From IMG/VR virus record IMGVR_UViG_3300025141_000016, positions 233,105 through 297,104 of that record: a stretch of DNA of 64,000 nt; one strand, written 5' to 3'. Numbering within the stretch: the stretch's first letter is position 1; each line of letters starts with the position of its first letter. The notes under the pieces were generated by a model. The model was not told the DNA's origin and made no database searches. It worked only from the letters and a program-made list of their open reading frames with translations. This document shows, piece after piece, positions 1 through 64,000 of this stretch. A program made the position numbers and the translations under genes.

Positions 1-2
1 TG

Positions 3-2144
3 ATTCCGGGGCGTTCTGACACATTACTGGAACTGATTGAGGGGGCGGGGTTCCAAGGACGCGCAGCACAGCGTTACGCCGACCGATTCCGTGAAACCCT
101 CGCTCAACAAAGCCGAGAGGTTGCCGCCAGCGCAAGTCGAGTCGCTGCCCGCTACCTCGTCGCAGACTGCAATCTGCGGCTTCCCTCTCATTCATGGATT
201 GACCCCAAGGGGAAGGTTCATTTGGTTCCCCTTATGCACGATGTCTGGGCCGAGGAAAAGATACGATCTACGCCCTCGATGCTGCGTTCGTTTGTGAAAC
301 GCTACAGGGAATACTATCCCGATGAACTCTATGAGATCGACCATCCGTGGACCAGTTTTCTGGTTGACCAAGGTTGGGTGAGGGTGGCGAACTTTCTGAA
401 CTTTGAGGGGAGAGATCACCTTGTTTCCCCGCACGCTTGGGAGTCAGCCGCAGACCTCATCATCAACTGTGTGGTCAAGAAGCAGCTTGACCCCGAGACT
501 ACTGTCGTGACGGTCGCTGGATATGGGAAGCAGCGATACTCGGTGTCCCAGATCGTCAGGGAATGGGGTGGGCGCAAGGCCGAGGATCGGTTGTTTGGGG
601 CACTCATGGCCCGCACCGCTGCCCGACTTTGGTATCACGGGACTGAAAAGCGTTTTGAAGAGTTCAAGACCTTTGAGAGCCACACGTTTGGGTCTGACCC
701 CTCCGAAGTGCCTCTGTTCTTCTCGCCCTCCAAGTCCTTTGCAAAGATGCACGCCCAAGGACCGAAGGGGGTCATCTACACGGCGCGGCTGAAGTGGCGC
801 AAGGTGTTTGATAGCGCCAACTTGTATCGGGAATCTCGGTACTGGCCCCCCGAACGTGACGCTCTGACCCAAGAGGGGAAGGCCCTGTACGACGACCTCG
901 TAGGGGGCAAGGTGTTTCCCGGCATTGATGAAGACGATCTGCTTGACGGGTATCCGAGTCTTTGGTCGCAGGTGCTCCGTATGGATTACGATGTGATTGA
1001 AACGACGGAGTTCAAGCGGTGGCTCAAAAAGAACGGTTACGACGCGGCTTATGTCACGGGAGATGGTGAGCAGAACGTGTTTGTCTTCTCCCCGAGACAG
1101 GTCGAGGTTGTGGGCGTGCAAAGGGCCTCCGCATCCGTTTCTGCTTCCCGTGTCGCTGCTCGCCATCCCGTCGTGGACATTGACCCCAGCAAAGTAAAGT
1201 TCAAGATCCGATCCAGTAGCGATGCTGTGGCTGTGGAAATGCGGTATGGCGGTAAGCGCATTGGCGGCATGAACGCCCACAAGGTCCGTTATCCAGAAGA
1301 GAAGGACTGCCCTCGGGACGTTACCGCGTTGGCTGAACGCTTCCCCGAGTTGGTGACGGGAGAATGGAAGCGCAGCGATGGTGAGGTGTGGCGATACATC
1401 ACCGCGCTGGCCGTCTTCAAAGCGTTCATCACCGAGGAGGAGTTTCGGGGGTATGGGCTCGGCAAGAAGATGTATAAGGCACTGATGGGGGCTTGGTTCA
1501 AGAAGGTCGGACCATTTCTTTTCATGCCCTATAAGTGTGACGGGGGTTCGGGCACGTCACCAGACGCGATGCGGGTTTGGCACTCTTTAGCCAAGGAGTT
1601 TCCATCAAGTGGCGACGTGGTTGCGGTGATGAAGAATCCGCGTGTGGCTCGGGGGCAGTTACCCCAGTACCGAAAGAGGGCACACACCCCCGACTCCAGC
1701 GAGGAGGTCGAGAACTGGGTGGATGACTTTGGGCGGGAAAACAACTACACGCCTGGAACCTGTGACCTCAACCGTGGCGACTGCGACATGATGTCAAACG
1801 TCTTCGCGGACTGGTTTGAGGACCAGACTGGCGTGGGGCTTCAGATATGGGCCGGTCAGGGGTTCATCCCTCCTCTCGGGAAGGATGCCAATGACCTCTG
1901 GGTCATGCTTTCGGGGGACAAAGCCCACAAGAAAGGCGAGAAACCCCTCTCCCATGTGGTCGTCGTCTGGGGGGATTGGGTCATTGACCTTACAGGTCGT
2001 CAGTTCGGTTCCAAGTACAAGGCCCCTGTGTACTCTCTTTCGGAGTTCAAGAAGCGGTGGGCCACCGTTGGGAAGGCCCGTCGGGCTGACCGAGGGATCA
2101 ACAACCTCCGACGGATGATGCTCCAGAACTCCAGCGATTGGTAG
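3..2144 (+). CDS. Tag-B polyprotein, 5'-truncated: unknown domain + ART-like + GNAT + transglutaminase/papain-like domain
   Basis: Frame of ORF 222..2144 is open back to the window start and includes ASASRVAARYL (129-158). ART-like: WYHGT..FFSPS..GYDA..VFSPRQV. GNAT: EFRGYGLGKKMY. C-H-D triad: GDCDMMS..SHVVV..IDLTGRQF. Confidence 0.75.
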   Translation: MPGRSDTLLELIEGAGFQGRAAQRYADRFRETLAQQSREVAASASRVAARYLVADCNLRLPSHSWIDPKGKVHLVPLMHDVWAEEKIRSTPSMLRSFVKRYREYYPDELYEIDHPWTSFLVDQGWVRVANFLNFEGRDHLVSPHAWESAADLIINCVVKKQLDPETTVVTVAGYGKQRYSVSQIVREWGGRKAEDRLFGALMARTAARLWYHGTEKRFEEFKTFESHTFGSDPSEVPLFFSPSKSFAKMHAQGPKGVIYTARLKWRKVFDSANLYRESRYWPPERDALTQEGKALYDDLVGGKVFPGIDEDDLLDGYPSLWSQVLRMDYDVIETTEFKRWLKKNGYDAAYVTGDGEQNVFVFSPRQVEVVGVQRASASVSASRVAARHPVVDIDPSKVKFKIRSSSDAVAVEMRYGGKRIGGMNAHKVRYPEEKDCPRDVTALAERFPELVTGEWKRSDGEVWRYITALAVFKAFITEEEFRGYGLGKKMYKALMGAWFKKVGPFLFMPYKCDGGSGTSPDAMRVWHSLAKEFPSSGDVVAVMKNPRVARGQLPQYRKRAHTPDSSEEVENWVDDFGRENNYTPGTCDLNRGDCDMMSNVFADWFEDQTGVGLQIWAGQGFIPPLGKDANDLWVMLSGDKAHKKGEKPLSHVVVVWGDWVIDLTGRQFGSKYKAPVYSLSEFKKRWATVGKARRADRGINNLRRMMLQNSSDW

Positions 2145-2366
2145 CTACCGTTTGAGGAAGGCGGCGGCGACACCCCATCCCTTCGACGTGAGCCGACGGG
2201 GCTCTTTCTTGGTGATCCAGCCCTTTGTCAGTGCATGGTGGTGGTAGGGGCAAGGCCCCGAAACCGGGATGGAACCCAGAGGGTTTTTCAAGCAGTGGTC
2301 GGCCCACTTGATCATCACCTTCCGAGTCATCTGGTTGATGAACGCCTCTTCGCCTTTCGATCTCAT
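2145..2366 (-). CDS. Small hypothetical protein
   Basis: ATG at 2366 preceded by AGGAG; stop abuts the stop of the convergent gene. Confidence 0.55.
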   Translation of the reverse strand: MRSKGEEAFINQMTRKVMIKWADHCLKNPLGSIPVSGPCPYHHHALTKGWITKKEPRRLTSKGWGVAAAFLKR

Positions 2367-2416
2367 AGGTATCTCCTGCCCCACTATACCGAGGGGGTGC
2401 GCTTCATCTGTACCCC

Positions 2417-2431
2417 CGGTACTCATGCTAT
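2417..2431 (+). promoter_or_regulatory. Class I (late-type) motif, variant
   Basis: CGGTAC-tcatg-CTAT, before ATG 2461. Confidence 0.6.
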
Positions 2432-2460
2432 GGGCACACGAGAATGAGAGAGCACCGCCT

Positions 2461-3474
2461 ATGTCCGAACTTCACCTGTATGACTTCGACGGAACACTGT
2501 TCCGAAGTCCCCATGAGCCTGCGGTGTGGGATGGTCAGTGGTGGAACGACGTGCGCTCCCTGATCCCCCCGTGTGTCCCACAGAAGCCGGGGGCTGATTG
2601 GTGGGTCAACCAAACTGTCAGCAGTGCCAAGCAGTCGATCTCCGACCCAGACGTGTTTGCCATGATGATCACAGGGAGGAATGCAAACTCGGGTCTTCGG
2701 TTCCGGGTGCCAGAACTCCTCAAACAGCGAGGGCTCAACTTCGATGAGGTCCATCTGACCCCCGTTAGCAGCACCCTGGGGTACAAGAAGAAGCTGCTGG
2801 GGAATACGTTGGGGCGGTATCCCCTCATCGACACCGTGCGGATGTGGGACGACAGACCCTCACACCTCCGAGCCTTCGCGCAGGTTGCGGAGAAGATGGG
2901 GATTGACCCCGAAAACATCCATGCCACCCAGGTCCGGGCCAAGTCCAAAGACCCCGAGTGCGAAGAAGACAGCCCAGCAGGGGGTGGTTTCCTGTCAGAC
3001 CCCCCTCCAATCGGAGACGTGTGCCGATATGTAGGGGTTTTTCTTGATGCTTCTTCCAAGGCAGCCCTGTCACATGCGTTCCCTTTTGCCCACAACAAGA
3101 TCAAGAACGACCATGTGACCCTCTGCCTTGGCCCCGCTCTTGGGGGAAACATAGCGGAGGGTGCCCTCGATCTCCTGGGAACGAAGGTACGCATGAAGGT
3201 GATTGGCTACGCCGAGGATGAGGATGGGCAAGCAGTAGTGGTTTCTGTTCCCCCCGGACTCATCTCGGACGCTTCCAGAATCCCTCATGTCACCTTGTCC
3301 ATCTCGGACTCGGTGCAGTCCAAGTACAGCAACACTCTCCTCCGCAAAGGGTGGGAGCGTGTTCGCGGCCCCGCCATCAGTGGGGTGATTGATATGTTTC
3401 CGCGCTCCATGCGAAGGCAAGCAAGTGCAGTTCGGGTAGCCTTCCTGCATTCTCGCTTGGGCCGTAGCGGGTAG
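2461..3474 (+). CDS. HAD-family (Swiss-army-knife type) phosphatase fused to 2H phosphoesterase; RNA end-healing enzyme; C-terminal tag B
   Basis: YDFDGTLF..ITGR..WDDR (HAD) and two HVTL motifs (2H). Start moved to ATG 2461, 30 nt after a class I motif. Confidence 0.8.
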   Translation: MSELHLYDFDGTLFRSPHEPAVWDGQWWNDVRSLIPPCVPQKPGADWWVNQTVSSAKQSISDPDVFAMMITGRNANSGLRFRVPELLKQRGLNFDEVHLTPVSSTLGYKKKLLGNTLGRYPLIDTVRMWDDRPSHLRAFAQVAEKMGIDPENIHATQVRAKSKDPECEEDSPAGGGFLSDPPPIGDVCRYVGVFLDASSKAALSHAFPFAHNKIKNDHVTLCLGPALGGNIAEGALDLLGTKVRMKVIGYAEDEDGQAVVVSVPPGLISDASRIPHVTLSISDSVQSKYSNTLLRKGWERVRGPAISGVIDMFPRSMRRQASAVRVAFLHSRLGRSG

Positions 3475-3483
3475 CCTCTCTAT
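3469..3483 (+). promoter_or_regulatory. Class I motif
   Basis: GGGTAG-cctct-CTAT, before 3513. Confidence 0.7.
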
Positions 3484-3512
3484 CAAGGCTCCCACCGTAG
3501 AGGTATTCGTTT

Positions 3513-4838
3513 ATGGCCCATGACGACGATGCAAAGAAAACCAGTGAGACTCCGTTTTCTCTGACGCAGAACCCCGCTCCGAACCCTGTGACGGGGTTGG
3601 CGTACAAGACCCAGAAACGGGATCTTGTAGAGAAGATCCTGGCGACGTTCCGGTCTGTGCTGCCGAGCAACTATGTCGCACAGGTCAATGGCCCCTGGTA
3701 CTCGTTGCAGTTTCAGGCGATGGCCGAGCAGTTGGCCGAGATCCAAATCTTGGGGACCGAGGTCTACAAAGACTCTGATTGGGACTTCACGCGCACAGAC
3801 TTCTTGTGGCAAGTGCTGGGGTCACTCGTTTTTCCAGGGGCGACTGACCGCTCGGGCATCCCGGCCATCGACGGGGACACCGCCTATCGGCAGTTCCTAC
3901 ATAAGATGGTGTTGTTTCTGTTGGACGGAGCCACCAAAGCCAGCCTGGAAAGAGGGTTAGAGGCCCTTGATCCCGATGTGGTGGCCACCATCACCGAGAG
4001 GTATCTGGAGTCCCCCCCTCGTGATGAAGATGGGGCCTTCACCATTGATGACCAGTTCGTCATCGACGTTTTCATCGAGGGGGCAGCACCCAACACCTTC
4101 CCTGCTGACCCCTTCGTTCTCCAGCAGAACGCGGAACTGGTGCTGGCAGCCTTGAAGCCAGCGCACGTCATCTATTCGTACTCCTACTTGTTCCGCGATG
4201 CCTTCGACAAGATCGCGGATGACAGTGGGGGCCTTTCCCTTGATCTCGACTCCTATTACTACGCCGACCTGCGGAAGTGGTGTCTGGGTGCCCAGCGCAT
4301 CACCGGATCCGGGGACACCCTCACCAACCGGATGCACTTTTCGGACCCCACCAAGTCCTTCCAGAACGTCCGGGCTGGGGCAATCCTCACCTTATCCGCT
4401 GGTGCTAACAAGGGTCGCTATCGGGTGGTGTCAAAGAGGGTTCTCCTGGGGGGCATCGACCCAACATCAGTGACCTACACCCTCTCCACGTCCCTTGTTC
4501 TCACAGGGACTCTGACCGCTCCTGGCGTGGATACGGTGACATTGAGCGCGGCCCCTGATTGGAGCCTCATCCCAGTGGACACCACCATCACCATTGGAAG
4601 TGGGATCAACGCTGGGACGTATCGCTTGGACACAGTGCTGGGGCCAACGGGAGGACCAGTGGGAACTGTTGGGATCAGTGGCGCACAGGTGCGCCTGTCC
4701 CCCAGCATCCTTCAGGTGGAACGCCGAATGTTGAGCACGTTGAATGCTCAAGCCTATGAGGTCGGTGTGGATCGACTCGGGGTACAACTCCCCCACGTTG
4801 TTGCTGGTGAGAACGTCTCCACCCAGTTCCTTTTGTGA
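3513..4838 (+). CDS. Probable baseplate wedge / tail-formation protein
   Basis: DTAYRQFL..GATKASLE..ALKPAHV pattern typical of baseplate protein I-like proteins; beta-rich C-terminus; class I promoter. Confidence 0.6.
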   Translation: MAHDDDAKKTSETPFSLTQNPAPNPVTGLAYKTQKRDLVEKILATFRSVLPSNYVAQVNGPWYSLQFQAMAEQLAEIQILGTEVYKDSDWDFTRTDFLWQVLGSLVFPGATDRSGIPAIDGDTAYRQFLHKMVLFLLDGATKASLERGLEALDPDVVATITERYLESPPRDEDGAFTIDDQFVIDVFIEGAAPNTFPADPFVLQQNAELVLAALKPAHVIYSYSYLFRDAFDKIADDSGGLSLDLDSYYYADLRKWCLGAQRITGSGDTLTNRMHFSDPTKSFQNVRAGAILTLSAGANKGRYRVVSKRVLLGGIDPTSVTYTLSTSLVLTGTLTAPGVDTVTLSAAPDWSLIPVDTTITIGSGINAGTYRLDTVLGPTGGPVGTVGISGAQVRLSPSILQVERRMLSTLNAQAYEVGVDRLGVQLPHVVAGENVSTQFLL

Positions 4839-4845
4839 GGCGGCG

Positions 4846-5667
4846 ATGACCCCTTCAAGCCAACGTGTAGCTTCCCGGTGGGCGAAGTCCCAAGCCAACT
4901 GGACGCTGCCCTATCTGGAAAAACTCATCAAGGCAGCCGAGGGTGACCCCACAGGGTGGGGGGAGAGTAGTCCTGCCGCCCGCGTCCTGCGGCAGATGAT
5001 CAAGTCCTCCGGGTTCGGGAACCTTGACCCGTTCCCAGTAGGTGAACTGTGGGACTACTTGACCTCATACGATGTGGACTCCGACGAGATCGCGGTGTTG
5101 AAGAAAGTTCGACCCCCCCGAGCACGGAAAAGGAAGGTAGGTCCGACATTCTACGAAGCACTACGCGCCTTTGAGCAGGCAACGGGGAAACACACGACCA
5201 CATCCCGCATTGACTGGGACAACGACCACCACTTGGCCCCGGCATTGTTGGCGATCACCAAAGCCGTCTCCAAGTTGCCCAAGCGGGCTGCCCGCCTCTG
5301 GCAGTCGGAAGTCAAGGAGGTGATGCTGGTCGGGCGCAACAAGAGCACCGAGGATGCCTCTTGGCGGGCCGGTGGCGTGATGCGTTTAGTGCTCGGAAAG
5401 AGTGGTTTCCACTCTGTGTCCCAAAGCGTTCCCCCCTGGCGCTCCCACATTGTCCATGAACTCGGGCACGCACTGGAGGACAAGTTGAATCTGGTGGTGA
5501 CCGCTTGGTCCTCGGACCCCTACGGCCATGAACCATACATTTCGGCATACGCGGACACGAACGCCTCGGAGGACTTTGCCGAGACGTTTCAGGCTTTGGA
5601 GATGGAGCCGAGCCGCCTACGACGAGTAGCCCCTGCCAAGTATGAGGACATGAAGGCTCGCTTTTGA
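4846..5667 (+). CDS. Tag-B protein with zincin metallopeptidase domain
   Basis: HELGH followed by SAYADTNASEDFAE; N-terminal SSQRVASRW; start moved to ATG 4846. Confidence 0.75.
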   Translation: MTPSSQRVASRWAKSQANWTLPYLEKLIKAAEGDPTGWGESSPAARVLRQMIKSSGFGNLDPFPVGELWDYLTSYDVDSDEIAVLKKVRPPRARKRKVGPTFYEALRAFEQATGKHTTTSRIDWDNDHHLAPALLAITKAVSKLPKRAARLWQSEVKEVMLVGRNKSTEDASWRAGGVMRLVLGKSGFHSVSQSVPPWRSHIVHELGHALEDKLNLVVTAWSSDPYGHEPYISAYADTNASEDFAETFQALEMEPSRLRRVAPAKYEDMKARF

Positions 5668-5673
5668 GGGGTG

Positions 5674-5688
5674 CGGTAAGTCCTCTAT
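5674..5688 (+). promoter_or_regulatory. Class I motif
   Basis: CGGTAA-gtcct-CTAT, before 5720. Confidence 0.75.
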
Positions 5689-5719
5689 TGATTGGTGTGG
5701 CGTAGAGGAGACTTCTCGT

Positions 5720-6097
5720 ATGTCTGACCAACCCAGTACCCGGCGAGTGGCCCGTGCGTTCCAAGCGGCACGAAACACCCGCCGCCTCAAAGAAGCCCTG
5801 GAGGCATACCTCCACTCCATCCAAATCGAATCCGAGCAGATGATGGATGACCCCAAGTGGGGGAAGGGGGGCAAGTATGACCCCGTAGCGGATGCCGGTG
5901 TTTGGATCGGGGACCGGGCCAAGGACGAAGCGGGGGCCGATGTGGTGCTCCACTTTGATGGGGCTGGGTATGACTATTTCTACTACGGGTCACGCATGGC
6001 TGAACCTCACCGCAAGGCGGTGAGGGCCATCGCCAAGAAGCTGGGCTACGAGATGGAAGACAACACCAACTGGAACATCGGCTTCTACCCGAGATAA
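5720..6097 (+). CDS. Tag-B hypothetical protein
   Basis: N-terminal STRRVARAF; RBS and class I motif upstream. Confidence 0.7.
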   Translation: MSDQPSTRRVARAFQAARNTRRLKEALEAYLHSIQIESEQMMDDPKWGKGGKYDPVADAGVWIGDRAKDEAGADVVLHFDGAGYDYFYYGSRMAEPHRKAVRAIAKKLGYEMEDNTNWNIGFYPR

Positions 6098-6134
6098 CCG
6101 CTAAAGGAGAGGCCAATGCCCACCAACGACGGAC

Positions 6135-6527
6135 CTACGCCGAGTCAGATACAGCGGGGGTAGCCAGCGCACCCACCCGAACCAGAACTTCCTCACACGC
6201 CGCATCTATGAAGGTGTCGGTCATCCGAAGTAGTCGTAGTCGGACTCGTTCGGCCAAGTCCTTCCGGTCCAGGGGCTCTGCGGATCCATTCTCCCGCTCG
6301 GAAATCGTGACGAGAGCCAAGAGATAGGCTTCATGCCGAAGCATCTCCACGAACAGAGAATGACCTGCTTGGGCCAGACCCCCAGAGGGCCACCCCCCCA
6401 TCACTTCTGCATCAGTGTCCGAGGCTGGGCGATGTGAGGTCTGGAGGGAACCGTCGTTGAGGTTGTGCCTCATCTCCAAGATGAGACGCACGACTTCCAC
6501 ATCAGCTTCGGGGGTTTTGTTTTCCAT
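6135..6527 (-). CDS. Hypothetical protein
   Basis: ORF; start moved to ATG 6527, just downstream of a class II motif. Confidence 0.65.
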   Translation of the reverse strand: MENKTPEADVEVVRLILEMRHNLNDGSLQTSHRPASDTDAEVMGGWPSGGLAQAGHSLFVEMLRHEAYLLALVTISERENGSAEPLDRKDLAERVRLRLLRMTDTFIDAACEEVLVRVGALATPAVSDSA

Positions 6528-6536
6528 GCTGCACCT

Positions 6537-6564
6537 TACCCGGAGGGGTCGCCTTTCAGACCCC
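6537..6564 (-). promoter_or_regulatory. Class II (early/middle-type) motif
   Basis: GGGGT-N18-GGGTA, before ATG 6527. Confidence 0.6.
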
Positions 6565-6600
6565 TGTGGCCGCTCGCGCAATCATCACGGACACCGCTGT

Positions 6601-8631
6601 TTAGGGGGTGCTGGCGTGGGCATCGAAGTCAATCTCGCAGGAACCCCCCATGCAAGCAAGGGTCTGTGCGCCCTGGCCCATGTCCTCTGTCTCGTAGCGG
6701 GAGAGGAGTCCGTAATCGACGGTGGGAAAGTCCTCACTCAACCGTAGGTATTCTTCCTCGGTGATCTTCGTGTAGGGGGCGAGTTCGTAGTTGCCCCCAT
6801 CGTAGGGGAGAAACGAGAGGCCGGTCACTTCATCGAAGTGCGTGTAGAGCCAGTTCCCTACCTCGTCCCACTCATGGTCACGAACGTAGACGGTGGCACT
6901 CTGGTTGTGGCCGCGCCGAGAGCACCACGTCTGCATGATGTGAAGGTAGCGTCCAAGCTGTTCCAAAGCAGTCTCATCGTCGCGGGTCATGCACCCCTTG
7001 GGGGCCTTCACGGGGAACTCGACCACCCATGTAGGACATTCATCATCAGGTCCGTCCTTGTATTTCACGTCCTTGTGGACAGGAGCACCCGAGTCGCGAA
7101 TGAGGTGGAAGAGAGGATCGGTGGCACTGACCCGCACGCGACGGATGTAGAACGGTGACCACCGTGTGTGGAACCCGCTCGCACAATCCACAGCCTGTGA
7201 ACTGTTGCCACTCGGCTTCCCACAGGCCACCGAAGCGGGCATCGGAATGTTGAGGTGAGCCGAGGCTGCGGCAGCAGTTTCCAGGGCCACGCGGTTGAAG
7301 TAGGTCATGGCCTTGGGGTCATTGGACAGGGTGGGGTTGTCACAGTGCCCGGTAATGTCCACTCCCAGGAGCCGGTCCTCATCACAGTGCTTCTTCCAAG
7401 CCGGACGGAGGTACGGGAAGTGGGTGAAGGACGCTTGAATCGCGCCGATCCAAGTAGCCACCTTGACCTTTTCAGCGAAGGAATGAACAGTGTCGTCGGC
7501 TCGCATGACAGCAGCCGAGAGATTGCAGAACTGGCCTCCACCCCCTTCGCCGGTCCAGGGGTCTTCCGCTACCGCGTAGCGGAGTAGGATCTCCCCACAC
7601 GGGTTGGAGCGCATGTCTCCACGGCGTTCTCGACGCTTGGCGCTCGGGATCATGTAAAACCCACGCTCACCGCTGCCGCTGTTCCGTAGGGCGGCCCACT
7701 CTGCATCGAAGGTCTGACGGTCAGGCTTATCGCTCCAGAATGCAGACAGGTTCGCCATGTATCGGTGCTCGGGAAACTTGCCTCGGCTCCAGTCTTTCGC
7801 GTGGCGCATCTCCTCGTCGTCAGGGTCAGAGAAGCAGATGAGAGCAGCACGACGCACACCCCCTGCCTTGACGATCTCTCCGATCATGCAGCAAATGTCG
7901 CTGACCTCCAACGAGGTCAGGTGTCGGCCCGAGGCCCCGTCGATGACCTCCTGGCAGAACTCCAAGAGAAGACGTAGAGGTTTTGGCCCGGAAGCCCTGC
8001 CCCCTTTCGTCATGCACCGTGAACCTTCAAGTCGGATCAGGGAGTAGTCGAACTCGACCGTATAGCCCTTCCACATGGAGGTGAGTCCGTGGAACACCGC
8101 GTCGGCCCAACCCTCCGTTGAGTCTGGGATCAGGTACGAGACTGTCTTCCCGTTACGGGGGGCAACCAACGGTAGATTGCTGACGAACTTCCGTTCGACG
8201 GAGTAGCCAACGCCAGTGCCCATCATCAAGATGTAGAGCATCTCCGCGAAGGCCCGCAGGTTGTCCATCGGCAGGAAGGAGCAGTTGTAGATCATCGTGT
8301 TGTCGCGCTCTGCCGCAGGACCAGCCGACCACAATGCCCGCATCGACGGCAGCGTCCCCATCTCCAGCATCCCCTCACGCACTGACTTCAACACCGCTGA
8401 TGGAATGTCCCGATTCCGGTCGATGAAATCCACATATCGGTCCACCGCTTCGGGGTAGACCTCACGCCGAGAGTCCTCTTCCCGCCATCGCAGGTAGGAG
8501 CGTGTGATCACGAACTGGGAGAGGGGGTTGGCGAAGGAGAAGGTAGGTTTGAGGTCCGCATGGAAAACCGTCCCCGGAAGCGTCTGTAGGCCATCTGTAT
8601 TGTGTGCGGCGGGGGGGCGTGGTTGGTCCAT
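6601..8631 (-). CDS. nrdJ: Class II (adenosylcobalamin-dependent) ribonucleotide reductase
   Basis: PSMR..YNC, GGVRRAA, NPCGEI, FCNL, KPSG motifs; C-terminal CxxxxC pair. Confidence 0.92.
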   Translation of the reverse strand: MDQPRPPAAHNTDGLQTLPGTVFHADLKPTFSFANPLSQFVITRSYLRWREEDSRREVYPEAVDRYVDFIDRNRDIPSAVLKSVREGMLEMGTLPSMRALWSAGPAAERDNTMIYNCSFLPMDNLRAFAEMLYILMMGTGVGYSVERKFVSNLPLVAPRNGKTVSYLIPDSTEGWADAVFHGLTSMWKGYTVEFDYSLIRLEGSRCMTKGGRASGPKPLRLLLEFCQEVIDGASGRHLTSLEVSDICCMIGEIVKAGGVRRAALICFSDPDDEEMRHAKDWSRGKFPEHRYMANLSAFWSDKPDRQTFDAEWAALRNSGSGERGFYMIPSAKRRERRGDMRSNPCGEILLRYAVAEDPWTGEGGGGQFCNLSAAVMRADDTVHSFAEKVKVATWIGAIQASFTHFPYLRPAWKKHCDEDRLLGVDITGHCDNPTLSNDPKAMTYFNRVALETAAAASAHLNIPMPASVACGKPSGNSSQAVDCASGFHTRWSPFYIRRVRVSATDPLFHLIRDSGAPVHKDVKYKDGPDDECPTWVVEFPVKAPKGCMTRDDETALEQLGRYLHIMQTWCSRRGHNQSATVYVRDHEWDEVGNWLYTHFDEVTGLSFLPYDGGNYELAPYTKITEEEYLRLSEDFPTVDYGLLSRYETEDMGQGAQTLACMGGSCEIDFDAHASTP

Positions 8632-8688
8632 GTGGTTCCTCTCGGCAGAGCGTGGAGATGATAGGGATTCAGTGCATAAGGGTAAGGG

Positions 8689-9690
8689 CTATCGACCCGT
8701 TACCGAACGGCAACCTTGAAGGAGAGAGGCTACACAAGCCACCCATGGGGCAGGGATGCCTTTGAGTAGCCCTCGGTCGGTGAAGGCAAGATTTCTTACG
8801 AGTTGCTGGAGGGATTTTACCCCCCATTTTCTCGCAGCGGGGATGTGGTCACGACGAACGGCCCATTCGGGCACACCAATGCCGGAGGCGATCCTTTGCC
8901 CATCCCAACCTCGGGCCAGGAGCAGGGACACGCGGAGCCATTGATAAGCCAGATCAGCGGGGCCACCCCGAGCCCGCAATAGGAGCATCGTGGGGTCAGT
9001 GACACTCTTTGCTCGGATCTTGGCGAGGGCTTTCGCAACCCTTACCTCGTCTGCGTTGGCCAATGCTTCCCGTAAGGGTTGCATGTCGGCATCGGGGGAT
9101 CCCCGAACGGTAGCGCGTACATGCTCCACTGTGATGGTGGGTGTTCCCTCTGACCTTGCCAGTGCAGATGCCTTGGCCACTTCAAACGCCAACGTCCCGA
9201 GATCGGTGCCCACCGCTTCGACCCAGCGTTCCCCGAGACGTGGATCGATAGCGTTCTTCTGGCCCATCAGACGTGCCGATTCGGCCACCATAAAACGACC
9301 TGCCAACTTACGTTGGTCCTTACGTTGGGTGGGCCATTTGAAGATGGTCTGGTAAGCCCCGTGGATGGGGGCTGTGGCGGGAAGTTTCTTCTCATCCACG
9401 GCCCCCCTTGCGGTGAGGAGCAAGCATGTCTGGGAAGGCTTCCCCTCGACTTGGACTTTGACCGTCTCGGGGTTCGCGTTCTTGGCCTCGGCTACGACAA
9501 AGGTGGGGAGTCCAAAGGTTGCCCCCATGGAGAGCGCAGCACAGATTTCATCGTCGTCAGCGGCATGAACCACCTCAAACCCGGCGACATGCGCTCCGAG
9601 TATCGCCTCGCGAACCCAGCGCCGTCGCACAAAAGCATTGTCCCCTCCCACAACCATGGCTGCGGGAGGCTTGGCCCAAGACAGCTTCAC
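8689..9690 (-). CDS. holA: DNA polymerase III delta (HolA)-like clamp-loader subunit
   Basis: VVGGDNAF N-terminus, VGTDLGTLAFEVAK, ITVEHV, DRGLLKG; adjacent to a delta-prime-like gene. Confidence 0.65.
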   Translation of the reverse strand: MKLSWAKPPAAMVVGGDNAFVRRRWVREAILGAHVAGFEVVHAADDDEICAALSMGATFGLPTFVVAEAKNANPETVKVQVEGKPSQTCLLLTARGAVDEKKLPATAPIHGAYQTIFKWPTQRKDQRKLAGRFMVAESARLMGQKNAIDPRLGERWVEAVGTDLGTLAFEVAKASALARSEGTPTITVEHVRATVRGSPDADMQPLREALANADEVRVAKALAKIRAKSVTDPTMLLLRARGGPADLAYQWLRVSLLLARGWDGQRIASGIGVPEWAVRRDHIPAARKWGVKSLQQLVRNLAFTDRGLLKGIPAPWVACVASLLQGCRSVTGR

Positions 9691-10301
9691 GGCATGGCCT
9701 CCATCAACGCGGAGGCTGCCACCAAGTGTGATCCCTTGCCGTCGAGGAGAGGGCGGATTGCAACCCAGGCACGCACCATCGCAGCATCTTCCGTGCCTCG
9801 TCTGGCCATGACCTCACTGAACCCCACCAAGAGGCCACCCCACTCTTTCTTGCGGTCATGCAGGATTTCCAGACAAGTAGCTGCGTCCCCTGCTTGGAAC
9901 GCATCGAACAATCGCTCGGCGTGCTCATCGAGGAAGGGTGAAGCCCACTTTGCGTCTGGGGGGCACCATCGAGGGAGGGTGCGGGATTGGATGGTGCCCG
10001 TGACCCCGCCCAGGTAGTCAGCCCAGAGAATGACCCCCAGAGGTCCGTCTGCCAGATCCTCCAGGGTCTTCAAGAGAGCGTCGGAAGCCTCGGGGGTGGC
10101 ACGGTCGATGGGACCAAGCACTACTACGGGAGGTCGGTCCCCAACCCCAGAGTTCCCAGCCAGTTCCACAACCCGTCGGGAGTCATCCACTTTGAGCCCA
10201 TCGTCTCCGATGGGGTCGAGGATCATCCGTCCTGTCTCCCGTGCATGGGAGATGGCGAGCCCTCTGGCGAGGGGTCCATGAAACAAGATCGGAGTGCTCA
10301 T
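9687..10301 (-). CDS. holB: Degenerate DNA polymerase III delta-prime (HolB)-like subunit
   Basis: ILFHGP, LKVDDSR, EASDALLKTLED, TIQSR motifs; Walker A lysine absent. Confidence 0.7.
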   Translation of the reverse strand: MSTPILFHGPLARGLAISHARETGRMILDPIGDDGLKVDDSRRVVELAGNSGVGDRPPVVVLGPIDRATPEASDALLKTLEDLADGPLGVILWADYLGGVTGTIQSRTLPRWCPPDAKWASPFLDEHAERLFDAFQAGDAATCLEILHDRKKEWGGLLVGFSEVMARRGTEDAAMVRAWVAIRPLLDGKGSHLVAASALMEAMP

Positions 10302-10483
10302 CAGAACACAATCTGGAAGAGGCGCTTACACGTCAAGCACCGATAGCGGAGGGTCATCGGATTGATGCCCTTGGGGGGCTTGAAGACTTGGATGAGTTCT
10401 GATTGTCGGCCTTCACACGCTGCAACCGCTCGACAAGCGATCCATTCCACCTTGCCTACTACTGGTCCTTTGCGCTGTGCCAT
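10301..10483 (-). CDS. Small zinc-ribbon protein
   Basis: CxxxxxC..CLTC; RBS and class II motif upstream. Confidence 0.6.
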   Translation of the reverse strand: MAQRKGPVVGKVEWIACRAVAACEGRQSELIQVFKPPKGINPMTLRYRCLTCKRLFQIVF

Positions 10484-10505
10484 TTGCCATCCTCGTGAGC
10501 ACTAC

Positions 10506-10532
10506 TACCCAGATGCGGTGCGGGCCAACCCC
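10506..10532 (-). promoter_or_regulatory. Class II motif
   Basis: GGGGT-N17-GGGTA, heading the Zn-ribbon/holB/holA operon. Confidence 0.7.
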
Positions 10533-10534
10533 CC

Positions 10535-11071
10535 TCAATAGCCCGCGTTTTCAGCTACGACCTGAATGATGCCAGCCATCGCCTCGATGTACTCTTTTGA
10601 TGCGTACAAGGGGGATGGCAGTTGGCGGGAGACGCGGGCCATTCCTGCATCGTCTCCCTCGGAGTAGACAACCTCTCCGTCAGGACCGACCACATCATTG
10701 GGGAGAGGCAACGGCTGACCCCATCCGCCGTCAGGTGAACTCACAACCACCCCATCGGTGACAGTGCGGGGAGAGAACTGCTTTGCCCACTGGAGAGTCC
10801 TCGCGTCAGACATGATGGGAACAACGACGTTCTCCCACTGGGTCCAGTGGACCCATATCGGGAGTGCCGACTCCAACGACTGTAGGGCTGGGGGCAGTTC
10901 CGCCAAAGGGATGACCTTCACCGCCAAGGAAGGAGCAGGTCGCCCGTTATTGGGAAACAACGGGCCAGCAAGACCTGTGGCTAACAGGTAGATGGTTCCA
11001 GGGAGGAGTTCTGCCAGTTCTGTGGCAGAACGGATCGGAGCCCTGCCCTTACGGTAGTCAGCCCTGCCCAT
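10535..11071 (-). CDS. Hypothetical protein
   Basis: ORF with strong AGGAGG RBS. Confidence 0.65.
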   Translation of the reverse strand: MGRADYRKGRAPIRSATELAELLPGTIYLLATGLAGPLFPNNGRPAPSLAVKVIPLAELPPALQSLESALPIWVHWTQWENVVVPIMSDARTLQWAKQFSPRTVTDGVVVSSPDGGWGQPLPLPNDVVGPDGEVVYSEGDDAGMARVSRQLPSPLYASKEYIEAMAGIIQVVAENAGY

Positions 11072-11719
11072 GGTGAACCTCCTTTACAGGAGGGGACGAT
11101 AGACGATCTACGGAACGAAGGCGCAGTTGGACCCGGACAGCGAGTCCGTGATCGGAAAAGCGGAGTGGGATGGATAGGTGTAGGTGTATGGGTGGTGTTG
11201 CTACTACTACGGGAAGGAGTCTTTTGATGAAGGATCGGAGGATCATTATTGAGTGTCTGATTTATTTTGAATCGGTCAACCTAACGGTTTCCCTCTCCTA
11301 AACAGAGTCTATTGAGTCTGTCGTCCCCCTCCTGCGCCAGTGAGGGGGTAGAGGATGCCGAAGGTGAAGGATCCGATTTCCGAGCAGCACGCCTTTTGAC
11401 TCCCTCTCTCCTTTCCCGAGGTGAGAGGGGTGGTGTCAAAAGGGCCGAGCGAAGACTGATCCCGAGAACCCGTCCCCTTTACAGGGGGGTGGGTCAACCC
11501 TTGAAGTTCCGAATGGGAAAGAGCGAGCAAGCGGGGGTGTTCCTTACCCCTCGGGTTTCCCCGATCAAACAACCCAAAGATTCAGTCAAGCACCGATCTG
11601 GCGACCGGCCTAAATGTCCCGTGAGTTTCTGACACCCCCTCCGAAGAGGGGGACTTACCGGGTAGGGTCTACTCGGATCGGGGGGTCTTCGCAACCCCCC
11701 TTCTCCGGGGAGGGGCGCT

Positions 11720-12031
11720 GTGTACCGATTATGGATTGTGGACCGGGATCTGAAACCGACCGTGCTGAGTGCGGCTTACCTGACCGTCCATGAGGCGATG
11801 GGGTCGGCAGCGCGTTTGATGAAGGGGTTTGGTGCCCCGGCGTTGGATGCCAGGAACATTCTGATGTGGGCAGGGAAGCCCAGCCTTGTGGTCTTTGACC
11901 CCACCTTTTCGGTCGTTGTGTCGGCGGTCATCGAGGGAGGTCAACTGGTGTCGAGTGGTGACGATCCTGTCCCCCTTGATCCTGACGACAACGTGGGTCC
12001 ATGCCAGACGACCCCTTCAATCTCCGAGTAG
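11720..12031 (+). CDS. Hypothetical protein
   Basis: GTG start with GGAGG RBS. Confidence 0.5.
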   Translation: MYRLWIVDRDLKPTVLSAAYLTVHEAMGSAARLMKGFGAPALDARNILMWAGKPSLVVFDPTFSVVVSAVIEGGQLVSSGDDPVPLDPDDNVGPCQTTPSISE

Positions 12032-12046
12032 CGGTAGGAGCCCTAT
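12032..12046 (+). promoter_or_regulatory. Class I motif
   Basis: CGGTAG-gagcc-CTAT, before 12075. Confidence 0.75.
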
Positions 12047-12074
12047 AGGTTCCGAGGGGTCAGGAGCCCTCATC

Positions 12075-13097
12075 GTGAATCACCCGGACCCCAAACGAGT
12101 TGCTATCGCTGTGTCTCCGCAGCATCAGGCGGCTCGGGTAGCGGCTCGCTACGCCTCCTCCCCTCTGATAAAGGAGTTGGAGGAAGACTACCATTCCCTC
12201 TGGCATGACAAGCATGAAAGGGAGGACGGAAAGCCTCGGCTGTGCCCACTGAAAGCTGGGGTGCCCGATTGTGAGAAGATGACCCTCAAAGAGTTCGTTG
12301 CCAAGTGGAAGAGGCACGGGCTGAAGGCGGTAAAGGTCCAACGGCTTCCTACCACCTACTCCTACTATGACTGTGGGAGCCACGCCACGCTGCGGACGGA
12401 ACAGATCCATGGCAGCCGACTTTACCCCCAAGGCGACATCACGGTTGACTTGAACACCCCCATTCCTTGGAGCAAGGCGAAGAAAGGCGACTGGGTTCAA
12501 TGGCCATGGCACCACGGAGTGGTGATTGATCCCAAGCGCAAGATTGTGGAGAGTTGTTGGGGGGTAGACGGATGGGTGTTTCAACACCCCGTAGACCTTT
12601 CTACTTATGGGGCGAAGCCTACGGTTCATTCCGTGCATCCAAAAGAGAAGACCAAGACCGCCAGTTCTGATGGTCAGTGTATCGTCGGAGGCCAGTGCTT
12701 CCGCTACGCTGTCATGTGGGATGGCAAAGGCCCAGGATCATCCCCTGACGACATTGTTGTTCACGGGAACGTGCATGGCTTGGTCGGTCCTCACGCCTGG
12801 GTCGAGCGGAAGGACGGTCGCGTATTTGACTGGCAGACGGTTGAGGGGATCTGGGAGACGCTTGGCCGTCAACCTGACCCCAGCTACACCAAGCGCGGCT
12901 GGCCGAAGCGTGAGTTCTACGCGGAGTTCAAGCCGCGCAAGATGAAGCGGTACACCGCCGAAGACGCGCTGATCAACGGGATACGGAACCGGCACTACGG
13001 TCCCTGGGACGCGGATGAGGAGTACCGTCCTCCAATCCGATCAGCATCGCGGGTTGCCGCTCGCTACTTGATGGCTTCTCGGCGGCAACGCCGGTAG
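12075..13097 (+). CDS. Tag-B polyprotein: NlpC/P60-papain-like domain + transglutaminase-like domain
   Basis: YDC..HHGVV..ESCWG..HP..YG domain; KTAS linker; QCFRYA..HAWVE..FDWQ domain; tag B at both ends. Start GTG 12075 after AGGAG. Confidence 0.7.
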   Translation: MNHPDPKRVAIAVSPQHQAARVAARYASSPLIKELEEDYHSLWHDKHEREDGKPRLCPLKAGVPDCEKMTLKEFVAKWKRHGLKAVKVQRLPTTYSYYDCGSHATLRTEQIHGSRLYPQGDITVDLNTPIPWSKAKKGDWVQWPWHHGVVIDPKRKIVESCWGVDGWVFQHPVDLSTYGAKPTVHSVHPKEKTKTASSDGQCIVGGQCFRYAVMWDGKGPGSSPDDIVVHGNVHGLVGPHAWVERKDGRVFDWQTVEGIWETLGRQPDPSYTKRGWPKREFYAEFKPRKMKRYTAEDALINGIRNRHYGPWDADEEYRPPIRSASRVAARYLMASRRQRR

Positions 13098-13106
13098 CTT
13101 CTTTAT
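13092..13106 (+). promoter_or_regulatory. Class I motif, variant
   Basis: CGGTAG-cttct-TTAT, before 13140. Confidence 0.65.
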
Positions 13107-13139
13107 CTCTCCGATAAGGTCAAGTACCGGAGACAACCC

Positions 13140-13589
13140 ATGTCCAAGACCCTTACTGGATCTGACCGTAAACGCCTCATCCGCCTTGCTTCTACCCTCC
13201 CCACGGGGTCAGATGAGCGGAAGGCTATCCTTGCTGGGCTTCACCATGTCGCCGTCCACAAGACCGCCTCCAAGAAGACCACCCTCTCGGCAGATTTGAA
13301 GTTGAAGGACGGGACCGTGTACGCGAAGGGATCGCGTGCAGAGGTGTTCTTCTCGGAGCGCAACCCCTCCATGTCCGAGGTGGAGATTGAGGGTAGGAAG
13401 ATCAAACTCCGCACGGTCAGTCTCCACAAGTACCTCCGTGGTTTTCCAAAGCCCCCCTCCACGAGAGCCTTGCAGAAGATGGACAGTGAGGCTTCCGGGC
13501 CAACGGTCAGTGGGGTACGCAACGTCGAGATGGACGGCTATGGTCCCGATGGGTCACCCTCGTGGATGCTGGCCATGGGGCTCATCTGA
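13140..13589 (+). CDS. Tag-A protein, unknown cargo domain
   Basis: N-terminal LIRLASTLPTGSDERKAILAGL, then KTAS. Confidence 0.75.
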   Translation: MSKTLTGSDRKRLIRLASTLPTGSDERKAILAGLHHVAVHKTASKKTTLSADLKLKDGTVYAKGSRAEVFFSERNPSMSEVEIEGRKIKLRTVSLHKYLRGFPKPPSTRALQKMDSEASGPTVSGVRNVEMDGYGPDGSPSWMLAMGLI

Positions 13590-13621
13590 CCCTGTGCGCC
13601 TCGGTGGTCGCTCCGTGAAGG

Positions 13622-13636
13622 GGGTCAACCACCTAC
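13622..13636 (+). promoter_or_regulatory. Class I motif, degenerate
   Basis: GGGTCA-accac-CTAC, before 13670. Confidence 0.35.
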
Positions 13637-13669
13637 CGAATGTCCGTAGAGGGCACAACGGAGAATGGT

Positions 13670-14125
13670 ATGAGCGCATCCCCCCAGAAAGTAGCCGAGC
13701 GGTGGGCCTCCGAAGCCAAGTTCTTCCGTGGCCTCCACAGTCGCAACAAGGGCATCTTCTTTCGTGGGGCCAAGAACCCCGGTGCCGGTGGCGGGGCTGG
13801 CTTTGGTGCTCTGGGACGTGGCCTTTATCTCGCGTGGGACAAGGGGATCGCCCAGTTCTTTGCTGACCGAGCCGGGGGTCAGGTATACGCCTACAAGATT
13901 CCGTCCAGCCTCAAACTGCTCGATGCCCAGAGCAGCGAGATGGCGACGATCAAGGAAGGGATGGGATTCAAGCCCTGGCAGTATTCAGACGATCCCATGT
14001 ACGCCGCTGTCGTCACAGCCGAGGTAAAAGACCTTGGATACGACGGGGTGATCTCCGACAAAGCGGCAGATGGCCTTGTCTTGTTCGATCCCCGTAAAGC
14101 GAAGCTGGTGGACCTACCGGAGTGA
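13670..14125 (+). CDS. Tag-B protein with ADP-ribosyltransferase-like domain
   Basis: FFRG..LGRGLYLA..AQFFA..GYDGVI..VLFDP; N-terminal SPQKVAERW. Confidence 0.65.
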   Translation: MSASPQKVAERWASEAKFFRGLHSRNKGIFFRGAKNPGAGGGAGFGALGRGLYLAWDKGIAQFFADRAGGQVYAYKIPSSLKLLDAQSSEMATIKEGMGFKPWQYSDDPMYAAVVTAEVKDLGYDGVISDKAADGLVLFDPRKAKLVDLPE

Positions 14126-15280
14126 TGCAGCGACGGCGTAGGACTCGCCGGGAGCCTCGTCCAGAAGCCCCTGCTCACAGAGGTATGCGATTGCGCGGCG
14201 GGTGTCGGCAGCGTCGAGCCGGAGGTCTGACTGGATTTCCTCGCGGGTTGACCATGGCTCATCGGCCACGAGCCGCAGGATGCGTTCGGCGTTTCCAACG
14301 GTGACTGGACCGTCACGAAGAGACTTGCGAACTCGTCCGGCAAGGTGGGCTGCTCGGAGGGTGGAGACACCTTCGCTGGCAGCGATCTCATCGCGGGTAG
14401 CCCCAGCGATCAAAGCGTCGTAGACCCGCTGATAACGCTCGGCGGCTCCTCGGTGGGCAGCACGGACGAGAGCACGACCGCCTGTGGTCTGGATTGTGTC
14501 TTCGTCGGTGAGGATGAGCATATCTTCCGGGCTCGGGCTCCGAGAGATGATCACCTCATGGAGATCATCCTCGTCTCCCTCGTAGGCGACTTCCCACTCG
14601 GTCCCCTGGTTGGCCCGCTGGCAAACGTACTCGGGGGATTCTGTCTCGACGCGAACTCGGATCTCGTGCTGGGTCCGTGCCCCACGCATCCGAGCGAGGG
14701 GTTCTGCGCCTCGGACGAAGACGCTGGAGAAGTGCTTGCGCTTCAGAAACTTGTAGAGCGTGGAGAGCGATACGGTGCCTTTCTCGGCCAGTGCCTTGTC
14801 GAAGGTGCCACCTGCGGCCCATTTGGCGATCCAGAGCCCCGTCAACGAGAGACATTCGGCGTAGTCTTCGGAGGGGTAGTCGCGGGAGAGCAGCGCGGCG
14901 AGTCGGCGGTCCAGGGCGCGGTCGCGCAGTTGGGCTTCCAGCCATTCTGATGAGGTCAGCGGTGCGGCTTCATCGACCAGGGAGGAGAGGTGGGTCGTCA
15001 CCGTCTCGTGGTCGTCTGACCGGAGGTGGGAGAGCAGCCCAGCCGCGTCACCCTGGAGAGCAGACCAGAGGTCAGCGCAGAGGAGGGCTTGTGAGCCGGT
15101 GCCCCGGTAGCCGTTCTGGTTCACGGAGTCGCGTCGAACGATACTCCGTTTGCGGGCCGTGGCTTTGGCGAGGTCGGTGATCCCGGCTGCGACCAGCGAT
15201 TCAACTTCGCTGGGAGTCTGGGGGGAAGCACCGTGGATGAGATCGAGCAGGGAGAGCAGGTATGAGAGTCGTCGGGTCAT
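14114..15280 (-). CDS. Sigma-like / HTH transcription factor with C-terminal winged helix
   Basis: SPEDML..GATRDEIAASEGVS..RVRKSLR (region 4-like), then RILRLV..TREEI..LCEQGLL (wHTH). Confidence 0.55.
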   Translation of the reverse strand: MTRRLSYLLSLLDLIHGASPQTPSEVESLVAAGITDLAKATARKRSIVRRDSVNQNGYRGTGSQALLCADLWSALQGDAAGLLSHLRSDDHETVTTHLSSLVDEAAPLTSSEWLEAQLRDRALDRRLAALLSRDYPSEDYAECLSLTGLWIAKWAAGGTFDKALAEKGTVSLSTLYKFLKRKHFSSVFVRGAEPLARMRGARTQHEIRVRVETESPEYVCQRANQGTEWEVAYEGDEDDLHEVIISRSPSPEDMLILTDEDTIQTTGGRALVRAAHRGAAERYQRVYDALIAGATRDEIAASEGVSTLRAAHLAGRVRKSLRDGPVTVGNAERILRLVADEPWSTREEIQSDLRLDAADTRRAIAYLCEQGLLDEAPGESYAVAASLR

Positions 15281-15521
15281 GGGATTCCTTGGAGTTCCGA
15301 TGCCAGCAAGCTGGACAGGATGGGTGAGTGGTTTTTGGTCGAGGACGGGGACGGTGCTCTTACCGAGCGGGTCAAGGTCTGCGACTTCTCAACATCCTAT
15401 CCGCCGTGACCCTATGGGTCAACCCCACCTTGGCCATCAAGTGGATCGAAGTGGGCCAGATGCGGCCCCGTGCCCCATGCTTATTTTTTGGCGGGGGGAT
15501 CACCCCTGATCAGGGTGGTGT

Positions 15522-15536
15522 CGGTAGGTCGTCTAT
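15522..15536 (+). promoter_or_regulatory. Class I motif
   Basis: CGGTAG-gtcgt-CTAT, before 15581. Confidence 0.75.
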
Positions 15537-15580
15537 CTGGGTAGTGGGGGTAGAAGAGAAGTCCCTTTGGAGAGATCCCC

Positions 15581-17017
15581 ATGAATCGCTACGCTGCCGC
15601 TTTGGTTCGTTTGGCGGTATCCCTGCCGTCAGGGAGCCGTGACCGCCGAGTGATCCTTGCTTTGATCAAAGAGGCGGGAGCCCGTGAGGATTTTCTGGCT
15701 CGCTACGAGTTCCTTGGGGGGCTCACCGGCAAGTCGGGTGATCGGGTCAAGAGTGATCTGAAGCAGGGCGACTACGAGCCGTATGTGAAGGCACTTGCCG
15801 CTAATGGCTGGGACGAGGGCACCGCACAGCGCCCCGGAGAGGCCCTTACGTTCGTTGACCCCACGGCCAACATGGGGCTGTGGACGGCTTTGGTGAGGGG
15901 CGGAAACTCGGCCTTGGGCCGTGCCGTGGACGAGGTGGCCAAGTGGCAACCTGCCCTGTCAGGAATCTCTGGTGAGGATGTTGCCCAGGTACTCTCACAC
16001 GGGGGTCAACACTGGCCTGGGATGCGCTTCGACTCTCGCGTGAAGAATGAGAAAGGTGGCTTTGGTGATTATGTCGAGCGCGTGAGCGGCGAGGAGCCCT
16101 ACGCGACTGGAGACAACATCTTCCGGTCTGTCGGGAAGGAACTGAAGTCCAAGAAGTTCAACCTCGCTTTCATTATCAAGAGGTTGATGGGGATTGCCCG
16201 CAACAAGACGAAGGATTGGGTCCGCTCGGTGGATGCCGGGAAGTGGGAGGGACCATTCCCCGAAACCGAGGAAGGCCAGCAGATTGTCCCGAGGGGATAC
16301 ACACCCCCGGACCCTGCTGACATGCTCACCAAGGAGTTGTATCTGAAAGCCATCGATCCCGTGATGAAGCGGGTGTTGGCTGATGCCCCTGCACAGGCTC
16401 GGATTTGGGAGGCTCTGTTGGCTTCCGTCCAGGCCAACAAGAACTTTCTTGGGGTATCCGCGAGAGGAAAGGGGGAGGGTGATGTGACCCTGGAGGGCAC
16501 GAAGTTCCGTCCCTTCATGGAGAAGTATTTTGAGGGGCAGACGGATGAAGACGACAACCCCATCCGAATCCCCACCACCCAGAAGATCGCCGCAAACTTC
16601 CAGAAACTCCTGAAGAAGATGAGGGCTGCGTTGGCGGGTCTTTCCGACGCAGAGTTGGCCAAGGGGCTCCCGAGACAAGACCGTGAGATCCTGAAAGACC
16701 GTGACATAGCGAGTGTCTACTGGTCGGAGGTCCATCGTCGCCGTCGGGCTTTGCTCATTCGTATGGCTTCCACGTTCCCCGTGGGGTCAGAACACCGCAA
16801 GGTGTTGCTCCGGCAGGCATCGGATGTGGGGGCGAAGGACGTGTTGACCGAGAAATCGCTCATCAAGTATTTGAAGGCGACGGGGGATACTGTCTCGGCT
16901 TCAACGCTGGCCTACGGCTTTGGGGGCAACCCCCAGCAACACACGAAGTTCCTTCAGCGGCTTGTGGCCAAGGGTGTGCTTGATAAGGACGGCAAAGAGT
17001 ACAGCCTCGCCCTCTGA
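15581..17017 (+). CDS. Tag-A polyprotein: ECF-sigma-like domain + winged-helix domain
   Basis: Two tag-A copies; GEDVAQ and LMGIARNKTKDWVR resemble ECF region 2; C-terminal wHTH LQRLVAKGVL..YSL. Confidence 0.5.
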   Translation: MNRYAAALVRLAVSLPSGSRDRRVILALIKEAGAREDFLARYEFLGGLTGKSGDRVKSDLKQGDYEPYVKALAANGWDEGTAQRPGEALTFVDPTANMGLWTALVRGGNSALGRAVDEVAKWQPALSGISGEDVAQVLSHGGQHWPGMRFDSRVKNEKGGFGDYVERVSGEEPYATGDNIFRSVGKELKSKKFNLAFIIKRLMGIARNKTKDWVRSVDAGKWEGPFPETEEGQQIVPRGYTPPDPADMLTKELYLKAIDPVMKRVLADAPAQARIWEALLASVQANKNFLGVSARGKGEGDVTLEGTKFRPFMEKYFEGQTDEDDNPIRIPTTQKIAANFQKLLKKMRAALAGLSDAELAKGLPRQDREILKDRDIASVYWSEVHRRRRALLIRMASTFPVGSEHRKVLLRQASDVGAKDVLTEKSLIKYLKATGDTVSASTLAYGFGGNPQQHTKFLQRLVAKGVLDKDGKEYSLAL

Positions 17018-17057
17018 CCTTCCCGTGGGTAGGGTGGGGGAGCCAGGAGCCCTGTGT

Positions 17058-17438
17058 ATGCCCACCTACGAATACCGCTGCGATGCCTGTGAGGAGCACT
17101 TTGAAAAGCTGCTCCCGATAGCACGCTACCGAGAACCCCAAGATTGTCCGGCGTGTGGGCACACCCCCGCTACGAAGTTGGTTTCGGGAGGATCAGGATT
17201 TATCCTGCGGGGTGATGGATGGGCTGGGAAGAACAACCGGGTCCGGGGTCAGATGAGAGCGAAGAATCGTCGTCTGGATGCGGCCCAAGCTGAACGAGGC
17301 CAAGACGCGGGGGGCAAGCTGGCCCCGAATGTTGAGGGCGAGAGGGTGGGGTCATGGAGCGAGGCAACCAAACTGGCGAGGTCCAAGGGCAAGGACACCT
17401 CTGGCTACGAGGCGCGGGCGCGGAAGGAAAAGAAGTGA
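17058..17438 (+). CDS. FmdB-family zinc-ribbon protein
   Basis: MPTYEYRCDAC..CPACG..FILRGDGW. Confidence 0.85.
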   Translation: MPTYEYRCDACEEHFEKLLPIARYREPQDCPACGHTPATKLVSGGSGFILRGDGWAGKNNRVRGQMRAKNRRLDAAQAERGQDAGGKLAPNVEGERVGSWSEATKLARSKGKDTSGYEARARKEKK

Positions 17439-17650
17439 AACGCCTGCCTCCTCCCGATGAGGAGCAGCCGCTCTCCGCGCAGTTCGCAGGCAACTTTCAG
17501 AGGGCGTTCACGTTTACCTTCGTGCTGACCGTTACGACGCTCGCTGTGCTCGGGGTCGTTTTCGTCCGGGCGGCACGGCGATTGCGTCTCCAGAAAGAGC
17601 GAGGGAAGAACATCATCGACGTAGAGGTAGTGGAAGTGGACCCTCAATAG
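17435..17650 (+). CDS. Small single-pass membrane protein
   Basis: GTGA overlap with the upstream stop; hydrophobic segment followed by basic residues. Confidence 0.55.
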   Translation: MKRLPPPDEEQPLSAQFAGNFQRAFTFTFVLTVTTLAVLGVVFVRAARRLRLQKERGKNIIDVEVVEVDPQ

Positions 17651-17659
17651 GTCGCCTAT
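17645..17659 (+). promoter_or_regulatory. Class I motif, variant
   Basis: CAATAG-gtcgc-CTAT, before 17687. Confidence 0.6.
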
Positions 17660-17686
17660 CGGCAGCGCCCCGGTAGGAGAACAAGC

Positions 17687-18370
17687 ATGGTCATTCCGAA
17701 TCTGATTGGACGATCTCGCGGGCTGATTGATTTCAGCCTTCGGTCTGATCCCTTGGTCGCGGCATACCAGTTCCGTGCTGCCATGACGCTAACGGCAGCC
17801 TTCGCTGGAGGGACCACCGCGTTCACGGTTGGCAGGGGCCGCACCCTGGAGTCTCCGACTATCCAGCGGACGGGTCGAGGACGAGATGAGTCTTCCCTCC
17901 GTGGGCTGACCCGAGTGTCCATTGATCTCAATGACTACTCCAACGCCACCATCCCTGGTGATGCGGCTATGTCCTTTTGGCGTATCCGAGAGATAGACGC
18001 GGCAGGGACAGTCTTACCGGCAGGTCCGGTGCTGGTTGTTCCCCCCACACAGACCGAAGGGTTCCTTACTCTGTCGGGTGCGGCTCCCGCCGTGGCTGCC
18101 ACGGCCACCGGGCTCCCCCCACTCGGGGCAGTGGCGATTGCTTTTCCCCGTGAGGTCACCTCTCTGACGATCCACAACGATAGCGGTGCTGACCCTATGG
18201 GGATCAGCACCTCGGCAGGTGACCCCGAAATGCTGATCCCGCCGTCAGTGGCGGGACAGTCTTCTCTGACTTTCGATCCCACCTCTCTGTCCCTGCTTTA
18301 TCTGCATGGGATCGGTGGAGCAGTCCCTTTCCGCATCACGGCGTTCATGCCGGGTGGACCACCTCGATAA
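17687..18370 (+). CDS. Probable virion structural protein
   Basis: Beta/Pro-rich composition; class I motif upstream. Confidence 0.55.
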   Translation: MVIPNLIGRSRGLIDFSLRSDPLVAAYQFRAAMTLTAAFAGGTTAFTVGRGRTLESPTIQRTGRGRDESSLRGLTRVSIDLNDYSNATIPGDAAMSFWRIREIDAAGTVLPAGPVLVVPPTQTEGFLTLSGAAPAVAATATGLPPLGAVAIAFPREVTSLTIHNDSGADPMGISTSAGDPEMLIPPSVAGQSSLTFDPTSLSLLYLHGIGGAVPFRITAFMPGGPPR

Positions 18371-18379
18371 TCATTCAAT
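18365..18379 (+). promoter_or_regulatory. Class I motif, variant
   Basis: CGATAA-tcatt-CAAT, before 18434. Confidence 0.5.
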
Positions 18380-18433
18380 ACCCACATCTTATGTGCAGGG
18401 TCCACCCCGCTCATCACTCTCGGAGAAACGAAC

Positions 18434-19132
18434 ATGGCTAACGAAGCATACGTCTACCGTATCCGCACTGACCTGGGCGCAGGTGCCCATCAGATCACGG
18501 ATCTACTCCCCAACACCTCCCGTCGTGCCTTTTCCTATCAGGCATACCCCCAGAGCGGGTATATCCCGGCTTACCGGGAGAACGACACCATCGTGGGCAA
18601 TACCGCTGCCAACGTGACTACCGCTGCCCTGTCGGGCCTCGGTCCTTACATCGGTGCCGTGACCAACGACGAGGCTTCTGGAAACCAGATTTCCGAGGCC
18701 AACGCAGACGCGGCTGCTCTTGCGATCATCGCTCTGCTGGATGCTGGCGCGGCGGTTACCGAAACTGCCCTCAACAACATCCTCGTGACCACGCTCGGCA
18801 TGGGCGCAAACACGATGCCATTCCCGACGAATGTGTTGGGAAGTGTGGCGGGTCAGGCTTCCATCGGAACGCAGGCCAATCTTATGAAGGTTGCGACGGG
18901 TGGTTCTTACACCCTTCCTGCTGGCTCAACCTACAACACCGCAGCCCCCATCGCTGCGGACAACGGCTCTTTTGACGATGACGGTTGGCGACAGATGTAC
19001 CAGAGCGGTTCCTTCACCATCTCGGCCACCGTGGGCGACATCGCTCACTACGCCGCTGCCACCTACACCTACGTCGCCGTGACTGGCGCAGCCGTAGCCG
19101 CTTACAACGTGGACGGAAGCGTCGTCAGTTGA
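18434..19132 (+). CDS. Probable virion structural (decoration-type) protein
   Basis: Ala/Thr/Gly-rich; class I variant upstream; hairpin downstream. Confidence 0.55.
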   Translation: MANEAYVYRIRTDLGAGAHQITDLLPNTSRRAFSYQAYPQSGYIPAYRENDTIVGNTAANVTTAALSGLGPYIGAVTNDEASGNQISEANADAAALAIIALLDAGAAVTETALNNILVTTLGMGANTMPFPTNVLGSVAGQASIGTQANLMKVATGGSYTLPAGSTYNTAAPIAADNGSFDDDGWRQMYQSGSFTISATVGDIAHYAAATYTYVAVTGAAVAAYNVDGSVVS

Positions 19133-19162
19133 TGGGTGATGTGGGGTAGTGGACCCCTCCTT

Positions 19163-19203
19163 CAACAGCCTCGGGTAGAGTCCCCTCTACTCCGAGGCTG
19201 TTG
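19163..19203 (+). terminator. Long stem-loop after the structural gene
   Basis: CAACAGCCTCGG-GTAGAG / CTCTAC-T-CCGAGGCTGTTG inverted repeat; no clear U-tract. Confidence 0.5.
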
Positions 19204-19217
19204 TGCGTGGGGATGAA

Positions 19218-19460
19218 GTGGAAGACAATCTGTATCGGACCAGCGACCTGTATTTCGCCAGCTATCTCCGGGTGGCTGGGGTCACCCTTGTAGGTACGGA
19301 GCGGGAGCGGGGCCGGGTTGTCTTCCTCTTTGAGTCCGGTGGGGTCGCAGTGATGCGTGACCTCAAGCGAGATTACTTCACGGATCGGGCGAAAGTGGCC
19401 GCCCTCTCCTTTGTCCAGATGATTCGCACGATGAAGACGCTCACCCACAAGACGGAGTAG
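19218..19460 (+). CDS. Small phage protein (DUF5659-like)
   Basis: YRTSDLYFASYL..VVFLF pattern. Confidence 0.6.
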   Translation: MEDNLYRTSDLYFASYLRVAGVTLVGTERERGRVVFLFESGGVAVMRDLKRDYFTDRAKVAALSFVQMIRTMKTLTHKTE

Positions 19461-19487
19461 GGGGTTCGCGCCCCCTCCGAGCGGGTA
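19461..19487 (+). promoter_or_regulatory. Class II motif
   Basis: GGGGT-N17-GGGTA, before 19497 and recD2. Confidence 0.7.
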
Positions 19488-19496
19488 AGGGGGGTT

Positions 19497-19976
19497 ATGT
19501 CTTCCCCCATCCTGATCTTGGAAGGGATTTTCGTCCCGGCAACGTCCTCCGGGGACTCCCTGGTCGTGTCACGGCTTGGGGATCCCGATGCGGATCTCGA
19601 TGAGATCCTTTCTGAGTACGTCGGCAGTGCCGTGGAGGTAAGTCTTCACCACTACCCTGAATCTGTGGACAAGACGCAGCCGGGAGGGGGCTCGTGTCTG
19701 TGGGGTGGCTTTTGCCCGCACGGGCACCGTGAGAACCCAGGGTGGTTGTTCCACCAGAGGCTCACCGGAGAACTGTCCCAGGAGAGTTCGGGGTGGTCCG
19801 TGGGTGGCACGGCGCTTGGGTTCTCCAAGATGCCGGGGCATCGGGGTCGGCTCGTCATCATGGACGTGCAAGCCCTTGAGAGTCCGGCCCCCGATGCTTC
19901 TCCAGACGACCTTATCTGTGAGGCAGGCGACCTTGCGGATCTGCTCACCGAACTTCAGAAGGTGGTGAAACCATGA
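19497..19976 (+). CDS. Hypothetical protein
   Basis: ORF coupled (ATGA) to recD2; class II motif upstream. Confidence 0.65.
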   Translation: MSSPILILEGIFVPATSSGDSLVVSRLGDPDADLDEILSEYVGSAVEVSLHHYPESVDKTQPGGGSCLWGGFCPHGHRENPGWLFHQRLTGELSQESSGWSVGGTALGFSKMPGHRGRLVIMDVQALESPAPDASPDDLICEAGDLADLLTELQKVVKP

Positions 19977-22228
19977 GTGAACAGACATATAGTGGTCGGG
20001 TTTCCTCGGTCATGTTCCAGCGTGAAGATTTCCGCATCGCCAAAATCCTCCTCGATGATGACAACCCCCTCCCGGTAACGGTTGCAGGACACTTCCCCGC
20101 CCAGGCTGTGGACGTGGGGTCATGGGTGTCCTTCGCAGGGAAGTGGGTGAGACACCCCCAGTATGGCAAGCAGTTGAAGGTGACGCGGAGCCCAATCTCC
20201 GTCAACTGGACCGAGGACCGGGTTCTGTCGGCGCTTGCGGCTAACGATGTTGGCCCTCGTCTCCGGCGCAACCTGCTTGATCTCGCCGCAGAAAAAGGAA
20301 CGGAACTCGCAGACCTGTTGGACGGAGGATCCCTCGATGGCCTTGCGGGGTCCGACGAGATCACTCGCCTGTACGTCATCCAACGGTGGCGGGCTTTGCG
20401 TACACAGTTGGATGCAGCCAAGTTTCTCTCGGAGGCTGGGGTTCCCGCACGGGTAATCGGCAAGGTGTGGGGAGCCCTCGGGGATGAACTGGAGGAGAAG
20501 ATCACCGAAGACCCCTGGATTCTGGTCCGTGTAGGGGGGATTTCCTTCAAGGAAGCGGATGAGGTAGCGATGAAGCTGGGGGTTTCCCTCGACAACCCCG
20601 GACGAATCAATGGCGCGGTCCTGACGGCGGTTCAAGAGGTGGCTTCCGACGGGCATGTCTATGCTTCCACGGGGCAGGTCGTGAGAGCGGTTTCACGCTT
20701 GATCCCTGGCCCTGATGTGTCCCCTGAAAAGGTAGCCTCCGCGATTGGAACCCTTGTCACCCACAAGCAGTTGGTTGTGGAGCGTGGGTTTCGCGGTGGG
20801 TTGGTGGCTCTCTACGAGCCCTGGTCGGCCTCCATGGAAAAGGGGTGTGCCGACTTGCTCCACGTTCGACAGACCGAAGCGGTGATGGGCCTTGACCCAG
20901 ATGAAGCGAAGACGGAACTGGAGAAGTGGGCCATCGGCCACAAGGTCACCCTCACCCCTACCCAGATGGATGCCGCTCTCCGCGTGTTGACGGAACCGAT
21001 CTCGGTGCTCACCGGGCTTCCGGGGACCGGGAAGACCACCACCCTACAAGCGGCGGTGGCAATCTTGCGGGAGATGGCGGTCCCCTTTCTCTTGGTGGCT
21101 CCTACGGGGATCGCTGCCAAGCGTTTGTCCACCGTCACCGGAACCAAGGCTGCGACGGTTCATCGGGCTTTCTCGGCCAAGGGGTTTGAGACTCGGGAAC
21201 GTGAAGCTACCTATGTGGGGGTGGTGGGAGACACCGCTGCCAAGGGCAGCACGAATACGAAGGGGGAGGATTGGGGCTATGGCCCGGAGAACCCCCATCC
21301 CGCGCAGGTGGTGATCGTGGATGAGTCCTCGATGCTCGACCTCCACATGCTCTACCGGGTGTTGGGCGGGACGCTGGAAACGTGTCGTCTCGTCTTTGTG
21401 GGTGACCCCTACCAGTTGCCGTCGGTGGGAGCCGGAGATGTTTTGCGTGATCTCGTGTCTTCGGGACGCTTCCCCCACACCCACCTCACCCAGATTTTCC
21501 GTCAGGAAGACACTTCCAGCATCATCACCGCAGCCCACGCTGTTCATGCAGGGAAAACCCCAGACATGGAAGACAGAGATTTCTTGCTAATCCCCGCTGA
21601 TACCGAGGATGAGGCAGCGTTCACCATTCGCGGTATCGCCCAACGCCTCTACGCCAAGCGGGCAAACTTCCAAGTGCTCTCCCCCAGGCATAAGGGTGGT
21701 GCTGGGGTCACGGCTCTGAATGAGTTGCTGCGGATGGCGCTCAACCCCCCTACCCCTGGACTTGCCGAGCGCAGGATCATGGGGGATGTGATTCGGGAAG
21801 GGGACCGCATCATGGTCGTCAGGAACGACTATGAGCATGGGGTGTTCAACGGGGACATAGGGAAGATTAGCCGCATCGACCACCGAGCCAAAGAGTTGGA
21901 GATCAAGGTGTTTGGTGGGGAGATGGACAGGATGGTGCGCTACAACGTGGCGAAGCACACACCTCCGATTCGGTTGGCATACTGTCAGACCATCCACAAG
22001 TCGCAGGGGCAGGAGTACGACGTGATCGTCGTTCCTATGTTCCCGTCATTCGGAAGGCAGCTTCAACGGAACCTGCTCTACACCGCAATCACCCGAGCGA
22101 AGAAGCGGGTGTTCATCGTTGGGTCTGCCGCTGCCGTGAGTAAGGCAGTCGCCAATGATAGGGCTGACCGGCGTAATACTCTCCTGGCTGATCGTATCGG
22201 GGCTCTCTGTGGTGCTTCCGAGGAGTGA
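19973..22228 (+). CDS. recD2: RecD2-type SF1B helicase
   Basis: N-terminal OB fold (HPQYGKQ), HhH, GLPGTGKTT, APTGIAA, VDESSM, GDPYQLPSVG, TIHKSQG, YTAITRA. Confidence 0.95.
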   Translation: MSEQTYSGRVSSVMFQREDFRIAKILLDDDNPLPVTVAGHFPAQAVDVGSWVSFAGKWVRHPQYGKQLKVTRSPISVNWTEDRVLSALAANDVGPRLRRNLLDLAAEKGTELADLLDGGSLDGLAGSDEITRLYVIQRWRALRTQLDAAKFLSEAGVPARVIGKVWGALGDELEEKITEDPWILVRVGGISFKEADEVAMKLGVSLDNPGRINGAVLTAVQEVASDGHVYASTGQVVRAVSRLIPGPDVSPEKVASAIGTLVTHKQLVVERGFRGGLVALYEPWSASMEKGCADLLHVRQTEAVMGLDPDEAKTELEKWAIGHKVTLTPTQMDAALRVLTEPISVLTGLPGTGKTTTLQAAVAILREMAVPFLLVAPTGIAAKRLSTVTGTKAATVHRAFSAKGFETREREATYVGVVGDTAAKGSTNTKGEDWGYGPENPHPAQVVIVDESSMLDLHMLYRVLGGTLETCRLVFVGDPYQLPSVGAGDVLRDLVSSGRFPHTHLTQIFRQEDTSSIITAAHAVHAGKTPDMEDRDFLLIPADTEDEAAFTIRGIAQRLYAKRANFQVLSPRHKGGAGVTALNELLRMALNPPTPGLAERRIMGDVIREGDRIMVVRNDYEHGVFNGDIGKISRIDHRAKELEIKVFGGEMDRMVRYNVAKHTPPIRLAYCQTIHKSQGQEYDVIVVPMFPSFGRQLQRNLLYTAITRAKKRVFIVGSAAAVSKAVANDRADRRNTLLADRIGALCGASEE

Positions 22229-22230
22229 GG

Positions 22231-22257
22231 GGGGTTCCCTCTGTTCCTGGGTGGGTA
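22231..22257 (+). promoter_or_regulatory. Class II motif
   Basis: GGGGT-N17-GGGTA, before 22277. Confidence 0.7.
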
Positions 22258-22276
22258 TGAGCGGGGGGAGGTTCCT

Positions 22277-22684
22277 ATGGACCGAAAGACACTCGACAGA
22301 ATCCGAGTGGCCGTCAAGGAGACACGGAGTCGGCTCCGAGTCACCAAGGTCGTGGCTACTCGGGCGGTCAAGACCTCTCGCGGCGAGTTCTTCTGTGGCA
22401 TGTCCGCAGCCTGGGACTCCGTTCAGACCGATGCGGCTGGAGCAACCGACCTTGATCTTGTCCTGGGGACCGCCGAGGAGGCAGCCTCGGGCATGACCAT
22501 CGAGGAAGCGCGGGTTTCGTACCTCCTCCTTTCACTGGAAGCCAGTATCGGAGCGTGGCGGGCCGCTTTGAGTGAGGGGGCGATCACTCCCGAGCAGTTT
22601 GAGGCGAGGGTGCGTGACCTCAAACGCAACACTGTGGCCCATCTGGAGCGCATCTTGCCCCCCGAAACCGATCCCGAGGAATAG
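22277..22684 (+). CDS. Hypothetical protein
   Basis: ORF with RBS and class II motif. Confidence 0.7.
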   Translation: MDRKTLDRIRVAVKETRSRLRVTKVVATRAVKTSRGEFFCGMSAAWDSVQTDAAGATDLDLVLGTAEEAASGMTIEEARVSYLLLSLEASIGAWRAALSEGAITPEQFEARVRDLKRNTVAHLERILPPETDPEE

Positions 22685-22692
22685 GAGCCCGT

Positions 22693-23577
22693 ATGTCGGA
22701 GACTGCACCCGAGTTGCCCCAGGTCAATGCCGAAGCCATTGATGCCGTTTTCGCTACGTTGACGCGCATGGAGGTCGAACTGGACGACGACCCGCTCCAG
22801 TTTGGACCCAAGCGTCTTCAAGGAAAGGTAGCCCAGACGCGGCGGATGCTCACCGAGTGTGAGGGTCTGTTCCTACGGGTCAGCCATTGGCTCCAGAAAT
22901 ACCGGGCTGCACACCGCACCTTGGACGTGGAACTGGACTTGGAGAAGAAAGACCTCTTTGCCAATGATCCCGAGGTCAGGGCTGGTCGGAATGTGGCAGA
23001 CCGGGAAGCCCTGGCGACGATGAAGTTGCGGGAGAAAGCCCAAGCCCTCGCCAAAGTTGCCCAGTCCCAAGCGGATTTGGAGGCGATGCTCATTGTCATC
23101 AAGGCCAAGCGTAGTGATCTCAAAGACGTTCAAGGTCGCATCAGGGACCAGATGAAGCTGTGCAACGAGGAGATCGGCCTCGGAGGATTCTGGGGGAGCA
23201 AGCCTGCCCCTGGGTCGCAGGCTCCTGACCTTGAAGCCTCGCCCGACGTGGACCGCAAGACCTTGCGTGATCTCCATGAGATGTTCACCGGGACAGGGGT
23301 GGAAGAACCGGACCTTGCCGCTGTCGCACCGCTCATTGACCCCGAGCCCGAGCCCGAGCCCGAGCCGGAGAGTTCCACGGGGGACACCCCTGCCGAGAGC
23401 GTGGGTGATCTCCTTGCTGATCCCGAGACGGAGGAAGACCCCTTTACGGTAGAGTCCCTTGGTCCTACAGGCTCGGACGAGGAGTCCGACGAGTTCCTGT
23501 CGGCCATCGGCGGGGAAGATGAGGTGGCCTTGAAGCCCCGTTCAATCGAATCTTTGCTCGATGACCTCGACATTTAG
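22693..23577 (+). CDS. Coiled-coil protein with acidic tail (possible recombination mediator)
   Basis: Helical N-terminal half, (PE)5 repeat, acidic end; precedes ssb-ruvC-recA. Confidence 0.55.
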   Translation: MSETAPELPQVNAEAIDAVFATLTRMEVELDDDPLQFGPKRLQGKVAQTRRMLTECEGLFLRVSHWLQKYRAAHRTLDVELDLEKKDLFANDPEVRAGRNVADREALATMKLREKAQALAKVAQSQADLEAMLIVIKAKRSDLKDVQGRIRDQMKLCNEEIGLGGFWGSKPAPGSQAPDLEASPDVDRKTLRDLHEMFTGTGVEEPDLAAVAPLIDPEPEPEPEPESSTGDTPAESVGDLLADPETEEDPFTVESLGPTGSDEESDEFLSAIGGEDEVALKPRSIESLLDDLDI

Positions 23578-23586
23578 TGGGGAGGG

Positions 23587-23612
23587 GGGGTGTTTCCTAT
23601 CCCCGTCGGGTA
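23587..23612 (+). promoter_or_regulatory. Class II motif
   Basis: GGGGT-N16-GGGTA, before ssb. Confidence 0.65.
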
Positions 23613-23689
23613 AGACCTCTTGGCGCACAACACCAAACACCGCCGAAACGGCATTGAAATGAACGCGCCTTCACACACTGGAGACTGAC

Positions 23690-24409
23690 ATGACAGACGG
23701 ATTTATGGACTTCACCGTTGGGTCTGGCGATGAGAACATCGGCCAGACCAGCAAGCGATTCAAGGGAGAGACGGGGCGCACCTATCGCGTTTCCTTCCCC
23801 TGGCTCACCGGACTCGATGGCGACGGGCATCCTACGGATGATTCCGCCCCTCGCTTCACTGGCTGTGAGCGGATCTACAAGCAGGGGTTGGGCTACGTCC
23901 TGATCACTGATAGCAACCGCAGTGCGGTGCTCAACTACCTTGGTGCGACCCCCAAGCAGGCGATTGCCACGGTGGTCGTCGTTTGGCCGACCAACAAGGA
24001 CGGCGAACTCGACGTGGAGTCGTTCAAGGCTGGCAAGGGCTGGTCGGTGCAGCCGTGGGTCTTTGATCCCGGCAAGTACCGCGAGATTGGTCGTAGCCAC
24101 AAGCGGTTCCCTCTCGGGAAGCACGACCTCTCGATGGCTTGCTCTGATGGGCAGTTCCAGAAGATGAGTTTCACCCCCGAGGGTGACAACCTGCTTCGCA
24201 AGCTGCTTGGGGCCAAGTCCGAGGCACTTCGGGAGGTGGGGGCACAGATCCTCCAGAAAGCCGAGCGTGTGGCCGAGGGCATCCGTCGTGATCTCGCTCG
24301 GGAACTCACCCTGGATGAGATGCGCGAAAAGCTGGGCGACGAGGTTGCCAGCCCGACTGGTAACCACTCCGCGAAGAACGTGGACGACCTGCTCGATGAC
24401 GTGATTTGA
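23690..24409 (+). CDS. Probable single-stranded DNA-binding protein (gp32-like)
   Basis: Size, aromatic-rich core, acidic C-terminus (VDDLLDDVI), context. Confidence 0.6.
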   Translation: MTDGFMDFTVGSGDENIGQTSKRFKGETGRTYRVSFPWLTGLDGDGHPTDDSAPRFTGCERIYKQGLGYVLITDSNRSAVLNYLGATPKQAIATVVVVWPTNKDGELDVESFKAGKGWSVQPWVFDPGKYREIGRSHKRFPLGKHDLSMACSDGQFQKMSFTPEGDNLLRKLLGAKSEALREVGAQILQKAERVAEGIRRDLARELTLDEMREKLGDEVASPTGNHSAKNVDDLLDDVI

Positions 24410-24412
24410 CTC

Positions 24413-25075
24413 GTGTTGGTGCTTGGCCTTGATCCGTCGCTGACGAACTACGGCTGGGCACTTCACGATACAAACGCCCCCGTCGGTGATGCCTCTCGGT
24501 GTCCCGCTCGGGGGCGTTTTCGTACATCTGCGAAGGAGGAGTTCGTCACCCGCTACATGGCCCAGCGGGAGTCCTTGCGGGCCGTGATCCGCGAGCACCG
24601 TCCAGACAGGGTGGGGATTGAGTTCCCCATCTTCGACCAAATGTGGTCCGAGGGCATGTACGGCCTGTTCCTCTATTCTTGCGAGGCTTTGAGGGCCGAG
24701 TGTATGGACGTGGTGTTCTGGTCGCCCCTCCAAGCGAAAGCACATGCTCGCGACACCCTCGACCGCCCGAAGGGGTGGAAGATGGACAAAGTGGACATGT
24801 GCGAAGCCGCGAAGCAGGACGTAGGTGGGGGACGCAACTGGAATCACAACGAAGCCGATGCGTACCTTGTGGGGGTGCTGGCCGGTCGCTTCTGGGACTT
24901 CTTTGATGGGAGGCTGGGGGAGGGGGGTCTGACCCCTACCGAGAGTCGGTACTTCACCAAGGTCCACACATTCAAGCGTGGGCGGAAGGCTGGTCGGACG
25001 GTCAAGAAAGGCGTGATCCACCGGGAACAAGACAGATTTTTCAGATGGTCCCGACTACGGGAGGAGGGTGAATAA
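24413..25075 (+). CDS. ruvC: RuvC-like Holliday junction resolvase
   Basis: VLGLDPSLTNYGWA, GIE, K..DK, HNEADA. Confidence 0.85.
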   Translation: MLVLGLDPSLTNYGWALHDTNAPVGDASRCPARGRFRTSAKEEFVTRYMAQRESLRAVIREHRPDRVGIEFPIFDQMWSEGMYGLFLYSCEALRAECMDVVFWSPLQAKAHARDTLDRPKGWKMDKVDMCEAAKQDVGGGRNWNHNEADAYLVGVLAGRFWDFFDGRLGEGGLTPTESRYFTKVHTFKRGRKAGRTVKKGVIHREQDRFFRWSRLREEGE

Positions 25076-26291
25076 GATGCCGAGAGCAAAGAAGCCGAAA
25101 TCAAGTGGAGGTGGGGTTGACCTCACGAGCCTGGGGAGTGATCCCTTGTCCAAGGTACGGGATTACCTCGTGCGGAAGAAAGGCAAGGAGTACACGAACA
25201 TCCGCGTACCTCTCGATGATGCTGCTATCCGGCGTTCTCTCCCACACATCCCAACGGGATCTGATGTGGTGGACTACCTCATCGGCGGGGAGCCGAACAG
25301 CTTTGGGGTTGCTCCGTGTCCTGGGTTCCCCCGAGGTCGAGTCACCCAGATTTGGGGCCATGAAAGTTCGGGCAAGACGACCCTGTGTCTGGAAGCAGCA
25401 TCCAAGGTCTGCCAAGCAGGAGGGTCGTGCGTTTACATCGACTGGGAAAACGACATTGTTCCCGACTACGCCGCTGCTCTTGGCGTTCCGGTCACTGACC
25501 CCACCCGGTTTGAACTGCTCCAGCCCGAGACGTTGGAGGATGGCATCAAGTACGCGATGGCTTACGCCACCGCTGGGGTTGACCTCATCATCTTCGACTC
25601 GGTGGGCGCGGGCGTTCCCCGTCGGCTTGCCGAACGCGATGCTCTCGATGTAGCGGAGCAAGGCAAGGTAGCCGAACTCCAGTCTGTGTGGAGCCAGGAA
25701 CTCCCCAACATCAAGAAGACCATCGCCCGAAGCGGCTCTGCTGTCGTGGGGATCAGTCAGGTCCGGGCCAACATGAACACTGGTCCGGGGGCCAAGAGCA
25801 AGCCGCAGGGAGGCAACGCCTGGAAGTTCTACGCATCGGCACGGTTGGAACTTCGGCGGGTGCAGAATGAAAAGGCCCGAGAGCACAATGTTCTGACCCA
25901 CAAGACCGACGAGAGGGTCGTGGGCGGGATCATCAAGGTCAAGGCTGTGAAGTGCAAGCTGTCTCGGTCGCAGGGCCGTGAGGAAATCTTCTACATCCGA
26001 TGGGGGGAGGGTATTGACAACCACCGCACCATGATGGAGATCGCCAGCGCACACGGCATCATCAAGAAAGGGGGGTCATGGCTGACCTGGGAGGGTGCCC
26101 CCAGCGGTCCCGTGAAGTTTCAGGGATCGGAGAAGATGCGGAAACACCTCTTGGACAATGATGCTGACTACCAAGCCCTTCGTGAGCGGGTGCTCCCTCT
26201 CCTTGGATCTGGAGCAGCCTCCAACTTCGTGGATGAAACAGATGAGGATGAGGTGGGTGTGGCGATGAAAGCCGCAGGCATTGACGTGTAG
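25068..26291 (+). CDS. recA: RecA recombinase
   Basis: IPTGS, GHESSGKTT, IIFDSV, ISQVR, GGNAWKFYAS, KKGGSW. Confidence 0.95.
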   Translation: MNKMPRAKKPKSSGGGVDLTSLGSDPLSKVRDYLVRKKGKEYTNIRVPLDDAAIRRSLPHIPTGSDVVDYLIGGEPNSFGVAPCPGFPRGRVTQIWGHESSGKTTLCLEAASKVCQAGGSCVYIDWENDIVPDYAAALGVPVTDPTRFELLQPETLEDGIKYAMAYATAGVDLIIFDSVGAGVPRRLAERDALDVAEQGKVAELQSVWSQELPNIKKTIARSGSAVVGISQVRANMNTGPGAKSKPQGGNAWKFYASARLELRRVQNEKAREHNVLTHKTDERVVGGIIKVKAVKCKLSRSQGREEIFYIRWGEGIDNHRTMMEIASAHGIIKKGGSWLTWEGAPSGPVKFQGSEKMRKHLLDNDADYQALRERVLPLLGSGAASNFVDETDEDEVGVAMKAAGIDV

Positions 26292-26292
26292 G

Positions 26293-26319
26293 GGGGTGGA
26301 GTTCTCTCCCTTTCCGGTA
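26293..26319 (+). promoter_or_regulatory. Class II motif
   Basis: GGGGT-N17-CGGTA, before the SbcC N-half. Confidence 0.65.
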
Positions 26320-26332
26320 GGGGGAGAGGGAG

Positions 26333-27574
26333 GTGGCGATGGCTGTCCGGGTCCGAGTCCAGAACTTTCAGTCCATTGAAGATGCCGAGGTCATTATCGA
26401 CGGCATGACCGTCGTGACTGGTCCTAACAACAGTGGCAAGACGGCTTTCATGCGGGCCATCCGAGGCGTGTTTACCAACGCCCCTGGTGGTCCGCTGGTG
26501 CGTCATGGCACCGCTCACCTGACGGTCACACTGACTTTCGATGATGGCACCGAGATCATCTGGCAGAAAGGATCGGAGAAGCCCAACGGGAAGGGCAAGA
26601 AAGTCAATCGCTACTCCATCAATGGGGTGGGGATCTCCAATGTCGGACGAGGGGTTCCACCCGAGGTCGAGGCATTGGGGGTGCGGGAGATCAGCGCGGC
26701 TTCGGATCGTCTCTGGCCCCAGATTGCCCAACAGTTCGATGGGACGTTGTTCCTCGTCAACCGTCCAGGGTCCGCTGTGGCAGAAGCCCTCTCGGATGTG
26801 GAACGAGTGGGCAAGCTGACCTCTGCTCTCAAAGCCTCGGAGAAAGACCGGCGCACCGTGACCTCGGAGTTGAAGGTCCGTCGTAAAGACGTAGATGCCC
26901 GCAAGGTTGAGGTCGCCAAGTACGACGGCCTCGACGGTGTTGTGGGCCAAGCCCGCGCACTTCAAGGGGATCAGGATGCCCTCGCTCAAACACAGGAAGA
27001 AGCGAGGGTGGTGGAGTCTTTTCTCGCTCGGCTTTCCACGGTGCGGGGTCGCGTAGAAGCCCTTGATGGTTTCGACCCTGATGGGGTTCCTGACGGAACC
27101 AGGGTGGAGAAACTGTCGGTGGGGGTGGAACGTGTCTCTGGATACCGAGATCGGTTGGTCGAGGCCCAGGGGGTATCTGATGCCCTCCGGGGGTTCCAAG
27201 AGCCTACCTTCCCTGACCCCTCCTCGATGGGGGAACTCCGAGAGCAGATTCGGGAGGCAGGGGGGCTGGCTTCTCGCCTCCGCACAGCACGGGACACCGC
27301 CCAGACGTATGCAGAGATCCCATCATTGAACCTCCCTGACCCCACTCGCACCCAGCGGACTCAAAAGGCGATTGCAACAGTCACCGCTCTCCAAGACCGC
27401 TACGCCGAAGCACATGCTGGGGTCAATAAGCTGGTCGAGGAACAGGAGCGTCTGGACAGAGAGGTGGCTGAGGCCGAAGTTGAAGTCACCAGACTGCTCG
27501 GAGATCGTGGGGTCTGCCCCACCTGCAACACTGTCCATGAAGGAGAGAGACATGGCATCGCCATCAACCATTGA
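26333..27574 (+). CDS. SbcC/Rad50 N-terminal half (Walker A, coiled coil, Zn hook)
   Basis: VQNFQS, GPNNSGKT, Q-loop, ends with CPTC; no Walker B. Confidence 0.85.
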   Translation: MAMAVRVRVQNFQSIEDAEVIIDGMTVVTGPNNSGKTAFMRAIRGVFTNAPGGPLVRHGTAHLTVTLTFDDGTEIIWQKGSEKPNGKGKKVNRYSINGVGISNVGRGVPPEVEALGVREISAASDRLWPQIAQQFDGTLFLVNRPGSAVAEALSDVERVGKLTSALKASEKDRRTVTSELKVRRKDVDARKVEVAKYDGLDGVVGQARALQGDQDALAQTQEEARVVESFLARLSTVRGRVEALDGFDPDGVPDGTRVEKLSVGVERVSGYRDRLVEAQGVSDALRGFQEPTFPDPSSMGELREQIREAGGLASRLRTARDTAQTYAEIPSLNLPDPTRTQRTQKAIATVTALQDRYAEAHAGVNKLVEEQERLDREVAEAEVEVTRLLGDRGVCPTCNTVHEGERHGIAINH

Positions 27575-27860
27575 GTGCCGCTTCTGTGGAAGGACTAACG
27601 GCAAACACGGTGATGATTGCCCCGACTGCGGGTGCCCGAAGTGCGGGTTCCCTGGAGGTTGCCATATTGGGTCTGATGGGATCGTGAGGGGGTTTTGCCC
27701 CGACTGCGGGTGGGAAGTTGCCCCCGGTGCTTACGCAGCGTGGAAGGCGAAGCAGCCCAAGCTGACGACGCACCAGATGTACCGAAAGATGATGGGGATG
27801 CTGGGAGCAGACCTGCCACCCGATGACGAGGTGGGTGCGCCCATCGTGGAGGAACTGTGA
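27552..27860 (+). CDS. Small Cys-rich zinc-binding protein
   Basis: CRFC, CPDC, CPKC, CPDC; RBS upstream; overlaps both neighbours. Confidence 0.55.
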   Translation: MASPSTIECRFCGRTNGKHGDDCPDCGCPKCGFPGGCHIGSDGIVRGFCPDCGWEVAPGAYAAWKAKQPKLTTHQMYRKMMGMLGADLPPDDEVGAPIVEEL

Positions 27861-28822
27861 GCATCAATCTTGTCTGGCGTACCGACGTTCACCTGTCCGA
27901 TAGGGCACCTGCATCCCGTACCGATGATTGGGCCGACACCGTGTTCGACAAGCTGGGTCAGGTCCGTGACCTTGCCCGTGAGGTCAACGCTGCCGCTATC
28001 CTCGATGGCGGCGACTTCTTTCATGTGAAGTCCCCAGGTCGGAACTCTCATGCTCTGGTCAACCGCACGGCAGAGCACCACAGCACCTATCCGTGTCCGG
28101 TCTACTGCACTCCGGGGAATCACGACGCGGTGTACGGAGACTATGCCTTCCTGCCCCAGCAACCTCTTGGAGTCCTGTTTTCTACGGGGGTCTACCACCG
28201 GCTCTACGATGAGCACGAGGTGGTGTTCACCCAGGATGGGGTCACCGTCCGTGTGGTGGGTATTCCTTACCATGGCACCACTTACGATATGGATCGGTTC
28301 ACCAGCATCGTGAAAGGCGACGAGGACATTCTCATCTGCGTAGCCCACGTTCTCGCCTCCAAGAAAGGCGGGACGATGTTTGAGGGGGAGGACATTGTGA
28401 AGTACAAAGACCTCCTCGATACGGCTCCCGATCTGTTCCTGTTCGGGCACTGGCACAAGGACCAGGGGGTCGCGAGCATGGGCGGCAAGCAGTTCGTGAA
28501 CATCGGATCCTTGACCCGAGGATCACTCTCCCAGGACGAGGTGGAGCGAGAACCCGCTGCGGCTGTTCTGCGGTGTTCCTCGGAAGGGGTCAAGGTCGAA
28601 GTCCATCGCATCAAGGTCAAGCCTCCAAAGGAAGTCTTCGACGTTGAGGGCCGAGCCCGTCAGGTCAAGCGACAGGTCGAGATGGATGCCTTCGTTACCA
28701 ACATCCGAGATGCCCTCCAGCCAAAGGCTGATGATGAGACGTTGGAGGATGCCTTGAAGGGGATTGAGGGGGTGCCAACGGAAGTCCGTGAACGAGCCCT
28801 CGCCTATTTGGAGGGCGCATGA
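27857..28822 (+). CDS. sbcD: SbcD/Mre11 metallophosphoesterase nuclease
   Basis: TDVH, GGDFFH, GNHD, GHWH, NIGSL. Confidence 0.9.
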   Translation: MSINLVWRTDVHLSDRAPASRTDDWADTVFDKLGQVRDLAREVNAAAILDGGDFFHVKSPGRNSHALVNRTAEHHSTYPCPVYCTPGNHDAVYGDYAFLPQQPLGVLFSTGVYHRLYDEHEVVFTQDGVTVRVVGIPYHGTTYDMDRFTSIVKGDEDILICVAHVLASKKGGTMFEGEDIVKYKDLLDTAPDLFLFGHWHKDQGVASMGGKQFVNIGSLTRGSLSQDEVEREPAAAVLRCSSEGVKVEVHRIKVKPPKEVFDVEGRARQVKRQVEMDAFVTNIRDALQPKADDETLEDALKGIEGVPTEVRERALAYLEGA

Positions 28823-29763
28823 ACCGGCAATCGACGCTCTACTGGAGCCACTTGAAGGCGTATGAGGAGTGCCCCCAACAGTTTCTTTGGTTGAAGGGAT
28901 GGGATGGGGTTGACTGTGGGAATGGTCCTGGCAATCCCAAGCCGCGCCCTCCCCAGAGATCACGGCACCATGCCGTGATGGGGATCGCTATCCAGTTCGC
29001 CATCGAGAAGATGTACAACGATGAACTCTACCGTGACCCCAAGAACCTCTCACGGGTTCTGCTCGACCTCGTGGAGCGGGAGTTCGACCGGCTGGCATCC
29101 AAGCCCCGGAACAAGATCGACTACTCCGAGGCACGGATGACCCGAGCCGACATGATCGAGGTCTGCCGTGAGGGAGTGGCCGGATACCTCCAGACGATGA
29201 AGGAGCACCGTCTCCTTGGTCCTTACGCCAAGGCGGAAGTTGACCTCCTGGGCTGGATCGACAAATGGAACCCTATCGGCGGCAGGGCTGACACCATCGT
29301 TCGTCGGGACGACACTGGGGTCACCATCATTGATGGCAAGAACACCAAGCACAAGATGAGGTTCACCGACCCGGACCAGTTGCGCTGGTACGCGCTCCTG
29401 TTCAAGCTGGCCTACAAGGTTCTCCCCGCCCGGTTGGCCTACGTCTGGTATCGCTTCCCCGCAGGGAAGGTGACCCATGACGAGAGTGGGGGTGAGGTCA
29501 TCGAGACAGGGGTGGAGTGGATCGAGTTCGATGAGGAAGACCTACGGGGTCTGGCCCAACGAGCCCTTGATGCCAAGAAAGCGATGTGGAAAGAAAAGTT
29601 CGCCCCGACCCCGACCCCTCCCGTTTGTAAGTTCTGCGCCTTTGAGGATGTGTGCGAGGAACGGAAGGTCCAGAGACAGGCCAACGCAGCGAAGCGGGGA
29701 AAGAAGACCAAAGTACAAGAGATCACCGATGCGGCTAACGGCTTCGCGGACTTCACCCTTTGA
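28819..29763 (+). CDS. PD-(D/E)XK Cas4/AddB-like exonuclease
   Basis: ECP..GRAD..IIDGK..QLRWY..CKFCAFEDVC. Confidence 0.85.
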   Translation: MNRQSTLYWSHLKAYEECPQQFLWLKGWDGVDCGNGPGNPKPRPPQRSRHHAVMGIAIQFAIEKMYNDELYRDPKNLSRVLLDLVEREFDRLASKPRNKIDYSEARMTRADMIEVCREGVAGYLQTMKEHRLLGPYAKAEVDLLGWIDKWNPIGGRADTIVRRDDTGVTIIDGKNTKHKMRFTDPDQLRWYALLFKLAYKVLPARLAYVWYRFPAGKVTHDESGGEVIETGVEWIEFDEEDLRGLAQRALDAKKAMWKEKFAPTPTPPVCKFCAFEDVCEERKVQRQANAAKRGKKTKVQEITDAANGFADFTL

Positions 29764-29766
29764 GGG

Positions 29767-29793
29767 GGGGTCAGCGACCCCTCTGGTCGGGTA
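29767..29793 (+). promoter_or_regulatory. Class II motif
   Basis: GGGGT-N17-GGGTA, before 29816 and dnaN. Confidence 0.7.
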
Positions 29794-29815
29794 CAGACCC
29801 CAACAGGAGAGTTCT

Positions 29816-30088
29816 ATGAGTAGTGGACTGGATACCCGGCTGAAGACTGCCGTGGCCTTGCGTGACCGTCTGTCTGCGGAGTCGCAGAGAATCGCTGGAC
29901 GGAAGGAGGCCGCCGAAAAGGCTCTTGCTGATGTGGAAAAGGAGATCCGAGGAAAGAAACTCGACCCGGACACCCTCGACCAGACCCTTGATACGCTCAA
30001 CGCTGCATACGAGCAGGCAGTCGAATCGTTTGAGCAAGCCCTCGATGCTGCTCGTGAAGCCCTCGCCCCCTACATGGAGAACCCCTGA
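29816..30088 (+). CDS. Small coiled-coil protein
   Basis: ATG 29816 with AGGAG RBS and class II motif. Confidence 0.7.
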   Translation: MSSGLDTRLKTAVALRDRLSAESQRIAGRKEAAEKALADVEKEIRGKKLDPDTLDQTLDTLNAAYEQAVESFEQALDAAREALAPYMENP

Positions 30089-31242
30089 TGAAGATCGAAA
30101 TCGCCAAGGACGACCTTTGTGCCGCCCTCAAAGTAGCCTCCCTCACCGTCGGCAGCGGATCAGACCTGTCGAGTCATTACCTCTTTCGCGCCCTGCCTGA
30201 TGACGGGCCGTCATTTGAGGTCTTGTCCTACGACATGCGGGTGTTCTCTCGTGCTCCTCTTGGGGGGGCCTCGGGCGACGTTCTCCCAGAGTCCCGTAAT
30301 GCCTTTACCGTAGAGGCGTGGCGGCTGGACAAGTGGGTGTCCTCGGTGGGCGATGGGGTTCTGACCTTGGCGAGTGACGGCAACGGAAGTGTGGTGGCCA
30401 AAGGGCCTCGGAGCAAGATCAAGTTGCGTTCGTTGGACCCCTCCAAGTTCCCCTATTGGGACGGGCTCCTGGGAAATGCCCAGGAAGTGGGGGCAGTAGA
30501 CCCGGACCTGTTGTCGCGTGCCCTCAATCTCTCCCAGTATTTCGTCAGCACGGACGACACGAGCCGCCCGGAAATCTGTCAGACGGAGGCTACCGAAGGG
30601 GTGCTTCAGGCTACCAACCGTCGGGCGGTGTCCTCCATCAAGGTCCGTGCGCTGCCCGCACTCAACCTCCGCATCTCGGGGAAGGATCTCCCGGCTGTGC
30701 TTCGGTTCCTCGGGGACAAGAACACCCAGGGTTCCGAGGTTGTCGTCCAAGAGGCATCGCGTTCGGAGGGGGCAGGTTCCTGCTCCATCTTCCTACGACC
30801 CGATGGCTCCTACATTGGGGTAAGCCGTCCGACTGCGACGATGCCCAAACTCGATGTGGAGCCGGAGGAGACTCCCAGCAACATCGTGCTCAACGTAGAT
30901 GAGTTCAGCGGGGCGATTGATGTGTTGCTGGCTTCTGCCCCCAAGGGCCATCAAGCTGTGACCTTCCAGGCGCAGGATGGCGCTTTGGTGCTGTCGATGC
31001 CCTCGGAAGCGGGGGGTGACGACATGTACCCCTTGGTCCAGTCCACCGAGACAGAACTCGGAGACACCTCGTTTTCCTTTGACTACGGGTACGTCCGGTC
31101 TATTGCGGACCTGTTTGACCTCGACTCCGTGACCTTTGGGGTCCATCCCCGCAAGCGTGGGGGATACGTTTCGTTCTCCCATGAGGACGCAGAGGAGAAT
31201 GACGGGAACCAGTATTACACTGTGATCGTGTGGCGAACTTGA
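30088..31242 (+). CDS. dnaN: DNA polymerase III beta sliding-clamp-like protein
   Basis: MKIEIAKDDL..ALK start, DPSKFP, VSTDDTSRPEI, ATN; about 380 aa. Confidence 0.75.
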   Translation: MKIEIAKDDLCAALKVASLTVGSGSDLSSHYLFRALPDDGPSFEVLSYDMRVFSRAPLGGASGDVLPESRNAFTVEAWRLDKWVSSVGDGVLTLASDGNGSVVAKGPRSKIKLRSLDPSKFPYWDGLLGNAQEVGAVDPDLLSRALNLSQYFVSTDDTSRPEICQTEATEGVLQATNRRAVSSIKVRALPALNLRISGKDLPAVLRFLGDKNTQGSEVVVQEASRSEGAGSCSIFLRPDGSYIGVSRPTATMPKLDVEPEETPSNIVLNVDEFSGAIDVLLASAPKGHQAVTFQAQDGALVLSMPSEAGGDDMYPLVQSTETELGDTSFSFDYGYVRSIADLFDLDSVTFGVHPRKRGGYVSFSHEDAEENDGNQYYTVIVWRT

Positions 31243-31871
31243 CCGCTTTTGAGTCCCTGTGCAGGGACGTGGACCGAACCGAAGCCCTACGGGATGCGGC
31301 GGTGCGGTCCCTCTCCGTTGTGGAGAGGCAGGTGTCATCCCTGGAGGTTGAGGGTGAGGTGTTGAGCCGGGTGGCTGACCTCTTTCGTACCCTCATCGAC
31401 CGTGAGGTGGTGGACAACGCCAAGGCGGTTGAAGCCTTGCTCACGGAAGGGCTCCAGGCCATCTTCGATGATCTGGACCTCTCTGTCAGGACCGAGATTG
31501 ATGTGCAGCGGGGTAAGGTGGCCGTGGACCTGCTCACAGTACAGAAACAGGAGGATGGGACCGTGACTGAAGGGTCCAGCACAGACGCATACGGAGGTTC
31601 AGTGTCCACAGTCCAGTCAGTGCTGCTCCGTATTGTGGTCCTCAATCGACGCGGGCTGCGGCCCCTGCTCTTGCTGGACGAGAGCCTGGGAGCCGTTGCG
31701 GAACACTATGTCCCTCGCGTGGGGCAGTTCCTTTCGCTTCTTTGCAAGCGCATGGGGCTTGACGTGCTGGCTGTGACCCACAACCCTGCTGTGGTGGAAG
31801 CCGCGCAGACGGTCTACCGACTCAAAAAGAAAGACGGGAAGGCCACCTTCCGTAAGGTGGCTGTGAAGTGA
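31230..31871 (+). CDS. SbcC/Rad50 C-terminal half (signature, Walker B, H-loop)
   Basis: Coiled coil, then YGGS, LLLLDESLG, VTH. Confidence 0.8.
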   Translation: MANLTAFESLCRDVDRTEALRDAAVRSLSVVERQVSSLEVEGEVLSRVADLFRTLIDREVVDNAKAVEALLTEGLQAIFDDLDLSVRTEIDVQRGKVAVDLLTVQKQEDGTVTEGSSTDAYGGSVSTVQSVLLRIVVLNRRGLRPLLLLDESLGAVAEHYVPRVGQFLSLLCKRMGLDVLAVTHNPAVVEAAQTVYRLKKKDGKATFRKVAVK

Positions 31872-32308
31872 GGTCCGCGAGCGCCATTCACCACAAAATC
31901 CGACAGGCGCAGTACCGTCATGTCAAGCGGGCACTACGGGCTCGGTTCCCCAAAGGGGAGGATTGGGACAAGGGTGAAGTGGCCCAGGTCAAGGCAGAGT
32001 TTCGTGAGTTCTTTGGCAAGGCCCCTCTCCATGAGATCGCTCGTGATTGCCCTGACGTGGCAGCGTTGCTCTGGGTGAGTGGAAGCCGCCAAGAGAACTT
32101 GGTGCCTGGAGGCACTTTGGTCGGGAAGATGGGAGGGGTCTTGCTGTGGGCTGACACTCCCGAGGGAGCAGACCGGGCGCGGGAGATGATTGATCTGTTG
32201 GCCGATGCGAGCAAGTCCTCCGATGAGGAGGACGCATCGCTCCCCGACAATGGGGCTGGGGTTCCCACGGCCCCCCGACAGTCGTGGTGGCAGAGGATTT
32301 TCCGATGA
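31868..32308 (+). CDS. Hypothetical protein
   Basis: Translationally coupled ORF. Confidence 0.6.
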   Translation: MRSASAIHHKIRQAQYRHVKRALRARFPKGEDWDKGEVAQVKAEFREFFGKAPLHEIARDCPDVAALLWVSGSRQENLVPGGTLVGKMGGVLLWADTPEGADRAREMIDLLADASKSSDEEDASLPDNGAGVPTAPRQSWWQRIFR

Positions 32309-32838
32309 ACGCCCACCTGCTGGGGCATGTTGAGTGTCCGGTCAAAAAAAGACCCCTGATGATCGACAATGTGCCCGCATCAACCGATCCCGATGCAGGC
32401 CCATTCTTGATCACATCGAGCAAGAGTCTGATGTGGGTGGAGCGAGCCTTTGAAACAGGGTTCCTACGGGTGGCTGTTCGTAAGGACACCCTTGACCAAC
32501 TCTACCGAGGCATTGTCGAGGAGATCGCCACAGAGGGTGTTTCCCGAGAGTGGGGAAATGTCCATCCGGGGACCAAGGATGGAGTGCTTGCTTGCATGGC
32601 GCACCTGTCGTATTACGGGCTCCCTGACCCCGTGCTTCTGTACGGCGAGGAGTTCGACATTGGGCTGGCCCCGGCTATCCAGCGTGTTCCTGCTGACTGG
32701 CTACCCCCTACCTGGGGAGTGGTCATTCCTGACGACCGTTCGTTCGTCGGGACGGCGTATGTGTTTGGTGGGGGCCACCTTGGGGCGGTGGTCCACAACT
32801 CTTCGCGGGGATTGTGCGTGATTCGGGGTGGGGCCTAA
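32305..32838 (+). CDS. Hypothetical protein
   Basis: ATGA-coupled ORF. Confidence 0.6.
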   Translation: MNAHLLGHVECPVKKRPLMIDNVPASTDPDAGPFLITSSKSLMWVERAFETGFLRVAVRKDTLDQLYRGIVEEIATEGVSREWGNVHPGTKDGVLACMAHLSYYGLPDPVLLYGEEFDIGLAPAIQRVPADWLPPTWGVVIPDDRSFVGTAYVFGGGHLGAVVHNSSRGLCVIRGGA

Positions 32839-32894
32839 ACCACCTCGGGTTTTCGCGGTTCTCACTTGTCACCTTCCCTCATGTGGGGTGGAAA

Positions 32895-33302
32895 ATGTCT
32901 CGACCGTTGATCCCGTGTGCGAAGTGCGCGTCCCTCACTACGGACCTGTACCGGGACCGCGACTTCTCTGGACAGGGCTTTCCGCGTGATGCGGTACTTC
33001 ACTGTCGGTGTTGCGGCTACCGGTTGCATGGGGCGATAGCGATTGCGTACACCGAGCGCGTTTTGAAAGAGAAGGAGAAGGCTGCAAAGGAACTTCGCTT
33101 GGGGCAACGCCGTAAGGCTGCGGAGGAGGCACGGCGCAAGGAGGAGCAGCGTCAGTTGGAGCAGTTGCAGCGATCCTGTGAGTCTCTATGTGCATGGGAA
33201 GGTTGCGAGAAGGAGGCCCGGTCCACATCGAAGTATTGTTCGCGCTCATGCTCCAACAAGAACGCTCGGGCTCGCCACAGGAAGCGGCTTCGTTGTGCGT
33301 GA
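32895..33302 (+). CDS. Zinc-finger protein (CGNR-like C-terminus)
   Basis: CAKC..CRCC; CAWEGC..KYCSRSCSNK..RHRKR. Confidence 0.65.
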   Translation: MSRPLIPCAKCASLTTDLYRDRDFSGQGFPRDAVLHCRCCGYRLHGAIAIAYTERVLKEKEKAAKELRLGQRRKAAEEARRKEEQRQLEQLQRSCESLCAWEGCEKEARSTSKYCSRSCSNKNARARHRKRLRCA

Positions 33303-33305
33303 GGG

Positions 33306-33320
33306 AGGTAATCAGTCTAT
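33306..33320 (+). promoter_or_regulatory. Class I motif
   Basis: AGGTAA-tcagt-CTAT, before 33365. Confidence 0.7.
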
Positions 33321-33364
33321 TGGATGACCTATGGGTGTAGAGGCCCCCATAGGAAGACGCGACG

Positions 33365-33772
33365 ATGACTGATGCCCTGATTTCCCAACTATTCGACTTT
33401 GGCAGTCTCGGGCTGTTTGCTGCGTTCCTTGTCTATCAGCATCTCGGGATGCAGAGGCGGCTCGATGGGCTGACCTCTGGTTTCCAGGCCCAGTTGAAAG
33501 AGATCGAGAAAGCCCATGAGGGTCGTATCGAGATCATGCGTGGTCGATATGATGTGGTGATGGATCGGGTGAGGGCAGAGGGGGCGGCGGCTCTCCAGCA
33601 CTGTATGGCCCAGCGAGATGAACTCATCGCCAAACTCGGGGAGCAGGTTGATGGGGTCGCCAAGAAGATGGATGCCTCGATGTTCAAGCAAGAGGTGGCC
33701 CTCGCAAAGATCGAGGAGGCATTGGACGAGATTCGGCGCGAGCGGGAGCGGCGTTGCTTCAGAGATCGGTAG
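33365..33772 (+). CDS. Holin-like membrane protein (N-terminal TM + coiled coil)
   Basis: FGSLGLFAAFLVY TM segment, then coiled coil; class I promoter. Confidence 0.5.
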   Translation: MTDALISQLFDFGSLGLFAAFLVYQHLGMQRRLDGLTSGFQAQLKEIEKAHEGRIEIMRGRYDVVMDRVRAEGAAALQHCMAQRDELIAKLGEQVDGVAKKMDASMFKQEVALAKIEEALDEIRRERERRCFRDR

Positions 33773-33781
33773 TTCCCCTAT
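33767..33781 (+). promoter_or_regulatory. Class I motif
   Basis: CGGTAG-ttccc-CTAT, before 33819. Confidence 0.75.
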
Positions 33782-33818
33782 GCACCAGAGAGGGTAAGTA
33801 CCCCCGTGGAGATTTCGC

Positions 33819-35057
33819 ATGGCTACCCCTACTGACCGACAACTCCTCATCCGTGTGGCCTCCACTCTCCCTGTGGGGTCAGAAGCACGTCGCGTGATCC
33901 TGGCTGGGTGCGAGAAGCTGAAGGTTCCCGCGATGCGCGAGAACTGCGAGAAGTCCAAAGAGGACGGTGTTCAACCCGGTAAGGGCAAGTCGAAGTCAAA
34001 GTCGAAGGGTGACGACAAGATGCCAGCCGAGTTGCTGGAGAAGTTCAAGGCCAAGAAGAAGGCCAAGACCGCTCGGCTGATGAAGCGGCAAGAGAAGATC
34101 CTTCGCCAGTACCTCGACTCCGCATCGAGTCCAGCGATGGACTACGACGGCCTACCCCCGCAGGTTCAGAGTGCTTTGAGGCGCGTCAAGAACCAAGAAA
34201 CCCTGCACAGTGACGTGGAACGCTGGCTCGGGGACAACGCCCAACGCTCGATGTGGGCTTCCAACCGACCAGCTTTGATTCGCCTCGCTTCCAGTCTTCC
34301 TGCTGGGTCAGATGAGCGTAGGGTCATCCTCGCAAGGATCCAGAAAGAGGCCCGAGGTGGATGGGATGAGGTCATTTCCGGTGACCTCATGCGTGCTCGC
34401 TTCGGTGGTCAGAGGGTGATGATCGAGGAGATGCCGGGGAAACCCGTCAAGCGCAAGGTCCGTCGCATCACATTTTCGACGGAGTGGGTGATGCGTGGTG
34501 GGTGGTTCCGCCCCGACGGCCCTTTCCTGATGAGCAACATCTGGAATGATGCCGGTATCACCAAGAACATGACCTATGACCGAGCAGTGGCGGCGATGAG
34601 AGGGGCTATCGAGGAGGTGGGCACCAAGGCACTGAAAGAGGCAGCCAAACTCTCCAAGAAGTATCCGGGCAACTACATGACCCCTGCCGAGATGCAGGCG
34701 CAGTTGGATAAGGTCAAGTGGCCCAAAAACTTCCTCGGGAACGAGGAAGTTGTGTCGTTCTTGGAGGTCGAGCCGCAAGACTATTCCCCGATTTCTTTCA
34801 AGGGAAAGGACTTCGCGGGAACATCGAGATGGGATGAGTTCACGTTCTACGACGAGGCAGACAAGGACGACTACATGGCCCAGATGGAAGGGATGCGGGC
34901 GTTCTACAAGTCTACGTCGAAGGGTGCCGCCCGTAAGCTGTTCAAGCTGCTGAAGGCTGACCCCGACGTGGTTCGGAACATGGACAACGGGGACTTCCTG
35001 TTGTGGCTCGGCAAGAACAAGGTCAGCCACCGATACGTCCCCACCGTCTGGCGCTGA
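33819..35057 (+). CDS. Tag-A polyprotein (two tags, unknown cargo domains)
   Basis: LIRVASTLPVGSEARRVILAG and LIRLASSLPAGSDERRVILAR; KTAR and KEAR linkers. Confidence 0.75.
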   Translation: MATPTDRQLLIRVASTLPVGSEARRVILAGCEKLKVPAMRENCEKSKEDGVQPGKGKSKSKSKGDDKMPAELLEKFKAKKKAKTARLMKRQEKILRQYLDSASSPAMDYDGLPPQVQSALRRVKNQETLHSDVERWLGDNAQRSMWASNRPALIRLASSLPAGSDERRVILARIQKEARGGWDEVISGDLMRARFGGQRVMIEEMPGKPVKRKVRRITFSTEWVMRGGWFRPDGPFLMSNIWNDAGITKNMTYDRAVAAMRGAIEEVGTKALKEAAKLSKKYPGNYMTPAEMQAQLDKVKWPKNFLGNEEVVSFLEVEPQDYSPISFKGKDFAGTSRWDEFTFYDEADKDDYMAQMEGMRAFYKSTSKGAARKLFKLLKADPDVVRNMDNGDFLLWLGKNKVSHRYVPTVWR

Positions 35058-35061
35058 CAGG

Positions 35062-35088
35062 GGGGTCTGACCCCAGCCCGAATGGGTA
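35062..35088 (+). promoter_or_regulatory. Class II motif
   Basis: GGGGT-N17-GGGTA, before the primase. Confidence 0.7.
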
Positions 35089-35097
35089 GGCCCCTCC

Positions 35098-35820
35098 ATG
35101 AGAGAGTGGTTGACCGAAGCACTGTTGTCCTCTGCCGAGGACACCCCCCAGGAAGCCGAGGGCTATGTCCTCGGTCGTGGCCTGCCGTCCAGGCTGATGG
35201 AGGAGATGCGTGTCGGTCTGTGGCGGTGTCCATCGACGCGGGCTCCAGATGGGGCCTTCGTTGATCGACACGGATCATCGGGTCACCGGGTGGACCACTG
35301 GCTTGCCATCCCCCTCTGGTCCCCTCGGGGTCGAGTTGTCGGTGTGGAGTTCCGCACCTGGGAGGGGGAGAAGAACGTCAGCAAGTACCACCTGCCCGAG
35401 TCGGCTTGGGCACCTGTGTTCGTCGGGTTGACCCCATCACACCTCGACCGCATCTGGGCCGGGGGAGATGTGTGGCTTGTTGAAGGGGTCTTTGACCTTG
35501 CCCTGGCTCATGTGACTCCCGAGCGGGATGCGGTGCTGTCTACCGGAGGGGCGAAGATCACGCCCAGGCAGGTTGCCTTCCTTCAACGGTTCATGGTTCC
35601 AAACGCTATGGTCCATGTGGTTTTCGACATGGATGAGACAGGACAGAAGATGGTCCATGGTTACACTCACCCCGAGTCAGGCCGGGAGGTCTGGGGTGTC
35701 CTTCAACGTCTGGAGAGGGCTCGCGTTCAGTGCCGCCCCGTCCAGTATCGGGGGAAAGACCCCAGCGCGGTTTGGGCAGTGGGGGGAGAGCGACACCTTC
35801 GTTCTGTCTTCGGGTTGTGA
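35098..35820 (+). CDS. DNA primase (TOPRIM domain, no N-terminal Zn finger)
   Basis: AIPL..GRVVG..R, VWLVEGVFD, FDMDETG, KDP. Confidence 0.8.
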   Translation: MREWLTEALLSSAEDTPQEAEGYVLGRGLPSRLMEEMRVGLWRCPSTRAPDGAFVDRHGSSGHRVDHWLAIPLWSPRGRVVGVEFRTWEGEKNVSKYHLPESAWAPVFVGLTPSHLDRIWAGGDVWLVEGVFDLALAHVTPERDAVLSTGGAKITPRQVAFLQRFMVPNAMVHVVFDMDETGQKMVHGYTHPESGREVWGVLQRLERARVQCRPVQYRGKDPSAVWAVGGERHLRSVFGL

Positions 35821-35823
35821 AGG

Positions 35824-35850
35824 GGGGTGCTCCCCACCCCCCGATGGGTA
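35824..35850 (+). promoter_or_regulatory. Class II motif
   Basis: GGGGT-N17-GGGTA, heading the dnaX-nusG-sigma operon. Confidence 0.7.
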
Positions 35851-35887
35851 TGGATAGGTGTTTACCACACTGAAAAGGAGAACCCTC

Positions 35888-36358
35888 ATGCCTGTGGAAA
35901 TCTGGAAAGCGAGTGACGACGTACACACTACCGTTCGTACCCTCGTCGCCAACAACCATCCCGACCTTGCCCTGGTCGTGGACGAGATCGTCGTAGTCTT
36001 CCGTGAAAGGGCCGGGAAGTCAGGGGGTCAGGTCATTCTGGGCTCCAGCAAGAAAGTCCAAGCCCTCGCCAACGCCATCGGCAACACGACCTACAAGTTC
36101 GTGGTGGAGGTGGCTGCCGACCAGTGGGAGAACGAACTCGGCTCCAAGCAGCGCGAGGCGTTGCTTGACCACCTGCTCACCGCCTGCCGGTGCGAGGAAG
36201 ACCCCAAGACGGGCGACATGAAATGCACCGTCGCCAAGCCCGACATTATGGCGTTCCGCGAGAACGTCGAGCGGTACGGGATGTGGTTCCCCCGTGATGA
36301 TCCTGATGAGTCGAGCGCACCCTCGCCTGTCGAGGAAATGTTCGGCTCCGACGAGTAG
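35888..36358 (+). CDS. Phage metallopeptidase-like protein with degenerate HExxH
   Basis: W..L..QREALLDHLLTAC..KPDI..F..VERYG pattern. Confidence 0.6.
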   Translation: MPVEIWKASDDVHTTVRTLVANNHPDLALVVDEIVVVFRERAGKSGGQVILGSSKKVQALANAIGNTTYKFVVEVAADQWENELGSKQREALLDHLLTACRCEEDPKTGDMKCTVAKPDIMAFRENVERYGMWFPRDDPDESSAPSPVEEMFGSDE

Positions 36359-36367
36359 GGGGGAGTC

Positions 36368-36724
36368 ATGTGGGGACTGGATATGATCCGCCATATCAAT
36401 GAGGAAGCCGCTACCAAGGCTCGTGGGGAGGGGGCTGTCCCTTATCGGATGGACTCTCCTGACGAACTGGGGGAGTGGCCTCCCTTCCCGTTCCCGCACA
36501 TCGGCTATGCCTGCGAGGAGGTTGATGAGACGCATGAGCGTCTGGACACCCTCTTTGTGGACTCATCGGGCTTTGGTGGGGAGGAGGAGCCAGCGTTGAC
36601 CCTGCGTGCTTTCAAGGCTCGACTGGTGGCCCTTCATAGGGAGCACGGTTCCCTCTTCCTCGCCATCGAGGAGGTAGGCCAGTTCCAAGTCTATGTCGCT
36701 ATCTGGAAGGCTGATGGCGCTTGA
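36368..36724 (+). CDS. Hypothetical protein
   Basis: ORF with GGAG RBS. Confidence 0.6.
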   Translation: MWGLDMIRHINEEAATKARGEGAVPYRMDSPDELGEWPPFPFPHIGYACEEVDETHERLDTLFVDSSGFGGEEEPALTLRAFKARLVALHREHGSLFLAIEEVGQFQVYVAIWKADGA

Positions 36725-38126
36725 TACCAAGTATCGGCCCCGGACCTATGGGGATGTGCTGGGCCAGGATGCCACCGTGGCTGTCCTTCGCCAGTTCGTG
36801 AAGGAGGGAAGGGGGCTTCACCAGTCCTACGTCTTCTGTGGGCAGCACGGATCGGGGAAGACAACCCTCGGTCGTCTTCTTGCTCGGTCGTTGCTGTGTG
36901 AGGCTCCGGTTGAGGGGGCCTCTTGCGACTCCTGTGGGTCGTGCCGGGTGCTTCTCGATGGGGGCACCCACGAGTGTTTTGAGGAACTGGATGCGGCTAC
37001 GAAGTCGGGGAAGGCAGACCTCGCCCGAATCGTTGAAGACGTGACCTACTCCACCTATTCGGGAAAGCGCAGGATCTACCTTTTCGATGAGTCCCATCGC
37101 CTGTCCAAACAGGCCCTCGACGTGCTCTTGAAGCCGATGGAGGACAACGTGTTGGGGTCAGAGGAAAAGCGGCTCGTGTGCATCTTCTGTACCACCGAGC
37201 CAGCCAAGATGGCGAGCACCATCTTCTCGCGCTGTGCCCCGGCCTTCGTGATCCGCCCCGCACCTCTCCCCGAGATTGTGGAACGGTTGACCCATGTTTG
37301 TGGGCAGGAAGGGATTGAGTACGAAGGGGATGCTCTCACTCTCCTCGTGGAGCAGAGTGAGAGCCATATCCGAGATGCCTTGAAGATGGTCGAGGGGGTT
37401 TCGATGCTCGGGGGCATCACCCGGACTAATGCAGCAGCTTACTTGCATCTGGAGGCGAACGAGGAGGTTCTGGGGCTTCTGGAGGCCCTTGGGTCGGACC
37501 TCAACCGTGTGGTGAGCGTTGCCACCTCACTCTCCGAGAGGATGAGCCCGTCGGGGGCCTATGAGCGAGTAGCGGAAGCAGCGATGCTTGTCTACCGGGT
37601 TTACTTGGGGGTTGCCTCAATCCCTACCAAGTGGGATGGTGGTCGGGTGAAGGCCCTGGCAGAGTCGGGGCCGTCTCTTCTCACCGTCGCTTCCCGTTTT
37701 GCTGCCCCACCCCACCGTCCTACGCGGCAGACCTTGATCCTTGACTCGGTTGCCTCCCATCACCTCTACGGGTCCGATGTGGGGGTTTCTGTCGGAGCCC
37801 AGATCGTTGTATCTGCCCCCGCGCCCCCCGTTGCTGCTCCCCCCACCCCCCCACTTGTTTCGGGGGCTTGCTCGGCACTTTCGGAAGGCTCGTCTCCTGA
37901 CCTTGATCCTGTGGGTAATGTCGGTCATGGATCAGACACGCCAACAGCATCAACAACCGCCAACGGGATATGGGTGGACTCCCGAGCGGTGGGTCATGGC
38001 CCTGTTTCGCGGACTGACAAGTCCCAACCCACATCCGATAAAGAATCTCTCTCGTCACCTGTTTTTCGTGAACTGGTACGTCACCATCTCCGAAGGATGA
38101 TGGGTGACCATGGACGTTCGGGATGA
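36714..38126 (+). CDS. dnaX: DNA polymerase III gamma/tau clamp-loader ATPase
   Basis: KYRP..DVLGQ, GQHGSGKTT, C-x-CxxCxxC, ELDAA, FDESH, CTTE, SRC, RDAL. Confidence 0.93.
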   Translation: MALDTKYRPRTYGDVLGQDATVAVLRQFVKEGRGLHQSYVFCGQHGSGKTTLGRLLARSLLCEAPVEGASCDSCGSCRVLLDGGTHECFEELDAATKSGKADLARIVEDVTYSTYSGKRRIYLFDESHRLSKQALDVLLKPMEDNVLGSEEKRLVCIFCTTEPAKMASTIFSRCAPAFVIRPAPLPEIVERLTHVCGQEGIEYEGDALTLLVEQSESHIRDALKMVEGVSMLGGITRTNAAAYLHLEANEEVLGLLEALGSDLNRVVSVATSLSERMSPSGAYERVAEAAMLVYRVYLGVASIPTKWDGGRVKALAESGPSLLTVASRFAAPPHRPTRQTLILDSVASHHLYGSDVGVSVGAQIVVSAPAPPVAAPPTPPLVSGACSALSEGSSPDLDPVGNVGHGSDTPTASTTANGIWVDSRAVGHGPVSRTDKSQPTSDKESLSSPVFRELVRHHLRRMMGDHGRSG

Positions 38127-38652
38127 AATCACATGGGCAGTTTTGGAACTCTCTCCACACGGAGAGCGAGTAGCCGAGGCGGGTCTGTTGGAGGAGATCC
38201 TTCGTGACTACTCCGACATGCCGGAGGGGCATCCGGTTTTCGTCCCTTATCTCACCCTCACTTACAGTGGAACGCAGTCACTCTTCTCGGTAATGGAGGG
38301 GTACGCCTTCGTGGGTTCTGGGCTTCCAGATCACTCCTACCGAGGTTTACTCAACACCCCTTATGTGCGGGGACTCCTATCGAGGGGAGGGAATGGGCAG
38401 TCGTGGGTTTTGGACACGGTGCCGGACGCATCTGTGCGCGAACTGCGCCAACGGTTGAATGAACTCGTAGCCGTTGAGATACAAGTGGATATGAAAGTTA
38501 CGGTCATTGAGGGCTCTTACTCGGGCCTGGAGGGTAAGGTAGTCAGCGTTGGGCCAAAACATGCGATGGTTTTGGTCGAGCTTCGCTCCCTACGGGCGCT
38601 GAAAAAGATGCCGCGCTTCATCCTTCGCCCCTGGGAAGAACCTAATGAGTAA
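38110..38652 (+). CDS. NusG/RfaH-like transcription elongation factor
   Basis: NGN-like (VFVP..MEGYAFV) plus KOW (VTVIEGSYSGLEGKV). Confidence 0.75.
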   Translation: MDVRDEITWAVLELSPHGERVAEAGLLEEILRDYSDMPEGHPVFVPYLTLTYSGTQSLFSVMEGYAFVGSGLPDHSYRGLLNTPYVRGLLSRGGNGQSWVLDTVPDASVRELRQRLNELVAVEIQVDMKVTVIEGSYSGLEGKVVSVGPKHAMVLVELRSLRALKKMPRFILRPWEEPNE

Positions 38653-39253
38653 CTATTGGTGCAGTCATATCGTTCTGGATCCCTCCGACATGGAGAGGAT
38701 TTTTTCAACCGAGGACACCCTCTCCAACTACCCCAGCATCTCCGAGGAGATGTCGGATGAAAGCAAGGAGGAGTTAGACCAAGTGAAGGGGGTTCTGGAG
38801 CAGATCCCCCCGCGTGAGGCTGACTTCGTGGAGTTGTACTTCTTTCAGAAACTCCGGCAGACCACCATTGCGGAGATGTTCAACATCAGCCAGCCGACGG
38901 TGTGCTACCGACTTCAACGAGCCGCAGCCAGGATCCGCTATCTCATCGACATGCCGACTTACAACGTCTGGCTGATGGAGCAGGATCTCCGAGGGGTGCT
39001 CACTGATCCCCGAGACATTGAGATCATGTTGGGGATGGTTGAGACAACCTGTCAGTCGGAAGTGGCGAAGCGGATGGGGGTGACACAGGGTTTTGTGCGG
39101 CACCGCTTCTTCCGCACTATCGACCGCCTGAAGAAGATGAGCGGCATGGATACCTATGTGCAGGTGTACGAACATGTGGCCGGGAACCTCAACATCCTCA
39201 AAGAGACACAGCGATCTCAATGGTCCGAGCCGGTGATCTACGTCGTGAACTGA
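38645..39253 (+). CDS. Sigma-70 region 4-like double-HTH protein
   Basis: IPPREADFVELYF..QTTIAEMFNISQPTV..RLQRA; second HTH QSEVAKRMGVTQGFV. Confidence 0.7.
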   Translation: MSNYWCSHIVLDPSDMERIFSTEDTLSNYPSISEEMSDESKEELDQVKGVLEQIPPREADFVELYFFQKLRQTTIAEMFNISQPTVCYRLQRAAARIRYLIDMPTYNVWLMEQDLRGVLTDPRDIEIMLGMVETTCQSEVAKRMGVTQGFVRHRFFRTIDRLKKMSGMDTYVQVYEHVAGNLNILKETQRSQWSEPVIYVVN

Positions 39254-39259
39254 TAGGGT

Positions 39260-39274
39260 CGGTAGTGCGTCTAT
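39260..39274 (+). promoter_or_regulatory. Class I motif
   Basis: CGGTAG-tgcgt-CTAT, before 39310. Confidence 0.75.
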
Positions 39275-39309
39275 CGCGAGACTTTGGTTGAGTCTTGGAG
39301 GCGCTCCCC

Positions 39310-39630
39310 ATGAAAGACCATAAGCAACTATCCGTCCGTCGGGTTGTCATGGCAAAGCGAGTTGCGACAAAGTGGCTCGCGGAACGTGCTGTGCCCGAGT
39401 ATCGCCTGCGCGTCTACCATGGCTTCGGGCGTGAGTCCCGCAACCTTCCAGGGTTGCTCCGCTCTTTCCGCGACGGAAAGGTGAAGATTGTGACCGCCAC
39501 AAGCATCCCTGACCTTGGAATCAAGCCGGGGTTCGATCATATCGACGTATGGTCCAAGGATCGCGTAGCCCTCCAAGACCTTGATGTAGCCTTGCAAAAG
39601 CTGGGCTGCGAAACAACAGGGGTGTGGTGA
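39310..39630 (+). CDS. Tag-B hypothetical protein
   Basis: MAKRVATKWL; class I motif upstream. Confidence 0.65.
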   Translation: MKDHKQLSVRRVVMAKRVATKWLAERAVPEYRLRVYHGFGRESRNLPGLLRSFRDGKVKIVTATSIPDLGIKPGFDHIDVWSKDRVALQDLDVALQKLGCETTGVW

Positions 39631-40058
39631 TGGCCGCCTCCCTCGCCCAATCGGAGTTCATTTACCGGTCTGGCACCTCGCCGGACATCTACACGTTTAC
39701 GATTGCCGTGAACTCCCAGGGCATCATCAGTGTGCAGGACATTCAAGACCCCTACGGATTCGTCCTGTCCCCTTACACCCAGATCCCGCAGAGCGTGACG
39801 ACCGACATTTCTTCTGCGATGACAACCGTGGAGACAATCTTGGCACTCACATCCGCCGTCAACGGCACCCTTACATTCACCGCATCCACTCACGAGGATG
39901 TGACCTTCGCAGAAGCGTTCTCCGACACCAACTACCGTGTCCAGATCACTGGCGACATTTTTGCCCCCTTCCGTATCACCAACAAGACCACGCTGGGATT
40001 CACCGTCCAAGCGGGGGCTACCGTCACCGGCTCGGTCGGGTACGACGTATTCGCGTAG
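39630..40058 (+). CDS. Probable virion protein (fibre/lectin-type C-terminal domain)
   Basis: VTFAEAFSDTNYRV..NKTTLGFTV pattern. Confidence 0.55.
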   Translation: MAASLAQSEFIYRSGTSPDIYTFTIAVNSQGIISVQDIQDPYGFVLSPYTQIPQSVTTDISSAMTTVETILALTSAVNGTLTFTASTHEDVTFAEAFSDTNYRVQITGDIFAPFRITNKTTLGFTVQAGATVTGSVGYDVFA

Positions 40059-40060
40059 CC

Positions 40061-40075
40061 CGGTAGCTCCTCTAT
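40061..40075 (+). promoter_or_regulatory. Class I motif
   Basis: CGGTAG-ctcct-CTAT, before 40107. Confidence 0.75.
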
Positions 40076-40106
40076 GGAGGGGGACTGGGCGACAGGAGAT
40101 TTCACC

Positions 40107-41819
40107 ATGGCTCTACTACCTATTGAACTTGCTTCCCGCACCGCCTTTGGTGAGAAGATGCAGTCGGCTACGGAGCGTGAGTACAACGCCGCCCTCGGTA
40201 ATGCCCCTCGTGCTCGTAAGGAACACATCGAGGGGGGTCCGCGCACGATGGATGTGGAGTGGAAGGACAGGGGTACTCTCGTAGCCAAGAAGACCATCCT
40301 CTATACGAGGGGCAAGGTCAGCCAGGAACTCTACATGGTCAACCCCGAATACTTGCCGGGTGGGTCGATGGCCCGACGGGCCAAGTTCCCCGAGGGGAAG
40401 AAGATGACCGTCGAGGAAGTAGCGGCTGTCGTTGGACCCGAGTTCAAGGAAATGCACGACAATCCTCCCGATTCCGTCAAGAAGATGCGGAAGGAGATGG
40501 AGGAAGCCATGGAGGCTGACCTCCTTCCGGTCGAGCGGGCATCCACACCGGGCTCGCCCTGCGGGATGAGATCAGCAGGAAGCGCCTCGGCCCCCAAGAA
40601 GTTGGAGATGCTGTCCAAGTCGAAGGCACTTGATGGATTCAAGTCCTTCATCAAGAAAGAGCGCATGAAGGCCACCTCCCCGAAAGAGATGGCTGCGGCA
40701 CTCCAGGCTTACTTTGAGTCGTTGGGGGTGTCGGACGACGACGCTGCCAAGGCTGTCGGAGGCTACTCACGCGGGGATCTCGCAGACGTGATGGGGATGG
40801 CGAAGGCCGCTTCCCAAGATGATCTTCTGCCCATCGAGCGGTACGCCTGTGGGGGCAACTGCTCCTGTGGGGGCAACTGTGAAGGGCGGTGTCAGACTGT
40901 CGGATCTCCCCCGGTTGAAAAGGCGGCGGCCTCTTGGTTCGACATGTTCTTCAAGGAGAAGAACATCCCGTCGAAGGTGTTTGAGGTCACCGACCGGCAG
41001 GGGGTCACACACAGTATCCCCAACGAGGTGGTGATCGAAGCCATCAAACAGACCCGTGGCAGCGAGAAGGCGAAGATCGAAGAAACCCTCCGCATGATCG
41101 ACTTCAAGAACGGGGACGTGAACCATTACCTCGCCCATCTGGCGAAGGGGCTGGCCGAGCAGTACAGCGGTGCTCTCCGGTTCGCTTCCGAGCAGGAAGC
41201 CGAAAAGTTGCAGGCCGAGGCCGAAGCCAACGAACAGCAAGCCGAGGCTGATCGAGCCAAGGCACAGGCAGCCCAGATGAGGGAAGGTCGGACTCGACTG
41301 ACCGGGAAGCAGAAACTCCCCGAGGAGTTGAAGAAGCACCAGTTCACCGAGGAAGACAACCCGAACCCCAAGGGCAACGATAAGGACGGCGACGGCGAGA
41401 CTAACGAGAAGAAGCCCTTTGGGGAGGAATCCAAGAAGAAGTCCTCTGGTCGGCTGGCTCTCCAGCGCAAGTGGCCCTGGTCAGTTGCGGGCTCCCTCGA
41501 TGAGTTCAACGATACGCTCGTGAAGATGGCTTTCGTTCCCGACACCCCGGATGGCGTGTTGGAGTGGGAGCAGCCTCGGGCCAAGCAGGCGGGCCGCCCG
41601 CTGCATCTGATTGCCCGTGAGATCAAATCGGACTGGGGTTCCAAGGTCAACTACGCGGCCAAGCCTTACCTCGATGCGATGCTCTCCCTGAACCGCATGA
41701 GCGATATGTACGGGCACGACAGCGCCGACATGATCGTGCGGTACTTCCTCACCAACGCCCGTTCCTGGCGGGGGCCGGTTGCCAAGGCGATCAAGGCCGA
41801 ACTGAAGCGGATGCTCTGA
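40107..41819 (+). CDS. Multi-module polyprotein with LLP[IV]E repeats
   Basis: Short modules separated by RTA/ERAS/KAAS/RFAS/KQAG; start ATG 40107 after AGGAG. Confidence 0.7.
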   Translation: MALLPIELASRTAFGEKMQSATEREYNAALGNAPRARKEHIEGGPRTMDVEWKDRGTLVAKKTILYTRGKVSQELYMVNPEYLPGGSMARRAKFPEGKKMTVEEVAAVVGPEFKEMHDNPPDSVKKMRKEMEEAMEADLLPVERASTPGSPCGMRSAGSASAPKKLEMLSKSKALDGFKSFIKKERMKATSPKEMAAALQAYFESLGVSDDDAAKAVGGYSRGDLADVMGMAKAASQDDLLPIERYACGGNCSCGGNCEGRCQTVGSPPVEKAAASWFDMFFKEKNIPSKVFEVTDRQGVTHSIPNEVVIEAIKQTRGSEKAKIEETLRMIDFKNGDVNHYLAHLAKGLAEQYSGALRFASEQEAEKLQAEAEANEQQAEADRAKAQAAQMREGRTRLTGKQKLPEELKKHQFTEEDNPNPKGNDKDGDGETNEKKPFGEESKKKSSGRLALQRKWPWSVAGSLDEFNDTLVKMAFVPDTPDGVLEWEQPRAKQAGRPLHLIAREIKSDWGSKVNYAAKPYLDAMLSLNRMSDMYGHDSADMIVRYFLTNARSWRGPVAKAIKAELKRML

Positions 41820-42244
41820 TGACCTACCGTTATTCGTGAAGCGAGGGAGAGGAGCGGTCGCTCCCCCATGAACATCCCCATCCTCCGGGCTTTGACGAGG
41901 AAGACATTGTGGTTGACGAAGAACTGAAAAAGGAAGCCTCCCAAGATCGCCGGATCCTCATCCGTCTCGCCTCCACTCTCCCTGCGGGAGATGGGATGCG
42001 CCGAGCCATCCTGGCTGGGCTCCGACGGAGAGCCGCCAAGGAACCTTGGAAGCACTGGGGGAAGACGCAAAAGGAGATGCTTGGGATAGCCAAGGCCGAG
42101 ATGAAGCGGCTCAATGTCAGGAGCCCAGATGATCTCCGCAAGGCGCGAAAGAAGCATAAGCCCAGTCTCCCGTCCGATGGGTCCAGCGGTCAATATGACG
42201 CTTGGACCGAAACGCTCGCACAGGTCTTGGAGATGGAGGAATGA
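41819..42244 (+). pseudogene. Tag-A gene interrupted by an in-frame TGA at codon 7 (or starting at GTG 41909)
   Basis: TGATG-coupled ATG 41819 is in frame with ORF 41909..42244; single TGA at 41837-41839. Confidence 0.5.
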
Positions 42245-43386
42245 ACCAGCACGAACGAGACAAGAAAGCGTACCTCACCGCGACCCCGATGCAGCGGGAC
42301 GTTGTGCGGCGGCTCTTGACCGACGTGCTTGCCTGTCTCCGTGCCCAATACCTCTCCTACCAGACGAGTCATTGGCAGGTCGTGGGGGGATCGTTCTACG
42401 GAAACCATCTGCTCTTTGATCGGCTGTATCAGTCGGTGCAGGAGCAGGTAGATCAGTTGGCCGAGAAGATCGCCGGATACCTCGGCGGGGATGCCCTTGA
42501 CCTCAACCGTCAAGTGGAGGCCATCTACAACTTTACCCTGGATTGGGGTCGGATCTCTTGCCACCACAAGCGCGGGATTCGTTCGGAGGAGGATCTTCAA
42601 GAAGCAATCAGGGTCGCCTACGAGGGGATCAAGGGTGCCAGGGCTATGACCTTGGGCCTCGATGACTGGCTCATGGCGACTGCGAACTCCCACGAGGAGA
42701 ACACCTACCTGCTTCAACAGACCCTCACGGAACCCCTCACCCAAAAGCAGGCAGGGGATCACCCGATGGTGTCCCATAAAGAGGCCCAGAAGATCGCCAA
42801 AGACCTACTGTCTCGTATCGAGGCCGTGGGGTACTTGGAAGCCTCCATCGCTGCGAAGAAGATGCGAGTGGGAGGGTTTGAGTTCGGGGATCATCGGAGC
42901 GCGATGAAGACCCTAAAGTTTCACGCGAAGGGCACCCTTCCTTTTGGGGTTGAGTCGGCTGCCGAACCACTCCACTGGATCGCCCAGGACGAACTGCAAG
43001 ATTATCAGCGGGTGTTGCGTGTGGCGGAAGGCGCGGCTCGCAAGAAGCGGAAGCGGGGGTCGGGCGCACCGACCGCCGAGGATGCCTTCTACGATGACCC
43101 CGAAAAGAAGGAAGTGCTGGAGTTCTCGCAGTCGAACGCCATCAGCAACAATCCCGAGATTGCCGAGAAAGCGTCGGAACAAGACAACATGGACGTGTCG
43201 GAAGCCAAGGCCGTAGCGGAAGCCGACGAGGCACCCCCTACCCCTGACGAGATCAAGGATGAGCCCGGTGGGGCAGCGTTCTCCACCCTCAACCGGTACG
43301 TCATTCAGACCGAAGTGCCGGGGGAAAAGAAAGTGGTCCAGATGAACAAGGACCGCATGGCACGGTGGTCCGAGGAGTTGCTCTGA
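42241..43386 (+). CDS. Dps/ferritin-like domain fused to further modules
   Basis: HWQVVGGSFYGNHLLFDRLY..DQLAEK Dps motif; KQAG linker. Confidence 0.8.
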   Translation: MNQHERDKKAYLTATPMQRDVVRRLLTDVLACLRAQYLSYQTSHWQVVGGSFYGNHLLFDRLYQSVQEQVDQLAEKIAGYLGGDALDLNRQVEAIYNFTLDWGRISCHHKRGIRSEEDLQEAIRVAYEGIKGARAMTLGLDDWLMATANSHEENTYLLQQTLTEPLTQKQAGDHPMVSHKEAQKIAKDLLSRIEAVGYLEASIAAKKMRVGGFEFGDHRSAMKTLKFHAKGTLPFGVESAAEPLHWIAQDELQDYQRVLRVAEGAARKKRKRGSGAPTAEDAFYDDPEKKEVLEFSQSNAISNNPEIAEKASEQDNMDVSEAKAVAEADEAPPTPDEIKDEPGGAAFSTLNRYVIQTEVPGEKKVVQMNKDRMARWSEELL

Positions 43387-43401
43387 CGGTAGGCCGCCTA
43401 T
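43387..43401 (+). promoter_or_regulatory. Class I motif
   Basis: CGGTAG-gccgc-CTAT, before 43448. Confidence 0.75.
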
Positions 43402-43447
43402 GAGCCAACCCCGGTAGGGTATCCTGACCCCTCCCGTCGGAGGACGC

Positions 43448-44677
43448 TTGTACGCAAATCTTACCGAGGCTTTGAAACGCCGTATGATCCAAGAGATCAG
43501 GTACTTGTGGTCGAAAGACCCGAAGTACCGGGACTCCTTGGTGCCTAACATCCAGGGGCGGTTCTCATTTCGGGAGCGCCCCCAGGAAGCCATCATCCTG
43601 AAAAGCCAGAGTGCGAGCCCCTTTCAACTGGCGGCAGATCACTTTCAGGGCACCATCATCGCGTACTGCTTCCTGACCAAAGTGTATGGGCAGAATGGAA
43701 CGAGCATCGAGTGGGTGCGTGAGAACGGTGCTGCGATCCGTGCCAATAACGGGGTCTTCCCGTCTCCCCCTGGGGTCTACTACATCGAGGTCCGCGAAGA
43801 GGTCATCACCTATCGGGGCGAGCAGACGGAAAGGCTTGTCTTCTATGTGGACCCGTTGCTGGATGTGATTGACGAGACGGCGACGATGCTTGGCCCTCGT
43901 CTATATGAGGTCGGCGCAGGGGCTTTCCACCCCGGAAGCCTTCAAGTCTACGAGATGCCGGGAAACATTCTCTTGTATGAGGGGGTCAACTACACGGCGG
44001 ATGCCACCACAGGGCAAATCACTTTGGCGGCCCCCCTCCCTTCCAACACGTCAATGTCGGTGGATTACCGCTACGCCGGGACCAGCACTGGCCCGTTCCC
44101 CCTCCCCGAGAACGGCGCTGATGTGGATGCTATCCCCGGAGTGGTTCTCGCCTTTGGGCGCAGGGCCTATGACGGGGACATTATGGCGGTGGTTGTCACG
44201 GAACGACGGGAAGATGTGGCCAAGGAGTTCGGCGGCAGGTGGGAGATGAGCATGGACATGGACATTATGGCCCGTGACGTGTACGCCCAAGGGGAGATCA
44301 CTGACCGCACCCTCATGTACCTCCACACGGAGGCACGGGAGAGGCTTTCCACCGAGGGAATCGAGATCACGTCCGTCAGCATGGGTGGTGAGGCCGAAGA
44401 AATCTACGACGAGAATGGCGACGATTACTTCTACACGGCTTCCCTATCGTTGAGCGTTATGACTGACTGGGCCATCCACGTTCCGCTCGGGAGGACCGTG
44501 ATGCGCGTGATCCCCGCCACTGTCGGACAGGAGAAGATGGCGGCAGGCTTGGACGACGCACAACTGATCGAGATGGGGTCACCTACGCGCCTCATCGCCA
44601 CAGACAACTTGGGCCTCGTGTCGATCTCGGACCCGTGGTTCCGTGATCGCACCCGCAACTACGAGGTCATTCGGTAG
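43448..44677 (+). CDS. Probable neck / tail-completion protein
   Basis: Class I promoter; DATTGQITL..VDYRY beta module also seen in the sheath. Confidence 0.5.
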   Translation: MYANLTEALKRRMIQEIRYLWSKDPKYRDSLVPNIQGRFSFRERPQEAIILKSQSASPFQLAADHFQGTIIAYCFLTKVYGQNGTSIEWVRENGAAIRANNGVFPSPPGVYYIEVREEVITYRGEQTERLVFYVDPLLDVIDETATMLGPRLYEVGAGAFHPGSLQVYEMPGNILLYEGVNYTADATTGQITLAAPLPSNTSMSVDYRYAGTSTGPFPLPENGADVDAIPGVVLAFGRRAYDGDIMAVVVTERREDVAKEFGGRWEMSMDMDIMARDVYAQGEITDRTLMYLHTEARERLSTEGIEITSVSMGGEAEEIYDENGDDYFYTASLSLSVMTDWAIHVPLGRTVMRVIPATVGQEKMAAGLDDAQLIEMGSPTRLIATDNLGLVSISDPWFRDRTRNYEVIR

Positions 44678-44686
44678 CAATCCTAT
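44672..44686 (+). promoter_or_regulatory. Class I motif
   Basis: CGGTAG-caatc-CTAT, before 44719. Confidence 0.75.
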
Positions 44687-44718
44687 GCGGAAGCCTCGAT
44701 AAAAGAAGAGAGAACCAG

Positions 44719-45543
44719 ATGCCATCTACTATCCGAAAAGGGTCCAGAGGGGCCGACGTAACGACTTGCCAAGAGAGCCTGACGAAGCACGGCTTTGACT
44801 GTGCCGCCGACGGAATCTTCGGGTCAGGGACGGAAGCCAAGGTCAAGGCGTTCCAGTCAGCCAACGGGTTGGTTTCAGATGGGATTGTGGGGCAAGCCAC
44901 CTGGGGCAAGTTGCTCTCCGATGACCCCGCGAACGCAGGAGTGGCGGCTCCGAGCCCAGTACCTCCTGTGATTCGGCAAGCCCAAGAGTTGGGCTACAAG
45001 ACGTGGGGTGATCCCTGGCGGCTCTTTCTCTTTGGGGTTCGTGCCCCGAACCGAAGTGCCAATACCTACGACGACATGTTGGGTTGCGCCTACGTCAATG
45101 ACGATGGGCTGTGGGAGGCCCATTATTGGCCCGGAACGACGGACCCAGGCACCTACTACTTGGTCAACCCGATGAACTCGGCTGGCTGCGCCGTGCTCGT
45201 GGCGGGGCAGTACCTCGACACTTGGAAGATCGATATGCACGGGGGCAAATACTTGGCTTTGTGCCAAAGGGCAGGCGAGGTGTCTGTCTATCGGGATGAT
45301 TCGGGCGACGACAAGTTGGACCTTGACCCCAGCACTATCGCGACGGGCTACTTTGGGATCAACCTCCATGCCAGCACCCGCACCCCTGACGGGGTTTCCA
45401 AGTACGTCAACAAATACAGCGCCGGATGCCAAGTCCATGCTTCGGCGGATGGATTCGCCAAGATGATGGAGTTGGCAAACGCCCAAAAGGACAAGACGGG
45501 CCGCGACACCTTCAGTTACACCCTCCTCGATCAGTGGTGGTAG
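44719..45543 (+). CDS. Endolysin-like: peptidoglycan-binding domain + L,D-transpeptidase-like domain
   Basis: PG_binding_1 (DGIFG..T..VKAFQ..GL..DGIVG..TW); GINLH..SAGCQV. Confidence 0.85.
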   Translation: MPSTIRKGSRGADVTTCQESLTKHGFDCAADGIFGSGTEAKVKAFQSANGLVSDGIVGQATWGKLLSDDPANAGVAAPSPVPPVIRQAQELGYKTWGDPWRLFLFGVRAPNRSANTYDDMLGCAYVNDDGLWEAHYWPGTTDPGTYYLVNPMNSAGCAVLVAGQYLDTWKIDMHGGKYLALCQRAGEVSVYRDDSGDDKLDLDPSTIATGYFGINLHASTRTPDGVSKYVNKYSAGCQVHASADGFAKMMELANAQKDKTGRDTFSYTLLDQWW

Positions 45544-45545
45544 AG

Positions 45546-45866
45546 ATGGACCTTCCCCTCACCACGAGGGTCGCGTTGCGGCATCAGGTCGTTCGCGATC
45601 TCCCCGTGAGTAAGGGGAAGAAGCCTCATTATGTGAGGTTGAACGTCAACATAGACCTCCCTGGCAGAGATCCTTACTTGCAGAAGATTCAGGGACTCGC
45701 TGCTCGCCAGACGAGCACCATCCCCATCATCAAGCGGGTTTCTCCCGTCACGGTCACTCTGGACCTCCCCATCGCGTTGGAGGAACGACGTGGAGTGGTT
45801 GATGCGATCCAGAAGCTACCCTTCGTGAAGGGGGTGCTCATTACGACTGGTCCACCGATTCGGTGA
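45546..45866 (+). CDS. Small tag-B-like hypothetical protein
   Basis: MDLPLTTRVALRH start immediately after the lysin stop. Confidence 0.55.
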   Translation: MDLPLTTRVALRHQVVRDLPVSKGKKPHYVRLNVNIDLPGRDPYLQKIQGLAARQTSTIPIIKRVSPVTVTLDLPIALEERRGVVDAIQKLPFVKGVLITTGPPIR

Positions 45867-46086
45867 CCTCGGCTTCCTCACCCTTGTCTTTAGGGAGGGT
45901 GCAGTGCCCGCACTCGATGAAGTGCATCGCGGTTCTTCCGAACCAGCCTTGTAGGCTCCAGGCCATGCCATTGTCGATCAAGGTCTGCCATGCAGCGAAG
46001 TAGGCGGCTTCCTTTTCTTCGTCGGTGTCGCCAGGGGGTACTTGCTCGCCCTCGCAGATGAGGACGGTATTGAGGAGAGCGGACAT
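45841..46086 (-). CDS. Small phage hypothetical protein
   Basis: WQTLIDNGMAWSLQGWFGRTA motif; RBS and class II motif upstream. Confidence 0.65.
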   Translation of the reverse strand: MSALLNTVLICEGEQVPPGDTDEEKEAAYFAAWQTLIDNGMAWSLQGWFGRTAMHFIECGHCTLPKDKGEEAEVTESVDQS

Positions 46087-46121
46087 AGGATGCTCCGTGA
46101 GGGGGTGTTCGGGGTATCTAT

Positions 46122-46148
46122 TACCGGAAGGTCTTGAAATCGTACCCC
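46122..46148 (-). promoter_or_regulatory. Class II motif
   Basis: GGGGT-N17-CGGTA, before 46086. Confidence 0.65.
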
Positions 46149-46160
46149 CTTGGGATGTCT

Positions 46161-46619
46161 ATGCCGATCTATGAGTACACCTGCCTGTCCTGTGGGGACC
46201 GCTTTGAGCATTTGTTTCGGCGCATGGTGGAAGACTCCGACACGCACCCGTGCCCCGAGTGCGGAGGGGAGGGAAAGAAGCGGGTGTCGGCCACCAACTT
46301 TGCCTTCGCCCATCCTCAAAGCCAGTTGAGAGGGGCTGCTCCCCCCAACACGGGCACCTCCGATGACTGGAACTACGACAAAGCAATCGGGCGGGATGCA
46401 GAAGCCCGTTGGGGGAAGATCCACGAGAACCGAGCCAAGAAAGCCGAGATCGTCCGCAATGAGGCCAAGAAAGGTCGTGGGATCACCATGGACCATCTCG
46501 TGAAAGAGCGAGATGGGGGATACCGCGTGGTCGAGGAAGGTGAGCGCAAGGCCATCAACCAACACCGGCAGGCGGCATTCGACATAGCCAACGCGACCAA
46601 GAAGAAGTCTGATGAGTGA
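46161..46619 (+). CDS. FmdB-family zinc-ribbon protein
   Basis: MPIYEYTCLSCG..CPECG. Confidence 0.85.
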   Translation: MPIYEYTCLSCGDRFEHLFRRMVEDSDTHPCPECGGEGKKRVSATNFAFAHPQSQLRGAAPPNTGTSDDWNYDKAIGRDAEARWGKIHENRAKKAEIVRNEAKKGRGITMDHLVKERDGGYRVVEEGERKAINQHRQAAFDIANATKKKSDE

Positions 46620-46623
46620 GGGC

Positions 46624-46638
46624 CGGTAAGTCTCCTAT
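46624..46638 (+). promoter_or_regulatory. Class I motif
   Basis: CGGTAA-gtctc-CTAT, before 46680. Confidence 0.75.
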
Positions 46639-46679
46639 CGGGAGGTTACGGGGAGAAACCCTTTTCGGAGGCAAAGACC

Positions 46680-47000
46680 ATGACTGAACCTACTCGCCGG
46701 ATGCTGATCCGATTTGCGTCCACCCTTCCTGTGGGATCAGACGAACGTCGGACCATCCTCGCTGGACTGGACAAGCAGGGTTCCGTGGAGTCCTTTGAGA
46801 AGGAACTCGCCATACAGTTACGTTTGCATACGGGCTTGGGTCCAAAGGATCAGATGGGCCTGAAGGGTCGCACCGTGTGGCTTGCCGATGGAAAGGGTGA
46901 GGTACTGATCTACGATACGACTGCCCGTGGGACGGTGCTCAACTACAAGGGCAAGGAATACAAGTCGGTAAGGGACTTGATGAAGTCCCTTTCTCGGTAG
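46680..47000 (+). CDS. Small tag-A protein
   Basis: LIRFASTLPVGSDERRTILAGL, then KQGS. Confidence 0.75.
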   Translation: MTEPTRRMLIRFASTLPVGSDERRTILAGLDKQGSVESFEKELAIQLRLHTGLGPKDQMGLKGRTVWLADGKGEVLIYDTTARGTVLNYKGKEYKSVRDLMKSLSR

Positions 47001-47009
47001 GCCGCCTAT
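46995..47009 (+). promoter_or_regulatory. Class I motif
   Basis: CGGTAG-gccgc-CTAT, before the sheath gene at 47117. Confidence 0.75.
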
Positions 47010-47116
47010 ACGACAGGGCATGATGTAAAACTCCTGCTTGTCAGGGCACCATCTCCGCGCTTGAACTACTCACGGGTAGCCCCGGTTTCCCGCTGACAAA
47101 ATAGAGGACTTCCCCC

Positions 47117-50100
47117 ATGGCTTTTCCCGGCTCCGTTTACGCACCTCCCGGTGTCTACACCCAGACTCTTTACGAAGACCCCATCCAGGGCCTCGCCGCC
47201 TCCGTTCGGCTACCCCTCATCATCGGTACAGGTTCCGAGGAACTGTTCCAGACTGCCCTGGAGTTGATCCGAGGCTCCTCCTCCTCTGTTGACCAGCGCG
47301 TCGTACAGGAAGATGAGACGGGTCGCGCAGTTGTCAGCGTCAGCGACACAGGTGTCGTGACCCTGGGCAACTTCGACGGTGACCTCACACGGTTGCAGGT
47401 GAAGAACTACCCCATCGTGAGCGGGCAGGGCACTGGCACTACCGCGACCGACGCGGCTTCGGTCAACGTGACCCTCAATGGAGCCCCGATTGTGGTCCTC
47501 GCCATTGACGGAGCCACTGGCATCTTGACCCTCTCCGTGACCCCAGAGTCCACGGACGAAGTGAAGGTGACCTACTACTTCAACAGGACCGACACCCTCA
47601 TCACCGACACCCTGTCGGACCAGATCAGCCCAGATGCCCCCGAAATCTTCGGTGCCTTGGGCGAGAACTATGTCGTCACCGCAGACGTGAATGACACCCT
47701 GGAGTTCACGGTTGACTCCGAGGACACCGTGAGTGTCACCATCACCGCTTCCCCGGTCACTGGTTGGACGGCGGCACAGGTGGCGACGTTCATCAATGCA
47801 GAGGCAACGGGCACGACCCTCATCGCTTCGACTACCGTTGACAACTTCGGCAACACTGTCCTCCACCTCACCGCAGATCGCGACATTGTGGTTGAGGACG
47901 GCACTTGCAACACCACTCTGGGCCTCACGTCTGCCTACGACACCGCTCGCAACAAGGTCTTCTACACCTTCCAGAGCCCCATCGTAGATGGAAGCGACGG
48001 CGGCGTGACCACAACTGACCCCGCTGATGTGACGGTCAAGGTCGGTGGTACGCAGGTCATCCCGACGGCTGTTGACGGCCAGACGGGTGCTATCACCCTT
48101 CCCTTCGCCCCTGAAACCGGGACAACGGTCACCTGCCAGTATTACTTCAACTCCTGGCAGGACACCTTCGATTATCTCGCGCATCGCGGGATCACCGACA
48201 TTACGCTCTGCGGCCTCACCCCTGACCGTAGCGACTACATCGACGGTGCAGACTTCATCCTGAAGGACGACAAGATCCTGTGGGGCACGAGCACCCTGAC
48301 GGCAGCGGGAACCAACACCGCTGGGTCTACCTACTTTGACGACACCCAGATCAGCACATCGCTGGTGGACACGCGGCAGTATCTCGCAGCGTGCGCGGCT
48401 GTCGTAGACACTTCGGTCACCCCTCCGGTCGAGAACCGCAAGGACTTCACCCTTCCGCTCCAGCCCACTACGGGTAACGGTCGCGACACCCCGCTTGGGG
48501 CCTCGACCTATGCCGAGGTGGCCAACGGTCGTCTGGACCTCCCGACGGATCGTCCTGACCTCGTGTACGCCTACTGGGGATACACCGTCGAGGATGCTCT
48601 CAACCGAGGGCGCGTCGAGGTGACCAAGGTGGATTCGGCCACGAGCCAGATCACCCTGCGTGAGTCGGTTCCTGTGGGAGCCAGCGTCTACGCGACGTTC
48701 TATTACAACACCCTTGTAGACGGGGACTACACCCTGACCAGCGTCACCGCTGGTGCGAGTGGTGTGGGAACCTACTCCATCATGGACGAGAACAGCGTTT
48801 CTCTCCTGACCCCCCAGTTCGGAGCCAAGTCGGCTCTCCTGGCTACGGTCACCGTGGAGTTCCCTTCCGGTTCGGAGCGCACTCCTGATTGCCGCTTTGA
48901 GCCTCCGTTCACGACCACTTCCTTCACAGGTGCGGTCGAGGAGGACGTGACCATCGAGTTCGCGGTGCAGGACGCAACCCTCGCCAAGTACGCGGTGGCA
49001 TCGGCTGGACCGTACTACCCAGTCACCGGAGCGAGCGACAACCTCCTCATCACCCTCGACGGGACTGATCGGACCATCGATCTCAACAACCCGGCACGCA
49101 CGGGGGCAACGCCAGCGTTCGCCAATCCCAAGGGCTTCCGGGCTTCCGTTGTCGGAGACGAGATCGTCTACGACGCGGCGGGCTTCGCCACGGGCACCAT
49201 CACGGTTGGCGGTACTCCCGTAGCGACTACCGCTACCCTGCTCATTGATGGTGTTACGCTCACCGAGCAAGGTGCCACTGGATGGGTCAACGACGCCACC
49301 GTTGACCTAACCGCCACAGCTATTGCTACGGCTATCAATACCTTCGTGACCACAGTGAGTGCGGTCGCCATCGGAAGTGTTGTACACATCACGGCAGCTA
49401 CGGCGGGTACGGCAGGCAACGCCATCGCCACCTCGTCACCGTCTGGTGATCCGGCATTTACGTTCTCGGCTGCCACCCTGGCTGGCGGGACCGTTCTCGG
49501 AACGGCGCTGGCGATCACTGCGGCTACCAATGCCATCGACATGGAACTTGACGGTGGTCTGGGGTCAGCGAAGCTGGTCCAGGCACAGGTCAACGCGGGT
49601 GCAGGCCAGAAAGCCGAGCACATCGTCGCGGCCATCAACCGTGCTGCCCATGGTGAGTTCGGAGCAGCCCTCGGTGGAGGAGCCGCGACCATCATCCTGG
49701 CGGCAGATGCCTCGGACGTAGACGACTACTACGTCGATTGGGAAATCAAGGTCACGGCTGGTCTTGCCGCTGGTGAGAAGAACACCATTACTGCCTACAA
49801 CGGTACGACGAAGGTTGCGACCGTTACAGCTTGGGCTGGTGGTGCCCCGGTCATCACTGACACCTACTATGTCTACGATCCCGACACCTGCCCGAGCATG
49901 ACGGGTGCGACTCGGTTCCTCAATGCCGTTACCATTGGTACGGGCGGCTTTGACGACATTATCCTGTCGTATGTGGGTGCAATCTCTGGTGTGACTGCCA
50001 TCACTACGGCTGCTGTGCCTATCGCGGCGGCTACCTACAACACGGTGGCTGATCTCGTTACCGCTGCCCAGACTGCCATGGACGCAGCCATCACGGCAGC

Positions 50101-52606
50101 GGGCTTCGCAGCGGACACCCTGGAGATCGACGTAAGTGCGGACACCAGTGGTCGGCTTGTCCTGACCATGAAACAGGCACCAGTTGATACCACAGGTGCC
50201 ACGCTGGAAGTCGTGAACAACGCGACTCCCGCCGATGACTTCATGGTTCTGGCGGGTTTCGATGCTGATGCAGTAGGAAACGACCAGACGATTCTGGTGA
50301 GTGGTCCTATCGCTACGGAGATCACCAACCTCACGGCAACCACGACGGGCGTGACCCCATACGACCGGATCTGGATCAGGAACCGTATCTGTCCGGGCAA
50401 CGCCCAGACGGCGACTCACCTGACCGATTCCGAGTTCTGTTTGAGTCAGTGTCAGTTGAAGATGCTGGGCGGAACCGGTGCTGGATTCGCGGGCCTGACG
50501 GCCAACGAGCAGGGCTACGCTGGGATCACCGGCACCATGCAGGCACCCACCCTCTTTGGTGAGGTTGGTCTGGCTGGTGGGCAGGACGCATCTGATGATG
50601 TGGTGGTCGAGTTGTTCGCGGACGGTGGAACGACCGATCAGAACAACATCTTCAAGATGACCTTTGAGGGTGAGCCCATCACCATCGAGTTCACTGACGG
50701 CGCTGGAGCGGCGATTGCTGCTGGCGGTTCGGCTGATGTTCCTCTGGGACCGCTCACTGACGCGAACAGTATCCTCGGCCAGATCGACGCTGCCATGACG
50801 ACTGCGGGAGTCACTGGCACCGTTGCCCAGGAAGGGTGCGGTATCCGTTTCCGTGGTGGGAGCACGGCTGCTGCCGCTTCCATCGTGATCGGAGATGCGA
50901 ACGCCAACGACGTTCTCGGATTCACCGAGGGCGATGTGGCCTACCGGACTGTTGTTGAGACTGAAGTGGTCGTATCCGCCATGATGGCGGCTTTCGACAA
51001 CTGGACGAACGTCGGTGGTATCGCCAAGACGGTCAACGACGAGGCCAACGCCAAGTACCTGTTCATCGAGAGCATGGGTACGGCAGGGCTCGGGACGCTT
51101 TCCTCTGTGGCCTTTGACGACGCGGCTACGGATTCCGCACTCCGTCCGGGTGTTGGGCTCGGTGTGGCTGTGGGAGACGGTAACGCGGGAGAGGCGGCCA
51201 TCGACGGCTTCTTCGTCACTTCGACGGATACCGTCAATGGTTCGGGAACGGCGAACACCTCCATTCTCAACGCTGGCACGGGCCAGGATGGAAATGTGGG
51301 TGAAACCTACCGTGATCTCGTCACTGGGTTCACAGTCTCCGTCCTTCCACGGGCTGGTGGCGGCTCCTACCCCACTGGTGGAACCATCACCTTCACGGTC
51401 AGGGAGAATGTGACCACCGACAGCAACCTGCCGGTGAACACGATTCCTGGCCTGGAACTGACGGTCAGCAACACGTCCGGGGTTGTCGCCGGAGATACGG
51501 CGGTTGTCTCTACCTACGAAAAGGGTGGAAATCAGCCGAGCGTTGGGGATGTGTACTACGTCTCCTACGACTACGCGAAGCAGGATTTCAGTGCTGCGCT
51601 GTTCACCAAGTTGTCCTCCATTCAGGCGGCCTACGGGGCGAACAGTCCGAATAACCCTGTCTCGTTGGCATCGTACTTTGCGGTCCTCAACGGTGCTGTT
51701 CTCCTCTCGGTCAAGCAGGTCCAGAAGGACACTGACTCGACGGGAGATGGGGCTTACGACACAGCCAGTGAAACCGCCTTCATCGCGGCCATTGACGACG
51801 TGGAAGGAACGCTTCCGGGCGGTCTGTACCCCGACATGTTGGTGCCCTTGAAGGGAGATAGCCTGACTCTGTTCCAGTATGTCGCCATGCACTGTGACAT
51901 TCAGTCGAGCATCCGCTACCGCGCAGAGCGTACCGCTATCTGCGGATACGGTGCCGGTACGCAGCCTCGGGACGCGGGAACCATCGCGCAGGCGGTGGGT
52001 CGTTCTCGGTTGCGCCTCATGTACCCGGACATCGCCACGTTGAGCCTTTCTCGGGCTGACGGGACGACCGACTCCTACCTTGTGGATGGCACCTACCTCG
52101 CCGCTGCATGGTCTGGAAATCGGGCTTCCCCGAACATCGACGTTGCTACTCCGTGGACGCGGGGACGCATCTTCGGGTTCGATGAACTCGCTCGGACGCT
52201 CGATGCGGTTCAGCAGAATCAGGTCGCTGTGCGCGGTGTGACGATCTTTGGCCAGCGCCAGAGCATCATCGAGTGCCGTCATGGTCTGACCACTGACATG
52301 ACCAACGTGTTGACGAAGACCCCGACCGTGGTGACCATCGCGGATGAGGTTCAGCGTCAGGCGCGGGCGACTCTCGACAAGTTCATTGGAACGAAGTTCC
52401 TGCCGAGTGTCACGGGTCAGATCGAGGGGCAGTTGGCCAACACCTTGAAGAAGCTGGTCCAGGCATCCATCATCAACGCCTTCACGGGAGTTTCTGCGGC
52501 AGTGTCAGCAGATGACCCCACGGTGGCGGAAGTGGAAGCCTACTACCAGCCCATCTTCCCGCTGCTCTACATCGTCGTGACCTTCAATCTGCGAAGCACA
52601 CTGTAG
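47117..52606 (+). CDS. Contractile tail sheath protein with large insertions
   Basis: N-terminal YAPPGVY; C-terminal sheath domain ending YQPIFPLLYIVVTF; 1829 aa. Confidence 0.88.
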   Translation: MAFPGSVYAPPGVYTQTLYEDPIQGLAASVRLPLIIGTGSEELFQTALELIRGSSSSVDQRVVQEDETGRAVVSVSDTGVVTLGNFDGDLTRLQVKNYPIVSGQGTGTTATDAASVNVTLNGAPIVVLAIDGATGILTLSVTPESTDEVKVTYYFNRTDTLITDTLSDQISPDAPEIFGALGENYVVTADVNDTLEFTVDSEDTVSVTITASPVTGWTAAQVATFINAEATGTTLIASTTVDNFGNTVLHLTADRDIVVEDGTCNTTLGLTSAYDTARNKVFYTFQSPIVDGSDGGVTTTDPADVTVKVGGTQVIPTAVDGQTGAITLPFAPETGTTVTCQYYFNSWQDTFDYLAHRGITDITLCGLTPDRSDYIDGADFILKDDKILWGTSTLTAAGTNTAGSTYFDDTQISTSLVDTRQYLAACAAVVDTSVTPPVENRKDFTLPLQPTTGNGRDTPLGASTYAEVANGRLDLPTDRPDLVYAYWGYTVEDALNRGRVEVTKVDSATSQITLRESVPVGASVYATFYYNTLVDGDYTLTSVTAGASGVGTYSIMDENSVSLLTPQFGAKSALLATVTVEFPSGSERTPDCRFEPPFTTTSFTGAVEEDVTIEFAVQDATLAKYAVASAGPYYPVTGASDNLLITLDGTDRTIDLNNPARTGATPAFANPKGFRASVVGDEIVYDAAGFATGTITVGGTPVATTATLLIDGVTLTEQGATGWVNDATVDLTATAIATAINTFVTTVSAVAIGSVVHITAATAGTAGNAIATSSPSGDPAFTFSAATLAGGTVLGTALAITAATNAIDMELDGGLGSAKLVQAQVNAGAGQKAEHIVAAINRAAHGEFGAALGGGAATIILAADASDVDDYYVDWEIKVTAGLAAGEKNTITAYNGTTKVATVTAWAGGAPVITDTYYVYDPDTCPSMTGATRFLNAVTIGTGGFDDIILSYVGAISGVTAITTAAVPIAAATYNTVADLVTAAQTAMDAAITAAGFAADTLEIDVSADTSGRLVLTMKQAPVDTTGATLEVVNNATPADDFMVLAGFDADAVGNDQTILVSGPIATEITNLTATTTGVTPYDRIWIRNRICPGNAQTATHLTDSEFCLSQCQLKMLGGTGAGFAGLTANEQGYAGITGTMQAPTLFGEVGLAGGQDASDDVVVELFADGGTTDQNNIFKMTFEGEPITIEFTDGAGAAIAAGGSADVPLGPLTDANSILGQIDAAMTTAGVTGTVAQEGCGIRFRGGSTAAAASIVIGDANANDVLGFTEGDVAYRTVVETEVVVSAMMAAFDNWTNVGGIAKTVNDEANAKYLFIESMGTAGLGTLSSVAFDDAATDSALRPGVGLGVAVGDGNAGEAAIDGFFVTSTDTVNGSGTANTSILNAGTGQDGNVGETYRDLVTGFTVSVLPRAGGGSYPTGGTITFTVRENVTTDSNLPVNTIPGLELTVSNTSGVVAGDTAVVSTYEKGGNQPSVGDVYYVSYDYAKQDFSAALFTKLSSIQAAYGANSPNNPVSLASYFAVLNGAVLLSVKQVQKDTDSTGDGAYDTASETAFIAAIDDVEGTLPGGLYPDMLVPLKGDSLTLFQYVAMHCDIQSSIRYRAERTAICGYGAGTQPRDAGTIAQAVGRSRLRLMYPDIATLSLSRADGTTDSYLVDGTYLAAAWSGNRASPNIDVATPWTRGRIFGFDELARTLDAVQQNQVAVRGVTIFGQRQSIIECRHGLTTDMTNVLTKTPTVVTIADEVQRQARATLDKFIGTKFLPSVTGQIEGQLANTLKKLVQASIINAFTGVSAAVSADDPTVAEVEAYYQPIFPLLYIVVTFNLRSTL

Positions 52607-52625
52607 GGTCAACCCAGCAGGCAAA

Positions 52626-52666
52626 CCGAGTGCCCCTTCCCGTAAGTGTCGGGAAGGGGCTCTCGG
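52626..52666 (+). terminator. GC-rich stem-loop after the sheath gene
   Basis: CCGAG-T-GCCCCTTCCCG / CGGGAAGGGGC-T-CTCGG; no U-tract. Confidence 0.55.
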
Positions 52667-52678
52667 TAGGTCGCCTAT
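52664..52678 (+). promoter_or_regulatory. Class I motif
   Basis: CGGTAG-gtcgc-CTAT, before 52720. Confidence 0.75.
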
Positions 52679-52719
52679 CTACCGCCCGTAGGTGACACAC
52701 CTTTGGCCGGAGACTCTAT

Positions 52720-54150
52720 ATGCCTACCTTCACCTCTGATGATCGCAAGATTCTGGTCCGGTACGCCTCGACGCTGCCCTCCGGGTCGCCGGAGCGGAAG
52801 GCTGTTTTGGCGGGTCTTTCCCTGACTGGTTCCGGTTCCGGTGCTGCAAACGCGAAGTATCTGGACAGCCTGCCCTCTGGCACGAAGGCCAAGATTCTGA
52901 AGAACGTGGCCAAGCATTATGGTGTCTCCGTCTCCGAGATCGAGGACGAACTGACAGATCGGGATGCAGAAGCCCTGTATGAGTACATCGCAAACGACAA
53001 TGCCTTGCGGATGCAGGTTTACCGCGACTTCAAGCAGCAGCGGTTGGCTGCAAGCAAGAACGCTGCCGGATACGCCCGTAAGTCCATGCGTGGGGGAGAC
53101 TACGGAGGGGCTGGGAGCAGCAAGCAGTTGGTGAAGGACATGATTGCCAACATGCGACGGGTGAAGACCAACGCTGAACGAAGCCATGCCGTTGAGCAGG
53201 TGCAGCACGCGGAAGCTGCGAAGTCCATCACCTCCCAACAGGCCAAAGAGGTCATGGGAGCCATTGGTAAGACCGCATCGGCCCGTACCGCCGAGGACTG
53301 GATGGAAGACGCGGTGAAGCGCCCTGGTCGCCTTCACAAGTTCTTCGGTATCCCCGAGGACGAGACGATCCCCATGTCGAAGATCGACGGTGAGATCGCC
53401 AAGTTGAAGAAGAAAGACGACCGCACGAAGGACGAGGAGTCCCTGCTCGATGCCCTCAACCTGGGCAAGACCTTCAAGGAAATGAAGAAGTCGGCTGCGG
53501 GAGAGGAACACTACATCGGGGACGAGGAAGCGGGGGTGTACTGGAGCGTCGATGAAACCCCTCGCGGATGGTTCGTCCAGGCTTGGGTGGATGGTGGTCA
53601 CTTCACACATGACTTCCCGAAGGATGGTCCTTACCCCACCGAAGGGGAAGCCATGGAAGCTGGATGGTCACAAGGGCTTGAATGGGTGGTGACCAACGAT
53701 GTGAGCCTTGCGGGCGAACCCAAGACCTTCCCCGCCTGGGCTCGCAGGAACAGATGGCAGCCTCGCACAGCCTCCTCCGATGATCGCATCGCTCTCATCC
53801 GCTACGCCTCTACCCTTCCTGTGGGGTCAGATGAGCGCAAAGCCATCCTGTCGGGGTTGAAGACTGCTGCCCTTGATTCCGTGTCTCTCGGTGAGATGAT
53901 GGTGTCGGCGGCAGCCCAGGCTCGGCTGTTCTATCGCCTTGACATGAAGCGGTTTGTGGGTGTGTACGAGGAAGTGGGTCAGAATCTTATCCGAATCGGG
54001 CATACCTCTGACCCCGATGACCGTGCGTTCCTTGTCAGCGAGGTCGATAAGGGGCTGGCCGATTTGAAGAAGCACAACATCACCGCTATGTCGGAGGCGT
54101 TGGAGCACATGACCCGTGCCTACGCACTCGTTTCCAAAGCGTATCGCTGA
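52720..54150 (+). CDS. Tag-A polyprotein with about five small modules
   Basis: Two tag-A copies; RLAA, KTAS-ARTA, KSAA, RTAS, KTAA linkers. Confidence 0.75.
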   Translation: MPTFTSDDRKILVRYASTLPSGSPERKAVLAGLSLTGSGSGAANAKYLDSLPSGTKAKILKNVAKHYGVSVSEIEDELTDRDAEALYEYIANDNALRMQVYRDFKQQRLAASKNAAGYARKSMRGGDYGGAGSSKQLVKDMIANMRRVKTNAERSHAVEQVQHAEAAKSITSQQAKEVMGAIGKTASARTAEDWMEDAVKRPGRLHKFFGIPEDETIPMSKIDGEIAKLKKKDDRTKDEESLLDALNLGKTFKEMKKSAAGEEHYIGDEEAGVYWSVDETPRGWFVQAWVDGGHFTHDFPKDGPYPTEGEAMEAGWSQGLEWVVTNDVSLAGEPKTFPAWARRNRWQPRTASSDDRIALIRYASTLPVGSDERKAILSGLKTAALDSVSLGEMMVSAAAQARLFYRLDMKRFVGVYEEVGQNLIRIGHTSDPDDRAFLVSEVDKGLADLKKHNITAMSEALEHMTRAYALVSKAYR

Positions 54151-55403
54151 TGGCTCGACGTACTGCCAAGGCTGATGTGACCCCGGTTCGACAGCGGACC
54201 CAGTACACCTGCATGAGCACCTCCCTGATGATGTGCCTCCAGGCCCTTGGGTACGACGTTGACGAGGATGAGGTCAACAAGGTCATGGGCGCACGTCCCA
54301 TGAAGGGTGCAGCGTGGGAGCAGGCTCTTGCCGCTGCCCAGCACTTCGGAGTCCGAGGAACACTCGTGACCCCTTCGACTGTGCGGCAGTTGAAGGAATG
54401 GACCGACGCGGGCAAGCCCGTGATGATCGCCTGGAATCCCGAGGGTCGAGAGTGGTCACACGCCAGCGTCGTCTTCGACGTGACCCCGTGCAAGGAACAT
54501 GGGTTCGACGTTCATGTCGCTGACCCCAACATCCCTGACCCCGACGAGACAGTCCGGGTCATGCCCAAGTCCGAGTTCTACAAGAAGTGGTACGAGAAGT
54601 GGCCGAACTACTTGGTTCGCCGTCCCGCTCTCATGCTGGACCGGGAGATCACTCCTGATGGTCGTCAGGTGATGGCCTTCAAGAAAGCATCCTCTCGTGG
54701 CTGGGAGAAAACCATCGCTTCTTGGAGCAAGGAGTACAAGACCCCAGAGGGGAAGGTTTTAGGGACCGTGGTTATCGACCGGGGCAAGGTCAACTGGAGG
54801 CCGAACCAGTTGATTGAGGGTTTCGTTCGTCCGCAGGTCATCAGTCGTTCCCGAAGTGGGGAAGAAATCCCCAGTAACGAGAAACTGACCTCTGTGGCAG
54901 ATGCCTGGGTGCGGAAGAACCATGGGAGACAAGTCATGGCTTCCGGTTCCGCTGACCCCAGCCGGGTGGCGGCCAGATATGCCTCGCGCTGTGCCAGTGG
55001 GGATAAAGCCCTCTGGGCGGGTCGGCGCAAGCCCACTTCCGGGGAAGTGGAATGGGCGAAGAATGCCAAGTGGCAGGATTGGGAGCCGCACCCACTCCCC
55101 GATGACCTCACCAAGTTTTTCAAGCGCACCCCAGATACGATTGAGGTGGGTCTTTCCGAGATCACCCCAATCCGGGCTCGGGAGAAAGGCATCGCTAACG
55201 CCAACCGATTCATGTGGTTGGCGTACTGGGGGAAGATGCCCCGGCGAAAGCCCATTTCGTTGAGAGAAAACGATGACGGCACCTACACCATCCTTGATGG
55301 GAACTCGACCTATGCCAACGCCAAGATGAGTGGGTGGAGACACATGTGGGGTCGAGTTGAAGAGTCCCCCTCTACAACGCGGCTATCGCGGAGGATCCCA
55401 TGA
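54150..55403 (+). CDS. Tag-B polyprotein: C39-like peptidase + unknown + ParB/Srx-like domain
   Basis: RQRTQYTC..SHASVV..VADP; KPI..YTILDGNSTY..GW; ADPSRVAARY. Confidence 0.72.
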   Translation: MARRTAKADVTPVRQRTQYTCMSTSLMMCLQALGYDVDEDEVNKVMGARPMKGAAWEQALAAAQHFGVRGTLVTPSTVRQLKEWTDAGKPVMIAWNPEGREWSHASVVFDVTPCKEHGFDVHVADPNIPDPDETVRVMPKSEFYKKWYEKWPNYLVRRPALMLDREITPDGRQVMAFKKASSRGWEKTIASWSKEYKTPEGKVLGTVVIDRGKVNWRPNQLIEGFVRPQVISRSRSGEEIPSNEKLTSVADAWVRKNHGRQVMASGSADPSRVAARYASRCASGDKALWAGRRKPTSGEVEWAKNAKWQDWEPHPLPDDLTKFFKRTPDTIEVGLSEITPIRAREKGIANANRFMWLAYWGKMPRRKPISLRENDDGTYTILDGNSTYANAKMSGWRHMWGRVEESPSTTRLSRRIP

Positions 55404-56911
55404 ACTTTACTGCCTCTACCTTACGTCTTGCGTCCCTGCGGGTTGCCTTTCACCACCTCAATGCTGAATGGCACCGCATCGCGAAGCCCAAATACTTGAA
55501 GACGCTTGATTGGATGCTGGGGTTGATCCGGTCCTTCGACAAGGACGGCTACCAGATTTCTGCCGACCTCTCCAATAGGAACATGCTGCGCCGGGTCATT
55601 CGTATGAGGCAAGCGGTTCAGGATGGGTTCGATCTTGCCCTGCTCATCGAAAATGACGAGATCATGGAGGGGGCTGGAGCCAAGGCTATGGGGCGGCTCC
55701 AGAAAGCTGTGAAGGAGCAGGCTCAACTCCAGCCCACCGATACCGATCTTGCTGCGTTTGTGAAGACCTACGCAGACAAGGAGGACGGTGCGCGGCGTAC
55801 CCAAGGGGAGTTTTTCAAGAAGCTGATTGCCAAAGAACTGGAACTTGGGAAAGAGGAAGTCGCCAACATGGATACGCTCGTGATGAGCGACAGGCCATTC
55901 TTTGATGCGTGCTTCAATGTCGTCAACCAGTACGTCAATGCACGGAAGAACAGGGTGGCTTCAGCCCTGTCGTCGGCTCCCGGTGAGTTCAAGATGCGGG
56001 ACAAGGCAAACACCTCAACGTGGAACAAGAGTCGGAGGGGGAAGAAACCACGCGCTTTCTACTATCTGGGTGACCTCTTGGGGTGTATGTCCGTCACCAC
56101 TTCTATCCCTGACATGGCTCATGCGTGTGAGGTGGCACAGTCTTCCATCAAGATCATCGCCAAGGACAATAAGTACCTCGATACGCAGGGTGGCTACAAC
56201 GCCGTCCACTACGCGCTCCTCGTTGACAAACTCGTCGTGGAGTATCAGGTGAAGGCGAAGGTGAGTGCCATGGAGGCTGCTATCTCCCATGATCTTGTCC
56301 ATGACGACGACAAGTTCCGGGCGAAGTTCAAGCCTACAACGAGCGCCCCCGAGGGTCGTATCCCTCTGTCTTCCGCCGAGAAAGACATGGTAAAGCGTGT
56401 GATAGACATTTCCACGCAACTCACCATGCGGGACTTTGAGCAGGCGTTTGACCTCGGGCTGATGACAGGGGGGCAGCCTATTGACCCCACCGATCTCCTT
56501 TATGGTGAAGGCTTGTCTCCCGAAGAACTCAAAGAGCGCATCCACATGGCCAGCCTCCGCATGGCTCGGTACTACCGTTTCTGGGAACCCCGGTTCGGTG
56601 GGGCCAAGGTGGGCGGCCATGACCCCTACGAGTTCTACGAGGGGATCTCTCCGCAACACCCGCCCCCAGGTGGCTGGGCGAAGTGGGAGGCCGAGGAGAA
56701 ACGGGAGGCCGAGCGGAAGGAGAAGAAGCTGCACAAGGACGTGGCCCAGTGGATGCGTCGGAACGCGAGGGGCAAGAACATCTACGAACTCATCGACGCA
56801 GCGGTCATGCACTTCGGCCTCCGTCGGCCCGATGGCTATGCCTACGATGGCGGCGAAGGCCCGAGGTGGGTCCACGTCCTGGCCGACAAATACCACAGAC
56901 CCTACGACTGA
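55400..56911 (+). CDS. RelA/SpoT-like nucleotidyltransferase (small alarmone synthetase-like) with tag-B-like leader
   Basis: RDKANTSTWNK (RxKxxxSxxxK), DLLG, GYNAVH, EYQVK, AAISH. Confidence 0.7.
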   Translation: MNFTASTLRLASLRVAFHHLNAEWHRIAKPKYLKTLDWMLGLIRSFDKDGYQISADLSNRNMLRRVIRMRQAVQDGFDLALLIENDEIMEGAGAKAMGRLQKAVKEQAQLQPTDTDLAAFVKTYADKEDGARRTQGEFFKKLIAKELELGKEEVANMDTLVMSDRPFFDACFNVVNQYVNARKNRVASALSSAPGEFKMRDKANTSTWNKSRRGKKPRAFYYLGDLLGCMSVTTSIPDMAHACEVAQSSIKIIAKDNKYLDTQGGYNAVHYALLVDKLVVEYQVKAKVSAMEAAISHDLVHDDDKFRAKFKPTTSAPEGRIPLSSAEKDMVKRVIDISTQLTMRDFEQAFDLGLMTGGQPIDPTDLLYGEGLSPEELKERIHMASLRMARYYRFWEPRFGGAKVGGHDPYEFYEGISPQHPPPGGWAKWEAEEKREAERKEKKLHKDVAQWMRRNARGKNIYELIDAAVMHFGLRRPDGYAYDGGEGPRWVHVLADKYHRPYD

Positions 56912-56936
56912 CTTGAAGACCCCCGTAGGGTTAGGT

Positions 56937-56951
56937 CGGTAGGGAGGCTAT
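56937..56951 (+). promoter_or_regulatory. Class I motif
   Basis: CGGTAG-ggagg-CTAT, before 56977. Confidence 0.75.
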
Positions 56952-56976
56952 GATCTCACAGGGATAGAGGTGTTGT

Positions 56977-57558
56977 ATGTCCAAAGTCGTTTCAGCCCAG
57001 GCCCCCTTCACGATGATTGTGGCCACTCTCACGCAGGGTAGCGACCCTTCATTGGGGCCTGCGGGCAACCCGAATGTCTCCCGGCAGACTGTCACCATGC
57101 AGTATTTCCCCGAGATCCCTGTCCCTGGTGGTCCGAACACCAACAACATCCCGTCTGCGAAGGGGGTCACTACCCATCTGGGGAACCTTGCGTACCCTGG
57201 TGCTGGGGGTGCTGTCCGAGCAACGGGAACGATTACGGTTGCGAGTGCCACCTTTCAGGGGCCGACCTCGATTCTCTTGGGGGAGTACATCATCACCTCG
57301 GATGAGCACTACACGGTTGATCCTGTCAGCGTGAACAACACGGCCACTGCGCTTGCCGCAGCCATCGACGCACTCCCAGAATACGCGGCTACCCCAGCGG
57401 GAGCCGTTGTGTCGATCAGTGGGCTTATCGGACCCCAGGGGAACATGGAAGTCTTCCGGTCAGTTGGTGTGAGTCCTGCCAACTTCACCCTGGCTCCGAC
57501 GGGTGGGGTCATGTCTGGAGCCGAGCCGGTTATCGGACCTATCACTTCAACGCCGTAG
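56977..57558 (+). CDS. Probable virion protein sharing a module with the tail sheath
   Basis: ATGTITV..TATALAAAI..GAVVSI matches a sheath insert; class I promoter. Confidence 0.6.
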   Translation: MSKVVSAQAPFTMIVATLTQGSDPSLGPAGNPNVSRQTVTMQYFPEIPVPGGPNTNNIPSAKGVTTHLGNLAYPGAGGAVRATGTITVASATFQGPTSILLGEYIITSDEHYTVDPVSVNNTATALAAAIDALPEYAATPAGAVVSISGLIGPQGNMEVFRSVGVSPANFTLAPTGGVMSGAEPVIGPITSTP

Positions 57559-57566
57559 GGGGGACC

Positions 57567-58256
57567 ATGGGAGCGAAGATGCGCCAGAGCAGGGCCGACC
57601 GTGAGTATATCCTTGGCGCTCTCCCCTCTGGGGTTCGGCGGGTTCAGGTTATCGACGGGTCGGGAAAGCAGGTTTACAAGCGGCCTGATGACGTGGACCT
57701 CATGGCTGATGAGATCGTCCTTTCCAATGACGGCTCCCCCATCGTCATGCGAGGCAAGCCAGGACGGAAGCCCAAGTCACAGTTGGTTCCTGTGAGCCCA
57801 CAGGTTGCGGAAGTGAGCAAGGCTCGGGGCGAACACATCGACCATGACCTCCTGCGTCGTGAGGCCGAGAAAGACGCGGAAGGCGATGGGGTCATCAACC
57901 GTTTGATCCTGGCGATGGCCGAGGAAGCGGCTGCCATCGAGTTTGAGCGAGAGGAAGCTGGTCGTCATGGCCAGGACACCACGAACCACTCCGCGAAAAG
58001 GGCTCGTATCCTCAAAGGGATGGCAGACACTTGGTTGAAGCGCAAGCAAACCATGGAAGGGGGTATTGTCGATCTGGACAGCCCTGCTTTCCAGGGCTTG
58101 TTCTCCTTCATCTTGGAGACATTCAAGGAAGCGATGACCGAGGTTGGCTCGCGTCCCGAGTTCGTTGAGACAGTTTTTACGAAGTTGGTCGTTGTGCTGG
58201 CAGATGATCCCTGGAAACAGGAGGCCAAGGCCCGGATGCGGGATAAACTCCGGTGA
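57567..58256 (+). CDS. Hypothetical helical protein
   Basis: ORF in the late operon. Confidence 0.65.
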   Translation: MGAKMRQSRADREYILGALPSGVRRVQVIDGSGKQVYKRPDDVDLMADEIVLSNDGSPIVMRGKPGRKPKSQLVPVSPQVAEVSKARGEHIDHDLLRREAEKDAEGDGVINRLILAMAEEAAAIEFEREEAGRHGQDTTNHSAKRARILKGMADTWLKRKQTMEGGIVDLDSPAFQGLFSFILETFKEAMTEVGSRPEFVETVFTKLVVVLADDPWKQEAKARMRDKLR

Positions 58257-58264
58257 GGTGAACG

Positions 58265-59671
58265 GTGCCAACCAATGTAGTCAAGACACCAGCCGATGAG
58301 AAGAAGTGGGAGAAGGCCAAGGCCCGTGCGAAAGAGCAGGGGAAGGCCGAGAACTATGCCTACATCATGGGCATCTACAAGCAGATGAACCCCGAGAGGT
58401 TCAAGTCAGCCCAGCGGGTCACCGCCCGGTTTCGCGATGAGGACTATGTAGACCTGCTCCAGAGGAAAATCTCCCTAAAGGAGTTCCTCAAAAAGCACCC
58501 CAAGATCAAAGCAGTTGACACCCAACGACTCGATGCCCTGCCGGAAAGCGGATTGTCCAGAGGGTACGACTACGATTGCTTTGTCCATGCAGAACTGCGA
58601 GCCGTCCAGTTGAGCGAAGCCAAATCCTACCGAGAGGTAGACTGGGAACCCATCGGACTCGACGGTGCCGGGGCCAACCCACCCAGAGGAGCCGGGATCC
58701 CGTGGAGTGAGGCCAAGAAAGGGGACTGGGTTCGGTGGCCCGGACTCGGAGGCCATCACGGCGTGGTCATTGACCCCAACCGGAAGATTGTAGAGAGTTG
58801 TTGGGGCTACAAAGGCACCGTGTTCCAGCACCCGGTTGACTACCATCCCTACGGAGGCGGTGGTGAGGTTTTCCCCGTGCGCCCCAAAGTATCAGCCCAG
58901 CGGGTCGCCGCCAGATACGCAGCACAGCTTCCTTTGATGGACCCCCTCTACAACCTGCGGGAAGCCGCCAAGGAACTGCTCTTGCTGGAGGACCATCTGG
59001 GTCATGCCCAGAAGCACTGTCCTGACTGCATCCGTAAACATCTGCTCACCACGGAGGCACTGCTTGAAGAAGCAGTGCGCCTCGACACAGAAGGGGAGAT
59101 GTTGGGGTTGCTCTCACCGCTTCCGGCACAGGTACGGGAACTGTGGACAGCCTATCAAGATGGTCGCCCGGAGCATGAGATCGGGCAAGCCGCCCGTGTT
59201 TTGCGTAAGGGACTCGTAGAGGCTTCCGCCGATGTTCGTGTGGCTGCCCAGGCTGCAAAGCAGGGGAAGTATGCCTACATCATGGGGATCTACAAGGGCA
59301 TGAACCCCAAGGCTTCTGCTTCTAAGGTTGCTGTACGGTACTTGACGGCTCGGATGTCTTCAAAGATACGAAGAGCCATAGCGAAGTGGTACAAGAAAGA
59401 GAAATACACTTCGGAGCTTTATCCTGGATCCTACAAGCACAAGTGGAACAAGGAAAACCACCCGGATGTCTTGGAGAAGCGATTCAACAAGATGTATCGG
59501 GGTTTCGGAGGGGACCAGAGAGAACACTTCGCAACCAAGGTGTTGGACTACTACGAACACCCAAGCTGGGCTCGGGGGTACGAAATCTTGGCGCAAGCGT
59601 GGGAAGATACGGATCGCTACTTCAACGAACCGGTGGAAGATCCAGACCCTTACGACGAGGAGGACTACTAA
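58265..59671 (+). CDS. Tag-B polyprotein including an NlpC/P60-papain-like domain
   Basis: Three tag-B copies, duplicated YAYIMGIYKxMNP, domain paralogous to 12075..13097. Confidence 0.75.
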   Translation: MPTNVVKTPADEKKWEKAKARAKEQGKAENYAYIMGIYKQMNPERFKSAQRVTARFRDEDYVDLLQRKISLKEFLKKHPKIKAVDTQRLDALPESGLSRGYDYDCFVHAELRAVQLSEAKSYREVDWEPIGLDGAGANPPRGAGIPWSEAKKGDWVRWPGLGGHHGVVIDPNRKIVESCWGYKGTVFQHPVDYHPYGGGGEVFPVRPKVSAQRVAARYAAQLPLMDPLYNLREAAKELLLLEDHLGHAQKHCPDCIRKHLLTTEALLEEAVRLDTEGEMLGLLSPLPAQVRELWTAYQDGRPEHEIGQAARVLRKGLVEASADVRVAAQAAKQGKYAYIMGIYKGMNPKASASKVAVRYLTARMSSKIRRAIAKWYKKEKYTSELYPGSYKHKWNKENHPDVLEKRFNKMYRGFGGDQREHFATKVLDYYEHPSWARGYEILAQAWEDTDRYFNEPVEDPDPYDEEDY

Positions 59672-60033
59672 TGGCTGCAACCCCCTATGCCTACAACGCC
59701 TATGTCGTATCGGTTTACGATGGTGACACCATCACCGTCATTCTCGATATGGGAATGGGGGTGCAGAAGAAAGCCAAATGTCGAATGTACGGCATCGACA
59801 CCCCGGAAATCCGTGGCAAGACGGTTCGAGAAAAGACCGCAGCCAAAGTCGCCAGGGATCGCTTGCGAGAGCTCGTCAACGAGAAGACGGTACTCATCCA
59901 GTCCCTTACCAAGCCCGACAAGTACGGAAGGCTGCTGGTAAAAGTGTGGATCGATGACACCTACATCAACGACCTTCTAATCGAAGAAGGGTTGGCGAGA
60001 GCCTACGATGGTGGAAAGAAGAGTCCTTGGTAG
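59671..60033 (+). CDS. Thermonuclease (SNase-like)
   Basis: VYDGDTI, RMYGIDTPE, DKYGRLL, EGLA; TAATG-coupled start. Confidence 0.9.
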   Translation: MAATPYAYNAYVVSVYDGDTITVILDMGMGVQKKAKCRMYGIDTPEIRGKTVREKTAAKVARDRLRELVNEKTVLIQSLTKPDKYGRLLVKVWIDDTYINDLLIEEGLARAYDGGKKSPW

Positions 60034-60326
60034 ACCCTAATGGATACCTGGAACTCGAATCCAAAAGCGCGGATGTGCAACCAGTGCAACCCACAATCCT
60101 TCGGGAATAGTCGCGCCGCGACCAAGTGCGATTAAGACGGACAAGTAAGTAAACGCCTCATCTTCATCGAGCCTGAGGTTCCGTTTTTCCATCCATGTTT
60201 GAGCGGTAGAATCCATGAGAAGGCAAGCCCCTCCCATAAATCTAACACAAAACCCCCCTGTTTGCGAAACAGTTTCCTGTTCGCACAAACTAAGGGGCAA
60301 AGTTTCCCCCAAAAGGGGCAAAAGTT

Positions 60327-60509
60327 TTAGCTGTTTCGGGCTTCCAAAACACCTTTCCGTACACCGTCCATCGACTTCTTGATGGTCATGGCGACTTTAC
60401 GGATACGTGTGCCGGGAGCTCCGGCCATACCCTTGTCCACCTTTTCGGCATCGGCCTTCAATGCTTGAAGGGCTTCGATGGCAGCCTCGATTTGTTCTGA
60501 AACATTCAT
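60327..60509 (-). CDS. Histone H1/Hc1-like small nucleoid protein
   Basis: DAEK..KG..A.GTRIRK pattern; GGAGGAG RBS; class II motif upstream. Confidence 0.6.
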   Translation of the reverse strand: MNVSEQIEAAIEALQALKADAEKVDKGMAGAPGTRIRKVAMTIKKSMDGVRKGVLEARNS

Positions 60510-60550
60510 GTCTATTCTCCTCCCCAATGGGGTTTGGTTATGGTTGATAA

Positions 60551-60577
60551 TACCGAACGATGAAGCATAGGAACCCC
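60551..60577 (-). promoter_or_regulatory. Class II motif
   Basis: GGGGT-N17-CGGTA, before 60509. Confidence 0.65.
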
Positions 60578-60871
60578 CTATGCTTCCCCAATGGCTTCTT
60601 CGTTAAGAACACACCCGATAAAGGTGTCCAACAATTCTCGGAGTCGAACCATCTCGGTCAAGGGCATCCGTCGGAGATCATGCACCGTATTTTCGGGCAA
60701 GACCAAGAAGTGAACCCCAGCTTCATCTGCGTTTTCTTCCAGGACATGTTGAAGAAATGCACGTCGCTCATCGGAAAGTCCTTCACACACCTCAACAAGC
60801 ACCAAATCTCCTTCCTGAACCTTGACAGGAAGAATGTTGGATACCTCATTGACTCGTGTGGGTGGGCTCAT
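60578..60871 (-). CDS. Hypothetical protein
   Basis: ATGA-coupled to the actin-like gene. Confidence 0.6.
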   Translation of the reverse strand: MSPPTRVNEVSNILPVKVQEGDLVLVEVCEGLSDERRAFLQHVLEENADEAGVHFLVLPENTVHDLRRMPLTEMVRLRELLDTFIGCVLNEEAIGEA

Positions 60872-61872
60872 TCTTCGTACTCTTGAACAGCTTGAATGAG
60901 CAATCCTTGAGCAACCGCGTTCAATGGATCACCCGCTTGACGGATTTCTGAGATCTCAAATGGGAACTTCCGCTTCTTCTTAGCGAAGACCTTCTCAAAG
61001 AACGGTAGGAAGTTTCCAGCCATCGAAGTGCCGCCACTCACAATAATCGGGATTGGTTTGGGGAGGGCGAAACGATCCTTGATCTTGATGAATTCCTTGG
61101 CCACCTGATCAATACAGTATTCAACCAAGCTCTTGTAATAGAGCACCAGTGCTTCTTCTTCCCGATTCTGAGGGTCTATAAGGTCAATGCCTTTTTCCTT
61201 CGTAGCGCACATGCGGCTCTTTGTTGAACCCATTGCTTTAGCAGCCCCAGCATCGATCCAATCCCCACCCCGAGCCACCGAAAAGGACATACCTTCCACT
61301 CCGGAAACACTCAGGGCGATGTTGCACATACCCGAACCGAAGCTGATACCCAGACCGGAAAAGCCTTCGGCGGCTGTTTCTGAATAGATGATGGCCATCG
61401 CTTCGTTGGAAGGGTAAGCCTCATAGCCGCACTCTTCTACAATTCGTTCGAAGACCCCTTGATGGTAAACCACATCCCGATCCGCATCCACAGGAGCGGC
61501 AGGCACGCTGAAGAAGCAAATCTCGTTCGCTTCTGCCGGTTCCCCCAAAACATTCTTTACCAGGACACCAAGTACGGAAAGAGCATCCATCTCGCCGGCT
61601 GCCACCAAACCTTGTGACAGGGGGCGGCGCGCTTCACGACCGAACACATTCGCCATTTCCATAGCGGCATCGCCTACGACGATGATTCCATCATCGCCAT
61701 GGTCAATGAACTGAACCCCGCTAAGCTTCAGCATCTTTTTCGCTCCGGAGTCCAAATCCAGAAAAGCATCCCGAATACGGGAAGTTTCGACTTTGGTTCC
61801 CTTACGGCGCGCCGAAACCAAATTCATAGTTCCGACATCCAAACCTACACCTAATGTCTTTTTACCAGCCAT
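60868..61872 (-). CDS. Actin-like ATPase (MreB/MamK superfamily)
   Basis: GLDVGT (phosphate 1), NEAMA, SFGSG (phosphate 2), IIVSGGTS (adenosine), PLNAVAQG. Confidence 0.85.
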   Translation of the reverse strand: MAGKKTLGVGLDVGTMNLVSARRKGTKVETSRIRDAFLDLDSGAKKMLKLSGVQFIDHGDDGIIVVGDAAMEMANVFGREARRPLSQGLVAAGEMDALSVLGVLVKNVLGEPAEANEICFFSVPAAPVDADRDVVYHQGVFERIVEECGYEAYPSNEAMAIIYSETAAEGFSGLGISFGSGMCNIALSVSGVEGMSFSVARGGDWIDAGAAKAMGSTKSRMCATKEKGIDLIDPQNREEEALVLYYKSLVEYCIDQVAKEFIKIKDRFALPKPIPIIVSGGTSMAGNFLPFFEKVFAKKKRKFPFEISEIRQAGDPLNAVAQGLLIQAVQEYEE

Positions 61873-61882
61873 ATTGACACCC

Positions 61883-62521
61883 CTATTTCTTGGAAGACTT
61901 GCGCAACGCCTTCAAAGCTTTGGCCGCTTCATCCAAGCCTCCCGAAGAAGAAGTGGAGGAATTGATGTCCAATTCCGAAGCGTCGTCTTGAACAATACCC
62001 GTAGGAATAAAGACAGGTTCTTCCGGTCCTGCTGAAGCAAAATTGGTTCCCCCCATCCCTTGTGAAGACAATGCGGCTGCGACTGCTCGCTGAATCTTCG
62101 TTTCCAAGTCCTCCTGGGGTGCTGCGGGTGCGACTTGTTGAAGCACTTGTTGAACAACCGTGTCTGCGACCAAGGCGGCCGCCTTGGTCGCAGCTTGTGC
62201 AGCCAAGGCTTCTGCTTCTTGCGGTGACATACCACCAGCTTGGGGCTTTGGTGCCGCTTGGTTGTTGCCGAAGGGCTTTTGCATCCCTCCTTTGTTGGGG
62301 CGGCTCAAACGACCAGCCCGATAGGGAACTCTGGGGGGATCTTTAGACATGGCACACCTCTTTCCAGTTGAAACCTTCAGCTTCCCGATACGAACCAACT
62401 GTGCAAGGCACATAGATTTGCGTGCTACATCCATTTCCACCCAAGTAGGGGTGCCTGGGATAACTCTAATTTTCAGGTCTTCGATGAAGATGGGTTCGGT
62501 TGATTCAATTCTCGTTTTCAT
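61883..62521 (-). CDS. Hypothetical protein
   Basis: Coupled ORF with a low-complexity middle. Confidence 0.65.
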   Translation of the reverse strand: MKTRIESTEPIFIEDLKIRVIPGTPTWVEMDVARKSMCLAQLVRIGKLKVSTGKRCAMSKDPPRVPYRAGRLSRPNKGGMQKPFGNNQAAPKPQAGGMSPQEAEALAAQAATKAAALVADTVVQQVLQQVAPAAPQEDLETKIQRAVAAALSSQGMGGTNFASAGPEEPVFIPTGIVQDDASELDINSSTSSSGGLDEAAKALKALRKSSKK

Positions 62522-63060
62522 AAAGGACTGGTCTCCTTCAGCATCGGCAAAACAATCTCATTACGAATGATTGCGGCTGCGTTCTCACGCCCTCTTTTCA
62601 CCCCTTTAGAGAGGAAGTTGTACTTCGCAAACCCTGGGTGGATCCACGCATCTTCCGTTTGAAGGGGGGCTGTACGGAGAATGGTTTCCCCGGAAGAAGT
62701 GATGATCGGAACTATTTTTACCTTGGGCTGTTTCAACCAGGTCATTTCGTAGGGGGCTTTCCCTTCCTCAAAAGCCTTTGCGAAAGGCCAGTCGGTTTCA
62801 ATTTCCACCGTTCGTGCCCCTCGAATTTTGAACTGAAAGGACTCTATAAATTCCGGGGAAACGGGCAAAGACCTGGGACTCCCCCGACCTTTCATAGAAG
62901 CGGCAAGGGCGATTGACCGACGAATCTCGTATCGGACACCTTCCAATACGGCAACACCGAGCTTTTGCATTATCGCAGGGGTAATCTCTATCTTCTTGCC
63001 CGCTAACTTAGACCAAGGAGTTGCATACACCCCGCGCACTCGAACATATTCATCACCCAT
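62518..63060 (-). CDS. Probable neck/tail-completion-type protein
   Basis: FEEGKAPYEM..RTAP..WIHPG..FL pattern; context. Confidence 0.5.
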   Translation of the reverse strand: MGDEYVRVRGVYATPWSKLAGKKIEITPAIMQKLGVAVLEGVRYEIRRSIALAASMKGRGSPRSLPVSPEFIESFQFKIRGARTVEIETDWPFAKAFEEGKAPYEMTWLKQPKVKIVPIITSSGETILRTAPLQTEDAWIHPGFAKYNFLSKGVKRGRENAAAIIRNEIVLPMLKETSPL

Positions 63061-63400
63061 AGATCACCTCTATCGCAAACTTGATCAGGGTGACTGTGAT
63101 GCCTGTAATAGACAACCCAAGTCCTATGTTGGCTCTCGTTTGTGCTTGATCTGCCCGTTCCCCAGCAGCTTTGGCCTTTTCGAAAGCTTCCCCCAGGTTG
63201 TCCCTTTTGATCTTGTAATCAAAGTGGTCCATCGAGTGCATACCAGGAATCCGTTCAAAGAAATCCCCACACTCCCGCTCTTCCCAGACATCGGTATCTA
63301 TCAACCGAATCTGATACCAGATGCACACCCCTGCGTACTTCTTTTCATGGTGCCCATCCGGATACTGGTTCCACAACCCACAACGCCCACATCTCGCCAT
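63053..63400 (-). CDS. Small Cys-rich protein with C-terminal TM helix
   Basis: Start ATG 63400 (TAATG overlap); CGRC..C..C; hydrophobic end. Confidence 0.6.
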   Translation of the reverse strand: MARCGRCGLWNQYPDGHHEKKYAGVCIWYQIRLIDTDVWEERECGDFFERIPGMHSMDHFDYKIKRDNLGEAFEKAKAAGERADQAQTRANIGLGLSITGITVTLIKFAIEVIYG

Positions 63401-63999
63401 TAGCCGCTCCCCGTTCCGGGACCCTTCCCTCCGTACATGATGTTGGCCCATACCGGAGTGCGACCCCGCTGTTCCCTTCCTTCCGGAATCTTAGGAACTT
63501 CGGTGCCCATAGGGGTGGCCTGGTAATCAAAGCCTACGGGATGTGGGTCTGACTCCACACAAGGGGAATCTTCCGGGCGCGTATAACGGGTCTCGGGCCA
63601 CGCCAAGCTTTCCAGGTTGCCCAAAGGAACCTGATACCGAATGTCCTGTGAATCCAAGTAGCCGATTTGGAAGGCTTGTTGGAGTGTCACCCCTCGCACT
63701 CCCGTTCTACGAACCGGGCCAATGGAATACCGTTCCCCATTCTGCTTCACAATGAAGTCTCGTTGGCTGAGCATAGGGCTGGGACTGGTCCACACTTCAT
63801 AGGTGTGCTCCAACCTCCGGCCGTTAACCGTCTGGGCAACCCTGCGTTCTGCATCATCCGGACCAACGATCAAGTCAATCGGACCCTCGTAGCCCCCAAG
63901 GAAACCAGTACCGAAACAAGACACACACTGGTTCACAGGCTGCTTGGTGTAGGTCAACAACCGTTCATCCCAAGAACAGTTGCACACCGTTCCCGTTAC
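63400..63999 (-). CDS. Probable head-closure/neck protein, 5'-truncated
   Basis: Frame open to the window end; CNC..CVSCFGTGF.GGY..P..SQRDFIV..RY pattern. Confidence 0.55.
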   Translation of the reverse strand, partial: VTGTVCNCSWDERLLTYTKQPVNQCVSCFGTGFLGGYEGPIDLIVGPDDAERRVAQTVNGRRLEHTYEVWTSPSPMLSQRDFIVKQNGERYSIGPVRRTGVRGVTLQQAFQIGYLDSQDIRYQVPLGNLESLAWPETRYTRPEDSPCVESDPHPVGFDYQATPMGTEVPKIPEGREQRGRTPVWANIMYGGKGPGTGSG

Positions 64000-64000
64000 T

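What the first reader, a model, noticed from the sequence alone, without database searches (positions are those of the whole stretch)
3..2144. Polyvalent polyprotein (ART + GNAT + transglutaminase-like) extends beyond the ORF-track start
The frame is open from position 3 and holds an extra tag B at 129-158 that the ORF track missed. At least four modules follow, delimited by tag B or RTAA/RVAR/KRAH linkers. Three different modifying chemistries are strung together in one gene.
Basis: partly seen in the sequence, partly recalled or inferred. Interest (0 to 1): 0.6.

Follow-up and report, generated by a model that had tools for sequence, protein, structure and literature searches.

The report
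Tagged multi-enzyme effector of a huge phage
The open frame is the back half of a 1,247-residue phage protein that strings about seven enzyme-like modules together, joined by a short peptide tag that recurs about 36 times in some 21 proteins of this marine giant phage and probably marks proteins to be loaded into the head and cut apart.

Summary
Window 3-2144 (+) is open from the window edge. It holds the last 713 codons of a 1,247-codon gene (G000:C1:231505-235248) in a 297-kb marine virus record that is about 67% complete.

The full protein reads N-module, X1, ART1, X2, ART2, GNAT-like, then a Cys-His-Asp transglutaminase/papain-fold module.
- ART2 passes Pfam's cut-off for ART-PolyVal.
- The GNAT call rests on three weak but concordant lines.
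- X folds at pLDDT 92 and has no known fold match.

"Tag B" is real. Its consensus is P-x-[AP]-S-[AP]-[SA]-R-V-A-[AS]-R-[YF]. It is conserved as a peptide, because its codons vary. The strict form occurs 11 times against 0.05 expected, and a position matrix (PSSM) built from the tags finds 36 strong hits in 21 proteins. Tags sit at homology breakpoints between modules, at N-termini (9 proteins) and at C-termini (3 proteins). Tagged genes flank a head module with a maturation protease, a scaffold-like protein and the major head protein.

Best reading: a polyvalent effector (a known kind, Iyer 2017) in a variant that carries a portable loading/processing tag analogous to the T4 capsid-targeting sequence. 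The tag's function is inferred, not shown.

The parts
3..2144 (+). C-terminal 713 codons plus stop of a 1,247-codon polyvalent-protein gene. The gene starts upstream of the window at G000:C1:231505 (= L003:16201). The upstream 534 aa hold the N-module (aa 1-148), X1 (149-300) and ART1 (301-578).
3..128 (+). End of the helical tail of module ART1 (aa 535-576).
   Evidence: Alignment A6 with 6 homologues.
129..158 (+). Junction tag ('tag B'), SASRVAARYL, aa 577-586.
   Evidence: PSSM score 31.8.
156..626 (+). Module X2 (aa 586-742), second copy of a repeated domain of unknown function. Invariant residues are C590, S596, W599, G604, H613, G658, W659 and G723; C690 is conserved in at least 90% of the sequences.
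603..629 (+). Degenerate tag LMARTAARL. It lies inside the confidently predicted C-terminal helix of X2.
627..1136 (+). Module ART2 (aa 743-912), an ADP-ribosyltransferase of the ART-PolyVal family. It begins LWYHGT.
   Evidence: Pfam PF18760 above the gathering score. Six homologues at 65-79% identity.
1140..1166 (+). Junction tag SASRVAARH (aa 914-922).
   Evidence: PSSM score 26.8.
1164..1640 (+). GNAT-like module (aa 922-1080) with the motif-A-like R-G-Y-G-L-G-K at aa 1016-1022.
1641..1694 (+). Linker with tag-like remnants (RVARG, KRAH). A contig of a natural variant in a hydrothermal-vent metagenome diverges here, at window 1652.
1653..2141 (+). C-terminal Cys-His-Asp module (aa 1085-1247) of transglutaminase/papain fold. 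Catalytic codons: C1128 = 1782-1784, H1185 = 1953-1955, D1196 = 1986-1988. Q1201 and W1220 are also invariant.
2190..2204 (+). Terminator-like hairpin followed by a T-run, just after the gene.
   Evidence: a consensus match only

Best explanation
Shown: the frame is part of one 1,247-aa 'polyvalent' effector gene of an uncultured marine huge phage. The gene lies in an operon-like run: UvrD-like helicase, a 288-aa protein, this gene, then a terminator-like hairpin. The protein is a chain of separately evolving modules: an N-module (possibly ART-like), X1, ART1, X2, ART2, a GNAT-like module, and a Cys-His-Asp transglutaminase/papain-fold module. A 10-12-residue peptide tag with consensus P-x-[AP]-S-[AP]-[SA]-R-V-A-[AS]-R-[YF]-[AL] sits at the module borders.

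Inferred: the modules are host-modifying enzymes. They would perform ADP-ribosylation with NAD+, acyl transfer from acyl-CoA, and thiol-dependent deamidation, transamidation or proteolysis. They would act together early in infection, like T4 Alt and the polyvalent proteins of Iyer et al. 2017.

Also inferred: the tag is a portable signal shared by about 21 otherwise unrelated proteins of this phage. Its most likely role is to direct them into the assembling head and/or to mark where a phage protease cuts, so that the chain is released as single modules. This is analogous to the capsid-targeting sequence, the only feature that T4's diverse internal proteins share.
For: Architecture:
- ORF and extension.
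- Each module has its own set of homologues in other, differently assembled proteins that cover only 8-24% of the query, and the alignments end at the tags.
- ART2 passes Pfam's cut-off.
- ART1 shares the YHGT...F-x-[ST]-P...A core with ART2 (Pfam E 0.011, hhalign E 0.019).
- GNAT-like.

Tag:
- It is conserved as a peptide, with synonymous codon variation.
- Strict form 11 against 0.046 expected. DNA pattern 11/0 with control 0. 36 strong PSSM hits in 21 proteins.
- The same junction peptide occurs in relatives from other metagenomes (17 seed-pattern matches in the 21 fetched relatives; sequences) and in a complete 436-kb relative.
- Nine proteins carry it at residues 7-18 and three within 20 residues of the C-terminus.
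- Tagged proteins are effector-like: ART-PolyVal, C39-like peptidase, poly(A)-polymerase-type nucleotidyltransferase, HExxH modules, and weak ParB-like, SWIM and DUF4258 matches.

Head link:
- A head maturation protease (phrog_18299, E 1e-12), an acidic repeat scaffold-like protein and the major head protein (phrog_2522, E 9e-55) lie at 19.5-24.2 kb. Tagged genes lie on both sides, at 9-15 kb and 28.7-34 kb.

Precedents:
- T4 internal proteins share only a capsid-targeting sequence (PMC3012670).
- A giant-phage prohead protease cuts ejection proteins at repeated motifs (PMC10052503).
- Polyvalent proteins are predicted to be packaged and processed (PMC5512222).
Against: - No experiment or proteome exists, so packaging and cleavage are untested.
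- The gene sits among replication and repair genes (helicase, PNK-like, RNR), not among head genes. This would fit early cytoplasmic expression as well.
- The protease, scaffold-like and major head proteins carry no strong tag. In T4 and phiKZ-like phages the same protease motif is also found in the head's structural proteins.
- One tag-like stretch (RTAARL) lies inside a confidently predicted helix of X2. The conserved positions (R0, V1, R4, Y5) fall on one helical face. This fits a docking helix better than an extended protease site.
- The GNAT call is below all curated thresholds.
- ART1 and the N-module are leads only.
- The MPTase-PolyVal, S77 and S78 protease and Terminase_6N models found nothing in this incomplete record.
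Confidence: 0.6

Rival explanations
1. Cytoplasmic polyprotein. The tags are only cleavage sites, cut after synthesis in the infected cell by one of the phage's own tagged peptidase modules (HExxH zincins, C39-like, or the Cys-His-Asp module itself), with no packaging into the head.
For: - Iyer et al. propose zincin-mediated processing of polyvalent proteins.
- HExxH modules are the commonest module in tagged proteins here and in relatives.
- The gene lies among early-type replication genes.
Against: - Tags 7-9 residues from the N-terminus of most of nine proteins, or followed by only a few residues at the C-terminus, would release nothing useful.
- Pfam's MPTase-PolyVal model does not match this genome.
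- The co-fold of the C-terminal module with a tag peptide gave no answer.
- The nearest structural relatives of that module are deamidases, not peptidases.
Confidence: 0.17
2. Docking motif without cleavage. The tag is a short helical linear motif that binds one common partner and concentrates many different enzymes on it. The partner could be a host hub such as RNA polymerase or the ribosome, or a phage chaperone or portal.
For: - The conserved positions R0, V1, R4, Y5 with small residues between form one face of a helix, preceded by an S/P-rich cap.
- The RTAARL copy is modelled as helix at pLDDT of about 90.
- The motif works at N-terminal, internal and C-terminal positions and in several copies per protein, as linear motifs do.
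Against: - No partner is identified.
- The motif's exact coincidence with module borders in shuffled relatives is not required for docking.
- The helical reading rests on one degenerate copy.
Confidence: 0.15
3. Recombination scar. The tag is a neutral linker left where modules were joined, kept because short shared sequence promotes module shuffling, and has no function as a peptide.
For: - Modules are clearly shuffled among relatives.
- A vent-metagenome variant breaks off at the GNAT-like/TG junction.
Against: - Codons of the tag vary freely while the peptide is kept, so selection acts on the peptide and there is no DNA microhomology.
- The tag also stands at the N-terminus of single-module proteins.
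Confidence: 0.06
4. Artefact. The long frame is a chimeric assembly or a decayed gene.
For: None beyond its unusual length and modularity.
Against: - The frame is uninterrupted for 1,247 codons.
- A second IMG/VR contig of 150 kb matches the three modules searched (aa 1-150, 925-1080 and 1085-1247) at 100% identity.
- Error-free pieces occur in three other marine runs.
- Every module has conserved homologues.
Confidence: 0.02

Closest known systems
Polyvalent proteins of phages and conjugative elements (Iyer, Burroughs, Anand, de Souza, Aravind 2017, PMC5512222)
   Same: Many unrelated effector domains lie in one polypeptide of a tailed phage. The ART-PolyVal domain is the signature enzyme, and a GNAT next to the ART is a described theme. 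Modules are shuffled between relatives. Packaging and proteolytic processing are predicted.
   Different: That paper does not use the words 'linker', 'transglutaminase' or 'papain'. A conserved junction or terminal tag is therefore not among its themes as far as those word searches show. Pfam's MPTase-PolyVal model finds nothing here. Domain X, the N-module and the Cys-His-Asp module have no Pfam family match for this protein.
T4 capsid-targeting sequence on internal proteins and Alt (PMC3012670; Mullaney and Black 1996, cited in PMC10052503)
   Same: A short conserved peptide is the only feature shared by diverse anti-host proteins, including an ADP-ribosyltransferase. It is N-terminal in many carriers, and a head maturation protease is encoded nearby.
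   Different: The sequence is unrelated. Here the tag also occurs internally, up to 5 times per protein, and at C-termini. It is absent from the scaffold-like and major head proteins. Neither cleavage nor loading has been shown.
Prohead-protease processing of ejection proteins in giant phages (phiKZ gp175, SPN3US gp245; PMC10052503)
   Same: Giant phages, many head-internal ejected proteins, and repeated short motifs within one substrate.
   Different: Those motifs are 3-residue patterns ending in Glu that are also found in portal and capsid proteins. Here the tag is a 10-12-residue Arg/Ala/Tyr motif restricted to effector-like proteins.
Protein-glutaminase / SseI / PMT-C3 deamidases and LapG-type transglutaminase-like cysteine proteinases

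Membership tests
Polyvalent proteins (Iyer et al. 2017) | Two or more unrelated effector or enzymatic domains in one polypeptide. | tested here: met
   ART-PolyVal, a Cys-His-Asp papain-fold module, a GNAT-like module and two X copies.
Polyvalent proteins (Iyer et al. 2017) | Encoded by a phage or conjugative element. | tested here: met
   A virus record with a major head protein, a head maturation protease and a sheath-like protein.
Polyvalent proteins (Iyer et al. 2017) | Delivered with the DNA (packaged in the head). | not testable with these tools
   Only context is available: tagged paralogous genes flank the head module, but this gene itself lies among replication genes.
Polyvalent proteins (Iyer et al. 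2017) | Zincin-like MPTase-PolyVal domain for processing (common, not obligatory). | tested here: not met
   PF18818 has no match in the record at E<=0.1. HExxH modules of other types occur in tagged proteins g28, g113 and g175.
ART-PolyVal (PF18760) | Score above Pfam's gathering threshold. | tested here: met
   ART2: 46.3 bits for the protein and 36.1 for the stretch, against 31.2. ART1 alone scores 16.9 bits, E 0.011, below the cut-off.
ART-PolyVal (PF18760) | H (strand 1), Y (strand 2), D (strand 5) active site (PMC5512222). | tested here: inconclusive
   The His of the invariant Y-H-G-T is present in both ART modules.
GNAT acetyltransferases | Pfam family score above threshold. | tested here: not met
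   Acetyltransf_7 13.7 bits against 27, and Acetyltransf_1 12.6 against 20.7.
GNAT acetyltransferases | Motif A, R/Q-x-x-G-x-G/A (the CoA pyrophosphate loop). | tested here: met
   R1016-G-Y-G1019-L-G1021-K. The glycines and the lysine are invariant in 9 homologues. The same stretch aligns to PDB GNAT 4h89 at E 0.06.
GNAT acetyltransferases | GNAT fold. | not tested
Only language-model neighbours support it (viral GNAT clusters, 0.94).
Transglutaminase-like / papain-fold Cys-His-Asp enzymes | Invariant Cys, His and Asp in that order. | tested here: met
   C1128, H1185 and D1196 are invariant in 37 sequences.
Transglutaminase-like / papain-fold Cys-His-Asp enzymes | Cys at the N-terminus of a helix, with His and Asp on or next to adjacent beta-strands. 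| tested here: met
   The model has Cys44 at the start of helix 43-59, His101 in strand 97-106 and Asp112 just after strand 109-111. 3-D distances could not be checked because coordinates are not exposed.
Transglutaminase-like / papain-fold Cys-His-Asp enzymes | Significant structural or sequence match to family members. | tested here: inconclusive
T4-type capsid-targeting / prohead-protease signal | Short conserved peptide shared by otherwise unrelated proteins. | tested here: met
T4-type capsid-targeting / prohead-protease signal | Directs cargo into the prohead and is cut by the head protease. | not testable with these tools
   A head maturation protease gene exists. There is no proteome and no cultured phage.

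The most novel reading that the evidence does not exclude
The tag is a portable head-loading and cleavage signal that defines, from sequence alone, the whole injected arsenal of a clade of marine huge phages. That arsenal would be about 21 proteins and more than 40 modules, including the uncharacterised X domain, a rare deamidase-like Cys-His-Asp family and a possible third ART type. Polyvalent proteins would then be true polyproteins, cut into single-module enzymes inside the head or on entry.
Probability: 0.35. Interest if true: 0.75.

Novelty: new variant of a known kind. Interest (0 to 1): 0.6.

Why it matters
Polyvalent proteins are a predicted but almost untested way for phages to deliver many host-modifying enzymes at once. 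How they are loaded and released is an open question. Here a single short peptide marks the borders and ends of such modules across some 21 proteins. That gives a concrete, testable handle:
- fuse the tag to a reporter;
- co-express it with the head protease, the scaffold-like protein or the peptidase modules;
- look for cleavage or recruitment.

If the tag works as proposed, the ejected effector set of uncultured huge phages could be read from genomes. The tag might also serve to load foreign proteins into capsids, as the T4 signal does.

The work also delimits three unnamed domain families (X, the N-module and the Cys-His-Asp module) for biochemical study.

Tried and rejected
- Megablast of window 1-6000 against GenBank phages: no match.
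- The search for related loci with single modules (TG, GNAT-like): returned only the same phage on a second contig. With the X alignment it found no stretch conserved enough to search with.
- A combined N+X1 alignment (A5) was misaligned by MAFFT and was not used for folding.
- hhalign of the GNAT-like profile against two Pfam-annotated GNAT modules, and of the N-module against both ART profiles: uninformative because the profiles are shallow.
- Profile searches of the TG, X and N modules against PDB sequences: nothing.
- Pfam models MPTase-PolyVal, Peptidase_S77, Peptidase_S78 and Terminase_6N: no match in this incomplete record.
- Complex prediction of the TG module with the tag peptide aa 563-602: no answer (score 0.02, controls not run). 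This is neither for nor against binding.
- Literature search for the tag strings: no paper.

Full report
**Observation.** The + frame that starts at window position 3 is open to the stop at 2142-2144. The window is the last 64 kb of a 297,104-bp IMG/VR virus record that CheckV rates 67% complete. In the upstream DNA the frame continues to an ATG at G000:C1:231505, giving a 1,247-aa protein, P0002. That ATG lies 4 nt after the stop of a 288-aa gene, which itself follows a 1,193-aa UvrD-like helicase. A terminator-like hairpin follows the gene at window 2190-2204. The 'TTG 222' ORF start is therefore an artefact of the window edge.

**Modules.** BLAST of seven segments against all fetched relatives and the phage's own proteome shows that each segment has its own set of homologues. 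These homologues sit in proteins with otherwise different architectures. Relatives cover only 8-24% of P0002, and their alignments stop at the tags.
- **N (aa 1-148):** invariant residues include H28, Y50, E99 and E100 in 8 sequences. There is no Pfam or PDB sequence match. The nearest named language-model neighbours are DarT/PARP and Arr ADP-ribosyltransferases, which is a weak lead only. The module also occurs in IMG/VR contigs of 223, 436 and 619 kb.
- **X1 (149-300) and X2 (586-742):** 32% identical to each other, E 7e-22. The same domain occurs up to six times in one relative.
- **ART1 (301-578):** a Y-H-G-T core plus a long helical tail. It matches ART-PolyVal only weakly (E 0.011; hhalign to ART2 E 0.019).
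- **ART2 (743-912):** passes Pfam's threshold for ART-PolyVal.
- **GNAT-like (922-1080):** see below.
- **Cys-His-Asp module (1085-1247):** see below.

**GNAT-like module.** Three independent weak signals fall on the same stretch. Pfam Acetyltransf_7 and Acetyltransf_1 score E 0.085 and 0.17. A profile of nine homologues hits PDB GNAT 4h89 at E 0.06. The language-model neighbours are viral GNAT clusters at 0.94. The motif R-G-Y-G-L-G-K fits GNAT motif A, and its glycines and lysine are invariant. The call is probable, not proven.

**Domain X.** AlphaFold2 on 14 copies gave pLDDT 92.1. No library gave a convincing match:
- Foldseek PDB, none;
- ESM Atlas, TM<=0.50 to unnamed, mostly viral clusters;
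- BFVD, only uncharacterised phage proteins, including one from the jumbo phage Atu_ph07.

X is an uncharacterised, repeat-prone domain with invariant C590, S596, W599, G604, H613, G658, W659 and G723; C690 is conserved in at least 90% of the copies.

**The tag.**
- *Pattern and frequency.* RV[AT]AR[YHF] occurs 11 times in the phage's predicted proteins against 0.046 in shuffles. A looser pattern occurs 25 times against 2.1.
- *Peptide-level selection.* The codons differ from copy to copy, so the peptide is what is conserved.
- *Logo.* The consensus extends to P-x-[AP]-S-[AP]-[SA]-R-V-A-[AS]-R-[YF]-[AL].
- *PSSM scan.* There are 36 hits of 14 bits or more in 21 proteins, against 0.1 expected. 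The matrix was trained on 26 of them.
- *DNA pattern.* The degenerate pattern gives 11 forward, 0 reverse and 0 for the backwards control. It also gives 5 in a complete 436-kb relative.
- *Relatives.* The same junction peptide stands between modules in relatives from other metagenomes.
- *Position.* In P0002 the tags at aa 295, 580 and 917 and the degenerate ones at about 147, 738 and 1081 coincide with the homology breakpoints. Nine proteins carry the tag at residues 7-18 and three within 20 residues of the C-terminus.
- *Carriers.* Tagged proteins are effector-like: ART-PolyVal (g176), a C39-like peptidase (window 54150-55403), a poly(A)-polymerase-type nucleotidyltransferase (g10), HExxH modules, and weak ParB-like, SWIM and DUF4258 matches.
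- *Literature.* No paper in the library holds the tag strings. The polyvalent-protein paper never uses the word 'linker'.

**Context for a mechanism.** PHROG scans place a head maturation protease at 19,549-21,045 and the major head protein at 23,342-24,226. An acidic, repeat-rich protein between them, at 21,055-22,431, looks scaffold-like from its sequence. Tagged genes lie on either side, at 9-15 kb and 28.7-34 kb. T4's diverse internal proteins share only a capsid-targeting sequence (PMC3012670). Giant-phage prohead proteases cut ejection proteins at repeated motifs (PMC10052503). I therefore favour a loading and/or processing signal.

Several observations count against this reading:
- P0002 itself lies among replication and repair genes.
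- The protease, scaffold-like and major head proteins lack the tag.
- The one tag-like stretch I could model is helical, and the conserved positions lie on one helical face. This fits a docking helix.
- A co-fold of the Cys-His-Asp module with a tag peptide gave no answer.

**Reality of the gene.** A second 150-kb IMG/VR contig matches the three modules I searched (aa 1-150, 925-1080 and 1085-1247) at 100% identity. Error-free low-depth pieces occur in three further marine runs. A hydrothermal-vent relative has a contig that matches up to window 1652, the junction between the GNAT-like and C-terminal modules, and then diverges.

**Comparison and novelty.** This is a polyvalent protein in the sense of Iyer et al. 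2017, and ART next to GNAT is one of their described themes. Four things are new relative to what I could read:
- the genome-wide junction and terminal tag;
- the Cys-His-Asp module in this setting;
- the X domain;
- the N-module.

I rate it a new variant of a known kind. Confidence is about 0.9 for the architecture and about 0.4-0.5 for the tag acting as a loading/processing signal.

**Limits.**
- Only two fold jobs were available.
- Gene calls outside the window are my own longest-ORF calls.
- The record is incomplete, so absent families may lie in the missing third.

Noticed in passing
L003:15330-16196 (gene just upstream of P0002; outside the window): In another phage, the 288-aa unknown protein P0004 has a homologue fused directly to the Cys-His-Asp module (P0027, 408 aa). 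This suggests the two work together.
   Followed up: partly
window 2269-3474 (+): A polynucleotide-kinase-like protein (phrog_415) lies next to the polyvalent gene. It ends in a weak tag-like ASAVRVAFLH (PSSM 10.1).
   Followed up: partly
window 11886-13097 (+) and 58265-59671 (+): Two proteins share a Cys/His-containing module (DCGSH ... HHGVVIDP ... ESCWG) flanked by tags on both sides. The module has no Pfam or PHROG match and also occurs in relative P0017.
   Followed up: partly
window 54150-55403 (+): A protein with an N-terminal Peptidase_C39_2 domain (E 2e-8) and a strong tag at aa 272. It is a candidate tag-processing enzyme that I did not test.
   Followed up: partly
window 47117-52606 (+): A 1,829-aa protein whose last 350 residues or so match a tail sheath family (phrog_2839, E 2e-24). 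The first 1,470 residues or so are unexplained.
   Followed up: no
G000:C1:19549-24226 (L025): Head module: maturation protease, an acidic protein with (EEASDEE...KGKKARALRAKALRMLRLAD) repeats that looks like a scaffold, a 212-aa protein, and a 294-aa major head protein without a delta domain. The protease tail has a tag-like TRVASSP.
   Followed up: partly
G000:C1:190585-196478 (L014): A 1,519-aa protein with five tags, two HExxH modules, a GNAT-like module and ParB-like ends. Its stop overlaps the start (ATGA) of a 445-aa ART-PolyVal protein that begins with the tag.
   Followed up: partly
G000:C1:28403-28702 (L006): An ORF made of (Val-Ser)n repeats lies directly upstream of the tagged gene at 28689-30617. 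It may be a simple DNA repeat rather than a gene.
   Followed up: no
window 60000-64000: GC falls from about 0.59 to 0.50-0.53 and the long ORFs switch to the minus strand at the end of the record.
   Followed up: no
window 1524-1652: A hydrothermal-vent metagenome contig matches here (8 differences in 129 nt) and then continues for 203 nt of unlike sequence. The break is exactly at the junction between the GNAT-like and C-terminal modules, so it is a natural module swap.
   Followed up: partly
window 6601-8631 (-), 19973-22228 (+), 36693-38126 (+): Ribonucleotide reductase, a RecD/Dda-like helicase and a clamp loader. The polyvalent gene sits in a replication and nucleotide-metabolism region.
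   Followed up: no

What the first reader, a model, noticed from the sequence alone, without database searches (positions are those of the whole stretch)
3..59671. Tagged-cargo system: short peptide tags and putative cleavage linkers mark a genome-wide set of effector polyproteins
Seen: about 18 ORFs with mostly unrelated bodies share short recurring peptides (tag A in 6 ORFs, tag B in 11, LLP[IV]E in 1). The tags lie at termini or between domains. Domains are separated by [KR]-x-A-[SAG] linkers. Apart from the 5'-truncated first gene, these genes lie directly or operonically behind the same motif as the sheath, baseplate and lysin genes. I saw no tags in the replication genes. Known: T4 internal proteins use an N-terminal capsid-targeting sequence that the prohead protease removes, and phage 'polyvalent proteins' combine ART, GNAT, zincin, papain and RelA-like domains. 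Inference: a plug-and-play loading system in which any domain fused to a tag is packaged into the head, cut free at maturation and injected as an early host-takeover or anti-defence payload.
Basis: partly seen in the sequence, partly recalled or inferred. Interest (0 to 1): 0.95.

Follow-up and report, generated by a model that had tools for sequence, protein, structure and literature searches.

The report
Portable peptide tags on huge-phage late proteins
A 297-kb uncultivated marine phage marks about a dozen unrelated late proteins in this window with two short conserved peptide tags, which most likely send these proteins into the phage head as cargo; this has not been shown by experiment.

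Summary
I found two recurrent peptides, always in the coding frame. One is a 26-34-aa motif, DRxxLIRLASTLPxGSxERRxILAGL, with 9 copies in 6 ORFs. The other is a short motif, S-A-x-RVA[AS]R[YFW], with 9 strong copies in 5 ORFs and 1 weak copy in a sixth. LLP[IV]E occurs 3 times in one ORF. That gives 12-13 tagged ORFs, not about 18.

The tags sit at N-termini, between domains and at C-termini. None lies in a replication gene. Every complete tagged ORF lies in a transcription unit headed by GGTARN5CTAT (14 exact sites, all on the + strand, 0.16 expected). The same motif precedes the sheath, the endolysin and, elsewhere in the genome, the head operon.

The long tag is selected as protein. It recurs in 1,539 metagenomic protein clusters, mostly at residues 5-40, and is absent from Pfam, NCBIfam, PDB, GenBank phages and cellular genomes. 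AlphaFold2 predicts a confident helix-turn-helix.

Two results point to the capsid. In relatives, tagged genes cluster within 2 kb downstream of the major capsid gene. The tag's first helix also resembles the conserved C-terminal tail of this clade's head-maturation protease (hhalign P = 5.7e-5).

Packaging, cleavage and injection remain inferences. I rate this a new variant of a known kind: capsid-targeting sequences and polyvalent effectors.

The parts
3..2144 (+). Gene 1 (5'-truncated polyvalent-type protein). Short-tag copies at 117-170 and 1128-1175 flank an ART-PolyVal domain.
   Evidence: PF18760 at E = 7.8e-08 for residues 211-367. Tag HMM hits. Homologous to giant polyvalent ORFs in L001 and L016.
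4846..5667 (+). g4846: N-terminal short tag (MTPSSQRVASRW, 4843-4896) followed by a domain with an HELGH...EDFAETF zincin-like motif.
   Evidence: 20.2 bits. Zincin families score below threshold only. The start at 4846 is inferred from the end of g3513 at 4838.
12075..13097 (+). g12075: short tag at residues 21-26 (12114-12167) and again 13 residues from the C-terminus (13029-13082). The body shares a 143-aa domain with g58265.
   Evidence: (49.6% identity, E = 5e-30). Promoter motif at 12033.
13140..13589 (+). g13140: long tag at the N-terminus (13158-13259), then KTAS, then a small cargo domain.
   Evidence: 66.7 bits. One-mismatch promoter at 13093. AF2 model of residues 1-55.
13640..14125 (+). 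g13640: weak N-terminal short-tag variant (SASPQKVAERWAS, 13670-13720).
   Evidence: 10.8 bits, E = 0.026. This is the weakest member.
15581..17017 (+). g15581: long tag at the N-terminus (15584-15685) and near the C-terminus (16736-16837).
   Evidence: 51.4 and 56.9 bits. Promoter at 15523.
33819..35057 (+). g33819: long tag at the N-terminus (33828-33929) and internally (34257-34358), joined by a Lys-rich linker. It sits inside the replication gene block but has its own promoter.
   Evidence: Promoter at 33768.
40107..41819 (+). g40107: LLP[IV]E at 40113, 40521 and 40824 (N-terminus and two junctions). Contains the EKAAAS|WFDMFFKE junction, a phrog_6004 domain and a phrog_13953 domain.
   Evidence: Promoter at 40062 overlaps the upstream ATG, so the start at 40107 is inferred.
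41909..42244 (+). g41909: long tag (41939-42040) near the N-terminus. It is the second gene of the g40107 unit, and the Dps/ferritin-like g42241 follows.
46680..47000 (+). g46680: long tag at the N-terminus (46686-46787). The gene lies immediately upstream of the sheath gene.
   Evidence: 66.8 bits. Promoter at 46625.
52720..54150 (+). g52720: long tag at the N-terminus (52735-52836) and internally (53776-53877). The two copies flank a Fusello_VP2-like domain.
   Evidence: Promoter at 52665.
54150..55403 (+). g54150: N-terminal Peptidase_C39_2 domain, then a short tag (54945-54998), then a C-terminal domain. The homologue in relative L013 keeps only the peptidase.
58265..59671 (+). g58265: three short-tag copies (58394-58447, 58880-58924, 59300-59359) at domain junctions.
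3470..3483 (+). Promoter-like motif GGTARN5CTAT (heads g3513 and g4846).
5675..5688 (+). Promoter-like motif.
12033..12046 (+). Promoter-like motif (heads g12075).
13093..13106 (+). Promoter-like motif with one mismatch. Its TAG is the stop codon of g12075. It heads g13140 and g13640.
15523..15536 (+). Promoter-like motif (heads g15581).
33307..33320 (+). Promoter-like motif (heads g33365).
33768..33781 (+). Promoter-like motif (heads g33819).
39261..39274 (+). Promoter-like motif.
40062..40075 (+). Promoter-like motif (heads g40107 and g41909).
43388..43401 (+). Promoter-like motif (heads g43448, a tail-terminator-like gene).
44673..44686 (+). Promoter-like motif (heads the endolysin g44719).
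46625..46638 (+). Promoter-like motif (heads g46680).
46996..47009 (+). Promoter-like motif (heads the sheath gene 47117-52606).
52665..52678 (+). Promoter-like motif (heads g52720, g54150 and g55400).
56938..56951 (+). Promoter-like motif (heads g56977, g57567 and g58265).

Best explanation
The tags are portable address modules for virion (head) cargo of a huge marine myophage.

The long tag is a roughly 30-residue helix-turn-helix hairpin: helix 1 SDRxxLIRLAS, turn TLPxGS, helix 2 xERRxILAGL. It can be fused to either end of a protein, or placed between domains.

Inferred mechanism: helix 1 copies the C-terminal tail of the phage's own head-maturation protease. It would therefore dock tagged proteins to the same site inside the assembling procapsid, on the capsid protein or the scaffolding core, that recruits the protease. 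Proteins with two to four tags would bind with higher avidity, or would cross-link the core.

The short tag ([KR]-x-S-A-S-RVA[AS]R[YFW]) and the small-residue stretch after the long tag (G-L-x-K-[TAS]-A-[AS]) mark domain boundaries. They are the best candidates for sites where a protease frees the cargo domains. That protease could be the head-maturation protease or one of the tagged papain- or zincin-like peptidases.

The cargo includes an ADP-ribosyltransferase, C39/papain-like peptidases, a VP2-like DNA binder and many unknown domains. It would then leave the head with the DNA.

Shown here: that the tags exist, that they are selected as protein, that they are modular, that they are linked to the late promoter motif and to the capsid gene, and the predicted fold. 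Inferred: docking, cleavage and ejection.
For: - The tags are real and far beyond chance.
- Selection acts on the protein. Identity among the 9 long-tag copies is 0.60 and 0.71 at codon positions 1 and 2, and 0.35 at position 3.
- A profile search of 1.84 billion representatives gives 1,539 proteins at E <= 1e-3 and 282 at E <= 1e-10. Of the best 149, 129 start the tag within residue 15 and 77 carry 2-4 copies, some at the extreme C-terminus. Their bodies are unrelated; only 12 Pfam families are hit, including ADPrib_exo_Tox and pentapeptide repeats.
- Cargo is exchanged between differently tagged proteins, with a conserved K-x-A-A-S junction.
- All tagged ORFs lie in units headed by GGTARN5CTAT. 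The motif also heads the sheath and endolysin genes and, in the same genome, the operon with protease, scaffold-like protein, decoration protein and MCP (L181 8971). No tag is in a replication gene.
- In MCP-centred loci of relatives, 18 of 22 tag-bearing loci have the tag within 2 kb downstream of the MCP on the same strand, a zone holding 14% of the bases. Taking about 7 of 10 independent lineages gives a binomial P near 1e-4. In L097 the order is MCP, tag-X-tag protein, short-tag protein.
- The protease C-terminal tail GRxL[ST]xxExxxL[IV]RL[AG]xLL is conserved in 69 distinct homologues; LR745208 reads SSEARTLIRLASLLS. hhalign of tag against tail aligns 19 columns at P = 5.7e-5 and 66% probability. 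The control against the MCP gives P = 0.51.
- C-terminal regions of prohead proteases are proposed capsid-targeting elements in SPN3US (PMC7411985). For HK97 (Duda et al. 2013) this rests on my own knowledge.
- AF2 predicts helices at 7-19 and 25-49, with block-mean pLDDT of 95 over residues 11-30.
- [KR]xA[SAG] is enriched in tagged proteins (30 against 15.3) and in the head-module proteins of the same genome (17 against 6.6), but not in untagged proteins (39 against 38.7).
- Precedents: the T4 capsid-targeting sequence on the internal proteins and the Alt ADP-ribosyltransferase (PMC3012670, PMC7411985), and polyvalent proteins predicted to be packaged and processed (PMC5512222).
Against: - There is no direct evidence of packaging. 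No cultured phage carries the tag, so no virion proteome exists.
- RNA data were uninformative.
- This genome's own protease tail (SSAEIRVVVRLGSLLS) is diverged. The tag helix-1 HMM does not hit it at 5 bits or more, so the similarity holds only at the profile level, over 19 columns.
- The head module of this genome (L181) and of its closest relative (L124) has no long-tag gene next to the MCP.
- LR745208 has the protease tail but no detectable tagged cargo.
- Tags at extreme C-termini and in multiple copies differ from classical N-terminal propeptides.
- The 4-residue linker pattern is loose, and its enrichment could partly reflect local Ala/Lys-rich composition.
- Several tagged genes flank the sheath gene, which would also fit a tail destination.
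Confidence: 0.5

Rival explanations
1. The tags are docking modules for a different hub rather than the head interior. Candidates are the tail or sheath lumen (as with N-terminal loading signals of contractile injection systems), a phage-made intracellular compartment, or a multi-enzyme complex in the infected cell.
For: Tagged genes lie immediately on both sides of the giant sheath gene (g46680, g52720) and share its promoter motif. The same arrangement is seen in relative L013. A helix hairpin with a hydrophobic face is a generic protein-protein module. Multi-copy and C-terminal tags fit scaffold or dockerin-like logic.
Against: Relatives show linkage to the MCP gene. The tag resembles the head protease tail. 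Established knowledge holds that the tail lumen of myophages is filled by the tape-measure protein. I found no receptor candidate.
Confidence: 0.2
2. The short tag and the [KR]xA[SAG] stretches are cleavage or recognition sites only. They are used after delivery, or in the cytoplasm, by the phage's own papain- or zincin-like peptidase domains (polyvalent-protein autoprocessing) and have no addressing role. The long tag is then an unrelated oligomerisation domain.
For: The short tag repeats at domain junctions of giant polyvalent ORFs: 3 times in the 1519-aa ORF of L016, and also in L001. Peptidase domains are themselves tagged: g54150 has a C39-like domain and g4846 has HExxH. Iyer et al. predict such autoprocessing (PMC5512222).
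Against: Short tags also sit 5-25 residues from N-termini and about 13 residues from C-termini, where cleavage would release nothing useful. Short- and long-tag genes cluster together and next to the MCP in L097. The linker motif is also enriched in head morphogenesis proteins.
Confidence: 0.15
3. The repeats are conserved DNA elements rather than functional peptides. They could be recombination flanks for cassette exchange, or 5' mRNA or translation signals.
For: Tags often lie at the 5' ends of genes just downstream of the promoter motif, and they flank variable cargo like cassette borders.
Against: Third codon positions are only 35% identical, against 60-71% at positions 1 and 2. Only 38% of identical residues use the same codon. 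Copies also occur internally and at 3' ends. Conservation extends over 1,539 diverged clusters at the protein level.
Confidence: 0.03

Closest known systems
T4 capsid-targeting sequence (CTS) of internal proteins IPI-III and Alt
   Same: A short terminal peptide shared by otherwise unrelated late proteins, including an ADP-ribosyltransferase. It is portable to foreign proteins and removed by the prohead protease, and the cargo is ejected with the DNA (PMC3012670, PMC7411985).
   Different: There is no sequence similarity. The T4 CTS is 10-20 residues, N-terminal only and ends in L/I-x-E. Here the long tag is a 26-34-residue helix-turn-helix found at N-termini, internal sites and C-termini, in up to 4 copies, and no Glu-type site follows it. 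Function is untested here.
C-terminal capsid-targeting tail of prohead proteases (HK97 gp4; SPN3US gp245 C-terminal propeptide)
   Same: The tag's first 19 residues match the conserved C-terminal tail of this clade's own protease. Such tails are proposed to carry proteases into proheads (PMC7411985; Duda et al. 2013 from my own knowledge).
   Different: The function of this clade's tail is unknown. The similarity is short and holds only at the profile level. Spread of such a tail to hundreds of cargo families has not been described.
P22 scaffolding protein C-terminal helix-turn-helix coat-binding domain, and its use to load cargo into P22 VLPs
   Same: A small basic helix-turn-helix is sufficient to bring fused cargo inside a procapsid (PMC9965877, PMC12005531, PMC9962691). 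The tag is predicted to be a helix-turn-helix.
   Different: No detectable sequence or fold match to PDB entries. This is an analogy only.
Polyvalent proteins of phages (Iyer et al. 2017) and the phage P1 Dar/DdrB system
   Same: The domain repertoire overlaps: ART-PolyVal, papain/C39-like and zincin-like peptidases. Both sit in a late or structural gene context and are predicted to be packaged and proteolytically released (PMC5512222; PMC9024508).
   Different: Here the repertoire is largely split into many separate ORFs, each carrying a conserved tag. Conserved address tags and a common junction motif were not found in that paper by term search ('linker' 0, 'N-terminal signal' 0).
Propeptide-bearing ejection proteins of phiKZ-like giant phages (SPN3US, phiKZ, 201phi2-1)
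   Same: Many head-internal proteins carry propeptides cut at a shared motif by the prohead protease. Multiple motif copies occur per propeptide (PMC10052503).
   Different: This is a different phage lineage (MCP, protease and sheath related to phage G, Tunturi_5 and mycobacteriophage cluster C). The motif differs (A/S/G-x-E there). Those propeptides are long paralogous regions rather than a portable 30-residue module.
Encapsulin cargo-loading peptides; MIX/FIX markers of T6SS effectors; N-terminal signals of eCIS cargo
   Same: Short conserved peptides mark diverse cargo for one container or injection machine.
   Different: Unrelated sequences and machines. Listed only as functional analogues.

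Membership tests
Polyvalent proteins (Iyer et al. 2017) | Presence of a signature polyvalent-protein domain | tested here: met
   ART-PolyVal PF18760 in gene 1 scores 33.6-36 bits, above the 31.2-bit cut-off.
Polyvalent proteins (Iyer et al. 2017) | Two or more effector domains in one polypeptide, with a processing peptidase (MPTase or papain-like) | tested here: inconclusive
   Gene 1 has at least 3 segments separated by short tags, but only one is named. g54150 has a C39-like peptidase (E = 2.3e-08). The HExxH of g4846 scores below threshold. Most tagged ORFs carry a single cargo domain.
Polyvalent proteins (Iyer et al. 2017) | Late or structural gene neighbourhood in phages | tested here: met
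T4-type capsid-targeting sequence | N-terminal 10-20-residue peptide ending in the gp21 site L/I-x-E | tested here: not met
   Neither tag ends in L/I-x-E. LLP[IV]E has Pro at P3 and occurs in a single ORF. The tags are not confined to N-termini.
T4-type capsid-targeting sequence | Directs fused proteins into proheads and is removed at maturation | not testable with these tools
   Needs expression or virion mass spectrometry.
Scaffold-type helix-turn-helix coat-binding domain (P22 gp8 C-terminus) | Helix-turn-helix fold of about 30-40 residues | tested here: met
   AF2 predicts helices at 7-19 and 25-49, with block-mean pLDDT of 95 for residues 11-30.
Scaffold-type helix-turn-helix coat-binding domain (P22 gp8 C-terminus) | Sequence or structural relatedness to solved scaffolding domains | tested here: not met
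   The best PDB profile hit has E = 0.49 and is an antibody. No Foldseek hit reaches E < 1.
Prohead-protease C-terminal targeting tail of this clade | Sequence similarity to the conserved protease tail | tested here: met
   hhalign of A4 against A5 gives 19 columns, P = 5.7e-5 and 66% probability. The control gives P = 0.51. This genome's own tail is not hit by the single-motif HMM.
Prohead-protease C-terminal targeting tail of this clade | The tail actually mediates encapsidation | not testable with these tools
   Known for HK97 and proposed for SPN3US (PMC7411985). Untested for this clade.
Prohead-protease substrate set | The same cleavage motif occurs in the MCP, scaffold or protease and in the cargo | tested here: inconclusive
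   [KR]xA[SAG] is 17 observed against 6.6 expected in head proteins and 30 against 15.3 in tagged proteins. RKAASG, KLAASM and KEAASE occur in the protease, MCP and scaffold-like protein. No cleavage data exist.
Any curated protein family (Pfam-A, NCBIfam, PHROGs with function) | The tag region matches an existing model | tested here: not met
   No family covers the tags.

The most novel reading that the evidence does not exclude
A large clade of marine huge phages uses a sequence-readable packaging code. The code has two parts. One is a portable helix-turn-helix tag that evolved from, or converged on, the capsid-targeting tail of the head-maturation protease. The other is a short RVAxRY tag with a K-x-A-A-S junction.

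Any protein fused to these parts would be loaded into the head, released by proteolysis and delivered to the host. If so, the injected proteome of uncultivated phages (more than 1,500 protein families) could be predicted from sequence alone. The tag could also be reused as a natural protein-encapsidation handle.
Probability: 0.4. Interest if true: 0.85.

Novelty: new variant of a known kind. Interest (0 to 1): 0.72.

Why it matters
Huge phages encode hundreds of proteins of unknown role, and almost none of these phages is cultured. A tag that marks virion cargo would have three uses.
- It would give a sequence-only way to list the proteins a phage carries into the cell: host-takeover and anti-defence candidates.
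- It would show how a capsid-targeting signal can spread from a morphogenetic protease to unrelated genes.
- It would provide a compact natural handle for loading proteins into capsids.

The claim can be tested directly by co-expressing this phage's capsid genes with tagged reporters.

Tried and rejected
- Near and protein-level searches of GenBank phages with a tagged ORF and with a canonical tag found nothing.
- A word-seeded search of the short-tag region found only the window's own protein. The motif is too short for database-wide statistics.
- A PDB profile search and Foldseek on the tag model gave only chance-level hits.
- A genome-contig scan with a tagged protein found no cellular relatives.
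- RNA-seq evidence for the promoter and its timing was not obtainable. Only two weak RNA holders exist, kept as contigs, and nothing begins at the motif.
- LLP[IV]E as a third portable tag is rejected. It is not found in the relatives or in the 150 representatives, so it is a repeat within one protein.
- The DNA-element explanation is rejected on synonymous-site divergence.
- I considered a double-glycine leader for the adjacent C39-like peptidase. The hydrophobic register of the tag does not fit that leader (my inspection).
- Read-through of the single TAG between g12075 and g13140 is rejected as unnecessary. The TAG is part of a promoter motif, and g13140 starts with the canonical MSKTLT... 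N-terminus seen in hundreds of independent proteins.
- The helix-1 HMM did not hit this genome's own protease or its scaffold-like protein.

Full report
**What the window is.** The window is the last 64 kb (positions 233,105-297,104) of IMG/VR contig IMGVR_UViG_3300025141_000016, which is 297,104 bp long. The DNA occurs in marine metagenomes. GC content is about 59% and there are no tRNA genes.

The genes show a huge myophage:
- a replication block at 19973-38126 with helicase, RuvC, UvsX, SbcCD, exonuclease, sliding clamp, clamp loader and primase;
- a ribonucleotide reductase on the minus strand;
- a sigma-like factor at 38645;
- an endolysin at 44719;
- a 1,829-aa sheath protein at 47117-52606.

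The nearest GenBank records are the uncultured 485-kb phage LR745208.1 (sheath C-terminus 49% identical), Tunturiibacter phage Tunturi_5, Bacillus phage G and cluster C mycobacteriophages. Genes g43448, g46134 and g47117 are syntenic with the tail terminator, gp325 and sheath of Tunturi_5.

**The observation.** I translated all six frames and looked for shared words, then ran HMM searches. These gave two recurrent peptides, always on the + strand and in the coding frame.

The long motif has the consensus DRxxLIRLASTLPxGSxERRxILAGL. In the wider family it reads MxRTLTASDRxxLIRLASTLPxGSxERKAILAGLxKxA. It has 9 copies in 6 ORFs: g13140, g15581 (2), g33819 (2), g41909, g46680 and g52720 (2).

The short motif is [KR]-x-S-A-[SQ]-RVA[AS]R[YFW]. 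It has 9 strong copies in 5 ORFs: gene 1 (2), g4846, g12075 (2), g54150 and g58265 (3). A weak copy lies in g13640. Its core regex is seen 7 times in the called proteins, against 0.04 expected from shuffles.

LLP[IV]E occurs three times in g40107 only and is not found in relatives.

The two tags never share an ORF, but their genes are neighbours: g12075/g13140/g13640 and g52720/g54150. Copies lie within the first 5-40 residues, between recognisable domains, or within about 15 residues of the C-terminus.

The total is 12-13 tagged ORFs. The figure '6 ORFs' is reproduced, '11 ORFs' is not, and 'about 18' is too high.

**The promoter-like motif.** GGTARN5CTAT has 14 exact matches, all on the + strand, against 0.16 expected. 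A one-mismatch copy lies at 13093. Each site lies 21-108 nt upstream of a start codon.

Seven of the 12 complete tagged ORFs start directly behind it, and the other five are the second or third gene of such a unit (Fisher p = 0.003). The motif also heads the sheath and endolysin genes. Elsewhere in the same genome it heads the operon with head protease, scaffold-like protein, decoration protein and MCP (L181 position 8971).

No copy lies within the replication block between 15523 and 33307. The reading as a late promoter is an inference from this gene set. RNA data could not test it.

**The tags are selected as peptides and are portable.** Among the nine long-tag copies, identity is 0.60 and 0.71 at codon positions 1 and 2 but 0.35 at position 3. 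The protein, not the DNA, is therefore conserved.

A profile of the nine copies (A1) was searched against 1.84 billion cluster representatives. It found 1,539 proteins at E <= 1e-3 and 282 at E <= 1e-10. Of the best 149:
- 129 begin the tag within residue 15;
- 77 carry 2-4 copies, some ending the protein;
- their bodies are unrelated, with only 12 Pfam families hit, among them ADPrib_exo_Tox, pentapeptide repeats and Fusello_VP2.

All of the ten clusters I looked up are from metagenomes, and where a name is given it is 'hypothetical protein'. The nearest ESM Atlas clusters to g13140 are viral.

The tag is absent from every reference set searched:
- Pfam, PHROG functional families and NCBIfam;
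- PDB;
- GenBank phages;
- 185,579 cellular species genomes.

The same genome has further tags outside the window. L016 holds 5 long-tag copies and at least 5 short-tag copies, three of them inside a 1,519-aa polyvalent ORF.

Cargo is shuffled between tags. Residues 270-363 of g40107 are 75% identical to a domain that carries the long tag at its N-terminus in a relative. The junctions read KKTAAS|YFDMFFKE and EKAAAS|WFDMFFKE. The relative's homologue of g54150 keeps the C39-like peptidase but lacks the short tag and the C-terminal domain.

**The linker.** After the long tag the wider family continues G-L-x-K-[TAS]-A-[AGS]. Before RVAxRY one usually finds [KR]-x-S-A-[SAQ].

Counts of [KR]-x-A-[SAG] against per-protein shuffles:

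| Protein set | Observed | Expected |
|---|---|---|
| Tagged proteins, tags masked | 30 | 15.3 +/- 3.8 |
| Untagged window proteins | 39 | 38.7 |
| Six head-module proteins of the same genome | 17 | 6.6 +/- 2.5 |

In the head module the motif appears as RKAASG near the protease N-terminus, KLAASM near the MCP N-terminus and KEAASE near the end of the scaffold-like protein. This is what a shared maturation-cleavage motif would look like. However, the pattern is loose and no cleavage data exist.

**Fold of the long tag.** AlphaFold2, run on a 60-sequence alignment of N-terminal tags, gives helix 7-19, a turn at LPxGS and helix 25-49. Block-mean pLDDT is 95 over residues 11-30. Foldseek finds nothing meaningful, as expected for so small a hairpin.

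**Links to the head.** I fetched MCP-centred loci of the clade. The MCP is 87-94% identical across more than 580 IMG/VR stretches. Of the 22 loci that carry a long tag, 18 have it within 2 kb downstream of the MCP on the same strand, a zone that holds 14% of the bases scanned. These represent about seven independent lineages, giving a binomial P near 1e-4.

In L097 the order is MCP, then a 195-aa charged protein with the tag at both ends, then a protein starting MIQPSPSRVAARY.

I then recovered this genome's own head module (L181). It has no long tag. Short-tag-like N-termini do occur on a 904-aa nucleotidyltransferase protein (MRGSPSQVARRW) and on the next ORF (MLTPSAVRVAARAAS).

The C-terminal tail of the head-maturation protease is conserved across 69 distinct homologues as GRxL[ST]xxExxxL[IV]RL[AG]xLL. 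In LR745208 it reads SSEARTLIRLASLLS. A profile-profile comparison of the tag alignment with these tails aligns 19 columns at P = 5.7e-5 and 66% probability. The tag against the MCP gives P = 0.51.

C-terminal regions of prohead proteases are proposed capsid-targeting elements in SPN3US (PMC7411985). For HK97 (Duda et al. 2013) I cite this from my own knowledge, because the paper is not held.

There are caveats:
- This genome's own tail is diverged, and a single-motif HMM does not hit it.
- The closest relative (L124) has no tagged gene beside its MCP.

**Interpretation.** The best-supported reading is that these are address tags for head cargo. The long tag would be a docking hairpin that uses the protease's route into the procapsid. 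The short tag and the K-x-A-A-S stretches would be junction or processing motifs. The cargo would be a dispersed version of the polyvalent-protein repertoire (PMC5512222).

This matches the logic of the T4 capsid-targeting sequence on the internal proteins and Alt (PMC3012670, PMC7411985) and of propeptide-bearing ejection proteins in SPN3US (PMC10052503). It does so without sequence homology and with a different architecture.

The rival readings are:
- docking to another hub, such as the tail;
- cleavage sites only, with an unrelated oligomerisation domain;
- DNA-level repeats, largely refuted.

Packaging, cleavage and ejection are all inferred.

**Verdict.**
- It is a new variant of a known kind.
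- Interest is 0.72 and confidence in the head-cargo mechanism is about 0.5.

Noticed in passing
window 47117-52606: The sheath protein is 1,829 aa. Only the first roughly 560 and the last roughly 470 residues align to the Tunturi_5 sheath. The middle roughly 800 residues are unexplained insertions, and relatives keep the same giant size.
   Followed up: partly
window 13095-13097, 33770-33772, 44675-44677, 46998-47000: The TAG inside the promoter-like motif GGTAG doubles as the stop codon of the upstream gene. g12075 and g13140 are in the same frame, separated only by this TAG.
   Followed up: partly
window about 41380-41480 (g40107) and L097 11154-11798: A shared acidic motif KKHQF..E.NPNPKGNDKDGDGETNE (a DxDxDG-like, possibly Ca-binding, stretch) occurs in g40107 and in the MCP-adjacent tag-X-tag protein of a relative.
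   Followed up: no
L181 10001-11434, 11447-12820, 13746-14609 (same genome, outside the window): Head module of this genome: a protease with a conserved C-terminal LVRLGxLL tail; a very acidic scaffold-like protein with three EEASDEEEAKGKKARALRAKALRMLRLAD repeats; and a small 289-aa MCP that is about 89% identical to that of hundreds of other contigs 200-620 kb long.
   Followed up: partly
L181 1955-4666 and about 4666-5166: Two consecutive ORFs upstream of the head operon start with short-tag-like peptides (MRGSPSQVARRW, MLTPSAVRVAARAAS). The first carries a tRNA-nucleotidyltransferase-like domain.
   Followed up: partly
window 42241-43386: A Dps/ferritin-like protein (PF00210, E = 2.8e-06) is encoded directly after the tagged g41909. 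It carries no tag itself.
   Followed up: no
window 58265-59671: g58265 has an internal repeat, YAYIMGIYKxMNP...SA.[RK]V..R[YF], that occurs twice. A small helical module therefore precedes two of its three short tags.
   Followed up: no
window 60000-64000: GC drops to 0.52 and the genes switch to the minus strand. g63400(-) resembles Tunturi_5 gp322, a 'minor tail protein'. The window ends at the contig end.
   Followed up: no
window 38645-39253: A phage-encoded sigma-factor-like protein with region-4-type hits is a candidate reader of the GGTARN5CTAT motif.
   Followed up: no
window 12162-13028 and 58460-58890: g12075 and g58265 share a 143-aa domain (49.6% identity). By eye, its GDWV.WP...HHGVVIDP..KIVESCWG pattern resembles NlpC/P60 or permuted-papain enzymes. 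No family model matched.
   Followed up: partly

Follow-up and report, generated by a model that had tools for sequence, protein, structure and literature searches.

Tag B, a Recurrent Helical Peptide in Enzyme-Like Proteins of an Uncultured Huge Phage and a Candidate Prohead-Docking Label

Introduction

Tag B is a short helix-forming peptide (S-A-x-R-V-A-A-R-Y-L) that recurs in about ten mutually unrelated, enzyme-like proteins encoded by an uncultured huge phage (IMGVR_UViG_3300025141_000016), and in its relatives. It was analyzed in a window of 64,000 nt, the whole stretch of DNA under study, which corresponds to positions 233,105-297,104 of the phage record. By analogy with the capsid-targeting sequences of T4 and P1, tag B is tentatively read here as a prohead-docking label that is independent of position and marks proteins for ejection together with the DNA, a plausible assignment made with caution.

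The clade-wide consensus is S-A-x-[RK]-[VI]-A-[AS]-[RK]-[YFWH]-[LA]-x-A-[KR]. Tag B is a short, N-capped amphipathic helix, whose conserved positions (R0, V1, A2, R4, aromatic 5 and L6) follow helical spacing (i, i+1, i+4, i+5), and no Glu or other fixed residue is found between positions -12 and +17 around it in 101 non-redundant copies. It is known so far from metagenomic phages only; it is absent from the 80 kb of Tunturi_5 examined, and no cultured phage with the tag was found.

Statistical Support and Spread Across the Clade

When k-mers were counted without bias in the 72 proteins of the window, RVAARY came out as the most frequent 6-mer (five copies); in 200 shuffled proteomes, the highest 6-mer count averaged 2.0 and was at most 3. 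In the window, the strict pattern R[VI]AxR[YWFH] matches eight times in frame, twice out of frame on the + strand (9075 and 46874) and not at all on the - strand. A 14-residue matrix was trained on 70 non-redundant copies, all taken from other genomes, and recovered 13 window sites against at most 0.18 in a shuffled proteome at the same scores (first R/K codon at 138, 1149, 4864, 5744, 12135, 13050, 13688, 45567, 54963, 55439, 58415, 58901 and 59324). Such a scan had been proposed in the first-pass annotation as a check, and it indicates that the motif is not due to chance. That annotation had listed 16 copies in 11 proteins, and all 16 positions do read in frame on the + strand as described; the count itself stands only in part, comprising 14 good copies, one borderline (3433) and one, at 12084 (KRVAIAV), that is unsupported, in 10 or 11 proteins.

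Synonymous codons differ among the copies at every position, and a single pair of tags (58415 and 58901, in the same gene, with 15 identical bases) shares at least 11 identical bases. With codons free to vary under a constant peptide, the target of selection is the peptide rather than the DNA. A DNA repeat or regulatory DNA element was also considered and is ruled out by this codon variation and by the fact that all copies lie in frame on the coding strand.

The motif extends well beyond this phage. In LR745208.1, a 485-kb relative, a matrix built from the window copies gave 13 sites scoring at least 14 bits, against 0.55 in shuffles, and 80 head-module loci of related huge phages contain the motif 87 times against 5.8 expected (about 15-fold); it also occurs in a 436-kb IMG/VR phage. 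Genomes with orthologous proteins of 40 to 50% identity keep the consensus, and it recurs in about 100 non-redundant contexts whose flanking sequences are unrelated.

Tag Copies and Their Carrier Proteins

All the copies described here, and their carrier genes, are on the + strand. The first carrier (3..2144, the C-terminal 713 aa of a 1251-aa polyvalent protein with an ART-PolyVal domain) has three tags in the full protein, among them SASRVAARYL at 129..158 (internal, aa 583-592; 25.5 bits) and SASRVAARHP at 1140..1169 (internal, immediately past the ART-PolyVal domain; 10.8 bits). The borderline copy, SAVRVAFLHS (3424..3453, R codon at 3433; 9.0 bits, 0.58 expected), lies 14 aa before the C-terminus of a HAD/PNK-CPD protein, whose LR745208.1 orthologue contains a weak copy at the same C-terminal place. 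SSQRVASRWA (4855..4884; 22.9 bits) is N-terminal, at aa 4-13 of a 273-aa protein (4846..5667) with a HELGH (HExxH) motif and no Pfam match, and a variant, STRRVARAFQ (5735..5764; 13.7 bits), is at the N-terminus of a 125-aa ORF; the R-V-A-x-A-F form of the latter is also present in a head-module SH3/Zn-ribbon protein.

A 340-aa carrier (12075..13097) contains a papain/NlpC-like module (GDWV..HHGVVID..ESCWG) with a tag at both ends: QAARVAARYA (12126..12155; 23.0 bits), which is near the N-terminus if translation begins, as it does in database protein P0038, at GTG 12075, and SASRVAARYL (13041..13070; 29.5 bits), 9 aa ahead of the TAG stop. N-terminal copies are also found in a 161-aa ORF (SPQKVAERWA, 13679..13708; 13.6 bits), in a protein whose gene begins right after the endolysin stop if ATG 45546 is its start (LTTRVALRHQ, 45558..45587; 12.3 bits) and, at the extreme N-terminus, in a 93-aa ORF (MAKRVATKWL, 39349..39378, R codon at 39358). 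This last site falls outside matrix scoring because the start codon is too close, and it is retained in the LR745208.1 orthologue LR_419344.

In the carrier at 54150..55403, a Peptidase_C39_2 domain (aa 9-126) is followed by the tag and then by a C-terminal domain, with DPSRVAARYA (54954..54983; 16.4 bits) at the boundary between the two. The variant ASLRVAFHHL (55430..55459; 14.4 bits) is N-terminal and has a sequence ahead of it, TLRLAS, that is similar to a second peptide, tag A; the N-terminus at 55400 (STLRLAS-LRVAFHHL) resembles an A-core followed by a B-core. Finally, a 468-aa mosaic protein (58265..59671) has three tags, all matrix sites, separating four modules: SAQRVTARFR (58406..58435; modelled helix 43-54) at the end of a 45-aa leader module, SAQRVAARYA (58892..58921; modelled helix 211-220, pLDDT <50) at the joint of a papain-like and a four-helix module, and SASKVAVRYL (59315..59344; modelled helix 351-363) past a second copy of the leader-like module.

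The domains found in carriers include C39-like peptidases, HAD/PNK-CPD and 2H phosphoesterase, and ART-PolyVal is present in tagged proteins of both the window and LR745208.1. The giant tagged ORFs of relatives hold topoisomerase IB, InPase, RNA ligase, GNAT and carboxypeptidase domains, combined in single polypeptides such as L074 (InPase, RNA ligase, topoisomerase IB and carboxypeptidase) and L071 (topoisomerase IB, GNAT and PRTase). These domain types are those of polyvalent proteins, which combine two or more effector-type domains, including ART-PolyVal and InPase. Judged from their sequences, the carriers thus look like effectors and polyvalent proteins, although the term effector-like rests on a minority of them, because most have no recognised domain. 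Tag B is missing from RecD2, RecA, the SbcCD-like protein, clamp loader, primase, sigma factor, endolysin and sheath, as well as from the major capsid protein (MCP), the scaffold-like protein and the prohead protease.

Placement at Module Joints and the Possibility of Processing

The first-pass annotation had placed the copies at N-termini, C-termini and domain junctions, and the distribution bears this out. Among 96 copies, 15 lie within 25 aa of the N-terminus, 18 are C-terminal and 63 internal, with a 2.3 to 2.8-fold enrichment at the termini, and 22 of 28 internal tags (9.9 expected) are no more than 10 residues from a homology breakpoint. Exact tag-to-tag deletions or swaps distinguish natural variants from one another: P0003 is the 58265 protein without residues 57-209, P0013 fuses the leader at the tag to the body of the 11886 protein, and P0009 and P0040 are joined at an RVAAR. 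The arrangement of leader, tag and variable C-terminal domain is found in P0003, P0005, P0006, P0012, P0013, P0040, P0044 and P0048. In AlphaFold models of two different proteins, the tags are isolated short helices within low-pLDDT linkers between confident domains, a predicted arrangement that is typical of peptides that fold upon binding a partner.

This placement is what a processing or junction motif would also produce, and such a motif is the main rival to a docking label, if a rather doubtful one. A phage peptidase would recognise the helix, cut beside the tag and free the effector modules, the candidate cutters being the prohead protease or the tag-bearing papain/C39-like or HExxH modules. 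The tag-to-tag joints, the frequency of peptidase modules among carriers and the giant ORFs with three to five tags each are in its favor, and autoproteolytic domain release has been predicted for polyvalent proteins (PMC5512222). Up to five tags in a polyvalent protein, where one label should suffice, fit processing equally well. The two ideas are compatible by analogy with T4, whose targeting sequence is both bound and cut.

A protease site, however, would be expected to show sharp P1/P1' conservation in an extended conformation, whereas tag B is conserved at helical spacing and predicted to be helical in two models, none of the flanking residues is constant enough for a P1 site, and there is no conserved Glu, unlike in the T4 or phiKZ/SPN3US motifs. 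The canonical substrates of a prohead protease (MCP, scaffold-like protein and the protease itself) do not have the tag, and some domain junctions in the giant ORFs are untagged. Moreover, a cut near either terminus would free only a tiny peptide, yet these tags are well conserved; in single-domain proteins the tag comes 4 to 21 residues after the N-terminus or about 10 before the C-terminus, so that a label fits better than an inter-domain cut site.

Proposed Prohead Docking and the Head-Gene Context

As a docking label, tag B would bind a component of the assembling prohead, the carrier enzymes would thereby be enclosed in the capsid, and they would then be ejected into the host together with the DNA, polyvalent proteins probably carrying one tag per module or module group. 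If every tag is equivalent and sits in a flexible linker, tag-tag recombination yields in-frame, functional chimeras, which would explain the rampant module shuffling at tags. Against this reading, a targeting tag that works at any position has, to our knowledge, no direct precedent, and the capsid-targeting sequences that we know of are strictly N-terminal and each specific to one phage.

The address-label idea fits the carrier set and the gene neighborhood. Giant tagged ORFs, in many relatives, and the gene for the tagged SH3-like/Zn-ribbon protein lie directly upstream of the genes for the prohead protease, the scaffold-like protein and the MCP (identified in this clade as phrog_2522). In LR745208.1, some 3 kb separate a weakly tagged HAD/PNK-like gene (404201) from the gene for the head protease, and the region at 340-421 kb, which contains the head genes and makes up about one sixth of the genome, has 7 of the 19 loose-pattern matches. 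Some carriers are distant from structural genes, such as the one at 39349 beside the sigma factor gene, and this argues against head loading.

Docking somewhere else, on a host hub protein or nucleic acid that would gather effectors where they act, on a phage compartment or filament, or on a tag-A module, is considered quite improbable. The tag does behave as a short linear motif in flexible linkers, its two Arg and aromatic residue on one helix could touch nucleic acid or an acidic groove, tags A and B segregate to different proteins, and an actin-like Volactin is encoded in the window. Nevertheless, the predicted substrates of the carriers are so diverse (protein, RNA, DNA, nucleotides and possibly peptidoglycan) that a shared site of action is unlikely, and the tags are most concentrated in genes within the head-morphogenesis module.

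That tag B is functionless, a linker helix spread by module duplication and recombination as a scar or microhomology site, is very improbable: exact tag-to-tag joints, the two tags with 15 identical bases in one gene and some paralogous carriers (the papain-like module shared by the 11886 and 58265 proteins, and the leader repeated within the latter) would agree with it, but no other window tags share at least 11 identical bases, the codons vary freely while the peptide is kept across diverged orthologues and unrelated flanks, and a neutral linker would not be expected to preserve R, V, A, R and an aromatic residue at constant distances.

Tag A and the Prohead Protease Tail

Tag A has 10 copies in six window proteins, none of which contains tag B, in agreement with the earlier claim that the two never share an ORF. 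The exclusion had been taken to suggest two labels, or two variants that bind one receptor, and here it is the informativeness that fails: in a set of 72 proteins of which 6 have tag A and 11 have tag B, a complete lack of overlap has a probability of 35%. Each of the six proteins with more than one tag is homotypic, which is mildly significant (naive p about 0.01) and could be explained by internal duplication.

The R-hydrophobic-A core that both tags had been said to share is real, and it is also found in the prohead protease of the clade, whose conserved C-terminal tail has an R-hydrophobic-[AG]-x-x-hydrophobic core, a resemblance that involves about six residues and speaks for docking in the prohead. 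Given this core, it is a fair hypothesis, from sequence comparison, that tags A and B are variants for one receptor. A further step, that both tags and the protease tail form one helical docking code read by a single procapsid site throughout a large clade of huge phages, allowing position-independent, encapsulin-like cargo loading while the tags double as in-frame recombination joints, seems unlikely. If it were true, new combinations of injected effectors would arise through tag-to-tag exchange, and the tag would predict the injected proteome of uncultured huge phages from sequence only.

Significance

If tag B is a head-loading label, sequence alone would reveal which proteins of uncultured huge phages enter the host at infection, that is, the first-strike anti-defence and takeover enzymes, and the tag would be a portable handle of 10 to 12 residues to load foreign proteins into large capsids. 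Whatever its function, the exact tag-to-tag module swaps show how these phages assemble new multi-enzyme effectors.

Comparison with Known Systems

In T4, a capsid-targeting sequence (CTS) present on IPI-III and Alt brings proteins into the prohead core, from which they are ejected with the DNA (PMC7411985, PMC9024508); the classic example of a packaged enzyme is Alt, an ART (PMC7411985). Tag B resembles it as a short peptide common to several unrelated proteins of one phage, including an ADP-ribosyltransferase. The T4 CTS, however, comprises 10 to 20 aa, occurs only at the N-terminus and is removed by gp21, whereas tag B is also C-terminal or inter-domain, has no Glu-type cut motif and is conserved clade-wide, and its packaging is putative. 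The T4 prohead protease cuts at L/I-x-x-E. A strict T4-type CTS was considered for tag B and rejected, given the few copies near N-termini (the 15 of 96 mentioned above) and that no conserved prohead-protease cut site follows in the 101 copies.

In P1, the large anti-restriction enzyme DarB is targeted into the head by an N-terminal signal, which suffices to do the same for a reporter protein, and no consensus has been reported for the N-termini of the Dar proteins (PMC9024508); tag B, in contrast, is a clear consensus in more than 10 proteins per genome. In the jumbo phage SPN3US, AXE is a recurring prohead-protease motif of numerous head and ejection proteins, and the gp245 protease was proposed to be targeted into the prohead by its C-terminal tail (PMC7411985). 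Giant-phage cleavage motifs have three residues ending in Glu and are also present in the MCP, whereas tag B is helical, about 12 residues long and not in the MCP, the scaffold-like protein or the protease. The cleavage motif of phiKZ is similar to AXE.

The C-terminal tail of the HK97 gp4 protease was shown to target it into the prohead, and encapsulin cargo-loading peptides dock cargo inside an HK97-fold shell. Tag B is likewise short, and the protease tail of its own clade has the related core; the encapsulin peptides are Gly/Ser/Leu-rich and extended, unlike the Arg/Ala helix of tag B, whose docking to a shell is putative.

Polyvalent proteins were proposed to be packaged and injected, with host delivery inferred, in the consulted passages of Iyer et al. 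2017 (PMC5512222), which mention no shared inter-domain peptide; a term search of that source gives no uses of "linker". The tag-B carriers are similar in their ART-PolyVal, InPase, peptidase, GNAT and nuclease domains, mosaic architecture and head-gene neighborhood, but here single-domain proteins bear the same tag as the polyvalent ones.

Polymorphic toxins have junction motifs (VENN in CdiA and DPxGL in Rhs), each protein having a single copy in front of its C-terminal toxin. Tag B has no sequence similarity to them and, unlike them, is present in multiple copies per protein and at the very ends of single-domain proteins; like them, it lies exactly at the boundary of exchanged effector cassettes, after a conserved N-terminal leader.

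Tag B as a peptide motif in the window and its clade

The window (59% G+C) has one DNA relative among deposited phages, the uncultured 485-kb phage LR745208.1, whose proteins share only some 40 to 50% identity with their window orthologues; the cultured Acidobacteria jumbo phage Tunturi_5 gives matches to a few window proteins. In IMG/VR the window's own phage is represented by a 297-kb and a 150-kb contig. Genes for replication and recombination form a block in the window (RecD2-like helicase, RecA, SbcCD-like proteins, PD-(D/E)XK nuclease, clamp loader, primase, sigma factor and a NusG-like protein). The window also codes for an endolysin, a tail-terminator-like protein and a tail sheath, and many ORFs lack a family assignment. 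The sheath gene (47117-52606) is unusually long, coding for 1829 aa (1204 aa in Tunturi_5 gp326), with homology at both ends and a large central insertion relative to gp326. Among the tail genes there is also an actin-like protein (60868-61872, − strand) that matches Pfam Volactin over its full length (E 1.7e-76) and is 60% identical to the product of LR745208.1 337411-338454.

Tag B, a short peptide of the S-A-x-R-V-A-A-R-Y-L type, had been listed in the first-pass annotation at positions that are all in frame on the + strand and have the sequence described there. RVAARY is the top 6-mer by repeat count in the 72 predicted window proteins (five copies; at most three in 200 residue shuffles), and the strict pattern has no match on the opposite strand of the window. 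A 14-column matrix, trained on 70 non-redundant copies from other genomes only (which avoids circularity), recovered 13 window sites at scores giving at most 0.18 in the shuffled proteome. Three copies that had been called weak (5744, 45567 and 55439) are among the 13 recovered sites. The copy at 12084 fails and 3433 is borderline; site 39358 lies outside the matrix scoring and is kept in the LR745208.1 orthologue. A composition artefact is ruled out by the residue shuffles, by out-of-frame and opposite-strand controls and by the other-genome matrix. Codons of the tag vary at every position, and identical runs of 11 or more bases are shared by one tag pair only, so that selection acts on the peptide and a DNA repeat or regulatory element is ruled out. 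Paralogy of whole carrier proteins is also discarded, since most copies have unrelated sequence on either side.

The motif is spread over the clade. A matrix derived from the window's tags scores 13 sites in LR745208.1 (598 ORFs) at 14 bits or more, versus 0.55 in shuffles. Head-module loci were fetched with the prohead protease of the clade as bait, and the 80 loci of the best-scoring set (398,000 residues; the contig of the window's own phage is outside this set, its head module being unrecovered) contain tag B 87 times versus 5.8 expected. A set of 101 non-redundant copies yields the consensus S-A-x-R-V-A-[AS]-R-[YFWH]-[LA]-x-A-[KR], with no residue fixed outside the helical pattern. In Tunturi_5, the nearest cultured relative, 80 kb covering head and tail genes were examined and contain no tag B, which makes this phage unusable as a model.

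Carriers of tag B and proteins of the head module

In the window, tag B is carried by a 1251-aa ART-PolyVal protein (three tags), a C39-like peptidase protein, an HExxH protein, two proteins with a common papain/NlpC-like module (the 58265 and 11886 proteins), a HAD/PNK-CPD protein (2269-3474, the borderline copy) and several small proteins without assigned function. The 2269-3474 product is of RNA-repair type: it has a domain like HAD_SAK_1/polynucleotide kinase and also matches, weakly, cyclic phosphodiesterase; its gene adjoins the polyvalent ART gene, and its LR745208.1 orthologue lies beside the head protease cluster. LR745208.1 carriers include a second ART-PolyVal protein and a 2H phosphoesterase. 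In other relatives, the tag is carried by giant ORFs (1200 to 2800 aa) that immediately precede the prohead protease gene and hold topoisomerase IB, InPase, RNA ligase, carboxypeptidase, GNAT and PRTase domains, several of these domains preceded by a tag at about 30 aa. Such domain types are those of polyvalent proteins, for which packaging and injection have been proposed (PMC5512222). Tag B is absent from all replication and tail proteins and from the MCP, scaffold-like protein and protease. Searched against Pfam and PHROG, most carriers had no match.

One conserved protein of the head module, about 200 aa long (L074:9428-9997 and orthologues; LR745208.1 402952-403533) is composed of an SH3-like beta domain, a VPGGAGTV-VPGGP stretch, a variable linker, a helix and a four-Cys Zn ribbon. 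It has no Pfam or PHROG family, its linker helix is tag-B-like (RVAxAFVKKALYW), and some phages have it joined to the end of a Lys/Glu-rich protein of 700 to 1100 aa. The prohead protease of the clade (about 470 aa; L048:10001-11425 and the protease genes of L049-L126) has a C-terminal extension of about 200 aa, missing in Tunturi_5 gp331, that ends in a conserved tail, EARxLIRL[AG]KLLS, resembling the core of tags A and B. C-terminal tails have been proposed to target proteases into proheads (PMC7411985). In LR745208.1 the conserved head-module genes include those for the MCP (396418-397293), a 228-aa protein (397305-397991), the scaffold-like protein (398706-399974) and the protease with its C-terminal extension (399989-401413). 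A GIY-YIG-type homing-endonuclease-like gene (by PHROG; L043:10117-10974, − strand, equivalent to LR745208.1 402114-402974) is inserted in the head module between the protease and SH3/Zn-ribbon genes.

Placement of the tag and module exchange

The first-pass annotation placed tag B at protein ends and domain junctions, and both placements hold in the larger set. Fifteen of 96 copies are at most 25 aa from the N-terminus and 18 at most that far from the C-terminus (6.5 expected at each end), and 22 of 28 internal copies are within 10 aa of a homology breakpoint, versus 9.9 for random positions and a maximum of 18 in 2000 permutations. This figure comes from a repeat on a non-redundant set, the test over all 72 homologues being noisy because of one large family (48 observed versus 29.3 expected); the six internal tags off breakpoints are all in proteins without a partner in the set.

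Natural variants of the carriers show exact tag-to-tag exchange: the database homologue P0003 is the 58265 protein minus residues 57-209, and P0013 is a 45-aa leader joined at the tag to the body of the 11886 protein. This leader, MPTNVVKTPADEKKW..KAK…NYAYIMGIYKxMNP (window 58265-58405 and 59220-59314), is a confident helical hairpin also found in P0003, P0005, P0006, P0012, P0013, P0040, P0044, P0048 and P0065. Tag B is always at its end, and in many proteins differing C-terminal domains stand behind it. No Pfam or PHROG family spans the tag or the leader, an ESM Atlas search with both retrieved only small unnamed viral proteins (scores below 0.9), and Foldseek found no PDB match to the 58265 model at E 0.001 or better. 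AlphaFold renders each tag as a short helix, both in the 58265 protein (mean pLDDT 72.9) and in the SH3/Zn-ribbon protein (75.6); the helices fall in segments with a pLDDT of about 45 to 60, flanked by domains at 85 to 96.

Tag A and its relation to tag B

Tag A is a second motif of about 25 aa, [LIV][LIV]R[LFYVM]AS[TS]LPxGSxER[RK]xILAGL, with 10 copies in six window proteins, none of which has an enzyme-domain Pfam match. N-terminal copies are found in the products of 13140-13589, 41909-42244 and 46680-47000, and N-terminal plus internal copies in those of 15581-17017 (internal copy at aa 391), 33819-35057 (aa 152) and 52720-54150 (aa 358). The last contains a segment like the DNA-binding Fusellovirus VP2. 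A diverged form, LRSKLIRLAHENPALRPHLLPLL, occurs in at least 10 LR745208.1 proteins, one of them encoded between the MCP and protease genes. Tags A and B had been described as mutually exclusive; no protein has both, although this is uninformative, as chance alone gives it 35% of the time. All six multi-tag proteins are homotypic, which is no more than weakly significant.

A ferritin/Dps-like domain protein (42202-43386) lies just downstream of the small tag-A ORF 41909-42244, overlapping it in a different frame; its C-terminal domain matches LR745208.1 387673-388407, and there the domain comes after a tag B. A tag-B protein ends at a TAG (13095-13097), and the next gene, N-terminally tag-A, begins 14 codons on in the same frame. 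Read-through would place both tags in one chain, but it is considered unlikely, since the tag-A gene is equipped with a GGAG and an ATG of its own.

Possible role of tag B

Tag B is tentatively proposed to be a prohead-docking label, somewhat short of an even chance. This reading is favoured because the carriers resemble ejected effectors, their genes cluster in the head module, and housekeeping and shell proteins are excluded from the set. In addition, single-domain proteins retain the tag at the extreme terminus, the tag resembles a helix that folds on partner binding, and the protease tail (…LIRL[AG]KLLS) has the same R-hydrophobic-[AG]-x-x-hydrophobic core. The main rival, a processing or junction motif, is doubtful; the junction data and the several tags per giant ORF support it, but it is weakened by the helical conservation pattern, by the terminal copies and by the lack both of a P1-like residue and of any tag B in the usual protease substrates. 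Docking to another partner is less probable than either, and a functionless scar is very improbable.

Capsid-targeting sequences, polyvalent proteins and toxin junction motifs are already known. The literature searched on jumbo phages and polyvalent proteins contained no shared targeting or junction motif, nor a description of a clade-wide helical tag acting at any protein position, a function that is putative here. The architecture of leader, tag B and varied C-terminal domain resembles that of polymorphic toxins. Prohead docking and processing would be compatible and can both be true, as they are for the T4 targeting sequence.
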